Assembly: GCA_964619725.1 (NCBI GenBank)
Contig: CAZUFC010000078.1
Coordinates: 1-40,586, forward strand
DNA from: an uncultured bacterium
GTDB lineage: Bacteria; CSSED10-310; CAZUFC01
Length of the DNA: 40,586 nucleotides
Reading direction: 5' to 3'
Part shown: in pieces, positions 1 to 40,586 of the stretch
How positions within the stretch are numbered: position 1 is the first letter of the stretch
Layout of the letters: each line of letters begins with the position of its first letter
Translations under genes and position numbers: made by a program
Notes under the pieces: model-generated
What the model was told of the DNA's origin: nothing
The model's input: the letters and a program-made list of their open reading frames with translations, nothing else
Database searches by the model: none

Positions 1-345
1 AATGATAGCCACGGCGGGCAGGGATTGTTAAGCACGCTTGCCGGAAAGACACAAACTTTCATGCGAAAGTGGTTATGTTGCCACGATTAAAGGCTTTTCT
101 GCAGTGATAGAAGTTGAAATACTGTGTTAAGAAAAGAAGACGTCAATTTAGGAGTTGCTGAGAAGCAATCCGATTGTAATCCGTATTCACCTTAAACGCT
201 GGAAAGGGATAAGAAAAAGTGTTCAGAATCAGCAATCAGCAGTTTTCACTAGCCGAATAATGAATAGTGATGAACCTAAAATGCAAAACAATCAAAAAGG
301 AACGCAAAGGTACTGCGAGAACAGACTGCATCCGGCAACCGGGCA

Positions 346-621
346 TCAAACGAGAATCCCGAATGGAAGGGAATCGTCTCTTATTCCGTTCAAGTCTTCA
401 ATTTTGTTTCTGCATTCATCGCAGAGGAGGTAGTAATGAACGCTGTCTTTTTTACGGTCGACTATTCTTCTCACATCTTTTTTCATGCTTTTGATTTCCG
501 GCTTTTTAAGATCACCGATGAATATGGAATACTGCACTCTCATCCCGTAGCCTTTGAGGCATTTCCTGAGTTTGTTTCTCCTGCTGTCGTCCGTGATGTC
601 ATAAGCGGTTATGATGAACAT
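346..621 (-). CDS. cas2: CRISPR-associated endoribonuclease Cas2
   Basis: 91 aa from the ATG at 621 (SD GGAGG just upstream): MFIITAYDITDDSRRNKLRKCLKGYGMRVQYSIF is the canonical Cas2 YDI...RVQYSVF pattern. Overlaps the cas1 3' end. The ORF-track start at 741 is an in-frame extension. Confidence 0.96.
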   Translation of the reverse strand: MFIITAYDITDDSRRNKLRKCLKGYGMRVQYSIFIGDLKKPEIKSMKKDVRRIVDRKKDSVHYYLLCDECRNKIEDLNGIRDDSLPFGILV

Positions 622-1610
622 GTTCTTTCCTCCCAGATGAAGGGTTTGTATTCTGCCGGATTCTTTTCCAGCGCTCTGGCCAGAGATAATGCCTGTTCGG
701 TCAAAGCTTTTCTGAAGGACCTGTTTTCTTCGTTGCAGCAATCATAAAATTTTGTTTCCATCCAGGCAGCGAATTCCTTGAAAAAAACGGCAATGCCTTC
801 CTCATTAAGCATAACGTCCGGATTTTCATTGAAATGTTTCTTCATTATAACGTTTCGGTTGATCATGGTTACCACGAACGAATCCACCATAATACAGCGG
901 AATTCCTCCATCATATCTGAAGCCAGCGCCGGGTGTCCGCTTCGGAAATCATGCAGATAGCCTCCGTAAGGATCGAGACCTGCTGACTGCACTGCTGAAC
1001 AGGCGTGATTGAACAGGAGAGAATACCCCAGGCTGAGCAGAGCATTGAACCGATCTTGAGGAGGCCTGATGGAGCGGCCTTTGAATTTCCAGGATGATGG
1101 AACAAGTTTTGACAGCAGCTTGAAGTAAAGACCTGCAGTGCGCCCTTCCGCCAGCCGAATCGCGTCCAGGTTTTTGATATTGCCGATCTTTCTATGTCTC
1201 TTTGCCATTGAGGACAGGGCATGATTGGAGATTTTCGCTTGCTTCTGACCGGCAAGGAAAGCTATCTGGTTCAGAATCTTGGCCTCTATGAATTTTTTAG
1301 CCAACCCCAGCCGCACGAAAGGTTTTCCGCGAGCCAGATACTGCGCATAACGGAGGTCGCCCCTACCCGTCATCGCAGGCGACAGCCTGCCGCGAAATCG
1401 TCCCTTGGCGGAAATGAAAGCCGCCTCGATATTTTTTTCCAGCAACAGATCAATCGCACCCATGGTCAATGTCGAAGCCCCGAAAAATATTATCTGCTTC
1501 ACGTAAATGCTGGGAATCTCCCTTAGTGTTTCACCGTTATAACTCACTGCAAGACGCTCGCCCTCCCGCTTCAGCATAGCGCCCTGGGTCGTCACGTATA
1601 GAATGCTCAT
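609..1610 (-). CDS. cas1: CRISPR-associated integrase Cas1
   Basis: LYVTTQGAML start, EGRTAGLYF, PPQDRFNALLSLGYSLL, GLDPYGGYLH and LASDMMEEFR (catalytic E/H/D). ATG at 1610 has AAGGAG 9 nt upstream; alternative start at 1631. Confidence 0.97.
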   Translation of the reverse strand: MSILYVTTQGAMLKREGERLAVSYNGETLREIPSIYVKQIIFFGASTLTMGAIDLLLEKNIEAAFISAKGRFRGRLSPAMTGRGDLRYAQYLARGKPFVRLGLAKKFIEAKILNQIAFLAGQKQAKISNHALSSMAKRHRKIGNIKNLDAIRLAEGRTAGLYFKLLSKLVPSSWKFKGRSIRPPQDRFNALLSLGYSLLFNHACSAVQSAGLDPYGGYLHDFRSGHPALASDMMEEFRCIMVDSFVVTMINRNVIMKKHFNENPDVMLNEEGIAVFFKEFAAWMETKFYDCCNEENRSFRKALTEQALSLARALEKNPAEYKPFIWEERTCSS

Positions 1611-2553
1611 GACCGTTGTCTCCTTTCCCATTTGCCGGTATGAGATTCATGTTTTCAAAAGGATTGGACTCCATTTCCCGGCTGTTTCCTCTTTTCGGTA
1701 TCCCGAAGCGTTTCCCGAGAAACTTGAATCCTTTAGAATAATGAACTATCCGGCTTTTCTTTTTGTTTAACCTGAGACGGAGCCTGAAAAGATTGAATAA
1801 AGCTGCTCTTCTGGCTGCCGCCGCTTTATCTCGACTTTCACACATGATCACGAAATCATCGCAGTAACGGACCAGGTGATAACCGTTCCCTACCATGCGT
1901 AAATCGAAACGATGAAGGTAAATGTTCGACAACAAAGGATTTATTACGGCTCCCTGTATCAAACCAGCGTATCGTCCAGGCAGAAAAGGCATAAAGCTCC
2001 TGACGCCTGTCCGGTGCAAATCGATCCAACTGTTTAGTAACCGAACTACTTTTCGATCAGCAATATCCTCGGCAATAAAACGCTTCATAAGTCTGTGGTC
2101 CACTGAACCGAAATAGTCCTGGATGTCAGCATCCACAACCCATTCAAAACCCCATTTGTACAATCTTTTCACACGCCGGCATGCCGCCTGGACCGAACGT
2201 CCGGGTCGGTAACCGTAATTACAGTTCAGAAAAATGTTCTCGAATTGGGGTAAAAGAACATTCAACGCAGCACGCTGCACTATGCGATCATGAACGTTCG
2301 GAATGCCGAGTTGTCTTTTCTTTCCGTTGCTTGATGTGATTTCGACGAAACGAACAGGACCCGGCTTATACTCTCTTTTTTCCAATTGACGCTGAATAAG
2401 AAACAAATTGTCGCCGATATTCTCCTCATAATCCTGGATCGTTATGCCGTCCGGGCCAGGTACGCCTTTTTTCGCACGAATGAGTTTCCAGGCGCGCATT
2501 AGATTTTCCGGATAATATATTTTCCTGTAGAACCGTTCTTTAAACAAATTCAT
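1537..2553 (-). CDS. CRISPR-associated group II intron-like reverse transcriptase (stand-alone, adjacent to cas1)
   Basis: RT motifs PGPDG, RQLGIPNVHDRIVQ, YGYRPGRS, DADIQDYF, GLIQGAVINPLLSNIYL, RYCDDF and FKFLG. No maturase X or endonuclease domain. SD AGGAGG upstream. Confidence 0.93.
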   Translation of the reverse strand: MNLFKERFYRKIYYPENLMRAWKLIRAKKGVPGPDGITIQDYEENIGDNLFLIQRQLEKREYKPGPVRFVEITSSNGKKRQLGIPNVHDRIVQRAALNVLLPQFENIFLNCNYGYRPGRSVQAACRRVKRLYKWGFEWVVDADIQDYFGSVDHRLMKRFIAEDIADRKVVRLLNSWIDLHRTGVRSFMPFLPGRYAGLIQGAVINPLLSNIYLHRFDLRMVGNGYHLVRYCDDFVIMCESRDKAAAARRAALFNLFRLRLRLNKKKSRIVHYSKGFKFLGKRFGIPKRGNSREMESNPFENMNLIPANGKGDNGHEHSIRDDPGRYAEAGGRASCSEL

Positions 2554-2653
2554 CGTTTACACCTCCTTTCATTTTGTTGTTTATTGATCAGATGAGGGCT
2601 AAAAATCAACGCCGTCATACATTGAAATTTCAGAACTCTTGACATACCCGATT

Positions 2654-2708
2654 CAACCAATTGATTTTAATAGATTTTTACTCTCACTAAATCGGCAAAA
2701 TTATTGTG
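2654..2708 (+). promoter_or_regulatory. IHF-like site plus sigma54-like -24/-12 element (copy A)
   Basis: 2654-2666 reads AATCAATTGGTTG on the minus strand (matches WATCAANNNNTTR). TCGGCA-AAATTA-TTGTG lies at 2692-2708 (GG-N10-GT). Same architecture as 8948-9002. Confidence 0.5.
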
Positions 2709-2912
2709 AAATATTTTTGGATTTCACGACAAGCAATATTGATATGATTTGAACCGTGATCCGTTTTCATCAAAAAAATTCACAATTCTTTTCAGGCACA
2801 TTGTCAGGAGCTCAGAATTTAGGCATTGATCAAAAATAAGTCTTTTGACGACACAATTCGGCAGAATATAACATCATCTTGTTTGATTGCGCTTGCGAAT
2901 TCGATAACGACA

Positions 2913-3095
2913 CCGATTACTGAAACAAACTGTCAAAAGTTTTCAAACAAGTGTAACCCCGATTTGATCAGTCCCGAAAAAACCGATACGTTTAAGTCCA
3001 TGCTTCGTCGCCAGCGACTCGCATCGACATAAGCGCATCTTTCCCATTTGCTGATGGAGACTTCACTCAGCCAATTTTTTTTGCAGGCATAAACT
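2913..3095. repeat. Dispersed intergenic repeat, copy 1 (~185 bp)
   Basis: Begins CCGATTACTGAAACAAACTGTCAAAAGT and contains AGCGACTCGCATCGACAT and TTCACTCAGCCAATTTTTTT. Colinear with 8439-8623; the 5' part also occurs at 4463-4526. Confidence 0.85.
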
Positions 3096-3121
3096 GTCGG
3101 CCAGGTTTTATCAGTCCCGTA

Positions 3122-3850
3122 TTATTCAATGCTTCTGTGCTGGTTCTGCACTTCCTTAAACGATATTTCCCCAAGAGCTCCTATATTGCTATGGAGTTGT
3201 GAGAGTTTGTTCCTTATAAGTTCCATTCGGGATTCTATATCATCCAGGCAAATTGTTTCCGATTCGATATGCACATCCGATTCTGAATCCGCAGGATTTT
3301 CTTCCCGATTTTTCGGGTCTAAAACACCTCCTATTTCATCCATTGCACCCTTTCCTGACATACCGGAATCATCACTCGCTTCATGCATTTCCCCTTTCCT
3401 GCGGGCAGGTTCTTTTATCGAGTTTTCGTTTCCCTCATGACATGAATCATCCTCCGAATCTATTCCCCTGCTTTCTTCGGAAACATCTTCAACATCCGCC
3501 TTGCAGTCTGTTGCGCCTTCAGTCGCTTCAAAATCATGAAGGCAATCCTCAAGAGATTGTGTGTAGCGGGATTCCATGGATTCGCTTTTGCGGCTCAGAC
3601 TCATATAAATTAGAAGAGCCTGTCTGAATGCATCATCAGAAGATTGTTCCGGCATTACCGGCGTTTCAGTTCTTAACGGTACAGGACTTTCAAATTTTTC
3701 GGTAATCTCTTTATCTGGTGATTCCTTCTCTGTCCCCATCAACTGGTCGAGCAATCCAAAAACTTCTTCTGGATTGTACTCCGTTTCCTGTCCGAAAATC
3801 GGCGTTAACGAAATAAACAGAAAACATGCCCAACATATTAACGTTTTCAT
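3122..3850 (-). CDS. Hypothetical exported acidic protein with C-terminal coiled coil
   Basis: 242 aa, SD AAGGAGG, signal-peptide-like MKTLICWACFLFISLTPIFG, D/E-rich middle, heptad-like C-terminus (IESRMELIRNKLSQLHSNIGAL). Confidence 0.75.
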   Translation of the reverse strand: MKTLICWACFLFISLTPIFGQETEYNPEEVFGLLDQLMGTEKESPDKEITEKFESPVPLRTETPVMPEQSSDDAFRQALLIYMSLSRKSESMESRYTQSLEDCLHDFEATEGATDCKADVEDVSEESRGIDSEDDSCHEGNENSIKEPARRKGEMHEASDDSGMSGKGAMDEIGGVLDPKNREENPADSESDVHIESETICLDDIESRMELIRNKLSQLHSNIGALGEISFKEVQNQHRSIE

Positions 3851-4181
3851 CTTTACCTCCTTGATAAAGTTGCATACATCCGCTGCGGATCATCCGCATA
3901 ATCCGGAAATGATCAAACAGCAGTAAGACTTTTTGCCGACAGAAAAATCAACTGAGTGAAATCCCCATTAAAACTGACAATTTCTCACTCTTGACGAAAT
4001 AACTTGCTGACTCTCGGTTTCCCCTTTAAATGCAATTGCTTGGAATGCCGGTTAAACGTGAGTGGATTGTTTGATAATTGGGCATTGATCAAAAATGATT
4101 CTTTTTTAGTTGCAATTCTACAGAATATCCTATCTTTTTGTTTCGATTTCGATCCCGATTGCGATCCCAATACCGCTAACT

Positions 4182-4447
4182 AGTGACTGTCCAGCATTAA
4201 ATTTTGAATCGACAATCGAGTTTATGGACAGGCACTAACTAGTTTTTGTCCATAAACGGCGAATTTCCCCCAATGATGCGTCAGGCTACGGATTGGCTTA
4301 GTCAACGTATAAGCAATCCCCCTACTTCGCAAATCCCTGCCTTCCTTGCCTTAAGAAAAATTCGCCCGTTTATGGATCAAAAACCGCAGTGACTGTCCAG
4401 CATTAAAATTTGAATCGACAATCGAGTTTATGGACAGGCACTAACTA
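4182..4447. repeat. Composite palindromic REP/MITE-like element
   Basis: Two ~60-bp direct repeats (4182-4241 and 4388-4447; AGTGACTGTCCA...TGGACAGGCACT, each self-complementary) flank an inner unit with inverted ends GTTTTTGTCCATAAACGGCGAATTT...AAATTCGCCCGTTTATGGATCAAAAAC. Confidence 0.8.
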
Positions 4448-4462
4448 ACCCGATACAGACCC

Positions 4463-4526
4463 CGATTACTGAAACAAACTGTCAAAAGTTTTGAAAGAAG
4501 TGTCATCCCGGTTTGATCAGTCCGAA
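4463..4526. repeat. Dispersed intergenic repeat, copy 2 (partial)
   Basis: CCGATTACTGAAACAAACTGTCAAAAGTTTT is identical to 2913-2943, and similarity continues to TTTGATCAGTCC. Confidence 0.85.
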
Positions 4527-4671
4527 AGAAACGGCGCTCGATGAAAAAACACCGGTGAGTTCGTTAAACAGAAAGATGAGGAAAAGGGTTGTTTTCTTAA
4601 TGGGGATTTCAATCACTCAAATATTTTATGAATAAGTGTAACCCCGGTTTGAACATTGACTGCGTTTTAAC

Positions 4672-5016
4672 TCAGAATGTGCTGTATCTTTTCAGTTCGC
4701 GTATCACTGGTGACTTATGTTTGTCTGCAGCCGGAAGCGCTTCCGCCCAGATAATGACATACGAACCTTTCTCCGGCGCGCCCTTGTCGGTTACTGCCAA
4801 GGCATAACCTGTCGGGTCCTGAATCAGGTAAGCCTCATTGAGGCTTTCATCCCTCTGAAATGACGCCTTAACTCTCCCCACGAGAATAACGGTTTGACCG
4901 GCTTCTATGCGGCCCTCCATTAATTCGCCTATCTCATCGAAAAACGTTATGTATACGGCTGAAGCCGCAATTATCGTTAATCCTATGAAACAGGCAAACT
5001 TAAACAAATTTTTCAT
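4672..5016 (-). CDS. Membrane-anchored small OB-fold-like protein
   Basis: 114 aa, SD AAGGAGG, N-terminal TM helix. GQTVILVGRV...YLIQDPTGYALAV resembles the OB-fold (BOF/YgiW-like) pattern. Confidence 0.7.
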   Translation of the reverse strand: MKNLFKFACFIGLTIIAASAVYITFFDEIGELMEGRIEAGQTVILVGRVKASFQRDESLNEAYLIQDPTGYALAVTDKGAPEKGSYVIIWAEALPAADKHKSPVIRELKRYSTF

Positions 5017-5124
5017 TTGTTCCTCCTTGTTTTTTGTTTAGATGCAAATACAGACTGAGGATTTGATCAGTCAGCGTATAGCCGGTCCGCCTACGCCAAT
5101 GCGTCAGCGGGGCAGGTTGCGCAT

Positions 5125-5246
5125 CCTTCACAAATACTCGCCTTCCTTGACTTAAGAAAAAATCATCGTGCGTCGCGGGATGGATCAGAAACCGCAGCAC
5201 ATGGCGGGCATCGAAATTTGAATCTGGACTCGAATTTATGCACAGA
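5125..5246. repeat. Degenerate copy of the 4182-4447 REP/MITE-like element
   Basis: Shares GCCTTCCTTGnCTTAAGAAAAA, ATGGATCAnAAACCGCAG and AAATTTGAATC...TTTATGnACAG with 4325-4437. Confidence 0.7.
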
Positions 5247-5257
5247 CGTTTGTTAAT

Positions 5258-6145
5258 TCATTCAGAAATATTGTCATTTAAGACCACTCTATCAACAATA
5301 AAGGCTATTTTGTCTGAAGATGATATCTCAAAATGCCCCTCCGTCGATTCAATGTCCGACAAGGAAATACCCATCTTTAAAGCGGCTGATTTCTGTGCCT
5401 TTAGTATCGCTCTGTCCAGGGCATGAGATACGTAAATGCTGCAGTCGATTTTTGAGAAATCTTCTCCGTATTTATTTCGCAAGAAATCAGTAATGGACCT
5501 GGTATAACTGCATTCCGGCAATGGTATGACGCGTTCGGCAGCATATTTGATGAGTTTCTGCTCGTCAATTAAAGCGAAATCCCGGGGAGCCGCAACAGGG
5601 TCCTTCATGAGGAATGTGTGATTTTCCGAAGCCTTCTGCATCTCAGCAATTAATACCACCTGGCCGGTATTCAGCAATTTGTGTATCTCATCCGTACTCT
5701 TGAATGAAACAGCGTAGGAGGCAACCATTTGACCTTCTGAATCTTCCTTTTCCGCCTCAGGGGCTTCCCTGTTGTCGGCATCAGATGACTGATCGCCGTC
5801 AATTTCTGTCTCCTTTGCCGTCACATCGTCATTTGCTTCGGAAAAAGATTCCGAATCCTCGAAATCACCTTCAATATCAGTTAGTTCATTCAATCTGCCG
5901 GATTCCTGGTTTTGTCGCACCTCTCCGCCGACAGGTTCAACGCCGCCGTAATCAATGGGATTGATTATGTCGACATCGGTTATTTCTTTTTCAGGAGGAA
6001 GCGACTTTTCCGTAACTAAAACGGATAAAATGCAGGAATCGGGTGGAGACGAATCACGGTTCAATAAAATGAAAGCGCCCGCCAGATGAAAAAGACACGA
6101 CAACAATATCCATTTCTTATGTCCATTCGGATGCATTTTACTCAC
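5258..6145 (-). CDS. TonB/TolA-like single-pass membrane protein
   Basis: N-terminal TM helix with S-x3-H motif (LLSCLFHLAGAFILL), acidic flexible linker and globular C-terminal domain. Overlaps the exbD-like stop. Confidence 0.65.
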   Translation of the reverse strand: MSKMHPNGHKKWILLSCLFHLAGAFILLNRDSSPPDSCILSVLVTEKSLPPEKEITDVDIINPIDYGGVEPVGGEVRQNQESGRLNELTDIEGDFEDSESFSEANDDVTAKETEIDGDQSSDADNREAPEAEKEDSEGQMVASYAVSFKSTDEIHKLLNTGQVVLIAEMQKASENHTFLMKDPVAAPRDFALIDEQKLIKYAAERVIPLPECSYTRSITDFLRNKYGEDFSKIDCSIYVSHALDRAILKAQKSAALKMGISLSDIESTEGHFEISSSDKIAFIVDRVVLNDNISE

Positions 6146-6572
6146 CTCCGTTCCGTATGCGCGTCAATTCATATATTTCCGTTATGCCATGCTCCTGCAT
6201 GATCTGCTTCAGCATTATAGATACGCCGTAAGGTGCATTTTTATGCCCTGCCAGTATCACACGCGGAACTTTAGTCGCCTCTTCAGAATCCGAATTCTTT
6301 AATGTTTCCAGTCGCTTTCCGATCTTGTCCAACTCCAGATGTTCGTCATTCCACCAGAAATTCTCTGCATCAAACGACAAAACCGTCGTATCCTTCGAGT
6401 TTACTGAAGCGCCCTTGCCTGACGATTCCGGCAAATGCGTCGTTACTGCCGTGTAAAGCGTTGGGGTGATCATTAGAACAAGCGTTATCAACATTATTAT
6501 GTCGATCATGTTGGTCAGATCGACCCATTCCTCGGAAGTTTCCCGGCCTGGGCGAATCTTTAATCCGTTCAT
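6138..6572 (-). CDS. exbD: ExbD/TolR family biopolymer transport protein
   Basis: VDLTNMIDIIMLITLVLMITP with the conserved TM Asp, then HLPES and VILAGHKNAPYG (cf. ADKxxxYG). SD AGGAGG. Confidence 0.88.
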   Translation of the reverse strand: MNGLKIRPGRETSEEWVDLTNMIDIIMLITLVLMITPTLYTAVTTHLPESSGKGASVNSKDTTVLSFDAENFWWNDEHLELDKIGKRLETLKNSDSEEATKVPRVILAGHKNAPYGVSIMLKQIMQEHGITEIYELTRIRNGGE

Positions 6573-7218
6573 TTTTTCCTCCTTTATTTTTTTCCTTCAA
6601 ATAGGTCGAATAATGCAGCAGCAAAGAATCCATTAGACTTTTCGCCTGCTCAAGCCTCTGCTCGATCAAGAAACGCGTTGCCGCAACCGCTGTTAACGCC
6701 GTCATAACGCCGAACAAAGTAGTGGTCAACGCCGTCTCAAAACCCGCAATAATTCCCGAATTGCCTGACGGACTGCCGGCATAAACCTTCAATGCTTCCT
6801 GAACCCCCACCAGTGTCCCCGCCAATCCAGTCAATGTCGCTGTCCTCGCCAGAATCCCTCCAACTCGAACCCTTCCTGCATCCAGTAAGTCGTAGATGCT
6901 CCGTGCCTTTAAATAAGCTCCTTCTAACGAAGGCTCTTTTTCAATAATAAAACGGGCAAGCTGATCAATTATGGAATCATTCCTCTTCAAAGTTCTTAGA
7001 TCAATGCTGGTCGGCATGCCAGGCTTTTCAGCAGTCGAAAATTTTGAGCTTAAAAAAACAAGATTCTGCTCTGATGCAGAAAGATTACGTTTCATCCTCA
7101 GATAAAACGAAAAACCGGAGAAAAATAAACTGACCGCCCAAAGGCTTTGCAAAACAAGAAAACACCAGATAACCTCTCTCACGCCCAAATGCTCCAATAT
7201 TTTAAATGCCCATGACAT
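6370..7218 (-). CDS. exbB: MotA/TolQ/ExbB proton channel family protein
   Basis: ATLTGLAGTLVGV (cf. GLxGTVxG) and AGFETALTTTLFG (cf. GIxxALxxTAxG); three TM segments. The conserved part ends near 6570, and the last ~67 codons overlap exbD. Confidence 0.88.
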   Translation of the reverse strand: MSWAFKILEHLGVREVIWCFLVLQSLWAVSLFFSGFSFYLRMKRNLSASEQNLVFLSSKFSTAEKPGMPTSIDLRTLKRNDSIIDQLARFIIEKEPSLEGAYLKARSIYDLLDAGRVRVGGILARTATLTGLAGTLVGVQEALKVYAGSPSGNSGIIAGFETALTTTLFGVMTALTAVAATRFLIEQRLEQAKSLMDSLLLHYSTYLKEKNKGGKNERIKDSPRPGNFRGMGRSDQHDRHNNVDNACSNDHPNALHGSNDAFAGIVRQGRFSKLEGYDGFVV

Positions 7219-7319
7219 AATTTAACCTCCTCATTTTCGGGTGCGCATAACCGATAAAAGAGATACAAAGGTCTCAATAATGAGCCTTTTTACTCTTTCA
7301 TTGCAATGCTGAATCGGCC

Positions 7320-7358
7320 GGCCGCCGATACGGGCAGAAAGTCCCATACCGGCGGTCG
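7320..7358 (-). other. GC-rich intergenic stem-loop
   Basis: Minus strand CCGCCGGTATGGG-ACTTTCTG-CCCGTATCGGCGG forms a 13-bp stem with G-U pairs. There is no U-tract, so it is not a classic intrinsic terminator. Confidence 0.55.
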
Positions 7359-7450
7359 CCTTTGATGCGATGCCTCCTTTCATAAATGCTTAATCAGTCA
7401 AAAAACAGAACTGCTCGAAATAGGCTATATCATTGAAAAAATGAAAAGCC

Positions 7451-8212
7451 TTAATTCGCGTTAAAAAGGATCACTGTATAGCCGATATAACCGCCGCGAT
7501 ATGGATTTATCTTGATCCTCCAGCGACGCCTGTTGCAGCTCCCGTTGGAATCGTAAACAGTGTCGAGACCGTGAGTAGAAATCGACTGATAACGAAAAAC
7601 ATAACGGGAGCCGTTCCAGACCCACAAATAAACATCCGGGTCCGCATTTGAATTCCTCGCCGGTCCCGTCGTCGCAGTGATCATGTCGGATCGAGGATAA
7701 ATATAAAAATAACTCCCGCTGCTCCTGTATGTCCGGCGCACATAACGATAGGCAGACCGTGAACAGGAAGATCGTGAATCATCCTCATCCGATGCAATGG
7801 TCACACCCCACAAAAGCTCTTCATCAGGATCATATTCCCACAGCGTCGTCGTTGCCGTCACTCCGACGCCAGAGTATTCATCCTTCGCCGCATATTCATC
7901 GTCTCGCTCAATCACTGTCGATTCAATATAATCACTGATTATCAGCTCCAGGTCATCCCGCTCCCGCGCTGAATATAAAGTCGCTTCACCATAAAAATCC
8001 GCTTCTGAACCGGGCAAAGTGAAATCAACGCAAACCTCATGACTCGCCAGTATCCAGGACCATTCCCCGTCAAACTCATCCAATTGCACTCTGGATGCCT
8101 CCAGGTCAGCAGCGATCGCCGACCCCCAAAAAACCGATACTAAAGCAAAAATGACCATAGTCGCTCTCAATTGAGCCCTCCCTGAAAAAGTTGATAAGTT
8201 AATCCTAAACAA
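7451..8212 (-). CDS. Putative secreted protein with C-terminal PPC-like beta domain
   Basis: Signal-peptide-like VIFALVSVFWGSAIAA. C-terminal ADPDVYLW...SISTHGLDTV...WRIKINPYRGGYIGYTV resembles pre-peptidase C-terminal domains. Start uncertain (TTG 8212 or ATG 8158). Confidence 0.65.
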   Translation of the reverse strand: MFRINLSTFSGRAQLRATMVIFALVSVFWGSAIAADLEASRVQLDEFDGEWSWILASHEVCVDFTLPGSEADFYGEATLYSARERDDLELIISDYIESTVIERDDEYAAKDEYSGVGVTATTTLWEYDPDEELLWGVTIASDEDDSRSSCSRSAYRYVRRTYRSSGSYFYIYPRSDMITATTGPARNSNADPDVYLWVWNGSRYVFRYQSISTHGLDTVYDSNGSCNRRRWRIKINPYRGGYIGYTVILFNAN

Positions 8213-8438
8213 AAACAGAGAAAAAAACTGATATCACCTCCTTTCTTCTGAAAAAGGCACGAAACATACGAGAATCCTGTTTAATCACTCCGAATATAGT
8301 TAAATAACTTCTTTGCAAAATAATTTAAACTATTGTAAAATAAGACAATAATTAGAAATGCATCTTTTGAGGTTACACTTCAATAGAGTATCCTATCATT
8401 TTTCGATTTCGAGTGCTAAGCTGATCCAGATAGCGCCC

Positions 8439-8623
8439 CCGATTACTGAAACAAACTGCCAAAAGTCTTTAAAAAACCAACCCCCCGTTTAATCGGTCCC
8501 AGAACAACAACCCCCGATAGGCTAATGTCCCTACTTCGTCACGAGCGACTCGCATCGACATATGCTTCTCTGTCCCCTTTACTGATTGGGATTTCACTCA
8601 GTCAATTTTTTTGCCGACAAAAA
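8439..8623. repeat. Dispersed intergenic repeat, copy 3 (~185 bp)
   Basis: Colinear with 2913-3095 (CCGATTACTGAAACAAACTG, AGCGACTCGCATCGACAT, TTCACTCAGTCAATTTTTTT). Confidence 0.85.
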
Positions 8624-8947
8624 GTAGTACCCATGTTTGATAAGTCCCAAAATATGCCTATAATGGTTGAAGAGAAAAACATCACCGAACAATTTCATTT
8701 AAGGCCGAACTTCACATATCCTGACATTGATCGATAAAAAATTGCGAAATATTTGACGAAAATCCAGCAATCGATCAAAAAAATCAAGTAAAACAAAGTC
8801 CCCCCGCTTGCGGGTCCGTTAATTTAATCGAAAACGGAATCCGTTCCAATTATTATGTTTTCTTTTATAATCTTTTCTCAGCAAGGTTCGTTTCAAAGTT
8901 CGATTAAATTAACGCTCTCCTGCCGGATATAAGGGGGCTAAAAACTG

Positions 8948-9002
8948 CACAATTTTTATGCCGAGACTCATTGTAAAAAAGTCAATTGATTTCAATATGT
9001 TA
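8948..9002 (-). promoter_or_regulatory. IHF-like site plus sigma54-like -24/-12 element (copy B)
   Basis: Minus strand TCGGCA-TAAAAA-TTGTG at 8964-8948 (GG-N10-GT), with an IHF-like TTTCAATATGTTA at 8990-9002. Points toward the envelope cassette. Confidence 0.55.
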
Positions 9003-9126
9003 GGTTGTCCTTATCAGGAGCGAACTTAAGAGGCTTTTGAAAAAACATGACGTTGATTATGATGAAAAATGCCTCCTGGGTTGAAAAGCTGTTCAACCCT
9101 TTCAGTGTTTTCAAATTCATCCGTCC

Positions 9127-9164
9127 TGCCCAGGGCAGTGCTCGCAAGCTCGCTCAGGCCTGGG
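9127..9164. repeat. REP-like palindrome
   Basis: GCCCAGG-GCAGTGCTCGCAAGCTCGCTCAGG-CCTGGGC inverted repeat in the intergenic region after the activator gene. Confidence 0.55.
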
Positions 9165-9391
9165 CTTTTTGTCAGGACCACTTCGGGGTCAGCATTATTG
9201 TTTCAGGCGTGTGTAATAGTCAGTAATCAAAGAGTCGAATTCTAAGCATTAGAGTATCGGCGGGTTGTTTTTCTTATTAGTCAGAGCCCAGACATCTCTT
9301 TTCTTAGGTCCATTATAAATGATGGGATATTTTGAATAATTGTAACCTCAAAAGACCCATTTTTGATCAATGCCGGGAACCTATACCCGCT

Positions 9392-10828
9392 TCAGCGATA
9401 CAATTCAATATCCTGGGCTTCAATGACATCTCTTCCGTTCATTACGGCATTGTATACGGCTCTCGATGCGAGGTCTTCCAGCTCTCTGAAGTTTCCTCTG
9501 AAGATGTGGGTTTCAATCTTTTCGAGGGCTTCTATTGTGATGCCGCAGATTTCTTTTCCGTTATTACCTTTGGATTTATTTAATTTAGGGTCCTGCAGGA
9601 CATAATCAATAAGGACGCGCAAGTCTGATTTCCTCTGGTGCATAGGCGGCACTTTCAGTTTATACCGGAATCTGTGGTAGAGATCGTCCCTGAAATTTCC
9701 GGCTTTGATTTCTTTTTGAAGGTCCTTGTTGGTGGCGGCTATGATATAGGTAGGAGAATAAATGGGTTCCAGGTAGGGCCATCCGAGAGGTTGGAACGCG
9801 AACCTGTCAAGATATACAAGGAGTTTCGCCTGTAGAGCGGGAGGAGCGTCTCCGATTTCATCCAGGAACACGGTTTGACCCCAGGAAAGGAGGAGGCGCC
9901 CGGGACGCGAAACAGAGCCGGTGAATGCTCCGTGAACAGAACCGAAAAGTTCCGTTTCCAGAAGCTCTTCTGAAACGTTGACCATTGGAATTTGCGTCAA
10001 ATGGCCTTTTCCCGCATCGGAAAGACGCTGATTCAACCATCTGGCGATTAGCGTTTTACCGGTCCCAGTTTCGCCTTCCAGCAGAATGGCAGGCGGCCTG
10101 ACTACAGATTCTGGCTTTATATAGTTTTTGAGGTCGGTTTTTATTTCTTTTAATTTTTTACTTTTTCCGGTCTGCTCGCTTAATGCTTCTCCAATCCTGC
10201 GAAAAATATCCAGTACATCCTGGGCGTCCGTAAAAGGTTTATCGTTTGCCTGCATCCGGTAATTTCTGACCCTGTCGATGGTATAAAGCAGATGATGAAG
10301 AAAATCAATCATCTTACTGTCGAGAAAAAGACTCACAAAGGGACGCTCACGGTAATCAGAATCCTTCGTTTGAATTTTCCATCCCAGACTCTTACAAGGT
10401 AATTTCTCTCCTCTCCTCCTGAGACTCCTTCTGACCTCCTGCTTGATTTTCGCCGCCAGATGTCCGCATTCCTCCGGGTCCTCGAAACTCCTCGCCCTGA
10501 ATATTGAATTAATAAAAAAATACCGGTGGTCCATGACTTCGTTCACCATATCAGCATTGTATTCTTCCGCTATCAGAATGACAGGAATATTCTTCACTTT
10601 CAGCTTATCCATCAGAAGAGATATACCCTTCATCTGCGATATGACCAGCAAAGGATCATTCAGATTCTCCACCGCCAGTCGTTCCGGTTTCATTCCTTTA
10701 ACGGAGATGCCCAGAAACTCCTTCTTCGGCCTGATCTCTGACTCGGCGTATTGCTTGATGAATCCCTCTATGATTTGCCGGTGTCTTTCATTATTGGAAA
10801 TTACTATTATTTCTTTGGCGTTATCCAT
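9392..10828 (-). CDS. Sigma54-dependent AAA+ activator (bEBP) lacking a C-terminal HTH
   Basis: Walker A GETGTGKT, ETELFGSVHGAFTGS, Walker B FLDEIGD, AATNKDL, FRDDLYHRF and GNFRELE. The protein ends just after the AAA lid. The N-terminus looks like a degenerate receiver-like domain. Confidence 0.93.
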   Translation of the reverse strand: MDNAKEIIVISNNERHRQIIEGFIKQYAESEIRPKKEFLGISVKGMKPERLAVENLNDPLLVISQMKGISLLMDKLKVKNIPVILIAEEYNADMVNEVMDHRYFFINSIFRARSFEDPEECGHLAAKIKQEVRRSLRRRGEKLPCKSLGWKIQTKDSDYRERPFVSLFLDSKMIDFLHHLLYTIDRVRNYRMQANDKPFTDAQDVLDIFRRIGEALSEQTGKSKKLKEIKTDLKNYIKPESVVRPPAILLEGETGTGKTLIARWLNQRLSDAGKGHLTQIPMVNVSEELLETELFGSVHGAFTGSVSRPGRLLLSWGQTVFLDEIGDAPPALQAKLLVYLDRFAFQPLGWPYLEPIYSPTYIIAATNKDLQKEIKAGNFRDDLYHRFRYKLKVPPMHQRKSDLRVLIDYVLQDPKLNKSKGNNGKEICGITIEALEKIETHIFRGNFRELEDLASRAVYNAVMNGRDVIEAQDIELYR

Positions 10829-10897
10829 GATCGTTTCCTCCTCTAACGACGCCTTTGACTTCCAGGAAAAGCATATCCGGTCAATCTCTCTTTCGCA

Positions 10898-11896
10898 TCA
10901 ATCGCAGTTACGCTCTTCTATGGATTCCTTCAACTTTTTAAGTCTTTCCCTTTTACCCGGAATGCCGTATTTTTCCCTCAGATGCCTTACCACATTTTCC
11001 GTGAGGGATATCTTGTATTGACTCCCGAATTTTCTGTTTATCTTCCTCGCCAATATCTCATCATTGCATGCCGGATCATATTGAAGGCAATCGCGAATAA
11101 AATCAGTCGCCATGTTTTTTATATACCGGGGGATTTTCTCTTTCCTTCTTGCGTCGAAAGAACAGAACAATTTTAGCGGAAAAACTCCCATATGAGTGAC
11201 CCGGACGAAACAGGAACTGATTAAATTGTAAAGCAGTTCTTTCGACGGCGGTTCCCAGTCTTCATCCCACATCCCGGATATTTCATTGCGCAAGTCGGTC
11301 TGCGAAACTTGATGGCGGTTCATTTCAGCCATGAATTCTTCTCTGGTATTCGTCAGAAGAGCATCCCTGAAAGTCGAAAGAATAAATTGTCCAATATAAT
11401 TGAGGATGCATAACTTTCGATCCATACAGTTCTGAACCTGCAGTCCCGTAAACGTATTTTTTCTGATTAGCGGTTGTTCGGAAGGATAGGCATTCAGCTC
11501 ATTACCGAATCGTGCAACCGTTATTGATGGAACCGAAGCCAGAGTATGCCGAGTATTCAATTGCGCCGAATCGCATAATTGACCTTCAATGTCAATACTT
11601 TCTCCCGAATCAGGCTCGAAAGCTTCATCATCCCATTCCCCGCCCAATATATCATCAACATCCCATTCTTCATCAGGTGATCCATCATCCATATCCCAAT
11701 TTTCATCATCCGGTTCCGATTCCGGTTTTTTAACTTCAACTCCCTTTAAATCATCATAGTAAGTCGCAAGCCAGGCGATATTCTTGTTTTCCGGAATTTG
11801 AGTTATTCGAGATAACAATTTGTTGCTGATTCCAAGGTCTGCATTTTTTCTTTTTTTGCCGGTTATCTCATTTGATTGCCCTAATTTCTTCTTCAA
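10898..11896 (-). CDS. Divergent, shortened sigma54 (RpoN)-like factor
   Basis: C-terminus VRVTHMGVFPLKLFCS...NDEILARKI...ISLTENVVRHLREKYGIPGKRER is colinear with RpoN (TPRGIFELKYFFS...SDxxIA...IARRTVAKYRExLxIP...R). Acidic Trp-containing region II-like tract. TTG start with AAGGAG 9 nt upstream. Confidence 0.8.
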   Translation of the reverse strand: MKKKLGQSNEITGKKRKNADLGISNKLLSRITQIPENKNIAWLATYYDDLKGVEVKKPESEPDDENWDMDDGSPDEEWDVDDILGGEWDDEAFEPDSGESIDIEGQLCDSAQLNTRHTLASVPSITVARFGNELNAYPSEQPLIRKNTFTGLQVQNCMDRKLCILNYIGQFILSTFRDALLTNTREEFMAEMNRHQVSQTDLRNEISGMWDEDWEPPSKELLYNLISSCFVRVTHMGVFPLKLFCSFDARRKEKIPRYIKNMATDFIRDCLQYDPACNDEILARKINRKFGSQYKISLTENVVRHLREKYGIPGKRERLKKLKESIEERNCD

Positions 11897-11997
11897 TATT
11901 TATTTCTCCTTTCTTTTGAGTTCAGCTATTTTTTTATCGCGATTGGACCATGACAAAAGCAGTGATCAAAAAATTTAAATTCCCTGAACAATTAACT

Positions 11998-14900
11998 TCA
12001 CGGCAATCCTAAAATCATTTTGCTTTTATTGCCGGGCGATGTTTTTTCGCCGTCATTCCATGCCGCTTTTGCGATGACTCTGATTGCATCACGGAAGGAA
12101 GCCCGTGCCAGGAAATGCCTGTTTTCATCATTGGCGGCGTCTTTGATGCTCCTGATATAACCGTTCCGGATCATTCTTTTCAGGACTATTTCAAAATGCC
12201 TGTCGTCGACTGAATCCGTGTATATTGAACGCAAATAAGGCATGAAAAAGTCATAGACATTTTGTACGTCAATCTTACCTTCTTTGATTTTCACTGTGAT
12301 TATTCCATCCAGGTTAAGCAGCGACTGGACAAATTCCAGGCTTATGCCTGAACCGGCAAGACCGCCTGTATGAAAAGTTTGCATGCTGAGCTGAGTGCCC
12401 CGTTCTCCGACAGACTGTCCGGCAATGATGCCGACCGGAAGTCCAAGTTCCGGAAACCGTCGCTGACTTATATCCCATCCATAACATCTCGCGCATATCC
12501 CTTCTGTCTCTTTGCAGGTCAGGGGCGATCTAATCCGGATACTTTTTATTTTTTTTATCTCGATCTCCTTCATTGCTTCAGGTGTGATGACGCTCCCTCG
12601 GAACAATCCGCCTTTATTTTCTGCAATAACTCTTCCAATCAGTCTTTTGCGGATATTATCCGAATCGATTTTAACGGTAATTCCCGGAATGGATTTCGTC
12701 CTGCCGGCGCAGCAGTCCTCGACGACGATGGCTACGGGGTAGCAGGCTTCAACTAAAATTCTGGTGAAATTTCCGGCTACTGGCGTTTTAAGTTTTTTAT
12801 CGGCCAGTGTCTTCCGGGAAGCTTTCAGCGACATGAAATATTCCATAGGCGGGATGCCCTCAAGAAAATTGGACAGGAAAACATGCGGTATTTTTCCTTT
12901 AACGCCCTCCAATATGCCCCTGAATCCACCCAACTGGGAAACCTGGTCGGCGTTGCCGCGGGCGCCTGAAGCGAACATCAATGCCAGAGGATTCGGAGGA
13001 GATTGACGGGCCAGATTATATAAAGGCTCAACAATTTTCCTTCTCATTTCTTTAGTCTCTCGCAGCCATTGGCAGTATTTTCTGCGTTCAGCCATGCTCA
13101 AAAAAGGGATATCGAAAAGGGAGAAGGTAATCCCGGCGAGAGTCGCCTCTCTGAATGCCCATTGCATTATTACGTTTGCAAGGCGGGCTGTTTGCCGGGG
13201 CAAGTCTTCCTCCGCCGATTTTAAGGCTTCAGCGAGAATTCGCTTTGTAACTGGACCGGAGAAGCTTTTATCAGATTCTGCGCCGAAAATGTAAAACGGA
13301 TCATTCTTTTCCGAGGCGTAGTAAACGCCGGCAATTATGTCCTGTGCCAGATGCAGATTCAAATCACCGTTTGCTATGGACAGAAGATTACGTTCCGGCA
13401 ACAGGCGTGAAGCCTCATCAATCGACTCGCGTTTCAAAGGCAGATATACCGCCATCGTATCTCCATCAAAGTCTGCGTTGAAACCTGCACATACCAAAGG
13501 CGGCAATCCGATCACGTTGTCCGTCCGTCGTACTGCATGAAAAGCCTGGAGACTCAATCGATGAAGACTGGGCGCTCTGTTCAGAAGCACGGTGAATCCG
13601 GCATTTTTACTTTCCGTCAAAGGCAGAAAAGCATCATATATGCGAGCCGGAAGCGCAGCCTGGTTGATTTCCAATGAAGGGTCGGGGACTATCACGGCCC
13701 TGGCCGAACAGTCTTGTCTTCTCCCCAGCAATCCTTTCCTTAAAAGTCCCTTTTTCCCGGTAAGATGATCGCTTATAGAGCCCCTGCTTTTTCCCGCAGC
13801 TACTCCGGGATATCCCATCAGTCTTTCTACCGCATACTGAACGCCCTTTTCCGCCTTACGAATAGATGCTGGACCGCTTTTTTTTTTGGTCTTCAAGTAT
13901 TTAAGAAACGAGTTCTTTTTTATTAGTTCAGAATATCTCTTATGGAGCGGCGACGGTATCGGGGTTTCAGGAGCATTTATGTAATGACGAAAAGCGGCAG
14001 GGACCACGGGAATCATCGATAGAAAACATCCTTCTGGCGGTTCTTTATTCTTTAACTGCAATAAACGGAAAAGCGCTTCCGGGCCGGTAACCGCTTTACC
14101 GCCATTCCTCAGAATACTTTGCCCCTGAACGTTCGTCAGAATTGAGCCGGCTTCTGATTCATCCTCTTCAGCGCCCTCAAGAAGAACATATTTTTCTCCA
14201 TGGGCAATATCCCTTATTACCGCCGCTTTAACATCATCAAGGTTTTTCATCAGCGGCGACCCTGAAATATAAATCTGCCAGGGGTGTATGACGCAGCAGT
14301 CCAATTTGACGTAAGCGAATCTGGTTCTGTATTCTCTCGTCCCTGCGTCTCCGATGATGGACGTATCCATCAATCCGCCCGGCCTGGGTACGTATATAGG
14401 TTCTTTCACTCTCCTTCGGATGATGCCTTTGCATTTTAATTTTTTACACCGTCTTTTATTTTCATCGCTGCGGACTCTCTTCCAATGTTTACTTGAAAAA
14501 TCGTAGATTTCGCCGCATTTGTCACACTGAAAGAAAACAGGTCGATATATTTCAAAGGGATGGAAATCACCCACAGTTATTTCTCGCAAACCGGCAGTGA
14601 ATTTTTCCATATCAGAAGGAGTGATAGCGAAATCGACAAGTTCATCGGGCGTGATATCTTCCGGTTTACTGACGATAACGGGTTTTTCTCTGGTTTTATA
14701 GAACAATTGAAGGTCCAGCCCCAATCCTTTCAGGTAAACCGCTAGCGCCCATAGCGTCCAGTTTAATTGTTTTTCCCCGCCGGCATCGCCTTTGTCATCA
14801 GAATGTGAGACTACTCTTCCGGCGCCGTCAATGAGCGATTCTTTTACGATCGCTTTTGCATTATAAGCCTGAAGCGCCCAGAATTCCATTTCACCCATTT

Positions 14901-17673
14901 TTTGGCCGCCGTTATGCTTCTTGCCTTTTAAAGCCTGACGGGTAACCAGATCGTATCCGGTTCCGCCCTGACGAACCGTGAGTTTGTCGGCCGCCAGGTG
15001 ATGGAGCTTCATAATATACTGGTATCCGACTGTTACCGGTGCATCGAACCCTCTTCCCGTTTTCGCATCAATCAATACCGATTTTCCTTCCGGATACCCG
15101 ATTCGTTTCAAGCGGTCACGAAGCCGGTTTGCTTCTGTCGTATGAAACGGCGGTATGATAAAATGAGTGTTCTCCTTATATGCGATCATGCCCAGGTGCG
15201 TTTCAAATATCTGGCCCAGGTTCATTCTTGAAATGACGCCGTGAGGATTAAGAATGACATCAACCGGCGTACCGTCGGGCATATGCGGCATCTCATGCTC
15301 CGGGAGCATGAGTCCTATAACCCCTTTATTGCCGTGACGCCCCATCAGCTTATCGCCTACTGCTATTTTTCTTTCTGTTAAAATCCTTATAGAGATGATT
15401 TTTTCGGGATAATGAGCAAAAAGGTCTGCGCCGGTATATTGCGTCTGCACATCATAAACTTCACCCTCAAGTCCCGGCCAGGCAGTTACTTCACCCTTTT
15501 CCGTATGCATCAGAACAGTCCCGGGAACGACTTCGGCGCCTTTTCTGATTATTCCGTTAATGTTCAACATGCGACGATCTCTTCCGCGTGGGCCCTGATG
15601 TTTAATAATATTGCCCGGCCATACAGGAATTCGAATTTCCTTCTCATGAAAAGACGTCAACAGATTATCCCTGACCAGCCTTTCGCTGATTACAACGGCA
15701 TCCTCGAAATTGTAACCTTTCCAGGGCATATAAGCAGTCAGAAGATTTCTGCCGAGAGACAGAATGCCGTTTTTAACCGACGGACCTTCGGCCAATATCT
15801 CTCCCGCTTCAACCTTCTGTCCCGGCGAGACTGAAGGACGCCTGTAAACCGGAATTTTCGTGTTGCCGCAACGGACCCGGCCTATATCGACTTTTATCGT
15901 TTTCCCTTCTGAATTCTCCAGAACTATTAATCCTTTATCTCGCTGAATTCTTCGGATTCTTCCCGTCTGCTTCGCTCGCACGATCATCCCGGCTGCCTCC
16001 GCTGCAAGCGCTTCAAATCCTGTTCTTATTAATGGAGGTTCAGGATTAACAAGCGGCAATGCCTGTTTCATGTTTTTTGCAGCCATGATCGCCCTGGCGC
16101 CGTCGTTATTTCCTATGAAAGGTATAAGCGATGCCGCATAACCTAGGAATTGACCGGGAAAATTTTCAGCCATTACGGCTTCTTCCTGACGATCATCATA
16201 AATTAATGTGCGCTCCCGACCGCCGATCCTGGACCTCCTCATGCATTCAACATATCCGTCTGCTGGTCCGGAAGACAATGATCTCAATCCGTATCCGGGG
16301 TCAGCGAATCCAGGACTGCTCCCGAAAAATGGACGCCTTTCATTTGCCGGCGGCATCATTGTGATTCCCGAAACGCTTCTTGAAGGACTCGCTATTCTGC
16401 CTTCCTCATCAATCGATGCATACGCCGCCAGAAACAAGTCCAGTCCTATCCCTTCCGACTCAGGCGTCTCGACAGCACATAAACGTCCGTAATGACTTGT
16501 ATCCAGGTCACGCCTGGCAAGCGGCGTCACTTTTCGGTCCAGTCCGGACGGACCGCCGAAACTGATTTTCCGCTGCGAACTCAAAATTGATACAGGATTC
16601 CTGTCTTCAAACAACTCGCAGCTCTCTTTAAAAAAATTGCCTAATGATCCCTCCAATGCATACGGCATGCAGAACCAGACAGGGCTGTTCTTGTTAATTT
16701 TCTCTCTATTCCCGGCTAATTTGCGCATAAGTATAAACAACGACCATCTCACCGCCTGTTCCAATCGGTCACCAGCCAGTCTCACCCGATAGCTCTCCAG
16801 ATCATTCAGGTCCTCAGCGCCCGGCCAGTCAGCGCCGAGAAACTCAGAAGCAACCCGCACATCACCGGCTGTTACATACTTCTCTTCATTGACCGCCAGA
16901 CATGTCCGGTTTATCGCCTTCCTCCCGTCTCTGCCCAATGCGAAATAAATATTGTCGTAAAATGGCGTTTTGAAGTACGCATTGACCGGACCTCGACCAC
17001 GGAAGAAGCGCTCGCTCTCAAGCAGCTCCAGAAATTCCTCCAGGTCGATCTTCACCGATCCCATCCGGATACGCTTCCGAACTCCCTTTTTAGTTACAGA
17101 GCCTACAAGGTTAAAATGAGGCCCGAAACGGGGCTGAAACCTTATTATTCGCTTCCTGCCGCCTTCAGCCGATAGGAAATGCATGCCCGGAGAAAAATAA
17201 AAATAACCCGTCGGCGACCATTCCACAGCATGGCCTGTCCTGTTTTTCCTGATAAATGTCCCCCAGCCCGTCATACAGGGAAAAGGGCCTAATCTGAGTT
17301 CAGAATCCCATTTATGTTCATTATCGAATAAAACTTCTGTCTCTAATACAACTTCTCGATTGTAATCCGTTATGCCTTGCCTGGCAAGCTCTTCATCAGG
17401 ACCGGGCGTCTCAATTTTATAACCCGTAAAATTCAAACGAATATTACGGTCTTGCGATTTTATCGTCAGCCCGGAAGCCTCCTTTAATACCTTTTTCAAT
17501 CCCCTTTCATGCAGACTTTCATAAGCAGCTCCTGAATCAAGAGCCTTAGTCTGCAAAAAACGGTCATAAGATTGAATATGAGGCGGTTCTGCGGAAGCGC
17601 CGTATTTTTTTAAGCCTTCCAACCACTTATCCATGACGGTTTTTCCAGCTATTTCTGAATTAAATACTTCCAT
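11998..17673 (-). CDS. Fused, streamlined DNA-directed RNA polymerase beta-beta' subunit (RpoB-RpoC-like)
   Basis: Beta motifs: HYGRLCAVETPE, GYNFEDA, GDKLMGRHGNKG, NPHGVISRMNLGQ, GGQKMGEME. Beta' motifs: LLNRAPSLH, NADFDGD (13459-13479), SGARG, CARCYG, GTQLSMQTFHTGG. One continuous ORF of 1891 aa; alternative start at 17634. Confidence 0.96.
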   Translation of the reverse strand: MEVFNSEIAGKTVMDKWLEGLKKYGASAEPPHIQSYDRFLQTKALDSGAAYESLHERGLKKVLKEASGLTIKSQDRNIRLNFTGYKIETPGPDEELARQGITDYNREVVLETEVLFDNEHKWDSELRLGPFPCMTGWGTFIRKNRTGHAVEWSPTGYFYFSPGMHFLSAEGGRKRIIRFQPRFGPHFNLVGSVTKKGVRKRIRMGSVKIDLEEFLELLESERFFRGRGPVNAYFKTPFYDNIYFALGRDGRKAINRTCLAVNEEKYVTAGDVRVASEFLGADWPGAEDLNDLESYRVRLAGDRLEQAVRWSLFILMRKLAGNREKINKNSPVWFCMPYALEGSLGNFFKESCELFEDRNPVSILSSQRKISFGGPSGLDRKVTPLARRDLDTSHYGRLCAVETPESEGIGLDLFLAAYASIDEEGRIASPSRSVSGITMMPPANERRPFFGSSPGFADPGYGLRSLSSGPADGYVECMRRSRIGGRERTLIYDDRQEEAVMAENFPGQFLGYAASLIPFIGNNDGARAIMAAKNMKQALPLVNPEPPLIRTGFEALAAEAAGMIVRAKQTGRIRRIQRDKGLIVLENSEGKTIKVDIGRVRCGNTKIPVYRRPSVSPGQKVEAGEILAEGPSVKNGILSLGRNLLTAYMPWKGYNFEDAVVISERLVRDNLLTSFHEKEIRIPVWPGNIIKHQGPRGRDRRMLNINGIIRKGAEVVPGTVLMHTEKGEVTAWPGLEGEVYDVQTQYTGADLFAHYPEKIISIRILTERKIAVGDKLMGRHGNKGVIGLMLPEHEMPHMPDGTPVDVILNPHGVISRMNLGQIFETHLGMIAYKENTHFIIPPFHTTEANRLRDRLKRIGYPEGKSVLIDAKTGRGFDAPVTVGYQYIMKLHHLAADKLTVRQGGTGYDLVTRQALKGKKHNGGQKMGEMEFWALQAYNAKAIVKESLIDGAGRVVSHSDDKGDAGGEKQLNWTLWALAVYLKGLGLDLQLFYKTREKPVIVSKPEDITPDELVDFAITPSDMEKFTAGLREITVGDFHPFEIYRPVFFQCDKCGEIYDFSSKHWKRVRSDENKRRCKKLKCKGIIRRRVKEPIYVPRPGGLMDTSIIGDAGTREYRTRFAYVKLDCCVIHPWQIYISGSPLMKNLDDVKAAVIRDIAHGEKYVLLEGAEEDESEAGSILTNVQGQSILRNGGKAVTGPEALFRLLQLKNKEPPEGCFLSMIPVVPAAFRHYINAPETPIPSPLHKRYSELIKKNSFLKYLKTKKKSGPASIRKAEKGVQYAVERLMGYPGVAAGKSRGSISDHLTGKKGLLRKGLLGRRQDCSARAVIVPDPSLEINQAALPARIYDAFLPLTESKNAGFTVLLNRAPSLHRLSLQAFHAVRRTDNVIGLPPLVCAGFNADFDGDTMAVYLPLKRESIDEASRLLPERNLLSIANGDLNLHLAQDIIAGVYYASEKNDPFYIFGAESDKSFSGPVTKRILAEALKSAEEDLPRQTARLANVIMQWAFREATLAGITFSLFDIPFLSMAERRKYCQWLRETKEMRRKIVEPLYNLARQSPPNPLALMFASGARGNADQVSQLGGFRGILEGVKGKIPHVFLSNFLEGIPPMEYFMSLKASRKTLADKKLKTPVAGNFTRILVEACYPVAIVVEDCCAGRTKSIPGITVKIDSDNIRKRLIGRVIAENKGGLFRGSVITPEAMKEIEIKKIKSIRIRSPLTCKETEGICARCYGWDISQRRFPELGLPVGIIAGQSVGERGTQLSMQTFHTGGLAGSGISLEFVQSLLNLDGIITVKIKEGKIDVQNVYDFFMPYLRSIYTDSVDDRHFEIVLKRMIRNGYIRSIKDAANDENRHFLARASFRDAIRVIAKAAWNDGEKTSPGNKSKMILGLP

Positions 17674-18968
17674 GCTTCCTCCGGCGTCATCGCGCCGTTC
17701 GTTGAAATTTTAAATTTTAAATATTCGCCTTCATTAACCCAGGAAACCCGGTCAACAGCGACAGGAGATTCCGCCGCAGGCATAACCAAAACATTACCCT
17801 TGTCGACACGTTTACTCTCCCCGACGGCTCTTCCGCAACGCCTCTCAATGAACAACTCAATATCAAACTCGGCAGACTCATCCATCGTCGCAACATGCCG
17901 CCCTGGATCATTCACATCGCTGAACATGATTCGTCCACCCTCCAGAATGACTTTCCCAGCTTCCGCGAATTTCCTGCCCATTTCGCTCTGAACGGTAAAA
18001 AGGTCGCCGGCAGTCAGTTCCCCAGGTCCCTTGTGCTTCGTCAAGACCCTCCATCGACTTTCCTTCCGGTGATTCCTGATCGCTATACGGCCCATATTCT
18101 GCATTATTTCATACACGGTCTCAGAGACACCGCATACCGCATCAAAGATATGCTGAATGGTCCGTTCGCCGCTTATATCATTGATCCTTATTCCCGTAAT
18201 CGACGGCCTGGGGATGGAACCCATCAGAAATCGCCGAACAGATGCTGCCGTGAATCGAACGAAATCCTCTTCCAATCCGACCGTCGGCAACCTTACGACG
18301 GCAATATTCTCCGCTTTTTCCAGGAATTCATATCCCGCAAAAGCATTTCGCAACCGCCGACCACGCTCATGCTTGGACAGCGCAGAAGGCTGAAGACGAA
18401 AAGCTCCCCTAAGTCCATGACTGATCCTTTTCAACTCCTCTTCATTCCCCGATTTCAACTCAACTTCCAACTCGAAAAATTCAATCCCAAGCAGGAAATC
18501 AGGATAACGAAACCTGTCCAGAGCAACCTCCATGCACACACGCTCATCCCGAACCAGCTCCAGAACAATACGGCGATTTTCCACAGCTATGTCCGACTTC
18601 AGCTTATATCCCTCAGCTTCCAGCTTTTCCTTTAAATCCACGCCGGCGTGTTCCGATAAAAATCGTCGCATAATTTCACCCTCATCATCCCCATTTTCGT
18701 CCATCACCAGCTCATGCTCCTCTCGCATATGCACCGCATCATCAAGTTTCACATCTCGCTTCAATGTCAACTTCCTCTCGTTCGCCCGCTCCCGGACCCG
18801 AAAATTCAAACCATGTTCCCGCAACAATTCGCCTTCCATATCAAAATATTCATCACGCTGAAATACAGGCCCACCCGTCAGCTTAACCCCATATTCACCC
18901 ATCCTCCTCATGCATGACAGTTCAGTAAAAACTTCGTCGTTTCCGATATACTTCGATTCCGTTTCCAT
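17649..18968 (-). CDS. CYTH (triphosphate tunnel) domain fused to RNA polymerase alpha N-terminal domain
   Basis: Residues ~1-205: ETESK (ExExK), QRDEYFD, FRVRE, LTLK, VALD, ELEVELK, SKHERG = CYTH. Residues ~210-439: VRRFLMGSIP, GVSETVYEIMQN, GPGELTAGD, ISTNGAMTPEEA = RpoA NTD. No alpha-CTD. Confidence 0.9.
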   Translation of the reverse strand: METESKYIGNDEVFTELSCMRRMGEYGVKLTGGPVFQRDEYFDMEGELLREHGLNFRVRERANERKLTLKRDVKLDDAVHMREEHELVMDENGDDEGEIMRRFLSEHAGVDLKEKLEAEGYKLKSDIAVENRRIVLELVRDERVCMEVALDRFRYPDFLLGIEFFELEVELKSGNEEELKRISHGLRGAFRLQPSALSKHERGRRLRNAFAGYEFLEKAENIAVVRLPTVGLEEDFVRFTAASVRRFLMGSIPRPSITGIRINDISGERTIQHIFDAVCGVSETVYEIMQNMGRIAIRNHRKESRWRVLTKHKGPGELTAGDLFTVQSEMGRKFAEAGKVILEGGRIMFSDVNDPGRHVATMDESAEFDIELFIERRCGRAVGESKRVDKGNVLVMPAAESPVAVDRVSWVNEGEYLKFKISTNGAMTPEEAWKYLIQK

Positions 18969-21334
18969 TAATTATCCTCCAGGGAGGAATAGAAAGGGAA
19001 AGAGGGTTTATTTTGCTTCCTTAACTCCCACTGATCTTTCCACCAGTAATTAGCAGCCAGGTTCATTTTATCTGCGGCATATCCGGAAACCTGTTTGAAT
19101 TCGCTGCTGACCTCTTTTTCGATTGTCTTCTTCAGCGGTTCATCATTAAACACAGTTTTATCCAACAATTTTTTCCTGACAGCTTCTTCATCGGGATGCA
19201 GAATAATATGGAATTCAAAAGCGTTATCTGAAAAGTCGTTATCAGGCATTACGTCAATTTGACTCACTGCGCTGTGTTTTATGTAATGCCGCGCCTGTCC
19301 ATCCAATAGACGCCAACGATCTATCGCTTCTGCTGCAGCTAACCATAATCTGGCACACTGCTTCTTAGGGGAAGGAGCCATTGGATCATGCAGTACCTTA
19401 AGACATTCTATTCTTGTTTTGCGATTTTCATCATCCAGTTCTAATGTTTCTTTTTTCTTTTTAAAGCGATTAAACCACTCTGTTTTTTCAGAACAATCAG
19501 GAGAAGCCTTAAAAGCATCAATAGCCATATCCATTTTACTTAAAGCCGCAATACAGTCCTTCTCAAGCATCAATTCGGATAAACCCTTTCTGAATTTTGA
19601 ACCCGCTCGTCTAGCCTGGCTGTCGCAACCGTCTATCAGACGTATAAGGGCTACAACCTTCATCAAATCCACATTGCATTCGTTCATATAATATTCAGCT
19701 TTCTTCTTTAACGAGCCGGGCCATTGTCCTGTAAGATGAAGCATCCCCTTCTTTTTTCCGCTCTCATTATCATGGTCCATCCTTCGACGATGATATAGAC
19801 AAGCAAGGATAACTGCCTCATGAATGCGCTCATCAAATCCTTTATCCCTAAATCCATCTTTGCCGGGCCATTCAATGTAGTTCGCCGTTTTTACATCATT
19901 CAAACGTATTCCCGCGAGGAACTGATGATAATCCCTTACGTCATCGGTGAATAGCGGAATTATATCGGGTAATCCGTGTACGGTAATTTCACCGAAAAGA
20001 TTAGAAAGTTCGCGGGATTCTTCCAGGGACAAACTGTTTACCGAATGACCGCAATCATGCAGTAGTACAGTCGCAATTAAAATGAAACGTTCACTTTCGT
20101 TGAAAAATCTCGGAGCATGATGAAGAATGGGCGTTAAAAATAACTCGGTGAATTCCAACAAATCATGATGATGCATCCTGGCGTGATCAACCATTTCAGG
20201 AATCTTATCGCCTAACCAGATTATGTCGCCGACTTTGTCGATTATTTTGTGCAGTATGTTCTTTAATTCGAAAATATCGGTTTTTTTTGCAGACCACCAT
20301 TCGATATCCTGATTAGTCAGATTTTTAATTCTACGACCGCCTACAAGCGGACTGTCAACATTCAGAATCCTGTCAACAATACTCTTTGAATAGACTTTTA
20401 ATGGGTCTACAGAAATTTGATCATCGTATCTCAATTTCAATTCATTACCGAATACCGAAAGCGTTTTTCTTCTGTCCGCTTTTTTCTCGCTACCCTTTTT
20501 TTCCTCTTTGCTGTCATGAAGTAAAAGTTTTACCGGATTCTCCGGCATAAAATATTTCGTACTCCCCAACTCCAGGACCATTTTCAGTCTCAATGCATTT
20601 TCGTGCCATTCCCTAAAATCCAATCCGATCGGATAAGTGGGAATAAAGATCAAATCGCGGGAGTCCTCAAACAGATAAGCGATTTCAACTTTTTCCCTGT
20701 GAAGTGTCGCCATGAGTGTCGAATAAGGAACCGTTCCTTTATAACCACCTGTTGCATTTAATAGAATTCGTTCACACCCTCTGTTTTCAACCAGATCATT
20801 GATCATTTCTTTTATCTTCGCCATCCAGTTGTGGAAGCCTGACCTCTCGAATTCGCTACCCTTTTCTGCATTCACATCTTTTGCATAATCTGAATCAAGA
20901 TTGAATTCAGCAGAATACCAATCTCGCCACGGTTCATTTTTCAGCACATCAGCAATTATAACCGCACAGTTTCTGGATTCATATGTGTCTGAAGGAAGAA
21001 ATTTGACTATATCTCCTTCCTCATTACTGTTTTTATTCGTTTGAGCGTATGCCCAAAGGTAACTCAACTCTTGCGGCATCCGATCAGTCGGATGATATTT
21101 AGTCTTGTTTCGGTAATCGAATTGTCTTTTCGGGTCTAATTTAAGTATGTTAGTCACGATTCTATCTCGAGGCGTTTTTGCATTTCGAGAGTTCAGATTA
21201 TATGCAAGGCATTCGGTTCGCCTGTTGATTTCGTCGATAACATGATTTTCATTTTTTTTGCGATCATTTCGGTATTCCTCACCTCTATTGGTGATTAAGG
21301 AAGTCCCTACTGTAAGAATATGCCCAGTTTTCAT
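18968..21334 (-). CDS. CRISPR-associated CARF (APE2256/Crn1-like) plus HD-domain protein
   Basis: N-terminal ILTVGTSL, PQELSYL, LPSDT, LNATGGYKG and YLFED match the APE2256-type CARF. C-terminal MVDHARMH, LLHDCGH, RDYH, CLYH and LIRLIDGCD give the HD phosphohydrolase metal ligands. Confidence 0.87.
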   Translation of the reverse strand: MKTGHILTVGTSLITNRGEEYRNDRKKNENHVIDEINRRTECLAYNLNSRNAKTPRDRIVTNILKLDPKRQFDYRNKTKYHPTDRMPQELSYLWAYAQTNKNSNEEGDIVKFLPSDTYESRNCAVIIADVLKNEPWRDWYSAEFNLDSDYAKDVNAEKGSEFERSGFHNWMAKIKEMINDLVENRGCERILLNATGGYKGTVPYSTLMATLHREKVEIAYLFEDSRDLIFIPTYPIGLDFREWHENALRLKMVLELGSTKYFMPENPVKLLLHDSKEEKKGSEKKADRRKTLSVFGNELKLRYDDQISVDPLKVYSKSIVDRILNVDSPLVGGRRIKNLTNQDIEWWSAKKTDIFELKNILHKIIDKVGDIIWLGDKIPEMVDHARMHHHDLLEFTELFLTPILHHAPRFFNESERFILIATVLLHDCGHSVNSLSLEESRELSNLFGEITVHGLPDIIPLFTDDVRDYHQFLAGIRLNDVKTANYIEWPGKDGFRDKGFDERIHEAVILACLYHRRRMDHDNESGKKKGMLHLTGQWPGSLKKKAEYYMNECNVDLMKVVALIRLIDGCDSQARRAGSKFRKGLSELMLEKDCIAALSKMDMAIDAFKASPDCSEKTEWFNRFKKKKETLELDDENRKTRIECLKVLHDPMAPSPKKQCARLWLAAAEAIDRWRLLDGQARHYIKHSAVSQIDVMPDNDFSDNAFEFHIILHPDEEAVRKKLLDKTVFNDEPLKKTIEKEVSSEFKQVSGYAADKMNLAANYWWKDQWELRKQNKPSFPFYSSLEDN

Positions 21335-21348
21335 GTTTTATTTACCCT

Positions 21349-23652
21349 TCATCCACCTTGGCGTTTACCCCCTCTTATTTCAGACGGAGGCAGTAAAGTT
21401 TCCTCTTTTCCTCTGTTATGCGGCCTTTGATTCCGCTGCTCCATAAAATAGCTGAATCCTTCATAGGCTTTTTTTCCCGGCGGATAATACTGAACAGGAC
21501 TTTTTCCTGCCAGATTCAGGTGATGTATATTACAAAGTTCCTTGTAAAATTCTTCTGAATCGAATGCCGATACAGCAGATTCATCAATAATTTCTTCGTC
21601 ACCGGTAATCATCCATGATTTGAAAGTTTTGACTAAATTTTCTGCCGCAGCATGGTCGATTACCTCGATATTGCTCTCATCTGCTGTACGCCATCCGCCG
21701 ACGGGATTTGTTTTAATTATTTTTTCGATTTTGATTTTTATGGATCCCATGCCTAAAGGACGACCCATACCTAATTTATGAGCGAGCTTTTCATTTTCGT
21801 TCAAGGGAGAATCCGAGAGTGAAATCGACCAGAGCAGCAGCCCGAGTTCATAATTCGATAAAGAATCAAACTCGATGTAGCCTTTGAAAACTTTACCGGG
21901 CGGCAATACTGCAGCAGTCAAGTTCTGATTCGTACGTAAATCTTTTTCTTTGATTTCATGGGGAGGTTTTTGGGCGAGGTCTTTATTGATCATCTCCGGT
22001 TTTATTTTAACGTAATCGCATGCCTTTTCCTTATCGTTGCTTATTGCCGTGGGATGATGAACGTAGAACTTTCTTCCCCTAAGCAATCCTGCATTATGCC
22101 ACCACCCACCTGAATCCATTGAATAATAACCAGCTTCCTCGCCCATGTTCTTGTTTTTATCCTCAGGTTTGAGATAAAAGGGATAATACTTTGGTTTTGG
22201 CGAACCCAGTATTTTCAAAGGCAAGAGCACTGTTTCATTTAAACGGCTATCAGACCAGGCCGTTCCGACACGAACGCGCCCCGCCACTGGGGAGGTTTCC
22301 TTTTTCTTTCCTTTCTTTTTTTCTTCTGGACTCCAGCCGAATAAGCGGCTTGCCGGACAAAGGTTCGTGTTCTTTTCAGGGGGCAGCGCCCACGGCGTTT
22401 TGCCGGCCAGTTCACCGGGATTAGACAATTCAGGCGACTTATACATTCCTACGGGACCCATTTCAACAACCATATTGTTTCTGGAGAGAAAACAGACTAT
22501 GTCGCCCGGTTTCGGCTTACGATAATCTTCATTATCACAGTTCGCTTTTTTGAAGAAATCGAACGCTGCGTCATCAACTCGTATCGGCTTTCCTTTTCTA
22601 TAAAGCGCTTTTATATAATGAACTCTTTTACGTTGAGAAGAGTCCATTTCATCCCATCCTTTATGCGGCCACAAGATTATATTAACGTTTCTTTCTATGG
22701 CTTGCCAATTTATCCCATTACCGCTTAACATGCATACTCGATCTTCTTTAAATGTCTTTTTTAATTTGGTGTTTACGTGCGGTATTTTTGGAACAACCCT
22801 GAAGCTCATATCTTGAATTCCATGATGAGGTATTTTTTCTTTCGTTATATCCTTCATCATCGGTCCTTTCCATCGTTGTTTTGAATCAATTATTACTTCA
22901 CTTTTAAAGCCGCTTCGCTTTATTAATTTTCCTTTTTTCACATTAGACATTTTTTTGCTGAAATGTTCGAAATAAGGCAAACCTGCCCCGGAGAAACTAC
23001 GAACAAGTGGAGCTCCTGTGTGTAATTGCCAGAGTTCAGCACTAACAGTCGTCTGATTTCTTCTGAATTCCTCGTATTTTTTAGCCCTGGACTTATCATC
23101 TTTTAAACCTAACGCATTATCAAAGGCTTCTCGCCATATTTTCGCAGTCGCAAAGGGTTCAACGTAATATCCGTTATCATCCTTACATAAACGTCCCCAT
23201 TTTCTGTTGAAAAGATCTTTATCTGCCCTTGAAATATTATCCGCTTTACGGAACCTGTAAACATCATCTTTAACGGAAAATATCCCGAATGAACTGTTGG
23301 AAACGGCCTCAACAATATTCCTGAGCATACCTTTGATGGATGTACCGGGGATTGCCAATCGGCTGTCTATGTTAAAAAAATCTTTTACTGGATGTTCATT
23401 TTTTTCTTTATCCGAATCGCCGTTTTTTGAACTTACTTTGTAATAAGTCGTATGCTCCGAGTCGGGCACAAAGAACGGACTTACATTCATTAAACTGAAC
23501 TCTATTCGACCGGAATGCCCTTTGTATGAGTCAAGAGATTGAAATTTCCTTATTTCACCTATTGGACTTTTCGTATTATCTGAATCGTATCCCCTAGGCG
23601 GTTTTTCTGAAATGGGTGCAAAATTGAATGGGTAAACAAAATGGTTATTCAC
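21349..23652 (-). CDS. cas7: Type III-D Cas7 with large insertion (TIGR03986-like RAMP)
   Basis: YPFNFAPI, IPGTSIKGMLR, CPASRLFG, LGSPKP, LRGRKFYVH and LGMGRPLGMGSI (Gly-rich loop); 767 aa. Confidence 0.92.
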   Translation of the reverse strand: MNNHFVYPFNFAPISEKPPRGYDSDNTKSPIGEIRKFQSLDSYKGHSGRIEFSLMNVSPFFVPDSEHTTYYKVSSKNGDSDKEKNEHPVKDFFNIDSRLAIPGTSIKGMLRNIVEAVSNSSFGIFSVKDDVYRFRKADNISRADKDLFNRKWGRLCKDDNGYYVEPFATAKIWREAFDNALGLKDDKSRAKKYEEFRRNQTTVSAELWQLHTGAPLVRSFSGAGLPYFEHFSKKMSNVKKGKLIKRSGFKSEVIIDSKQRWKGPMMKDITKEKIPHHGIQDMSFRVVPKIPHVNTKLKKTFKEDRVCMLSGNGINWQAIERNVNIILWPHKGWDEMDSSQRKRVHYIKALYRKGKPIRVDDAAFDFFKKANCDNEDYRKPKPGDIVCFLSRNNMVVEMGPVGMYKSPELSNPGELAGKTPWALPPEKNTNLCPASRLFGWSPEEKKKGKKKETSPVAGRVRVGTAWSDSRLNETVLLPLKILGSPKPKYYPFYLKPEDKNKNMGEEAGYYSMDSGGWWHNAGLLRGRKFYVHHPTAISNDKEKACDYVKIKPEMINKDLAQKPPHEIKEKDLRTNQNLTAAVLPPGKVFKGYIEFDSLSNYELGLLLWSISLSDSPLNENEKLAHKLGMGRPLGMGSIKIKIEKIIKTNPVGGWRTADESNIEVIDHAAAENLVKTFKSWMITGDEEIIDESAVSAFDSEEFYKELCNIHHLNLAGKSPVQYYPPGKKAYEGFSYFMEQRNQRPHNRGKEETLLPPSEIRGGKRQGG

Positions 23653-24310
23653 TTTTTTCCTCCATTGATGTCTGTTTGCTTGATTTATTTAGACTGAACA
23701 GAAAATCCTGATCGGCTACCCCCGGTTTAAGCATCCTCATGAAACTTTCACCGCTCGATTCATCCTGATATGTCCTGATTTTCAGAATCGGATAAAAGGG
23801 CAATTTACCATTGGAATTGAATTTCATGTATACATCCGGATACTTAATTTCAGCGCTTCCTTTGATTCTCTGTTCCTTATACCCGGCTTCATCAATCGCT
23901 TTTCCCCATAATATGAGAAAATCGTCCTCTATTGTAACTTCGACGGTTTTTTCAGCGCATTCAATTATTTCGGGACGCATCATTTCTTCAGCAGCTTCAA
24001 TCATGCATACGCATCGAAAAATTTCATTATTAAACCTTCGCCACTCAATTTGACCATCGCTCCAGAAAATACGGCCGCGCAAACAGAAATCTATAAATTC
24101 ATTACCCTTAATTTTTTCCAGAACATCTGTCGGCTGGGGACCCATAAAAAAGAATTTATGCATTTGCTCAATCAACGCCCAGCATTCATCCTGATTCTTT
24201 TTTCTGTTGATCCAATCAGTTATGTAATCTGCGATGTCTTGACCGTCTCCTTCAAATGATAATAATCTTAGATTCATGAAATTATTTTCACTTCTGATTT
24301 GATTTGTCAT
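23645..24310 (-). CDS. csx19: Type III-D Csx19-like subunit
   Basis: Sits between the two cas7 genes, as in III-D operons; motifs GRIFWSDGQIEWRR and LILWG. Confidence 0.7.
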   Translation of the reverse strand: MTNQIRSENNFMNLRLLSFEGDGQDIADYITDWINRKKNQDECWALIEQMHKFFFMGPQPTDVLEKIKGNEFIDFCLRGRIFWSDGQIEWRRFNNEIFRCVCMIEAAEEMMRPEIIECAEKTVEVTIEDDFLILWGKAIDEAGYKEQRIKGSAEIKYPDVYMKFNSNGKLPFYPILKIRTYQDESSGESFMRMLKPGVADQDFLFSLNKSSKQTSMEEKSE

Positions 24311-26055
24311 CTGGCGTCTCCATTCTGTAACTCAAAATTTCTCATTATACTACGGAAGCACTCTTCAGCTTTACGGAATTTTATATTCAACGGATTATCC
24401 TCTAAGGAAGAAATATAGTCATGCTCATTAAAGCTCAATTCGGTTTGATAGGTTTTGAAAGGACCAAGTTTCCGGGCTTTTTCGAATGCTTCGCCTTCCA
24501 GAAGGCCTCCCCTGAAGGTTAGCGCTTCCATCGCAATCTTCTGAAGTTTAACTCGGCCGAATCCTCTATTTTTGCCGTAACCCAACAGAATACGTCCCAT
24601 GCGTAAATCGCGAAGAAGCAGCAGCAGCATACCCAAATGATCCTCACTGAAATCGAACATTTCAATTTCAAATTCAAGATCGCCTTCATCACTTGCTGTT
24701 TCTGGGGGACCTGATGGAAAGAAAGGTCGGCTGTTGAACTTGTGCTGGTCAGCCGCCCCTCCTGAGAATCTATCAAGCGCCACATGGTCAAGCATCTTGA
24801 GACGTGAGTTGAATTTTTTCGAATCGAGCGGCACGGCGTCAGAAAAAATTATACGTCCTCCCATGGCTGGAAATCCGAATAAATGACTAACCAGGCATGA
24901 AACATCACTCTCTTTAAATTTTTCCATATTACTGAAAAGTTTTCCTTCTTCCTCTGCACGTCCTACATCCCAAGCCGCCTCCTTCGCTTTATCACCGCCG
25001 ACAACCGTTCTTACAGCCCTTTCGGCATGCGACCGTAATGTACCTCTTATTGATGAGCCCGGAATATAAGGCTTTTCATTGGTATCCCGGCAAAATGATG
25101 CGTCTACGGAAAATTCTTTCTGGAGCGGGATTAAACCGAAATCGTTATTCGAGCGAATAGCGCCTTTGTTCTTAACCACTTCAGTCGAATAGCCGGTTTT
25201 TACCAATAAAGGTTCCATCGGACGAATTATGCAACTAAAACGAACTTTTTCCGAGGCGATATTATCATTTAATTCAACAACTGCAGTTTTGTCTTCATTC
25301 CGTATTTCTGCAAAAGGTTTTTCCTCAAAGTATTCTTTTCCATCTTTATCCTTTGCATTCCAGCCATTTAAAGCATAAGCAAGGACATCATCGGGTGATG
25401 ATCGGTCGCACTCTCTTATCGTACAATTACATAACTTGAACCGACCGTAACCGGTCCCGATGCTGCCTCCAAAATGAGCCCATCCGTTTTCCATCAATTT
25501 CAATATGTTATGCAAAAGGCTGACAGCCATTTGATCGGGGGAAAGTCCGGAATCCTGTAATCGTAATTCCTGAGTCGTCATTGGTCCTGTTTCTCTAAAT
25601 TCCAACTTTATATCAAAACAAATATCTCCATCCACAACTTCTTCCCGAAATAAACGTTTATCATCCGCACTTCCCAATTCCCTGTTTATCGCATTACGGT
25701 CTCTAACCATTGCACTATAAGATTCACTTTTTACATGTGAATCAAACACCTTTAAGCGGGAAGACTGCCCCTGTTCGCCTTCCGTATCTCCCCGGGCGCT
25801 GCCGAACAGCGCAGCGAAAGCCTTGTCTCTTTCAGAAATATTATAACCGCCATTGACGATCAATTTTCTGGCCAAGGAAGCCATTACGCCGCATAGTGAT
25901 GTTCCCGGCAGAATGGGACGATCGAATGAATCGAGCATAACTCTTCTGTCGATGAACTCTGAATGATCGTCTGGAGAACCCACATGAAAGGGCCCCCCTT
26001 GTCGGTCGCCCATTCCTCGTATCTTTAAATCACCCCGTATTAAATAATCTTTCAT
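24307..26055 (-). CDS. cas7: Type III-D double-RAMP Cas7 (Csm3-like x2)
   Basis: Two RAMP units (LPGTSLCG...GGSIGTGYG and IPGSSIRG...LGYGKNRGFG). The ATG at 26055 forms an ATGA overlap with the upstream stop. Confidence 0.92.
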   Translation of the reverse strand: MKDYLIRGDLKIRGMGDRQGGPFHVGSPDDHSEFIDRRVMLDSFDRPILPGTSLCGVMASLARKLIVNGGYNISERDKAFAALFGSARGDTEGEQGQSSRLKVFDSHVKSESYSAMVRDRNAINRELGSADDKRLFREEVVDGDICFDIKLEFRETGPMTTQELRLQDSGLSPDQMAVSLLHNILKLMENGWAHFGGSIGTGYGRFKLCNCTIRECDRSSPDDVLAYALNGWNAKDKDGKEYFEEKPFAEIRNEDKTAVVELNDNIASEKVRFSCIIRPMEPLLVKTGYSTEVVKNKGAIRSNNDFGLIPLQKEFSVDASFCRDTNEKPYIPGSSIRGTLRSHAERAVRTVVGGDKAKEAAWDVGRAEEEGKLFSNMEKFKESDVSCLVSHLFGFPAMGGRIIFSDAVPLDSKKFNSRLKMLDHVALDRFSGGAADQHKFNSRPFFPSGPPETASDEGDLEFEIEMFDFSEDHLGMLLLLLRDLRMGRILLGYGKNRGFGRVKLQKIAMEALTFRGGLLEGEAFEKARKLGPFKTYQTELSFNEHDYISSLEDNPLNIKFRKAEECFRSIMRNFELQNGDAR

Positions 26056-26507
26056 TCCTCTATACCTCCTCGCAATCTCCAAAGCATTTCACGAAAAACC
26101 CTTATGCCTATCCTGGCTCTCTCTTTTTTTTCAAGGGATATTCCTTGTTTCAGGAGTCTCTTTTCAATTTTCGAAATAGCTAAATCATTGCAGTTTTCTG
26201 AATCATCCTTCAGGCAATTTATCCATTTATCGATTTTTTCCGGCAATGTCTTTAGCTGTCTCTTATTCCAGATTGATGAGTCCTTCGATGATTCATGATT
26301 GATGTATTTTATCCATTGCTCTACTCTCTCTTCTCGATGAATCAGATTTATGAAAGGATTATCCCGATTATTCCCAATAAAGGAGGCAAGCGCGTCAGCT
26401 GATTTTTCTGAATCAAACAAAACCTCAAAATAATCTTTTACATTTGTGTCGTTAATTACCTCTCTGATTTGAAATTCCAATGTTTTTATCCTGTAGATTT
26501 TATTCAT
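26052..26507 (-). CDS. cas11: Probable Cas11 small subunit
   Basis: 151-aa helical protein translationally coupled between cas5 and cas7. Assignment is by size and position only. Confidence 0.6.
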   Translation of the reverse strand: MNKIYRIKTLEFQIREVINDTNVKDYFEVLFDSEKSADALASFIGNNRDNPFINLIHREERVEQWIKYINHESSKDSSIWNKRQLKTLPEKIDKWINCLKDDSENCNDLAISKIEKRLLKQGISLEKKERARIGIRVFREMLWRLRGGIEE

Positions 26508-27642
26508 GATTATTGTTTCCCCTCTTGTATTCCTGATGAAACGGATCGTTAATTCTAACTTCGCCGAAACCTTCTGCTGTTCTTAAACCAATTCCCTTTA
26601 ATTGCCCATGAGTCAGTCGATTTATTTTTTCCTTATCGTCGATTTCGTCCGGCCATGAAATCAGAAAAAGAAAAGCGCTGCCTGCTGATATGGAAAGTTC
26701 CGTTTCTCTTGCCCTGGAATAAGCTCCGTTCCAACTGTATGTTTCCTTTATTGACGAATAATGAGTGTATGGTCCTTCGACAGCATTTTCTGGAATGCCA
26801 ACGGCGCCGGCTACCTCTTTTTTCGATATGTACGGCAGCGGTCTGAGCCAATGATCCAAAATTATTGCATCGGAAAGACATGTCACCGTAATATATCCGC
26901 CTAATAAGGCTGGTTTTGGGAGATAATAGGGCGTATCTTCTTTGACTGCGGTCAAGTTTACCGATATTGTACCTGGTTGTCTGCCGACAGGTAAGTAAAT
27001 TGGGTTAGCCCCCAGGTACTTTTTGACGAATTCCTCCATAAGAGATTCTGCTTCTGATGTCAGAACGCGTATAGAACCTAAAAACTTCTGCCCTCTTGCT
27101 ATATTCCTACGGGTGAAGAGACGGCCTTCCCGTGCTGTGCCGCTTTTATTGGAACGATCCGTATGCCCGCGAATCATCATTCTTAATTCCTTGAATTCTT
27201 CGCTGTTCTTCGGTTCTTTGAAATACCATCCCTTTAAAGGCGCCCAGTCAGGATCATAATCGGGCTTTTCATCCATCAACAGATCCACTACCCCCCATGG
27301 CTTAACCTCCGTTCCTTTTTCATCCTTCAGTATAGCGTCTACACCGGGGTAAGCGAAACCGGGCGCGCTCTTCTTGGTTCGAGCCGATAATGGAATCGGA
27401 TGTGCTCTATATGGTCCTTCAGATGGATATAAGTTGGAAAAAATTACTTCTCCGGAATAGAAGATTTTTCGGAAATCATGAGTTGGTTCTTCCCCCGGTC
27501 GTATTCCTGTCGCTGCCGCTGCGGCTCCCCACAAAGTGGTTCCTGGAATATAATCCATCCCCATGTAATCATTACCTGATCTATGCCGGTCTGCGATGCA
27601 TACCTCGTCAGTGATTTCAGCTTCTACTTCATAAATTTTCAT
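26500..27642 (-). CDS. csx10: Type III-D Cas5 (Csx10-like RAMP)
   Basis: DYIPGTTLWGA, FSNLYP, P-I-PLS, CLSDAII, AGSAF and GIGLRTAEGFG. The ATG at 27642 overlaps the upstream TGA. Confidence 0.88.
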   Translation of the reverse strand: MKIYEVEAEITDEVCIADRHRSGNDYMGMDYIPGTTLWGAAAAATGIRPGEEPTHDFRKIFYSGEVIFSNLYPSEGPYRAHPIPLSARTKKSAPGFAYPGVDAILKDEKGTEVKPWGVVDLLMDEKPDYDPDWAPLKGWYFKEPKNSEEFKELRMMIRGHTDRSNKSGTAREGRLFTRRNIARGQKFLGSIRVLTSEAESLMEEFVKKYLGANPIYLPVGRQPGTISVNLTAVKEDTPYYLPKPALLGGYITVTCLSDAIILDHWLRPLPYISKKEVAGAVGIPENAVEGPYTHYSSIKETYSWNGAYSRARETELSISAGSAFLFLISWPDEIDDKEKINRLTHGQLKGIGLRTAEGFGEVRINDPFHQEYKRGNNNHE

Positions 27643-28394
27643 TCTTTTATTCCTCCATGCGCTTCCATCCAAGAGTTGATGAAAATTTCGATCTCATTAT
27701 GCCAGTTTAACTCCTTATCTGGTTTTATTTCACACTTGCCGTAACCCCTATTTCGCGAAGCCCCTAACTCACCGACCAATCGCATACCCAGAAGTAGAAG
27801 ACGATAATCAAACTTCCTTATCGATTCATTGTTTTCGTATAATCGAAAATGATTCTGGTTCTCCTTGATGATTCCGTGCAATTCAGACATTAAAGCGGCA
27901 ACGCCGTCCATAAAAAAATGGTCTTTTTTAACTCTTCGCAATTCAGCATCCACGCGATTGCGAGGACGGCGATCGAGCATCGGATAGCCTGTCATGTTGT
28001 CTCCGAATGTATCCTTTATTTGACGTGTTGCGTCCGCAGAATAATATGCACCTGAAAAATCGAAACCTCGACGATTTATTCCTCCCGGCGCTCCGAAAAT
28101 ACGGCAAAGAGCACACGGCGGATTCTTGGTGCAGAAAAAAAGTTTTTCATCCTCCTGATGTCCTATAGTCGCTTGCTGACCGATACATAATTCGAACTCT
28201 TTCCATCCTTCCATATTATCCTGTAAAAACGTTCTTATGGCATCCTTTACACGTCCCCTCATCGAACTCGCCGGCACATAGGGTAAACCATCATCCATGG
28301 TAGTCATGCGATCATAAACTCCAGGCGATGTCGTCATGCTCCCGATCATCAACGGCGAATCAAAATAAACAGTGTATTTTATTGTCCTAAGCAT
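27639..28394 (-). CDS. cas7: Cas7 (Csm3-like RAMP)
   Basis: SPLMIG...YD (candidate catalytic Asp), PYVPASSMRG, CALCRIFG and LGASRNRGYG. Confidence 0.92.
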   Translation of the reverse strand: MLRTIKYTVYFDSPLMIGSMTTSPGVYDRMTTMDDGLPYVPASSMRGRVKDAIRTFLQDNMEGWKEFELCIGQQATIGHQEDEKLFFCTKNPPCALCRIFGAPGGINRRGFDFSGAYYSADATRQIKDTFGDNMTGYPMLDRRPRNRVDAELRRVKKDHFFMDGVAALMSELHGIIKENQNHFRLYENNESIRKFDYRLLLLGMRLVGELGASRNRGYGKCEIKPDKELNWHNEIEIFINSWMEAHGGIKE

Positions 28395-30027
28395 GCTTGT
28401 CACACTCCCATCTTTTTGTTAATGAATAAAACGGCATTAGTTGAACGGCATCTAAAATCGGCGTGTTTGATTTCGGTGAATCGTTTACTGGAAGACTGTT
28501 TTTTGACGCCGATAAATTAAGCTTTTTGCAAATGTTCCTCCATTTATTCGCTTGTTGCTTATCAAGATGATTCCACCATTCACGATATTGGGCTGATGCA
28601 TCCTTTGCCGAAAGTAAATATCGCAGCTTTTTCAATTTGCTCCCCGCTTCCATATCGGCCATGTCTCCTGCGCTTTTCCAGAGCTCCTCAAGGTGCACGA
28701 ACCATTTAGATGCCGAATGATCATCATTATTTTCCGGTAGTCCGGAAGCAAGGTAAGGACCTCCGAAAAGCGCCGCACCGTTCCGGTCATGCGTCATTCT
28801 CATTCCGTTTCTTACCGTATCCAGATTCCCGATGACACTATTTTGAACTAAATAATAATCTACAAGGCTCGGAGGATAGTTTTTTCCCTTAAGCTTCGCC
28901 CAGGCTCGACCCAGCTTCTTCGCTCTGCTCTCCAACTCGCTTCCCAATCGACGGAAGGCTAAAATCGGATACTTGTAAGGTGCGAGTACGATTCCAGCAG
29001 ACATCGTCAAATAATTCGGCAATTGGCTGCTTGAATTACCATCTTCGCTTATCGATTGCAGCAATATTTGCGATTTCTTTTCAAACTCTTCAATCATGAC
29101 CCGCACCAATGGTATAGCGTAAGCCCCTATTACGGCAAAACAAATATCATCACCGCCCAAAAACAGAAGATTAAAAGGGACGGCCAAATCCCTGGAATTT
29201 TTCGTAATTCGTTTTTTGACTGATGCGCCTAGAACCTGCTTCATTGACGATGCCAAGCTTTCCCTAATGCAATTTTTTAAACGAGGTGAAAATTCTTTTA
29301 ATCGATTTTTCGTCACCGCAAAATCACTTAATAACGATCCCAATCCGTTTACATCAGCAAAAACTAATCCCATAAAACGACTTTCAGATGTACCAGGTAT
29401 CTCTTTTCCCCTAACTTTATCTTTCACACTCCAGGAAATCAGCCCTTCAGCGGTCTTCGGAATCCCGGCATCTGTCCATCCTTCTGTCAATTTCGTAGCA
29501 ACCTTATCTTGTTGTCCATTATCACTACGCTTTTCCAGCAACCATTTCTTCCACTCTGAAGCATTTACACGCTCAATAGAATTACCCAATTTAACCAATC
29601 TCTGCGCCGAGCTTTTACCTGAAGTATCACACGTTGCCGATAAAATCGAAGAAGGAGACGGCAATCGAACAGTCTTCGGCGAATCTTTTAAAGAACGAAC
29701 CTTGGACATTAACGGGCTTAATATCTTTTTATAAAAATTCCCATCTCCAGAATGTTCGTATTCTGCCCATTCAACTCCAATATGATATTCGTCGTAAATC
29801 TTTTTTGCCGCATTTACGAATTCCGTCGTCGAAACATTGTTTGGAAATTCAACAAGTACTATTCCACCAAGAGAACGTATCACGTCGCCTTCATAGTAAG
29901 GCGCTAAATCACCTACCCTTTCTTCCGCTTCCTCTATCGCACGACTGCCGTTCCTTATGCCGCGCAAGCGACGAGATGAGAAAACGTATTCTTGAGTCTT
30001 ATTGCAATCAACGTAAACATACTTCAT
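28387..30027 (-). CDS. cas10: Cas10, HD-less, cyclase motif intact (type III-D)
   Basis: YVDCNKTQEYVF, FADVNGLG, LGGDDICF and SAGIV. No N-terminal HD domain; 546 aa. SD AAGGAG 7 nt before the ATG at 30027. Confidence 0.95.
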   Translation of the reverse strand: MKYVYVDCNKTQEYVFSSRRLRGIRNGSRAIEEAEERVGDLAPYYEGDVIRSLGGIVLVEFPNNVSTTEFVNAAKKIYDEYHIGVEWAEYEHSGDGNFYKKILSPLMSKVRSLKDSPKTVRLPSPSSILSATCDTSGKSSAQRLVKLGNSIERVNASEWKKWLLEKRSDNGQQDKVATKLTEGWTDAGIPKTAEGLISWSVKDKVRGKEIPGTSESRFMGLVFADVNGLGSLLSDFAVTKNRLKEFSPRLKNCIRESLASSMKQVLGASVKKRITKNSRDLAVPFNLLFLGGDDICFAVIGAYAIPLVRVMIEEFEKKSQILLQSISEDGNSSSQLPNYLTMSAGIVLAPYKYPILAFRRLGSELESRAKKLGRAWAKLKGKNYPPSLVDYYLVQNSVIGNLDTVRNGMRMTHDRNGAALFGGPYLASGLPENNDDHSASKWFVHLEELWKSAGDMADMEAGSKLKKLRYLLSAKDASAQYREWWNHLDKQQANKWRNICKKLNLSASKNSLPVNDSPKSNTPILDAVQLMPFYSLTKRWECDKHA

Positions 30028-30255
30028 ACACAATCTCCTTCCTCTATGGTTTAAAGTTTTCTATTTATTCTGAGTCGATTAGCTAAACTCGATCCTTCTG
30101 CTTTCAACTCCAATTTCATGACGATGAATTCCATGACCGAATTAAAATTTTTCTGCTGTGAAAAATTGATTTTCCGTTTTCGTCCCTTTCGATTATCTTC
30201 ATCAGTTTACACCTGGATAATTACCCACACATCTCAAAACTTTTGTTATTAACAG

Positions 30256-30284
30256 ACAATATTGACTGGCCGGAAAGATGTCAA
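30256..30284 (-). promoter_or_regulatory. Putative sigma70 promoter of the cas operon
   Basis: Minus strand TTGACA-17 nt-TATTGT, about 230 nt upstream of cas10. Confidence 0.55.
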
Positions 30285-31003
30285 GAAATTTATGAATGTT
30301 TTTTGATTTCGTACGCATAATCAGAATTTCATTTCAATCTCCTTTCCAAAATTATTTAAATAACTTTTCCGCAAAAATGATTAAGGTTATATGATAAAAG
30401 GCTTTTGTCGAATGAATTTGAATTGGTAAAATGTTGTTACTACGTTTTTAATTTTCGGTAATTTCCCAATATCACCGATGATTTCGATTGTATGATCTTT
30501 TCGAGACAGGAGTATGAAAGGAATTCTTGATAAGAATCGAAAATTTATAAAATGAAAAACAATGTCAAATGTGGGATTAACTGTTCGGCGGCCCAGGACG
30601 TTTGAACCTCAGTCGATAGTAAATATTTTCTGTTTCGCCGGGTTGGCTGTTCCCACATTTTTCGGAAAGCCCACATCAGCTTGCGTAACGATGTTTTCAT
30701 TCTACAAAACAAAGGGACCACTTTAACTCGATGAAGTTTCGAAAATATTTGCATAACCTTAAAAAGGCTGAACCGATTGAAATAAATTATCGTGACGATC
30801 CGCCGAAAATACCTTCCGCAGACCGGCGATCATCTTTCGAGCTGATGTCCTACCTCAAAAATAACGCTTTAAGAGTTTCCAGAGAAGCGTCGATACGCTG
30901 TCGTGCAATATTCAAGAATGACAGAGGTTTGACGAAGCCCGGAATGTTTCCTCATAGAAGTATTGCGGCAGGATCGCTTGACCCGCATTCTTAATACGAT
31001 CAG

Positions 31004-31290
31004 CTTGCTATCGCCCATCAAGCGGCGACCCCATCGCGATCCTGCCTTCGAAACCCGGAATGGTGGGATGATTCCTGGAAAAACATAACTATATCGACAA
31101 ATCGAACCTTTTTTTGTCTTGGATGTAGCCGGGTGAGAAGAGCAGGATAACAATCGCCTGTCAAGCGGTGACCTCATCGCGATCCTGCCTTCGAAACCCG
31201 GAATGGTGGGATGATTCCTGGAAAAACATATCCATATCGACAAATCTCTCCCTTTTTTATTCTCGGATAGAGCCGGTTGAGAAGAGAAGG
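31004..31290 (-). repeat. Degenerate CRISPR trailer: two tandem ~143-bp units (degenerate repeat plus ~106-nt insert)
   Basis: Degenerate repeats at 31004-31040 and 31147-31183. The inserts 31041-31146 and 31184-31290 both start CCTGCCTTCGAAACCCGGAATGGTGGGATGATTCCTGGAAAAACATA. Confidence 0.85.
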
Positions 31291-34200
31291 ATAACAATCA
31301 CCAATCAAGCGGTGACCCCATCGCGACCAACGGCAAAGGCAACGAGACCATGTGGCGGGAATCGGTAACAATCACCTATCAAGCGGTGACCCCATCGCGA
31401 CTCTGGACGTTCTTCACCACCCCGACCCAAGGCGAGAGTAACAATCACCTATCAAGCGGTGACCCCATCGCGACCAAAAAGCAAAAGATTTCTCCTCAAG
31501 GCTCATGAAAGTAACAATCACCTATCAAGCGGTGACCCCATCGCGACAGTCGAGCGCCGGGCGAGTGCTCGCCCTGCGGACGGGTAACAATCACCTATCA
31601 AGCGGTGACCCCATCGCGACCTGCTGCTGGGCTACTTCCTTGCTGATGGGCTCGAGTAACAATCACCTATCAAGCGGTGACCCCATCGCGACCCATTGGG
31701 CGAATCCTGTTATCGCCTCTCTACCAGGTAACAATCACCTATCAAGCGGTGACCCCATCGCGACGATTTTATATCACCCAATTGCTATAGGGTGTTAACA
31801 GTAACAATCACCTATCAAGCGGTGACCCCATCGCGACTCTGCGCTGAAGAAGAAATGGGGTATTTACGCGGTAAGTAACAATCACCTATCAAGCGGTGAC
31901 CCCATCGCGACGGAAGGAGGAAAAAATGAACAAAAAAAAATTAATAGTAACAATCACCTATCAAGCGGTGACCCCATCGCGACCGGAGGACTTTCGGCTG
32001 TTTATGATTTTGGTCCTTAGGTAACAATCACCTATCAAGCGGTGACCCCATCGCGACCCATTGGGCAAATTCTGTTATCGCCTCTCTACCAGGTAACAAT
32101 CACCTATCAAGCGGTGACCCCATCGCGACAAAAAAGGAGGAAATGTGAACAAAAATGTAGAAAGTAACAATCACCTATCAAGCGGTGACCCCATCGCGAC
32201 TCAGCGTGGACCATCACGCTGATAGTATTAGCCATAGTGTAACAATCACCTATCAAGCGGTGACCCCATCGCGACGATCCAACGGTGCAAGCTGCATCAC
32301 GCTCCCCCAAAGTAACAATCACCTATCAAGCGGTGACCCCATCGCGACGTGGAGGATGAAATTTTAGAAAGCTAGAGGCTTATAGTAACAATCACCTATC
32401 AAGCGGTGACCCCATCGCGACAAAATTGGCGTGCGAGAGCAAGTCCGAAGAAAAAAAGTAACAATCACCTATCAAGCGGTGACCCCATCGCGACATTAAT
32501 TTATGATGCCGGGTTTCACTTGTCTGTCTTGTAACAATCACCTATCAAGCGGTGACCCCATCGCGACTCTTTGCAGTTGATACGCAAAGATTGCTGGGAA
32601 TTGTAACAATCACCTATCAAGCGGTGACCCCATCGCGACTTGAAATTCTGGGCTTTGATTGCCCAGAAGAAGAGGGTAACAATCACCTATCAAGCGGTGA
32701 CCCCATCGCGACTAGGAGGGGTAGACTGGCTTGCCCCCCCCGGGAATGTAACAATCACCTATCAAGCGGTGACCCCATCGCGACCGACGAGCACTCCGAC
32801 GCTGATCCCGACCTTCACAGTAACAATCACCTATCAAGCGGTGACCCCATCGCGACTCATTGCCCTGGTGACGTGCTCTACTACGACACACGTAACAATC
32901 ATCTATCAAGCGGTGACCCCATCGCGACCCTGCACTGGCACCGTTACCAGGCAGATCAGCACAACGTAACAATCACCTATCAAGCGGTGACCCCATCGCG
33001 ACCCTGCACCTGGAGTACCTCGGCCCCGAGGACCCGTGTAACAATCACCTATCAAGCGGTGACCCCATCGCGACAGGAGCCGGGTGACCATCGCCAACAT
33101 CCGGTCCTGTAACAATCACCTATCAAGCGGTGACCCCATCGCGACAGGAGCCGGGTGACCATCGCCAACATCCGGTCCTGTAACAATCACCTATCAAGCG
33201 GTGACCCCATCGCGACATGGCTTTCGGATGACGAAGCTATCGAAATAATGGGTAACAATCACCTATCAAGCGGTGACCCCATCGCGACTTTTTGCCACAA
33301 GGCGAGGCACGAAGAAAACCAAGGTAACAATCACCTATCAAGCGGTGACCCCATCGCGACGAGAAAGGATGAAAAACTAGGGTGATGTGGGTCTCCAGTA
33401 ACAATCACCTATCAAGCGGTGACCCCATCGCGACGATGATGAGGGTAATCCGATAGACTTGAGTCAGTACGGTAACAATCACCTATCAAGCGGTGACCCC
33501 ATCGCGACATGTTACGAGGAATCATAACTGGGGCTCTTGTTTTAAGTAACAATCACCTATCAAGCGGTGACCACATCGCGACTCTCTTGCCGCGGCAACT
33601 TCCGGAAGACTAGGCGAAAGGTAACAATCACCTATCAAGCGGTGACCCCATCGCGACGTTAGTTCCCATAAATGGGAACCCAAGCCGGACATTGTAACAA
33701 TCACCTATCAAGCGGTGACCCCATCGCGACGAAATACGAAGAGAGCCTTGTATATCTAGAAGAGTTGGTAACAATCACCTATCAAGCGGTGACCCCATCG
33801 CGACCAAGTTTGCCAAAGACTTCCGCATCGAGGTGTTGGGTAACAATCACCTATCAAGCGGTGACCCCATCGCGACACAGGATGGATAGTGCCTGGCGGG
33901 CAAGACGGAATGGTAACAATCACCTATCAAGCGGTGACCCCATCGCGACTGTAGGATGGGAACGGGGCAGTGCCGTAACTGAACGTAACAATCACCTATC
34001 AAGCGGTGACCCCATCGCGACTCTCGGAATTATCACAGCGATAGCGATTCCCAAAGTAACAATCACCTATCAAGCGGTGACCCCATCGCGACATTGGTTA
34101 GTTTCTGGCACAATAATAGTCATTGTAGGTAACAATCACCTATCAAGCGGTGACCCCATCGCGACCTGGCAGATGCACCCTACCCAGAATTAGGGTGTTC

Positions 34201-36940
34201 AGTAACAATCACCTATCAAGCGGTGACCCCATCGCGACCCATTCTGGCCACCGGCTTGTGGCTTCTCGGAGCCAGTAACAATCACCTATCAAGCGGTGAC
34301 CCCATCGCGACTGGGGATTTACCTCCTTACGCAGGCGGTGGGGCTGCGTAACAATCACCTATCAAGCGGTGACCCCATCGCGACTGTGGCTTGGGATTCG
34401 GGCTGTGGAGGAAAACTATGGTAACAATCACCTATCAAGCGGTGACCCCATCGCGACCTAGGGAGTTTGCTTGTTCCAGGCTGGATCATTATAGGTAACA
34501 ATCACCTATCAAGCGGTGACCCCATCGCGACCATGGATTGTATTCGCCTGGCACACGCAGCAGGTTAGTAACAATCACCTATCAAGCGGTGACCCCATCG
34601 CGACATTGAAAAAAGTCGATTTAAGGCCAGTCTGGGGGAGGGTAACAATCACCTATCAAGCGGTGACCCCATCGCGACGTTGCTACGCCCCGAAGGGCAA
34701 TACCCCATTGCCTAAGTAACAATCACCTATCAAGCGGTGACCCCATCGCGACCAAGACGAGGACGGACCACAAACACCGGAAGTGGAAAGTAACAATCAC
34801 CTATCAAGCGGTGACCCCATCGCGACAAGACTGGAAAACTACGTACAGCCTGAACTGGGAATGTAACAATCACCTATCAAGCGGTGACCCCATCGCGACA
34901 CGAATGAGAGAAGGTACGAGTTCGCAGATGCTGGTAACAATCACCTATCAAGCGGTGACCCCATCGCGACACAACAATTAACTTTCTAATGAGGAGAAAT
35001 AAAATGGTAACAATCACCTATCAAGCGGTGACCCCATCGCGACTGTGATTCGAGGACAGGATATAGGTGGGGGCATGCGTAACAATCACCTATCAAGCGG
35101 TGACCCCATCGCGACTATGATTGTTATGGCGGTAGCAATCCTACCTTTTGTAACAATCACCTATCAAGCGGTGACCCCATCGCGACCGAATTCTCGGGAT
35201 GGTCTTCGACTGGACGGGTCTCGTAACAATCACCTATCAAGCGGTGACCCCATCGCGACTGGGATCCGGTAACGGAGCCGGCGGCGAAGCCTTGAGTAAC
35301 AATCACCTATCAAGCGGTGACCCCATCGCGACGAGCGAGTTCGAATCTCGCCAGACCGATTTTAAAAAGTAACAATCACCTATCAAGCGGTGACCCCATC
35401 GCGACCGACAATAGATTACGATACTGGGGGAGGATCGATCTAGTAACAATCACCTATCAAGCGGTGACCCCATCGCGACCCGCCGTAATAATTCCGAGAA
35501 TCGCTACAGCGATCAGTAACAATCACCTATCAAGCGGTGACCCCATCGCGACCCGCCGTAATAATTCCGAGAATCGCTACAGCGATCAGTAACAATCACC
35601 TATCAAGCGGTGACCCCATCGCGACACTTTTATTTTCTACCTGAAGTCTATCACGAACCAGGTAACAATCACCTATCAAGCGGTGACCCCATCGCGACGG
35701 TGTGAAAACTTCATAATCACGCCCTGCAGAAAAAGTAACAATCACCTATCAAGCGGTGACCCCATCGCGACGCGGTGTCATGGGCACCGCCGAACTACAA
35801 AGTTTAGGTAACAATCACCTATCAAGCGGTGACCCCATCGCGACGTGAATTGATGATTCATCACTGTCCCTGTTGTAGGTAACAATCACCTATCAAGCGG
35901 TGACCCCATCGCGACGATGCCGCCCCGCATCTTCGCAGGCGCCATCATCGTAACAATCACCTATCAAGCGGTGACCCCATCGCGACTTGGAGGACGGTTC
36001 GCGATTACGCGAGCCGGAGCGAGTAACAATCACCTATCAAGCGGTGACCCCATCGCGACAAAGGAGGAAAAAAATGAAAGGCGACAAAGGTTTCAGTAAC
36101 AATCACCTATCAAGCGGTGACCCCATCGCGACGCTATCAAGGGCTCCGCAGAAGAAACCTCAAGAAAGGTAACAATCACCTATCAAGCGGTGACCCCATC
36201 GCGACATGACAATGACAAAAAGCTCGTCCAAAGGTCTTTGGGTAACAATCACCTATCAAGCGGTGACCCCATCGCGACCGTTTGTGATCAGCAGGAACCC
36301 GCCCCCAACTTCTTGTAACAATCACCTATCAAGCGGTGACCCCATCGCGACCTTTGCGCTCCCAGCGGGAATAGTCATGGGGGCTAGTGTAACAATCACC
36401 TATCAAGCGGTGACCCCATCGCGACTCGATCCGCCCGAAGTGGTGGAGAGCTTGCTGCTAGGTAACAATCACCTATCAAGCGGTGACCCCATCGCGACAG
36501 GCAATCGCTGCTGCGGGAAGACTGCGTTCGTCTTGTAACAATCACCTATCAAGCGGTGACCCCATCGCGACCCTGAGGGAGTACAACCCCTGGGTTGTAC
36601 ATAATTGGTAACAATCACCTATCAAGCGGTGACCCCATCGCGACTGAGTGGCTAACAGTTCAGTGGGGCTTCGCCGGCAACGTAACAATCACCTATCAAG
36701 CGGTGACCCCATCGCGACCATATTTTTTACCGCCATGATTGTTATGGCGGTAGCAAGTAACAATCACCTATCAAGCGGTGACCCCATCGCGACAGAGCGG
36801 TAAAGAGACGTCTTAATTCCATAGTGGAAAGTAACAATCACCTATCAAGCGGTGACCCCATCGCGACTGGGAATAGCATTCCTGGCTGACTCGATCAAGT
36901 CGGGTAACAATCACCTATCAAGCGGTGACCCCATCGCGAC
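31291..36940 (-). CRISPR. CRISPR array, about 78 repeats of 37 nt with ~34-38 nt spacers
   Basis: Repeat on the minus strand is GTCGCGATGGGGTCACCGCTTGATAGGTGATTGTTAC, with a CACC/GGTG stem followed by the 8-nt tag ATTGTTAC. Orientation follows from the AT-rich leader and promoter on the right and degenerate repeats on the left. Single-base variants at 32892 and 33546. Counted by hand. Confidence 0.99.
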
Positions 36941-36947
36941 TAGAGAG

Positions 36948-36975
36948 ATTCTACCTGATTTTGGCGGGATGTCAA
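36948..36975 (-). promoter_or_regulatory. Sigma70 promoter of the CRISPR array
   Basis: Minus strand TTGACA-16 nt-TAGAAT, ending 7 nt before the first repeat. AT-rich sequence continues to about 37500. Confidence 0.75.
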
Positions 36976-37853
36976 GAGGGAAAATGGAATTTTAATCTTA
37001 AAGCCGAAAATAATTTAAGAGGAAAAAAATGGAAAATGTTCAAGATTACGCGAGGTTTTCGATTTTTCTGGAGTGAGATGACAGTTTTTTGGGGCATCGC
37101 GTGAAAAATATTTTTCCTTTTTTGAGGGTTATAGTCTGTTTATTCTATTGGTATGAAAAGATTTATAGAGAATCGGCGCTTCAGGTTGAAATTTCAAATT
37201 TTTTTTCTGATCGGGTTTCTCTTTTCAAGAAATCTGCAAATCGTTCAGATTCTATTTTTTTCAGTTTTCTTCTCTCTGAAATTTAAGTAACAGTAATTTA
37301 AAGATTTTCAGCTAATAATGAATAAAAAAATATGGGGACTCTAATTAAATTAGGAGGTACTAAAAAACAAGAAAAAACGACTGACGCGTACAGAAAGGAA
37401 AGGCATTTTTAACGGTGATCGACTTAAATAATAGTAAAATAAGAGGAATAATTCTGCACAATGCAGTGAATCCTGATTTTTTCGCTTTCATTTTTCATTT
37501 TCTAAAAAAATTTCGTTTTGTTTTCTGAGACCCTTCTCCTCACAATTTGGATTTATTCGGTGAACATTGGAAAATTTATTTATGAGCCGTGATTTTTGAG
37601 TCAAAAAGTCCTCTGATCCGCTACTGTTTAGTCTTCGATTCCGTTTCGTCCCCGCATAAGCTTATCAGTCTCCTCTTCGGCTAAGGGAGATTTCAATCTT
37701 CCTCTTCGTCTTGCAGAACCAAAAGGAAAATGGTGTTTGGCCAGTCCGGGATTTCGGTTGACGGATCGGCTGGATTTTTATTGTTCATTGCCTTATGATC
37801 GACTCTGGGCGTTCACTATTTCATTCGGTTTATCGAATTGAGGTTTGTATTTC

Positions 37854-40055
37854 ATGAGAAAATTCAATTTAAGGGAATGTCTTTCTTCTGCTGTTTACCT
37901 GCGTCTTTTTCAGACATCGCGTCTTCATGGCATTTATTGTTCTACCCGATGGTCGAAGGCGAGGATAATAGATGCTTTGCATGAGTTTTTTTCTAATGAA
38001 GATAATCTTGTTTTTCTTCTGAAAGGATTGAATGACGAAGCATTTCGAGCGATACGGATTTTAGCTGCAAATGAATTTTGTTTGGCTGCACCGGTATTTC
38101 TGGAAGAATTCGGCGACATTCCTTCGGCAGTCAGCCCTTCTTTCGCTGATGAAATGAATTCCCGCGTTCCTTCGTGCGTCACGGAGGAGCTTTATCGTTC
38201 GGGAATCATTTATGCGGTTGACGAAAACAGTAAGAAAAAGGGCAGACAATGGATCGTCATTCCTTCCGAATTTCATAAAGCGATCACCAATATGAATGAG
38301 GAATGGGTCAAGTCTGTCTCAGGTCAAATGGAAATAAAGCCTGAAGAGCTTCTGCATAATATGGCGGTTTTCGCTGCATACATCAGTTGCGGGAACATTC
38401 GGCCGTTGAATGAATTCTGGTTGCCTCCCTCTCATATCAAAGGACTTGTTTCACGGCTGCTGATTTTGCCGGGATATGGACTGAAATTTGACGATTCTCT
38501 TGACAGGAATTCTCTGCCCGGTTCAGAGAGAAAAATTCCCTATATTATATTTTTGCACTGGCTGATGAAATATTGCGGTTTCATCGATACGTCGGCGGAC
38601 AAACTGGCGTTGACTCAGTTCGGATGGACCTGGCTTAAAATGGGATTTGCAGCACGCCTGGATACGGTGATCCGCATAATTTTGAACCGTGATGTTGCAG
38701 AGGAGATAATTGATGAAAATGGAGACGTTTCCGCTATAAGCGATCAGGATTTCAGAAAACGGGCCGCCTATCTTGAGGATAAATTTCAGCAGCCTTTCAT
38801 GCGTCATAGAGATCCGGTGCATATTCGAATGCTTATAATGGAAAAGCTGTCTGAGCTCAGTTCCAGAAAGCGGACGGAATTTAATTTTCTTGCCGATGTA
38901 ATCACGCATCACTTATTGAAATATATCAATTCGAAGAAACGTGACCTGATGGAGGAAGTTAAACGTTTTCTGATCGGACCTTTATTCTGGTTGGGAATGG
39001 TGCGAACAGAGATGATTGAAAGCCGGGAATTTCCTGAGAGTATTAGCTTGACGAACATCTCCGGACATTATCTGAGAAACGACAGGCTTAAAACCGGCCG
39101 GTTTCCGAATGAAACGAATTGTAAAATGGGGAAGAACAACATTTTTTCCGTCATGAAAGGATCGCCTCCTTATTTTCTGTCTCAAGGCGTTCAATTCGGA
39201 GACTGGCTTGAACGTGATCAGCAAACCCTTACCGAACGGATAAAAATAAAGAAATCGTCCCTCATTATCTCGTCCGCCAAGGGTTGGGATTATAATCAAA
39301 CCATCAATTTCTTCGAATCGGCTCTGGGTAAAATGCCCACGAAACGTTTTACCGCTATCATCAAAAGATCGTTTCGCCGGGGACCTGATTTAAATATAAA
39401 ACTGTCGCTGATCGCTTCATCCAAAAACCGGAAGATCATGAAAAGCATCGGTGAGCAGCGCGTGTTAGACAAATACATTAAAAGACAGTTGTCGCCCAAC
39501 ACTGTGGAACTGAATGTTGAAAAGCTGGATTCTTTCCTGAAGGCGCTGGAAAGAGAGGGGTATACAGCGATTAATCATGCGACTTTTGAGAAAAAAAATA
39601 AGAAGAAATCACTGCCGGACGTTTCAATGCTTTTGACGGCGCTGCTTGTTTATGAACGAGTCGGGGAGCTGATACGCCGTGATTTTACAGCGGGACAAAT
39701 TCTAACGAATGATCTGAAAAGCAGGTTGAACAGGCTGCAAGCAATCGCTGCCGAGCAACATGCTGACGCGGTTATTGAGAAGTTGAAAAGCGTGATCGAT
39801 GGTTATGCGCCTTTCGGCGTTTTCGAAAACACAGCCGATAAAGATGAGATAAAACGCAGCATAGAAAAGGCTGCGGAACTTAACAGGTCCGTAAAAATCG
39901 ATTATTATACGGCAGGACGCAATCAGATGACCCAGAGAAGGATAACTCCTTATCACATTTCAAAAAGAAAAGGTGTGGATTACGTTCATGGATACTGTCA
40001 TTCCAGGTTGGACGAAAGAATATTCCGATTGGATAGAATCAGGAAGGTTTATTGA
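37854..40055 (+). CDS. Large WYL-domain protein (helicase-associated-like middle region, C-terminal WYL)
   Basis: C-terminal VKIDYYTAGRNQMTQRRITPY...YVHGYCHSRLDERIFRLDRI is a WYL domain. The middle region resembles XPB N-terminal-like helicase-associated domains (weaker call). GAGGT lies 9 nt before the ATG at 37854. Confidence 0.85.
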   Translation: MRKFNLRECLSSAVYLRLFQTSRLHGIYCSTRWSKARIIDALHEFFSNEDNLVFLLKGLNDEAFRAIRILAANEFCLAAPVFLEEFGDIPSAVSPSFADEMNSRVPSCVTEELYRSGIIYAVDENSKKKGRQWIVIPSEFHKAITNMNEEWVKSVSGQMEIKPEELLHNMAVFAAYISCGNIRPLNEFWLPPSHIKGLVSRLLILPGYGLKFDDSLDRNSLPGSERKIPYIIFLHWLMKYCGFIDTSADKLALTQFGWTWLKMGFAARLDTVIRIILNRDVAEEIIDENGDVSAISDQDFRKRAAYLEDKFQQPFMRHRDPVHIRMLIMEKLSELSSRKRTEFNFLADVITHHLLKYINSKKRDLMEEVKRFLIGPLFWLGMVRTEMIESREFPESISLTNISGHYLRNDRLKTGRFPNETNCKMGKNNIFSVMKGSPPYFLSQGVQFGDWLERDQQTLTERIKIKKSSLIISSAKGWDYNQTINFFESALGKMPTKRFTAIIKRSFRRGPDLNIKLSLIASSKNRKIMKSIGEQRVLDKYIKRQLSPNTVELNVEKLDSFLKALEREGYTAINHATFEKKNKKKSLPDVSMLLTALLVYERVGELIRRDFTAGQILTNDLKSRLNRLQAIAAEQHADAVIEKLKSVIDGYAPFGVFENTADKDEIKRSIEKAAELNRSVKIDYYTAGRNQMTQRRITPYHISKRKGVDYVHGYCHSRLDERIFRLDRIRKVY

Positions 40056-40270
40056 TATTTCAGTCTTCGTAGACGGGCAACGAAAATTATGCAAAAAGCA
40101 ATAAAAAACTTTTCTAAACGTTATGTATGGCTGTTTATTTCCCTCGCGAGCGTCTTCGGCATTTGGATAAGACAATTTTCGAGATTCCTGCCACCTGATA
40201 CGGTTTGGAATTTTGGTTTTCGTGTTGGATCGAGACTTTTTGCCCGGGAATTTATGCATTTCGTTTCTTA

Positions 40271-40412
40271 AAGCCTGCGCTCCCAGCGACATATCGTCAG
40301 ACACACTTATCAGTTGGTAATGCAGCGAAATGATTTCTTTCGGTTCTATCCATACCGGCCGCAGCAACGAATGAAAACGGATAACTGGGAGCGCAGGTTT
40401 CCAGCCTGCCTG
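40271..40412. repeat. REP-like inverted repeat
   Basis: AAGCCTGCGCTCCCAG (40271-40286) and CTGGGAGCGCAGGTTT (40385-40400), followed by CCAGCCTGC. Confidence 0.65.
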
Positions 40413-40586
40413 CGCATAGCAAACGGTTAAGAAACGAAAAACTACCTGTCAGGCCGGACCTGTAAATCGACCGGAAATGACGGCGAAGGCGGTAAAATTC
40501 TTACTTGCCGATATTTAAAAAATTACAAAAGAATCTGATTGACGCACAATCATTAGAAAGGCCGAAGGAATTCCCATCCAAAAAGA

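Follow-up and report, generated by a model that had tools for sequence, protein, structure and literature searches.

A type III-D CRISPR-Cas locus with genes for a compact RNA polymerase core, a sigma54-like factor and an AAA+ activator

If phage-encoded enzymes are set aside, bacteria are generally taken to possess a single multisubunit RNA polymerase (RNAP), redirected by sigma factors. The multisubunit RNAPs of large phages are reduced and come without alpha, and in Helicobacter, Wolbachia and Omnitrophota beta and beta' are fused in one housekeeping chain of 2250-2900 aa that keeps all Pfam domains and an MGxNMQRQA motif. Sigma54 (RpoN) and its bEBPs of the NtrC, PspF and RtcR type offer a second point of comparison. 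Type III CRISPR is reported to control ECF sigma factors in CalpL-CalpT-CalpS and Cas7-11/Csx29, which free an ECF sigma for the host polymerase (PMC11229360). RtcR-type CARF-AAA+ activators join nucleotide-sensing logic to a sigma54 activator (PMC4012209).

The locus described here lies in a 40,586-nt stretch of DNA from an uncultured bacterium (GCA_964619725.1, CAZUFC010000078.1:1-40586), hereafter the window. Like the housekeeping fusions, it encodes beta and beta' in a single chain, but one of 1891 aa; like the large-phage enzymes its core is reduced, but it stands in a separate clade from five fused viral forms (IMG/VR), and bEBP matches were absent from all 77 viral loci examined. As in RpoN systems, the helix-turn-helix (HTH) of its factor aligns with sigma54 structures, its activator has a Sigma54_activat AAA+ domain with a GAFTGA-like loop, and -24/-12-like sites precede the beta-beta' gene in three related loci. 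Unlike RpoN, the factor is short (about 300-370 aa), has no detected core-binding domain and comes with a compact fused core of its own rather than using that of the host; unlike NtrC, PspF and RtcR, the window activator lacks a DNA-binding domain and has an N-terminal domain that matches no typed family. The nucleotide-sensing logic resembles that of RtcR, but this N-terminal domain gave no CARF similarity at profile level. A transcriptional output coupled to a type III locus is shared with CalpL-CalpT-CalpS and Cas7-11/Csx29, whereas the window locus encodes a polymerase core and a sigma54-type factor, and none of its 12 genes matched a Lon/CHAT protease, anti-sigma or ECF sigma family. No description of the polymerase, factor and activator trio or of such a locus was found in the literature available to search, and the preliminary description of this DNA likewise knew of no CRISPR locus with a dedicated RNAP core.

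Layout and assembly of the locus

Twelve co-directional minus-strand open reading frames run from cas10 to the sigma54-activator ATPase with intergenic gaps of at most 101 nt, preceded by a CRISPR array and followed by adaptation genes:

31291..36940, minus strand: CRISPR array, 78 repeats of 37 nt and 77 spacers of 34-38 nt
28387..30033 (ATG at 30027), minus strand: cas10, 548 aa, palm2 domain (PF22335, E=5e-11) and GGDD cyclase motif
27639..28403, minus strand: Cas7-type RAMP, 254 aa (RAMPs, E=1.3e-13)
26500..27672, minus strand: Csx10/Cas5-type RAMP, 390 aa (TIGR02674, E=1.3e-21, at 77 bits below the cut-off of 177)
26052..26507, minus strand: small-subunit candidate (cas11), 151 aa, by position only
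24307..26082, minus strand: fused double Cas7 (Cas7x2), 591 aa (Csx7, 117.6 bits against a cut-off of 108)
23645..24310, minus strand: Csx19-like protein, 221 aa (weak TIGR03984 match, E=0.0026, under cut-off)
21349..23652, minus strand: TIGR03986 RAMP with an insertion (cas7ins), 767 aa (E=1.1e-76; 259.5 bits, cut-off 161)
18968..21334, minus strand: CARF-HD, a fusion of a CARF7 sensor with an HD-CE phosphohydrolase, 788 aa (PF09651, Cas_APE2256, E=2e-21; PF24391, E=1e-10)
17649..18968, minus strand: CYTH-alpha, 439 aa (CYTH, E=2.7e-9; RNA_pol_A_bac, PF01000, E=1.9e-8)
11998..17673, minus strand: compact fused beta-beta' RNAP core, 1891 aa, seven Rpb1/Rpb2 domains (Rpb2_6, E=1e-72)
10898..11896, minus strand: putative sigma54-like factor, divergent and shortened, 332 aa (family-level profile)
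9392..10828, minus strand: bEBP-type AAA+ activator, 478 aa (Sigma54_activat, PF00158, E=2e-36)
346..2553, minus strand: adaptation genes, comprising a reverse transcriptase (1537-2553), Cas1 (609-1631) and a Cas2-like gene (346-741)

The window Cas10 has no N-terminal HD domain, and domain-profile searches returned no significant family for the 151-aa frame. Several Cas7 RAMPs, among them the fused one and that of the TIGR03986 type, both over their cut-offs, adjoin the 78-repeat array. The degenerate repeat of this array lies at its cas10-proximal end, which therefore places the leader at 36941-37844 and has the array read in the direction of the cas genes. Beyond the leader, on the plus strand (37845..40055), lies a gene for a 736-aa protein with a C-terminal WYL domain. 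The RNAP, factor and bEBP genes are thus set between effector and adaptation genes, with frames that overlap or nearly abut. The preliminary description had assigned the same identities and colinear order, and all 12 frames were recovered on the minus strand; its junctions after cas7ins also proved exact, with a 14-nt gap, a 1-nt overlap within TAATG at 18968, a 25-nt overlap and gaps of 101 and 69 nt, and the usual rpl/rps neighbours that it reported missing were found nowhere within the window.

That the junction between cas and RNAP genes arose in assembly or binning, or that the RNAP genes are decaying remnants, was weighed and is judged very improbable. The source genome is a metagenome-assembled genome (MAG) with 6.5% contamination, the contig is lower in GC (0.447) than the genome on average (0.473, sd 0.015), its tetranucleotide distance falls at the 93rd percentile, and loose ends occurred in two runs. 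Against this, a second assembler yielded, from the probable source run, a 15,881-nt contig that matched 11339-27219 with 0 differences, and position 18968 is also spanned by a contig assembled from a different sample, which supports the assembly. Further, the RNAP segment has a tetranucleotide distance of 0.0098, equal to the genome 10-kb median of 0.0099, the 1891-aa frame is open with its catalytic residues invariant, and the same arrangement recurs in two related metagenome loci (L089 and L098). Contigs from two other samples diverge from the window at 10634 and 19481, and because of these breaks the RNAP segment may be a swappable insert.

The fused core, the sigma54-like factor and their partners

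The preliminary description claimed a second RNAP, and the catalytic motifs NADFDGD, GDK and RHGNKG are all intact in the 1891-aa protein. Across 50 family sequences, D1401, D1403 and D1405 of the beta' NADFDGD motif and GDK773-775 are invariant, and the beta motifs RHGNKG and GGQRxGEME are invariant or nearly so. The protein has no match to the Pfam domains Rpb2_1, Rpb2_2, Rpb2_45 or Rpb1_3. Compared with ten fused housekeeping and the five viral fused forms, the compact family forms one clade (SH-like support 100) with its own signature, MGAKN[LM]KQA. A separate housekeeping polymerase, for which the preliminary description had proposed a search, is encoded in the same genome (rpoB/rpoC on contig C180), as is a normal rpoN (contig C28), along with at least 20 canonical-type activator loops.

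The CYTH-alpha protein joins a CYTH domain of the triphosphate tunnel enzyme type, with ExExK at residues 2-6, to an RNAP alpha N-terminal domain, and a search of the PDB matched alpha chains (E=2.7e-11). This alpha domain was found only in the window and in none of 37 related metagenome loci. The adjacent CARF-HD protein is matched by PADLOC CARF7 models and by the fused CARF-CYTH-HD architecture of that collection (E=7.7e-16), and its HD motif residues are invariant in an alignment of seven sequences.

The claim that the 332-aa gene encodes a sigma54-like factor held at the level of the family and found no backing from the window protein by itself, which has no Pfam or NCBIfam match. A profile was built from 19 proteins encoded at the same position, directly after beta-beta', in metagenome loci; a protein of about 280-380 aa stands there in 19 of 37, the remaining 18 being cut short, fragmentary or ambiguous after beta-beta'. 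Against structures in the PDB this profile reached E=7e-9, with its best 20 matches all sigma54, and the aligned part is the HTH region. When the window protein was excluded, the profile still recovered it at E=1.5e-7 (next non-member, 0.21). Four of the 19 proteins match Sigma54_DBD (PF04552; best E=4e-8), the top families for these proteins include neither the core-binding domain PF04963 nor region I, and there is a weak alignment of the N-terminal and acidic part to sigma54 residues 20-206 (i-Evalue 0.087). Family-level comparison thus supports the assignment of the protein as a probable divergent sigma54.

Sites of the sigma54 type, -24/-12-like, occur 11-88 nt upstream of beta-beta' in three independent loci, namely L088, L101 (identical in L103) and L122. 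In the window, a scan for such promoters gave four matches against 15.8 expected, none of which stands out, and the two exact matches to a relaxed pattern, where 1.65 were expected, both lie within cas10; neither a private promoter nor a target gene or transcript was found.

The other half of the claim, that an activator accompanies the factor, is borne out by the Sigma54_activat match, and a same-strand bEBP follows in 16 of the 37 metagenome loci. The L1 loop, which contacts sigma54, reads GAFTGS in the window protein, and the AAA lid extends to residue 475 of the 478, leaving the protein without a C-terminal DNA-binding HTH. Its best PADLOC match is RtcR_PspF2, over the AAA+ part only. The N-terminal domain (AlphaFold pLDDT 47) has no similarity at profile level to the CARF-HD proteins, and one of 14 activator N-terminal domains gave a weak Cas_APE2256 match (E=0.006).

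Distribution and context of the trio

The beta-beta', sigma54-like and bEBP trio is rare, with 37 metagenome loci, is conserved in distant relatives and has CARF-HD or type III CRISPR-Cas as a repeated neighbour. Context was counted in the nine metagenome loci whose sequence extends 5 kb or more upstream of beta-beta'. CRISPR-Cas is present in two of them, L089 and L098, where the array, Cas6, RT-Cas1 and Cas2 immediately precede beta-beta'; both loci belong to a beta-beta' clade far from that of the window. CARF-HD lies directly upstream of beta-beta' in seven further loci, five of them distinct, and abuts or overlaps it in L114, L118-L120 and L123. The other neighbours are diverse and include TCAD9, a NACHT-type ATPase, a TraG/TrwB coupling protein, SLT transglycosylases, SprT/DUF2786, DDE transposases, RelA_SpoT (L088) and XhoI. 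Because so few loci are CRISPR-linked and the other neighbours are so varied, the trio appears from these comparisons to be an autonomous module, repeatedly acquired by type III loci, rather than a CRISPR-specific invention.

The homologues are thus mostly unlinked to type III loci, an outcome that the preliminary description had itself named as refuting, and this counts against its orthogonal transcription machine insofar as that machine was to be dedicated to CRISPR; the gene set, the motifs and the separate housekeeping genes bear out its parts, and orthogonal transcription switched on by target recognition would be its putative function. The same survey bears on the possibility that the trio is a private transcription system of a mobile element or genomic island, located within or beside the CRISPR locus but serving the genes of the island and receiving no signal from Cas10 or CARF. 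The widely varied contexts, the missing cas genes in seven of the nine loci, the lack of the module in the other 13 genomes of the host phylum and the breaks in the variant contigs all fit this reading. It is at odds, however, with the placement of the module between effector and adaptation genes in tightly packed frames, with the five distinct further loci in which CARF-HD abuts beta-beta', with CRISPR linkage in two distant beta-beta' clades, and with the fusion of CYTH, a known partner in CARF7-HD fusions, to a polymerase alpha domain. We regard such an unconnected module as a possible but rather doubtful account. Even odds are given to the reading that a type III-D CRISPR-Cas locus in the window has captured a self-contained sigma54-type transcription module, taken jointly with the working proposed below.

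A tentative model of the working of the locus

The gene content suggests that antiviral defence here may command a private transcription machine. In this family, Cas10 proteins with a GGDD motif produce a nucleotide signal upon target RNA binding, and the window Cas10 would do likewise. The signal would be received by the CARF7-HD protein, and the N-terminal sensor domain of the activator would then free its ATPase, either of the two perhaps serving to license the AAA+ activator at sigma54-like promoters, where it would open the promoter complex by ATP hydrolysis. Without recourse to the host polymerase, the private holoenzyme would transcribe from a small set of private promoters, and defence genes, at first tightly closed, could be strongly expressed even after a phage had disabled the host enzyme. 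CYTH, tethered to the polymerase by its alpha domain, might act on the triphosphate ends of the nascent RNA or on nucleotides. As a whole, this model, in which type III signalling switches on a private RNAP whose alpha-borne CYTH processes 5' triphosphates of transcripts and in which bacteria hold a mobile second transcription machine, is put forward only tentatively.

It would bring together a rare, horizontally moving module with its own reduced core, sigma54-type factor and ATPase switch, whose repeated capture by CARF-HD and type III CRISPR-Cas would represent a new kind of output for CRISPR signalling and would provide a natural, tightly gated orthogonal expression system. How small a bacterial-type polymerase can be, whether sigma54-type gating works on a lobe-less fused core and whether immune signalling can bypass a hijacked host polymerase become testable questions.

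A different use of the polymerase, as an effector that, once active, would deplete nucleotides or produce harmful or decoy RNA beside other nucleotide-degrading partners, seems unlikely, although nucleotide-directed neighbours do recur. Besides the CYTH of the window, CYTH-nucleoside hydrolase fusions lie near the trio in L097, L109 and L115 and a CYTH, by BLAST clustering only and with no Pfam match, in L098; PNP_UDP_1 occurs in L098, Maf in L093 and L106, and HD-CE in at least eight loci, beside the RelA_SpoT already mentioned. Set against these neighbours, an HTH-bearing sigma54-like factor and an activator with a sigma54-contact loop are conserved alongside the core, which points to promoter-specific initiation, and sigma54-type sites precede beta-beta' in three loci.

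Downstream of the activator gene lie a candidate regulatory region and a further group of genes:

8213..9391, no strand assigned: candidate regulatory region of 1.18 kb that has no called gene and separates the bEBP gene from the group below; nothing could be recognised in it
5258..8212, minus strand: four-gene group of a 253-aa unknown, an ExbB/MotA-like gene (6370-7218, minus strand), an ExbD-like gene (6138-6572, minus strand) and a 295-aa unknown

The four genes of this group are possible output genes of the locus.

Polymerase genes within a type III-D locus

Twelve reading frames run uninterrupted along the minus strand from 30033 down to 9392, and the families assigned to them by Pfam and NCBIfam confirm the cas-to-RNA polymerase (RNAP) gene string named in the preliminary description. 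The junctions it gave also proved exact, with a 14-nt gap, a TAATG overlap at 18968, a 25-nt overlap, a 101-nt gap and a 69-nt gap following one another from the end of the effector genes. The first seven genes are recognised as effector genes of type III-D (Cas10, a RAMP of the Cas7 type, a Csx10 match below its family cut-off, a double Cas7 and a TIGR03986 RAMP), to which a 151-aa protein and a weak Csx19-like protein were assigned chiefly by position. Cas10 carries the GGDD motif and lacks an HD domain. Five genes follow this set, and a CRISPR array lies upstream of the whole string.

Features of the window around the polymerase genes
31291-36940, CRISPR array of 78 repeats, upstream of the gene string
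18968-21334, minus strand, gene 1 after the effector set: CARF (Cas_APE2256) and HD-CE protein (CARF-HD; Pfam)
17649-18968, minus strand, gene 2: fusion of a CYTH domain and an RpoA N-terminal domain, 439 aa (CYTH-alpha; Pfam)
11998-17673, minus strand, gene 3: 1891-aa protein with seven Rpb2/Rpb1 domains in the order beta then beta' (Pfam)
10898-11896, minus strand, gene 4: 332-aa protein without any family match of its own
9392-10828, minus strand, gene 5: 478-aa sigma54-interaction AAA+ protein (activator, or bEBP; Pfam)

A degenerate repeat lies on the cas10 side of the array, so array and genes are read in the same direction. Downstream of the gene string, a 1.18-kb gene-free stretch is followed by four genes (window 5258-8212), of which one is ExbB/MotA-like, one ExbD-like and the two on either side of this pair belong to no family. 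Small or unassigned frames come next, including 242-aa and 114-aa ORFs of no family, and then reverse transcriptase (RT), Cas1 and Cas2. With the effector genes on one side and RT, Cas1 and Cas2 on the other, the RNAP genes sit inside a single CRISPR-Cas locus, flanked by its interference part and its adaptation part. A PADLOC search matched neither the ExbB/ExbD pair nor CYTH-alpha nor four proteins without a family, and an Rfam search of the window matched no RNA family. Beyond the CRISPR leader, a 736-aa protein on the opposite strand (37845-40055) ends in a WYL domain of 70 residues, its first 640 residues belonging to no family. Between the last repeat of the array and cas10, a 143-nt tandem duplication is found with decayed repeat fragments (31010-31299); when the gene-free stretches of the window were compared by 18-mers, the CRISPR repeats and this duplication were all that appeared among the best 60 of 1089 pairs. 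Spacers 55, 58 and 59 (35260-35590) match a type IV pilin-like gene of the same MAG (G000:C6:79822-80032; L212:7783-8256) with identities of 32/34 and 31/35. The gene is chromosomal and has ordinary neighbours and no prophage, which fits either RT-Cas1 uptake from abundant RNA or a target in a relative.

The preliminary description had allowed that reads might fail to support the stretch 18900-21400, a doubt against which the assemblies speak. A 15,881-nt contig produced by another assembler from the probable source run spans 11339-27219 with 0 differences, the junction of CARF-HD and CYTH-alpha is crossed by a contig assembled from a third sample, and 29 of 30 bins are covered at ≥99% identity in a second sample of the same study. 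Since all runs come from a single study that probably includes the source run, this agreement is support for the assembly, not independent replication. The window contig is somewhat atypical for its MAG (GC 0.447 versus 0.473, sd 0.015; tetranucleotide distance at the 93rd percentile); the tetranucleotide distance of the RNAP segment alone equals the genome median for 10-kb pieces. An artefact is very improbable. In two further samples (runs X3 and X4), single low-depth contigs depart from the sequence of the window within the activator gene, at 10634, and enter it within CARF-HD, at 19481. The sequence flanking these breaks is found nowhere in the genome, yet pieces from inside the interval are present in the same samples. 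There may be a co-occurring variant in which another segment replaces the sigma-like, beta-beta' and CYTH-alpha genes.

A full-text search of the main texts of openly available papers found none on polymerase core genes in a CRISPR locus, in agreement with the preliminary description, and none on a bacterial module of compact beta-beta', sigma54-like protein and bEBP. By term search, the main texts of three surveys of type III accessory genes (PMC6546367, PMC11229360, PMC12669027) mention neither RNA polymerase nor CYTH, nor, in PMC6546367, RpoB, and their supplementary tables may list such genes. The sigma passages in the covered part of PMC11229360 deal with CalpS only, the part of PMC4012209 covered treats only RtcR-type CARF-AAA+ proteins among such regulators, and PMC8195603, as far as covered, concerns other polymerase-associated proteins. 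The arrangement in the window is far from known systems.

A second polymerase and its family

Ordinary rpoB and rpoC genes are present on contig C180 of the same genome, and an ordinary rpoN on contig C28. The window enzyme is thus not the only RNAP of its genome, and the separate housekeeping rpoBC that the preliminary description had asked for exists. Among 13 other genomes of the phylum, 11 contain the housekeeping pair only, two gave no match at all and none has a compact second enzyme. A database search recovered related fused proteins of about 1500-2300 aa that lack Pfam Rpb2_1, Rpb2_2 and Rpb2_45. They come from Planctomycetota, Acidobacteriota, Desulfobacterota and Nitrospirota MAGs, where they are annotated as hypothetical proteins or RNAP subunits, and are 29-39% identical to the window protein over an alignment of 50 sequences. 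Across these 50 family members, NADFDGD in beta' and GDK, RHGNKG and GGQRxGEME in beta are invariant or nearly so. The family signature is MGAKN[LM]KQA, as against MG[SA]NMQRQA in housekeeping enzymes, and the window reads MAAKNMKQA. An exact DNA pattern for MGAKNxKQA gave four chance matches in viral contigs, none of them an RNAP, and no match in 14 genomes of the phylum; even the window's own genome is not matched because the window itself reads MAAKN. When the genome collection was scanned with the full-length family alignment, all 80 loci kept were housekeeping rpoBC, and PLSDB plasmids likewise yielded housekeeping rpoBC only.

In a FastTree phylogeny, 69 compact sequences form one clade with an SH-like support of 100, separate from 10 fused housekeeping enzymes and five fused viral forms from IMG/VR. 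The outgroup consists of fused housekeeping forms only and the tree is a quick one, which makes the deep placement provisional. Descent of the compact family from the fused viral forms is unsupported by this tree, in which the viral forms stand apart. In the viral forms (L136, L138, L139, L141 and L142) the beta-beta'-like chain is 2276-2812 aa long, carries the motif of the housekeeping type and falls in a clade of its own; many other viral loci encode a beta'-like ORF and then a beta-like ORF, about 900-1050 aa each.

The beta-beta', sigma54-like and activator trio

A search of metagenomes with the signature region of beta-beta' returned 37 loci. The gene next after beta-beta' encodes about 280-380 aa in 19 of these, the remaining 18 being cut short, fragmentary or ambiguous, and a bEBP homologue lies further along the same strand in 16 of the 37 and elsewhere in two (L093 and L105). 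The middle-position proteins are strongly divergent, with 10-18% identity to the 332-aa protein of the window. Their shared features are a basic N-terminus, a stretch of acidic residues and a helical region, the last containing a motif that resembles the sigma54 helix-turn-helix and then a G-x-f-x-L-K-x-F-F stretch. A profile built from them matched sigma54 chains in the PDB at E=7e-9, and its best 20 matches were all sigma54. Individually, four of the 19 match Pfam Sigma54_DBD (best E=4e-8), and a profile made without the window protein recovers it from a set of 295 ORFs at E=1.5e-7, as against 0.21 for the best-scoring non-member. The ESM Atlas gave no usable match for the 332-aa protein, a word-based search with the sigma-like profile found six proteins only, and the profile matched nothing in 401 sampled genomes from the phylum of genome G014, in a run without a positive control. 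AlphaFold models of the 332-aa protein (pLDDT 44.5) and of the activator N-terminal domain (pLDDT 47.2) are of low confidence.

The activators lack a C-terminal DNA-binding domain and keep a loop close to GAFTGA, which reads GAFTGS in the window and, in relatives, GAYTDA, GAYTGA or GYYTDG. Searches assigned the N-terminal domain of the activator to no sensor type, and reading it as a CARF is unsupported, given an hhalign probability of 0.04 and a weak Pfam match in only one of 14. Sigma54-type sequences resembling -24/-12 sites lie 11, 88 and 25 nt before beta-beta' in L088, L101 (identical in L103) and L122; with 58 such sites in 406 kb over both strands, roughly 0.2 would be expected at those positions by our own estimate. 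In the window itself, neither canonical nor relaxed sigma54 promoter patterns occurred above chance. Our conclusion is that the three genes of the trio make up a coherent transcription module of the sigma54 type.

Linkage to CRISPR and possible output

The CRISPR link of this module is real, though not general. Of what the preliminary description proposed, the gene identities and their order stood, and its interpretation stood in part: cas linkage recurs in L089 and L098, but no cas gene is present in seven of the nine loci with at least 5 kb upstream, the outcome that it had itself named as speaking against a CRISPR-specific reading. In L089 and L098, RAMP or CARF-HD, Cas6, a CRISPR array, RT-Cas1, Cas2 and a small SAVED-like protein precede beta-beta'. 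Their beta-beta' belongs to a clade far from that of the window, so at least two changes on the tree are required to account for the CRISPR label. In L114, in the near-identical L118-L120 and in L123, the gene of a CARF plus HD-CE protein directly adjoins or overlaps that of beta-beta', with gene ends between 14 nt overlapping and 5 nt apart; these contigs stop just upstream, where the presence of cas genes cannot be judged. HD-CE is also the commonest neighbour family, at five of 88 further neighbour ORFs plus L097 and L118. Our best reading, at about even odds, is that a self-standing private polymerase module of the sigma54 type has been taken up repeatedly, as an output arm, by type III loci and by CARF-HD proteins.

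Other neighbours of the trio include TCAD9, a NACHT-type ATPase with RelA_SpoT, a TraG/TrwB-type coupling protein, SLT transglycosylases, transposases and a restriction enzyme. That trio and CRISPR locus are merely co-resident on a mobile island, with no signalling between them, is a less probable reading that still deserves weight, to be set beside the recurrence in L089 and L098 and the abutting CARF-HD genes. In L088, identical to a protein from a Desulfacinum MAG (P0015), a NACHT/AAA_16-HATPase protein and a small synthetase of the RelA_SpoT type come after the trio (L088:12042-12816, L088:9652-11997).

If the module is an output arm, a Cas10 signal would be converted into transcription, each step of this path being inferred. 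Initiation through sigma54 depends on its ATPase and is otherwise silent. Whatever a phage does to the host enzyme would leave a private core unaffected, and the putative attachment of CYTH to the enzyme by way of alpha points to an activity on triphosphate ends or on nucleotides where synthesis takes place. The polymerase might instead be the effector itself, consuming nucleotides or making RNA, which we regard as improbable beside the conserved sigma54-like and activator genes. The window CYTH has an ExExK motif at its N-terminus, and CYTH recurs beside the module, fused to a nucleoside hydrolase in L097, L109 and L115. A 215-aa protein directly 5' of beta-beta' in L098 groups with these CYTH proteins by BLAST clustering only and has no Pfam match. 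The CARF-HD of the window matches a PADLOC CARF7 model, whose fused order is CARF-CYTH-HD, at E=7.7e-16. The alpha domain in the window matches solved alpha subunits at E=2.7e-11; phmmer and profile searches found no alpha domain in the 37 other loci, and a word-based search found no relative of CYTH-alpha. Among the public proteins P0137, P0253 and P0127, some (526 and 569 aa) are covalent alpha dimers in which the RpoA N-terminal domain occurs twice in a row, and another carries a tandem pair of CYTH domains.

Follow-up and report, generated by a model that had tools for sequence, protein, structure and literature searches.

The 332-residue protein P0001 is encoded at positions 10898 to 11896 on the minus strand of the window, the 40,586-nucleotide stretch of DNA analyzed here, and its residues ~120 to 320 very probably descend from the DNA-binding half of sigma-54. 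The gene lies between genes for a trimmed RNA polymerase and a sigma-54-type AAA+ activator, in a locus that also carries a type III-D-like CRISPR-Cas system. The reading that we favor, and consider probable, is that the protein is a natural "mini sigma-54," i.e., a promoter-specificity subunit of the polymerase encoded at the locus, which would be opened by the activator and would serve as an output arm of the CRISPR system.

The gene has a TTG start, with the ribosome-binding site AAAGGAG located 9 nt upstream. Its translation contains all of the strings on which a preliminary description of this DNA had been built, namely, LLSRITQIPENKNIAWL, VPSITVARFG, and TENVVRHLRE, the last of which is the translation of nucleotides 10973 to 11002 (minus strand). 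A phmmer search of 1,835,955,588 representative proteins returned two relatives besides the protein itself: P0002, with 295 residues and 31% identity (E = 8e-32), and P0003, with 283 residues and 30% identity (E = 5.8e-4). This family size of three is a lower bound, since a single phmmer pass misses remote members. The three sequences align over their whole length with 41 invariant columns, and the similar lengths of P0002 and P0003 indicate that the short architecture is native and not the result of a truncation. A word-index protein search found the protein itself and then P0003. No related locus was found in genome contigs, metagenome contigs, or viral contigs, nor by tblastn on plasmids and phages, and among 14 genomes of the phylum (the source genome included) the gene is present in the source genome only. 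Positions 11339 to 27219 are covered with 0 differences by a 15,881-nt contig from a public run, possibly the one from which the window was derived. Three further samples of that study yielded short contigs that match parts of the region with identical sequence. The runs with the region are DNA of one microbial-mat study, and no RNA runs with it are listed.

The possibility that the frame is open by chance and is not a gene has nothing to recommend it beyond the absence of family matches. It is refuted by the relative found with phmmer at E = 8e-32, with motifs conserved over the whole length, and the ribosome-binding site and the recurrence of the same sequence in contigs from other samples of the study also speak against it; its probability is practically nil. 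As judged from its sequence, this is a real, conserved gene.

Direct methods did not connect the protein to sigma-54. It falls below every curated family threshold: Pfam gave no family for P0001, P0002, or P0003 even at E ≤ 10, the threshold of Sigma54_DBD (PF04552) was not reached, and there were no matches to P0001 in NCBIfam or PADLOC. BLASTP against the 491-residue RpoN of the host produced a misplaced 14-mer (E = 0.38), and phmmer against the PDB found no sigma-54. A reciprocal test with an HMM of canonical sigma-54 (n = 10), run with filters off on 283 sequences (281 frames of the window plus P0002 and P0003), also failed, with P0001 placed 13th at -1.6 bits (E = 12), P0002 at 0.0 bits, and P0003 at -3.6 bits. 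These negative results show that the similarity to sigma-54 is remote.

The similarity was recovered by comparisons that start from the family profile. When an HMM of the three-member family was run against 177,635 distinct PDB sequences, there were two matches at E ≤ 10, and the top one was RpoN of Aquifex aeolicus (5ui5_I; E = 0.016, 17.6 bits), in an alignment that starts at the HTH recognition helix and extends past the RpoN box as far as the C-terminus. The ELH-HTH part of the protein, taken alone, gave no sequence match in the PDB. We also aligned the family by hhalign with a reference alignment of ten canonical sigma-54 proteins of this phylum, which gave a P value of 4.1e-4 and a score of 37.1 over 91 collinear columns, with residues 219 to 318 of P0001 lying on residues 393 to 488 of the host RpoN, collinear to the C-terminus. 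Control scores were 16.6 when the canonical sigma-54 alignment was reversed and 17.1 when the P0001 family alignment was reversed; column shuffles had a mean of 15.7 (standard deviation, 2.5; maximum, 23.8), and 0 of 122 reached 37.1. The best-conserved stretch in common is the hairpin after the recognition helix, which reads GIFEIKYFF in the host protein and GVFPLKLFC in P0001.

The alignable half of the protein is predicted to comprise two successive domains. Residues ~120 to 250 (positions 11147 to 11539, minus strand) are modeled as a counterpart of the ELH-HTH module, with a long helix, a helix-turn-helix, and a beta-hairpin; sequence profiles cover the last part of this stretch only, and the extra-long helix with its HTH is thus seen in the predicted fold only. 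Residues ~253 to 320 (positions 10937 to 11140, minus strand) appear to form a counterpart of the three-helix RpoN domain, which is recognized by profile, by hhalign, and in the model, where its Z-score is tied with those of generic winged-helix domains. All models rest on an alignment of three sequences. With this three-row alignment, AlphaFold2 left residues 1 to 149 disordered and folded residues 150 to 332 as a block with pLDDT values of 57 to 89. The preliminary description had named likeness to the RpoN DNA-binding domain as one of the points on which its assignment would stand or fall, and the predicted fold does have it: when 48,161 representative chains were searched independently of Foldseek, second place went to the RpoN domain-DNA structure 2o9l_A (Z = 6.7, rmsd 2.1 over 60 of 63 residues, 22% identity). 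Third was 5ui5_V, with 149 collinear residues that place residues 121 to 319 of the model on residues 213 to 397 of the chain. These sigma-54 matches of the full model are tied with generic winged-helix domains, which give Z-scores of 5 to 7 against the C-terminal domain.

Residues 115 to 255 folded alone gave a model with a pLDDT of 73 and a pTM of 0.68, for which the two sigma-54 representatives occupied ranks 1 and 2 among the 48,161 chains (5ui5_V, Z = 6.5 with 94 residues aligned; 8re4_M, Z = 5.8 with 103 residues aligned), with the best unrelated chain at Z = 5.6. A second look at the 123 chains from Foldseek placed five sigma-54 chains at the top (Z = 7.3, 7.2, 6.3, 6.1, and 5.5), followed by a chain at 3.9. 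Foldseek itself gave E-values that were all >0.2 for the models of the protein, none of them significant, although sigma-54 chains made up 12 of the first 22 rows for the full model. The Z-scores are middling, equal or close to those of generic winged-helix matches in the wide searches. The ESM Atlas look-alike score of 0.80 is an uninformative value.

An unrelated winged-helix or HTH regulator, resembling sigma-54 by chance or by convergence, would agree with the generic winged-helix Z-scores of 5 to 7, with the absence of significant Foldseek matches, and with the negative reciprocal HMM test. It would not explain why two successive domains match the two successive domains of sigma-54 in unchanged order up to the C-terminus, nor why RpoN ranks first in a PDB-wide profile search and the hhalign controls fall far lower. 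We regard this alternative as very unlikely. The hhalign result, the PDB-wide HMM search, and the fold matches together argue for descent from sigma-54, and the view of P0001 as a very divergent relative of its DNA-binding half is upheld.

The part of the protein that is structured and alignable with sigma-54 begins near residue 120, which corresponds to residue 281/282 of the K. pneumoniae type and to residue 213 of the Aquifex protein. As the core-binding domain of sigma-54 comprises residues 120 to 250 (PMC5095919), the alignable part starts beyond it. The same source describes this domain as the best-conserved part of sigma-54, a single and highly uniform family. Six-frame searches of the 9.17-Mb assembly with the core-binding domain model (PF04963, Sigma54_CBD; E ≤ 1) gave three matches, none on the contig of the window, and with the region I model (PF00309, Sigma54_AID) the sole match in the whole assembly was the canonical rpoN gene on another contig, which is also the only place where a core-binding domain was recognized. 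P0001 itself has no match to the Pfam core-binding domain, and its DNA-binding half is preceded by ~120 residues predicted to be disordered. An hhalign comparison of the N-terminal parts of P0001 and sigma-54 was not significant (P = 0.75). By these sequence searches the protein has no detectable core-binding domain or region I, and neither is detectable anywhere in the window. The earlier observation that the sequence skips the core-binding domain is thus borne out by the late alignable start and by the lack of PF04963 on the contig, while two of its finer proposals, that LLSRITQIPENKNIAWL might be a region I and that VPSITVARFG is the equivalent of PDVIV, found no confirmation in the N-terminal hhalign comparison or, for region I, in the PF00309 search. 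A pre-helix strand at residues 125 to 128 is no more than compatible with the model. We know of no precedent for a sigma factor that lacks a core-binding domain.

Two stretches of biased composition are recognizable in the N-terminal part, both predicted to be disordered. Residues 1 to 30 (positions 11807 to 11896, minus strand) form a tail rich in Lys and Arg (9 of 30 residues), which is missing from both P0002 and P0003. Residues 55 to 106 (positions 11579 to 11734, minus strand) form an acidic segment with 23 Asp or Glu among 52 residues (44%) and three Trp, and its acidity and one Trp column (W78) are kept in both relatives. This segment had been called an acidic W/D region II; the composition fits that name, and the likeness is one of composition only. 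A short conserved amphipathic helix at residues ~40 to 51 could be a putative analogue of region I.

In sigma-54, the long-helix/HTH domain reads the -12 element and the RpoN domain reads the -24 element of promoters with the pattern TGGCAC-N5-TTGCW. The proposal of a rewritten RpoN box is confirmed by the profile alignment, which places T299 to E308 of P0001 (TENVVRHLRE; positions 10973 to 11002, minus strand) exactly on A469 to E478 of the host sigma-54 (ARRTVAKYRE). Three of the ten residues (V, R, and E) are identical. The box consensus with its two base-reading arginines is absent, and the residues at these two positions are E-N in P0001, Q-G in P0002, and L-D in P0003. R455 and R456 are reported as the likely base-reading residues of sigma-54, and changing R456 alone to His, Tyr, or Leu yields mutually orthogonal promoter preferences and hence orthogonal sigma-54/promoter pairs (PMC12096077). 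Given these data and the replacement of both arginines, an altered -24 specificity, as had been suggested before, is a reasonable inference from the sequences, and this specificity would vary within the family.

When the window was scanned for the canonical promoter pattern with up to two mismatches, there were 4 matches, compared to 15.8 expected; the pattern is therefore not enriched. A 28-nt core that is conserved ahead of three minus-strand genes and faintly resembles a -24/-12 promoter was considered and dropped, since with 280 copies in the genome, compared to 0 for a control, it is a dispersed repeat and not a locus-specific promoter. Rfam gave no match in the window. Strictly speaking, P0001 does not qualify as a sigma-54, since it shows no core-binding domain, no region I, and no box consensus; we regard it as a variant derived from the sigma-54 family.

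The genes from position 30033 down to 11998 all lie on the minus strand and overlap or abut one another. The first of them (positions 21349 to 30033) are type III-D-like effector genes, which encode Cas10 and Csx10-, Csx7-, and Csx19-like proteins along with other RAMPs. Cas10 was recognized by PADLOC (E = 3.4e-48) and has an intact GGDD cyclase motif, with no match to an N-terminal HD domain. Then come a CARF (CARF7-type) plus HD-CE effector of 788 residues (positions 18968 to 21334), a 439-residue fusion protein that joins a CYTH domain to the alpha N-terminal domain of RNA polymerase and has no alpha C-terminal domain (positions 17649 to 18968), and a trimmed, fused RNA polymerase beta-beta' of 1,891 residues (positions 11998 to 17673), all on the minus strand. 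These three genes overlap one another, and the cas genes upstream of them overlap or abut. The beta-beta' gene is separated by 101 nt from the P0001 gene, which is followed after 69 nt by the start of the AAA+ activator gene. A CRISPR array with 78 repeats of 37 nt (positions 31291 to 36940, no strand assigned) and genes for RT and Cas1 (positions 609 to 2553) are found elsewhere in the window. P0001 thus shares an operon with Cas10 and a CARF effector, as a type III accessory module would, and this arrangement is known from a single locus.

The activator (478 residues; positions 9392 to 10828, minus strand) matches Sigma54_activat (PF00158) at E = 2.2e-36, and its AAA+ part matches the PADLOC model RtcR_PspF2 at E = 9.5e-48. 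Its translation contains the Walker A motif GETGTGKT, the Walker B motif FLDEIGD, and a GAFTGS loop of the GAFTGA type that is typical of bacterial enhancer-binding proteins (bEBPs). There is no match to an HTH family, and the protein ends 3 residues past the AAA lid (residues 398 to 475 of 478), so that it has no DNA-binding domain; bEBPs of this kind are known. No family could be assigned to the N-terminal 215 residues, for which an ESM Atlas score of 0.84 to receiver-like folds serves as a lead only. Visual inspection shows this part to be without the usual acidic pocket.

In BLASTP against the E. coli enzyme, the trimmed beta-beta' fusion maps to residues 363 to 897 and 1048 to 1339 of beta and to residues 95 to 514 and 715 to 984 of beta', and its catalytic motif is intact (7/7). 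Relatives of the trimmed fusion are far more numerous than those of P0001 and occur in several phyla; they have 1,500 to 2,300 residues, are 31 to 43% identical, and are without lobe domains. A tblastn search of plasmids with the beta-beta' sequence found ordinary rpoB/rpoC only. The surfaces on which the sigma-54 core-binding domain docks are listed in PMC5095919, and the extent to which they align in the locus enzyme differs from one to the next: 53 of 103 residues for the beta flap (835 to 937), 8 of 26 for its flap-tip stretch (890 to 915), 6 of 66 for the beta' zipper/Zn region (35 to 100; the linker does carry a Cys4 motif), 19 of 51 for the beta' dock (370 to 420), 48 of 54 for the beta C-terminus (1267 to 1320), and 46 of 51 for the beta' clamp helices (260 to 310). 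Since non-alignment in BLASTP is no proof that a docking surface has been lost, these sequence data are only compatible with a joint loss of the docking domain and of several of its docking sites. The co-evolution of P0001 with the trimmed core and its orthogonality to the host RNA polymerase, both proposed in the preliminary description, are conjectural. A complex prediction for residues 991 to 1555 of beta-beta' together with P0001 returned a score of 0.00, which is to be read as "no answer" and speaks neither for nor against binding.

The host genome has its own full rpoN gene (491 residues) and ordinary rpoB and rpoC genes on another contig, which makes the transcription set of this locus an additional one. 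The presence of this canonical machinery leaves room for the alternative that P0001 acts on the host, either by binding the host core or by competing at promoters, while the ATPase activates the host sigma-54 holoenzyme; defense-linked NtrC-like ATPases are in fact thought to work via host sigma-54 (PMC4012209). However, other residues stand in place of both base-reading arginines in the box, which makes canonical promoters unlikely targets, matches to promoters of the canonical type in the window are below chance, and the protein lacks the domain by which sigma-54 docks on the host core. We consider an action on the host machinery distinctly unlikely.

The mini sigma-54 reading that we prefer accommodates the protein and its neighbors as follows. 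Behind a disordered basic and acidic tail of ~120 residues, the diverged long-helix/HTH and RpoN domains would make P0001 the specificity and gate subunit of the CYTH-alpha/beta-beta' polymerase encoded just upstream, which it would hold closed on a noncanonical promoter. The adjacent AAA+ activator, having no DNA-binding domain, would be a dedicated opener that uses ATP as in sigma-54 systems, and the disordered N-terminal tail of P0001 may provide a handle for this ATPase or a substitute contact with the core. The whole module would serve the type III-D CRISPR-Cas system of this operon as an output arm, and its trigger could be a cyclic oligoadenylate sensed via the CARF protein, the CYTH domain, or the N-terminal domain of the activator. 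In sigma-54, direct contacts with the polymerase are made by the ELH-HTH and by region I, which keep DNA from entering until they are moved by the ATPase (PMC5505868). An ELH-HTH module that has been kept beside an ATPase with the signature of a sigma-54-contacting loop, but with its DNA-binding domain lost, is best explained as a specificity and gate subunit with its opener. We infer on this reading that P0001 binds the locus polymerase, that it depends on the activator, that it is linked to CRISPR signaling, and that it has target promoters of its own.

The main competitor to a sigma function is a sigma-54-derived DNA-binding protein that has none and acts as a repressor, an activator, a roadblock, or a decoy substrate of the ATPase. 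The DNA-binding half alone has been kept, with the core-binding domain and region I undetectable, and the RpoN domain can act independently, as it has no contact with either the core or the remainder of sigma-54 (PMC5095919). Such a protein would nonetheless be oddly placed between a private polymerase and a bEBP-type ATPase without a DNA-binding domain, as the only known substrates of these ATPases, according to PMC7175178, are sigma-54 holoenzyme complexes. Furthermore, loss of the core-binding domain need not abolish binding, since in sigma-54 the polymerase is also touched by the ELH-HTH and by region I (PMC5505868). We consider a DNA-binding protein without sigma function unlikely.

A bolder extension of the mini sigma-54 reading, which we put forward tentatively, is that this type III CRISPR system has a complete private transcription system, orthogonal to that of the host and ATP-gated without a core-binding domain. 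Its parts would be the CYTH-alpha and fused beta-beta' subunits, the sigma-54-like factor without a core-binding domain and with its own promoter code, and the AAA+ opener. The private enzyme might then transcribe a set of genes after recognition of target RNA or when a phage disables the host polymerase.

Among known systems, P0001 can be set beside canonical sigma-54, as exemplified by the host RpoN, that of Aquifex aeolicus (5UI5), and those of K. pneumoniae/E. coli in holoenzyme structures (8RE4 and 9MSJ). P0001 shares with them the hairpin motif G-x-F/V-x-L-K-x-F-F, the final R-E of the box, an acidic stretch preceding the structured part, and a bEBP-type ATPase, here encoded by the adjoining gene. 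It differs in its size (332 residues, compared to 491 for the host protein), in its long helix (25 residues, compared to ~39), in having no core-binding domain or recognizable region I, in the replacement of the box arginines, and in being encoded together with its own polymerase. The engineered R456H, R456Y, and R456L variants of sigma-54 likewise have a base-reading arginine of the box changed, with a new -24 preference as the result, but they are single substitutions in a full-length factor that works with the host RNA polymerase (PMC12096077); in P0001 the change is natural, affects both arginines, and differs between members of the family. Naturally shortened sigma-54 genes also occur among the atypical RpoN forms of meningococci, which are described as decayed genes that have lost the HTH and/or the RpoN box and kept the N-terminal parts (PMC6755734). 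P0001 has kept the opposite half and is conserved in distant relatives.

Two known systems connect defense with regulators of these types. In CalpL-CalpT-CalpS, a type III CRISPR locus has a sigma factor in its response (bioRxiv 10.1101/2024.05.08.593097). CalpS is an ECF-type factor of the sigma-70 family that is released by a protease and works with the host polymerase, whereas P0001 is sigma-54-like and is accompanied by an AAA+ activator and an operon-encoded polymerase. The RtcR-like CARF-AAA+-HTH activators link an NtrC-type AAA+ ATPase to defense, as at the present locus; they have a CARF and an HTH domain, and host sigma-54 is thought to mediate their action (PMC4012209). The locus activator, in contrast, has neither domain in detectable form and is adjoined by a private sigma-54-like gene. 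A full-text literature search, with most subscription journals outside its scope, found no description of a sigma-54 without a core-binding domain or of a CRISPR operon with a polymerase gene.

The interest of P0001 comes mainly from the whole module to which it belongs. If the proposed function is correct, the locus would provide a case of sigma-54-style ATP-gated initiation in which the presumed anchor of sigma-54 on the core is missing, and the module would be a minimal model of how such gating works. It would also offer a ready-made orthogonal triple of polymerase, sigma factor, and activator for synthetic biology. For type III CRISPR systems it would add an output of a new type, one based on transcription by a private enzyme and not on a nuclease, a protease, or a pore, and it makes testable whether CRISPR systems stay expressed while a phage shuts off the host polymerase.

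The RNA polymerase alpha-like subunit of the locus (17649-18968, minus strand) consists of a CYTH (triphosphate tunnel) domain followed by the alpha N-terminal domain, and the alpha C-terminal domain is absent from it. The neighboring CARF protein matched the PADLOC model CARF7--CARF_CYTH_HD, which indicates that CYTH recurs in CARF-linked effectors. The trimmed fused beta-beta' subunit (11998-17673, minus strand) is one of a sizeable and mostly unannotated family, comprising the relatives we designate P0005-P0026 and others, with lengths of 1,500-2,300 aa and members that lack the beta lobe domains. Source names among these relatives include Jettenia, Vicinamibacterales, Desulfacinum, Nitrospirota, and Thermodesulfovibrionales.

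Downstream of the gene for the AAA+ activator, and separated from it by a repeat-filled 1.2-kb gap, lies a minus-strand block (5258-8212) encoding a 253-aa protein, ExbB-like and ExbD-like proteins, and a 295-aa protein; no family match was found for the 253-aa and 295-aa proteins. An intergenic repeat module of ~260 nt occurs in the window at 2819-3081, 4078-4532, and 8341-8612, with an inverted piece at 9317-9374. In the 9.17-Mb assembly its 28-nt core is present in 280 copies spread over the contigs (136 forward and 144 reverse, allowing up to 3 mismatches); the reversed-pattern control gave 0. The module looks like a MITE/REP-like dispersed repeat, and its occurrence throughout the assembly favors the assignment of this contig to the same bin as the other contigs. 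When public contigs (assemblies from public DNA runs that match the window) were aligned to the window, a depth spike and many loose contig ends appeared at 9338-9375, both of which the dispersed repeat explains. Because the public contigs break at 9340-9375, it is less certain that the 5258-8212 block is linked to the polymerase module.

Beyond the CRISPR array, a divergent plus-strand gene (37845-40055) encodes a protein of 736 aa that carries a WYL domain at its C-terminus and is possibly a regulator of the locus. The cas-proximal end of the array (30992-31330) carries three degenerate repeat units inside duplicated 106-nt blocks, and at the opposite end there is an AT-rich stretch (37001-38000, 35% G+C). 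Together these features suggest that the leader lies at the end far from the cas genes and that the array is transcribed on the minus strand, co-directionally with the cas and polymerase genes. Downstream of the locus, a reverse transcriptase of 338 aa and a Cas1 of 340 aa are encoded by separate minus-strand genes (609-2553) that overlap by ~95 nt. The 78-spacer array has a marked plus-strand skew of A over T (+0.16 to +0.22), as would be expected if spacers were acquired from transcripts.

Follow-up and report, generated by a model that had tools for sequence, protein, structure and literature searches.

Type III CRISPR-Cas immunity depends on transcription, both for the recognition of its targets and, in systems with RT-Cas1, for the uptake of new spacers. 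The signal that such systems produce may itself be passed on to transcription, as is the case for CalpL-CalpT-CalpS and for Csx30/Csx31-RpoE of type III-E. To our knowledge, the outputs of type III systems are nucleases, proteases and released σ factors, the latter working via the host polymerase. RtcR, a CARF-AAA+ activator of σ54, likewise conveys an immune signal to the transcription apparatus, as we propose here. As far as the accounts covered here extend, however, what is released or activated in all of these systems is a factor that serves the host polymerase, whereas the locus described in the following encodes a polymerase core together with a probable σ54-like factor.

Two further groups of described systems are relevant for comparison. 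Baculovirus LEF-4 and yeast Cet1 are triphosphatases of the tunnel family that reside in or on transcription machines and act on nascent RNA 5′ ends, where enzymes of this type remove the γ-phosphate (or more) from baculoviral and eukaryotic transcripts. By analogy, they would be the closest functional precedent for the reading that we prefer for the protein at the center of this study, P0001, but they are not homologs of the polymerase α subunit and have a partner guanylyltransferase, which is absent from the window. Furthermore, non-canonical multisubunit RNA polymerases of phages and mobile elements have reduced β/β′ cores without an α gene, those of jumbo phages being split into several proteins (PMC7824862). 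The β-β′ subunit of our locus is also reduced, but fused, and none of the jumbo-phage enzymes is described with σ54-type partners, a CARF sensor or a CYTH-α subunit in the part of that article covered here.

The locus lies in a stretch of 40,586 nucleotides from an uncultured bacterium, hereafter the window (Table 1). It comprises a packed minus-strand operon in the order type III-D cas genes, CARF+HD-CE, CYTH-α (P0001), β-β′, probable σ54-like factor and AAA+ ATPase, in which the spacing from cas10 through β-β′ ranges from -34 to +14 nt. The assignment to type III-D follows from a Cas10 with GGDD, RAMPs of the Cas7 and Cas5 types, Csx10 and Csx19 (both under cut-off) and a CRISPR array.

Table 1. 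Features of the window, with positions counted from its first letter
Feature	Position	Strand	Remarks
Cas1, adaptation gene	609-1631	-	Pfam
Reverse transcriptase, adaptation gene	1537-2553	-	Pfam
σ54-interaction AAA+ ATPase	9392-10828	-	478 aa; Sigma54_activat 125.5 bits
orf332 (P0271), probable divergent σ54-like factor	10898-11896	-	gene position and weak scores
Compact fused β-β′ RNA polymerase subunit (P0151)	11998-17673	-	1891 aa; Pfam and NCBIfam
CYTH-αNTD fusion gene (P0001)	17649-18968	-	439 aa
α N-terminal-domain half of P0001	17649-18323	-	residues 216-439
CYTH/triphosphate-tunnel half of P0001	18324-18968	-	residues 1-215; ExExK from residue 2
CARF (Cas_APE2256) and HD-CE protein, probable cyclic-oligoadenylate sensor	18968-21334	-	788 aa; Pfam and PADLOC CARF7 models
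Type III-D-like effector genes, whole block	21349-30033	-	
TIGR03986 RAMP	21349-23652	-	259.5 bits
Csx19-like	23645-24310	-	17 bits, under cut-off
Double Csx7	24307-26082	-	Csx7 117.6 bits
Small subunit?	26052-26507	-	
Csx10-like	26500-27672	-	77 bits, under cut-off
RAMP	27639-28403	-	
Cas10 with GGDD	28387-30033	-	Cas10 palm2, PADLOC Cas10/Cas10d; GGDD at 293
CRISPR array	31290-36940		78 repeats of 37 nt, 77 spacers

The N-terminal half of P0001 belongs to the CYTH or triphosphate tunnel metalloenzymes, with which it shares the ExExK motif at the extreme N-terminus and 14 charged tunnel residues. Pfam CYTH matches residues 31-182 (E 2.7e-9; 37.5 bits, cut-off 23.2), and compared with 48 stand-alone CYTH proteins, all 14 invariant columns are kept (E2, E4, K6, D43, R57, R59, K70, R82, E84, R133, D151, E168, E170 and K199), as are 36 of the 38 columns with a conservation of at least 60%. 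These results bear out the complete CYTH motif set that an earlier note on this DNA had described, and judging by its residues, the domain is apparently catalytically complete. Among solved CYTH structures, the one closest in sequence is 5a60_A (E 3.3e-4, P0001 residues 34-209), an inorganic triphosphatase that we take to be E. coli YgiF, and the best database matches are stand-alone CYTH and CYTH-CHAD proteins. While the CYTH enzymes P0003 and P0012 precede a CHAD domain and others stand alone, the CYTH domain of P0001 is fused to a polymerase subunit.

The C-terminal half shares with the N-terminal domain of RpoA the two-domain fold, the RR pair and the adjacency of its gene to that of a large subunit. 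Pfam RNA_pol_A_bac matches residues 261-387 with 35.0 bits (cut-off 33.9), RNA_pol_L matches residues 242-434 with 20.5 bits, which is under its cut-off of 24, and the NCBIfam rpoA model TIGR02027 matches residues 232-434 (E 3.1e-18). With 66 bits against an equivalog cut-off of 227.8, P0001 is ruled out as a housekeeping RpoA; it is a paralog of the α-NTD. Among solved structures detected by sequence (E at most 0.01), 54 of the 55 matches are RNA polymerase α chains, the other one being 5a60_A. The predicted fold of residues 216-439 (pLDDT 82.4, pTM 0.78), a model that was derived using 33 aligned RpoA sequences and leans on them, contains both flanking helices of the dimerization domain and resembles Thermus and E. 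coli α-NTD chains in Foldseek (E 2.5e-15, TM about 0.70-0.72). Thus, within what such a model can tell, the fold agrees with the α-NTD that the earlier note had recognized, as do the profile and structure matches. Besides the RR pair, the other invariant α-NTD columns are kept as well, at 26% identity to the RpoA of the host. Unlike RpoA, P0001 has a 20-residue insert, a shortened last helix and an N-terminal CYTH domain, and it would belong to an extra polymerase. It also lacks the α-CTD, as had been noted before: no Pfam match to RNA_pol_A_CTD, a domain present in host RpoA, was found in P0001, and the protein stops 8 residues past PEEA.

P0001 is a genuine fusion of these two domains. There is one database record of it, on one contig, as might be expected of an assembly or gene-calling artefact or of a decaying pseudogene, but such an origin is hardly credible. 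The frame is open across all 439 codons, from METESK to TPEEAWKYLIQK, and the invariant residues of both the CYTH domain (14 of 14) and the α half are intact. A Shine-Dalgarno word (GGAGGA) precedes the start codon, as it does that of β-β′, and the ATG of P0001 shares bases with the stop codon (TAA) of the CARF-HD gene upstream. Finally, separately assembled Logan contigs from two further samples of the study (X2, 18029-18645; X3, 18187-18358) cross the CYTH/α junction with 0 differences, and no long read that breaks between nt 18272 and 18338 was seen. With per-run contigs from three samples crossing the junction, an assembly chimera can be dismissed.

In the earlier note, it was suggested that P0001 tethers a CYTH enzyme to a polymerase. 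The idea is reasonable, and it gains strength from the gene that follows, which encodes a compact fused β-β′ subunit and whose start sits 25 nt inside the 3′ end of P0001. GRHGNKG (at 778) and an intact NADFDGD (at 1399) are retained in this subunit, whose β/β′ joint has a CxxC. Housekeeping copies of rpoA (on C63, 128 bits, with NTD and CTD), rpoB and rpoC (both on C180) and rpoN (on C28) lie elsewhere in the genome, so that the polymerase of the operon is an extra one. The earlier note overlooked that a type III CRISPR-Cas operon here contains another polymerase along with its own probable σ54-like factor and AAA+ activator, and this changes the likely purpose of the enzyme.

The gene following β-β′, orf332, is probably a divergent σ54-like factor, an assignment that rests on weak scores and gene position. 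In 3 of 12 tested relatives, the ORF directly past β-β′ matches Pfam Sigma54_DBD (36.3 bits in L179, 22.9 in L176 and 22.7 in L181, cut-off 22.8), and orf332 occupies the same position. Its comparison with such positional σ54-like ORFs gave E 0.005 at a probability of 7% in hhalign and E 0.02-0.26 in hmmsearch. In the structural model of orf332 (pLDDT 58 overall, 76-89 across residues 148-250), σ54 chains rank first and second among 48,161 PDB representatives (Z 8.0 and 6.6, rmsd 8-9 Å), and the best Foldseek row is sigma-N at a weak E of 0.14. The Pfam and NCBIfam profiles Sigma54_DBD, Sigma54_CBD and RpoN do not match orf332 even at E 10, phmmer and BLASTP comparisons with the host σ54 were negative, and a scan of the genome with TIGR02395 found the host rpoN alone. 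Matches to the σ54 promoter consensus number 9 in the window where 28.5 would be expected, which is no enrichment. In the AAA+ protein, Walker A lies at 252, GAFTGS at 300 and Walker B at 320, while the N-terminal 220 aa have no domain assigned to them. Neither this protein, whose AAA lid ends at 475 of 478 residues, nor the 8 relatives scanned showed an HTH domain. RtcR-type AAA+ models are the best names for the AAA+ protein of the window in PADLOC and NCBIfam; the match is limited to the ATPase part (247-475), with no match to CARF or HTH.

We next consider a survey of 60 metagenome loci. Fused β-β′ is present in 21; in 20 of these the ORF reaches 1400 aa or more, and the other is L181, truncated at the 5′ end. 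A σ54-type AAA+ gene lies within three genes in 16 of these 21; L204 has a MoxR-type AAA instead and, as a related module, also a free-standing CYTH protein. A CARF+HD-CE protein occurs in 7 metagenome loci and a REC+HD-CE protein in 1, and the CARF-HD gene directly abuts β-β′ in L211 and L219-221. L174 and L182 additionally contain Cas6, RT-Cas1 and SAVED genes, L174 also a RAMP homolog. A module of HD-CE sensor, compact β-β′, σ54-like factor and AAA+ ATPase thus recurs, partly beside type III CRISPR genes. Compact fused β-β′ genes are frequent in IMG/VR contigs, where 264 of 269 stretches picked out by pattern proved to be relatives of the query. Genes for NYN, RNB, transposase and replication-initiator proteins were seen near some relatives.

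The α-like part of the module is far rarer. An RpoA-NTD profile picked up no α-like ORF in the available flanks of any of the 60 loci from metagenomes, and a single one among 80 viral loci, in L093, which is itself part of that profile; L093 represents an independent accessory polymerase that pairs a fused β-β′ with an α-NTD-only protein. Given these relatives without a neighboring α gene, the compact polymerase seems to work without one and would not need P0001 for its assembly. The nucleation of assembly by α-NTD dimers, to which the earlier note referred, is thus no more than a possibility for P0001. As for the fusion itself, phmmer against 1.84 billion representatives returned no second protein matching both halves among the 149 other matches listed, a word-based search of 5.8 billion sequences and 60 other genomes yielded no second CYTH-α fusion, and we found no description of one in the literature searched. 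The earlier statement that it is not known from any described polymerase therefore holds for the databases and literature searched. Judged by the test that the earlier note had set for itself, it is unique to one organism, seen in three samples of one study, and this limits the earlier reading.

We give about an even chance to the view that P0001 is the α-like subunit of an accessory multisubunit RNA polymerase, the second of this genome, which belongs to the type III-D CRISPR-Cas operon. Its α-NTD would dimerize and dock on the compact β-β′ like α in an ordinary RNA polymerase, and the enzyme would thereby carry two triphosphatase domains where α-CTDs otherwise bind DNA and activators. The σ54-like factor would hold the polymerase closed and the AAA+ ATPase would open it, and use of the polymerase would be coupled to cyclic-oligoadenylate signaling via the CARF+HD-CE protein. 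For the CYTH domain, we prefer a role in the co-transcriptional removal of the 5′ γ-phosphate (or more) from the RNAs of its own polymerase, while a small-molecule triphosphate is nearly as likely a substrate as RNA 5′ ends. The explanation as a whole is weakened by the singleton status of the fusion, by the RNA_pol_L score under cut-off and by a nearest solved CYTH structure that is not an RNA triphosphatase. The lack of α genes in the related loci, the weak scores of orf332, the low count of σ54 promoter matches and a step in GC3 between the CARF-HD and CYTH-α genes likewise tell against it.

The CYTH domain may instead act, as hydrolase or cyclase, on a small molecule of the signaling pathway, such as tripolyphosphate, ATP, an analogue of an NTP or the linear 5′-triphosphorylated oligoadenylates that Cas10 produces; the α-NTD would then merely place it at the polymerase, or the domain would be a ligand sensor. 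We regard this as unlikely on balance, yet as a serious contender. It accords with the relationship to inorganic triphosphatase 5a60_A and to CYTH and CYTH-CHAD proteins, with the position of P0001 directly behind the CARF+HD-CE gene in an operon whose Cas10 retains GGDD, and with the free-standing CYTH protein of L204. Moreover, the PADLOC model CARF7--CARF_CYTH_HD matches the CARF-HD protein of the window (E 7.7e-16), so that a polymerase-independent link between CYTH and this CARF family may exist. However, the CYTH profile detects no hidden CYTH domain in CARF-HD proteins, neither P0001 nor the CYTH protein of L204 nor the ordinary CYTH protein P0002 matches a PADLOC model even at E 10, and a soluble metabolite enzyme needs no fusion to a polymerase subunit.

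The two other readings concern the α half and the polymerase genes. That the α-NTD is a mere dimerization scaffold for CYTH, which does not bind β-β′ and neighbors it through common descent of the genes, would fit the missing α gene in the available flanks of all 60 metagenome loci, the short last helix with its end just past PEEA and the RNA_pol_L score; we consider it improbable in view of the conserved RR pair and other invariant columns, the overlap with the start of β-β′ and the similar pairing in L093. Slightly more doubtful still is a mobile or phage-derived transcription cassette that arrived in the CRISPR locus by chance and plays no part in immunity. GC3 is 0.36-0.42 in the cas and CARF-HD genes and 0.48-0.52 in CYTH-α and β-β′, and both parts may therefore have separate origins; the frequency of compact fused β-β′ in IMG/VR contigs and the NYN, RNB, transposase and replication-initiator neighbors of some relatives point the same way. 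Against it, the CARF+HD-CE gene is linked with polymerase genes in 7 other loci, L174 and L182 again have genes for RAMP, Cas6, RT-Cas1 and SAVED, and in the window no gap, promoter-sized spacer or strand switch separates the cas from the polymerase genes.

Building on an accessory polymerase with an α-like CYTH subunit, a broader and more speculative proposal, which we advance with considerable reservation, is that certain type III CRISPR-Cas systems possess a σ54-type RNA polymerase for their exclusive use. A mini-σ54 would shut it and the AAA+ ATPase would open it under cyclic-oligoadenylate control through CARF+HD-CE, so that immunity could transcribe on its own once the host polymerase is seized or silenced by a phage; here, the α-like adaptor would add two RNA 5′-triphosphatases. 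Its job might be to sustain the expression of crRNA and cas genes, or to transcribe invader DNA into targets and substrates for RT-Cas1. The transcripts would leave with processed 5′ ends, a bacterial counterpart to polymerase-coupled 5′-end processing.

If this is true, a locus with its own polymerase core, σ54-like factor and ATP-driven activator would represent a new class of CRISPR ancillary module, and a compact, self-contained and tightly gated transcription system. Within the databases and literature searched, CYTH-α would be the first subunit of a bacterial polymerase to contain a triphosphatase of its own, and its ExExK motif would offer a direct handle on the products of the polymerase and their marking.

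The 439-residue protein P0001 joins a CYTH domain to the N-terminal domain of an RNA polymerase alpha subunit (alpha-NTD) and lacks the C-terminal domain (alpha-CTD), an architecture that the earlier note had read from its motifs and that is borne out by Pfam, NCBIfam, the invariant columns and a fold match. Residues 31-182 match the Pfam CYTH family above its cut-off (E 2.7e-9), and the ExExK motif begins at residue 2 of the CYTH half. Compared with 48 stand-alone CYTH proteins, this half keeps all 14 invariant columns and 36 of the 38 columns with at least 60% conservation. In the alpha half, the RpoA insert domain (residues 261-387) scores 35.0 bits against a Pfam cut-off of 33.9, the Rpb3/Rpb11 dimerisation domain, with 20.5 bits, falls short of the 24 that Pfam requires, and the NCBIfam rpoA model covers residues 232-434 with an E-value of 3.1e-18 at a score far below the equivalog level. 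Among the PDB matches by sequence, 54 of 55 are polymerase alpha chains, the remaining one being an inorganic triphosphatase aligned to residues 34-209. A model of the alpha half built with 33 RpoA sequences (pLDDT 82) resembles alpha-NTD chains (E 2.5e-15, TM about 0.7), the model leaning on the RpoA alignment; the Atlas yielded no usable match to P0001. The alpha-CTD finds no Pfam match in P0001, and because the C-terminus comes just eight residues after the conserved TNG..PEEA, both linker and CTD are absent, whereas the host RpoA (348 aa) possesses both.

The fusion is not an artefact. The start ATG of P0001 is preceded by a GGAGGA word and overlaps the stop codon of the upstream gene. The stretch is present in four sequencing runs of one microbial-mat study, the first of which is possibly the source of the window and was not counted as independent; separately built contigs from the second and third samples cross the CYTH/alpha junction, as well as both borders of the gene, with 0 differences. 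The polymerase encoded here is, moreover, an extra one beside the housekeeping polymerase: the host genome (9.17 Mb, 90.9% complete) contains rpoN, unfused rpoB and rpoC genes, and, on a contig other than this one, a normal rpoA. Given its 26% identity to host RpoA, the alpha half is not a recent copy.

A word-based search of 5.8 billion proteins with P0001 returned only the query itself. With phmmer, 274 matches at E <= 0.001 were obtained among 1.84 billion representatives, and each of the 149 other matches listed corresponds to one half, none to both. Four alpha-type matches long enough to be second fusions (P0016, P0070, P0130 and P0132) proved to be tandem or extended RpoA, and in 60 other genomes the search for the fusion matched ordinary rpoA or free CYTH genes only. 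In line with the earlier note, to which this fusion was unknown from described RNA polymerases, no description was found in the literature searched. Likewise, searches on CRISPR-associated polymerases, type III systems with CYTH, sigma54/CARF or rpoBC fusions turned up no account of such a module, and papers on type III systems and multisubunit polymerases do not concern one, judged by their titles and the openings of their abstracts. The term 'RNA polymerase' has 0 occurrences in the main text of a type III accessory survey (PMC6546367), and in passages of a jumbo-phage review (PMC7824862) CYTH is mentioned only as free triphosphatases. No PADLOC model matched P0001, the fused beta-beta' protein P0151 or orf332 (P0271).

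In the window, all genes from 30033 down to 9392 lie on the minus strand. Cas10, RAMP genes, a small-subunit-sized ORF and a Csx19-like ORF make up the first part, after which CARF+HD-CE, CYTH-alpha and fused beta-beta' follow in this order. Cas10 has GGDD at 293 and no HD; the four RAMP genes include a Csx10-like gene, a double Csx7 and a TIGR03986 protein; and P0151, with 1891 residues, carries GRHGNKG and NADFDGD. Since the gaps from Cas10 through beta-beta' range from -34 to +14 nt, these genes form one operon by packing. GC3 is 0.52 in CYTH-alpha and 0.48 in beta-beta', compared with values of 0.36-0.42 for CARF-HD and the cas genes. The beta-beta' gene is followed after 101 nt by orf332, which belongs to no family, and then by a gene for a sigma54-interaction AAA+ protein. 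The latter has no HTH; its residues 1-220 gave no profile match and by eye look like a receiver-type domain without phospho-acceptor aspartates.

Coordinates of features in the window
Feature	Position	Strand	Remarks
WYL-domain protein	37845-40055	+	736 aa; WYL domain C-terminal; faces array leader
CRISPR array	31290-36940		Upstream of operon; 78 repeats, 77 spacers
CARF (Cas_APE2256) + HD-CE protein	18968-21334	-	788 aa
CYTH-alpha gene (P0001)	17649-18968	-	ORF, 439 residues
Fused beta-beta' gene (P0151)	11998-17673	-
orf332 (P0271)	10898-11896	-	332 aa
Sigma54-interaction AAA+ protein	9392-10828	-	478 aa; 69 nt after orf332; Walker motifs, GAFTGS
ORF	7451-8212		No family match
ExbB/ExbD-like pair	6370-7218 and 6138-6572		Between polymerase module and RT-Cas1
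ORF	5258-6145		No family match
ORF	3122-3850		No family match; product acidic, signal-like start
RT and Cas1	609-2553		Downstream of polymerase genes

Like the ExbB/ExbD-like pair, the three ORFs without family match occupy the interval that separates the polymerase module from RT-Cas1. The CARF+HD-CE protein matches the PADLOC model CARF7--CARF_CYTH_HD (E 7.7e-16), whose name hints at a possible link to CYTH; ordinary CYTH proteins matched no PADLOC model, and no cryptic CYTH was detectable in CARF-HD proteins. Allowing up to two mismatches, the sigma54 promoter consensus TGGCAC-N5-TTGC has 9 matches in the window, where 28.5 would be expected. Scanning the intergenic stretches with a loose GG-N10-GC pattern gave nothing usable, sigma70 and terminator scans stayed at chance level, and Rfam gave 0 matches across the window at gathering scores.

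The spacers of the CRISPR array are 34-38 nt long, and two of them are present twice. Eight spacers have, on the plus strand, a Shine-Dalgarno-like word with an ATG or GTG after it, and on the minus strand 0 do; since the window also encodes RT and Cas1, this suggests spacer uptake from mRNA 5' regions. As the array begins with a degenerate repeat and its last repeat is followed by an AT-rich stretch, the leader probably lies at the right end, at 36941-37844, and the array would share the minus-strand reading direction of the cas genes. The WYL-domain protein is possibly a regulator of the locus.

P0151 is one of a family of compact fused beta-beta' proteins, about 1470-2300 aa long, which lack the Pfam domains Rpb2_1, Rpb2_2 and Rpb2_45. 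Their common signature is MGAKN[LM]KQA, in the place of the MGSNMQRQA of ordinary beta. Scanning metagenome contigs with the signature region gave 60 loci, 21 with a fused gene, 17 with separate beta- and beta'-sized ORFs and 22 with contig-end fragments. Within flanks of up to 10 kb and with mechanically called ORFs, a sigma54-type AAA+ gene is found at most three genes away in 16 of the 21 fused-gene loci; among the others, L204 has a MoxR-type AAA, two contigs end first, and in two no AAA+ was seen. The independent number is smaller than 21, because L214, L215 and L217 are identical and L219-L221 nearly so. A CARF+HD-CE protein stands beside the polymerase in seven loci, that of L174 being closest to the protein in the window (E 2e-126), and in L179 its place is taken by REC+HD-CE. 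Cas6, RT-Cas1 and SAVED are also present in L174 and L182, and L174 additionally has a gene homologous to the last RAMP of the window. In a rough tree, the module loci are scattered across the family. Just downstream of the polymerase module, NYN-domain RNase genes occur in three unrelated loci (L179, L187 and L093), and in L173 this place is taken by genes for a STAND-like NTPase and a protein with a RelA/SpoT domain.

When the whole beta-beta' alignment served as query for the contig scan, universal motifs were chosen, and all of the 80 loci retained resemble ordinary rpoB-rpoC regions. In plasmids, tblastn with P0151 matched 74 records, none with a single place covering at least 80% of the query, and these are ordinary rpoB/rpoC wherever features are listed. 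In IMG/VR, confirmation as relatives was obtained for 264 of the 269 stretches that matched the pattern, and 80 loci were kept; on contigs of up to about 200 kb (L095-L171), it is common for one match of ~4.5 kb to cover both halves of P0151.

With an RpoA-NTD profile, no alpha-like ORF was found in the 60 metagenome loci, and among the 80 viral loci only in L093, whose protein is itself part of the profile. The accessory polymerase of this locus (9137-16467) is of another kind: its fused beta-beta' has 2196 aa, the gene directly after it encodes an alpha-NTD-only protein of 245 aa, and genes for a sigma70 region 2 protein and for RNB and NYN RNases are close by. The CARF-HD gene directly abuts beta-beta' in L211 and L219-L221. 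Given this and the lack of alpha in the 60 loci, the module in the window corresponds to that of its relatives plus one gene, CYTH-alpha, which sits exactly between the sensor and polymerase genes. The only other CYTH protein in such a module is free-standing (L204; 478 aa, CYTH domain at 274-454); that locus (202-12100) also encodes a fused beta-beta', a 309-aa relative of the sigma54-like set, a MoxR-type AAA and a VWA protein.

In related loci, the gene after beta-beta' is always an ORF of 282-436 aa. Pfam's Sigma54_DBD was found in three of the 12 such ORFs scanned, with 36.3 bits in L179, 22.9 in L176 and 22.7 in L181, the last just under the cut-off of 22.8, and seven of these ORFs are linked to one another by phmmer and profile iterations. 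HMMER did not connect orf332 significantly to this set (E 0.02-0.26), and hhalign aligned its residues 148-252 to the counterpart profile with E 0.005 and a probability of just 7%. The orf332 model is confident only over residues 148-250; sigma54 chains are the top two of 48,161 PDB representatives compared with it (Z 8.0 and 6.6, at high rmsd), and its first Foldseek row is sigma-N (E 0.14). Neither the word-based search, the PDB by sequence nor the Atlas gave relatives of orf332, and BLASTP against host sigma54 was not significant. Based on the structure and profile matches together with gene position, orf332 is probably a sigma54-like factor.

Alongside the observed domains, motifs, packing, extra copy and recurrent neighbourhood, a mechanism can be proposed. 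An alpha-NTD dimer would sit on the compact core, with two tunnel enzymes in the place of the two alpha-CTDs; a complex prediction that paired two alpha halves with residues 500-1010 of beta-beta', made without controls, scored 0.00 and speaks neither for nor against this. The sigma54-like factor would keep the core closed and the AAA+ ATPase would open it, while the CARF+HD-CE protein would tie the polymerase to cyclic oligoadenylate from Cas10.

In baculoviral and eukaryotic transcription, tunnel triphosphatases act on transcript 5' triphosphates. We prefer a similar role for the CYTH domain, whose substrate may be the 5' triphosphate on the RNAs that this polymerase makes, both because of this precedent and because tethering is most readily understood if the substrate leaves the polymerase itself. 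Almost as likely, however, the substrate is a small molecule, as the nearest solved relative of the CYTH half is an inorganic triphosphatase. Why a CRISPR locus would own a polymerase is a matter of conjecture: it may provide independence from a host polymerase disabled by phage or, alternatively, it may transcribe invader DNA and thereby generate targets as well as substrates for RT-Cas1.
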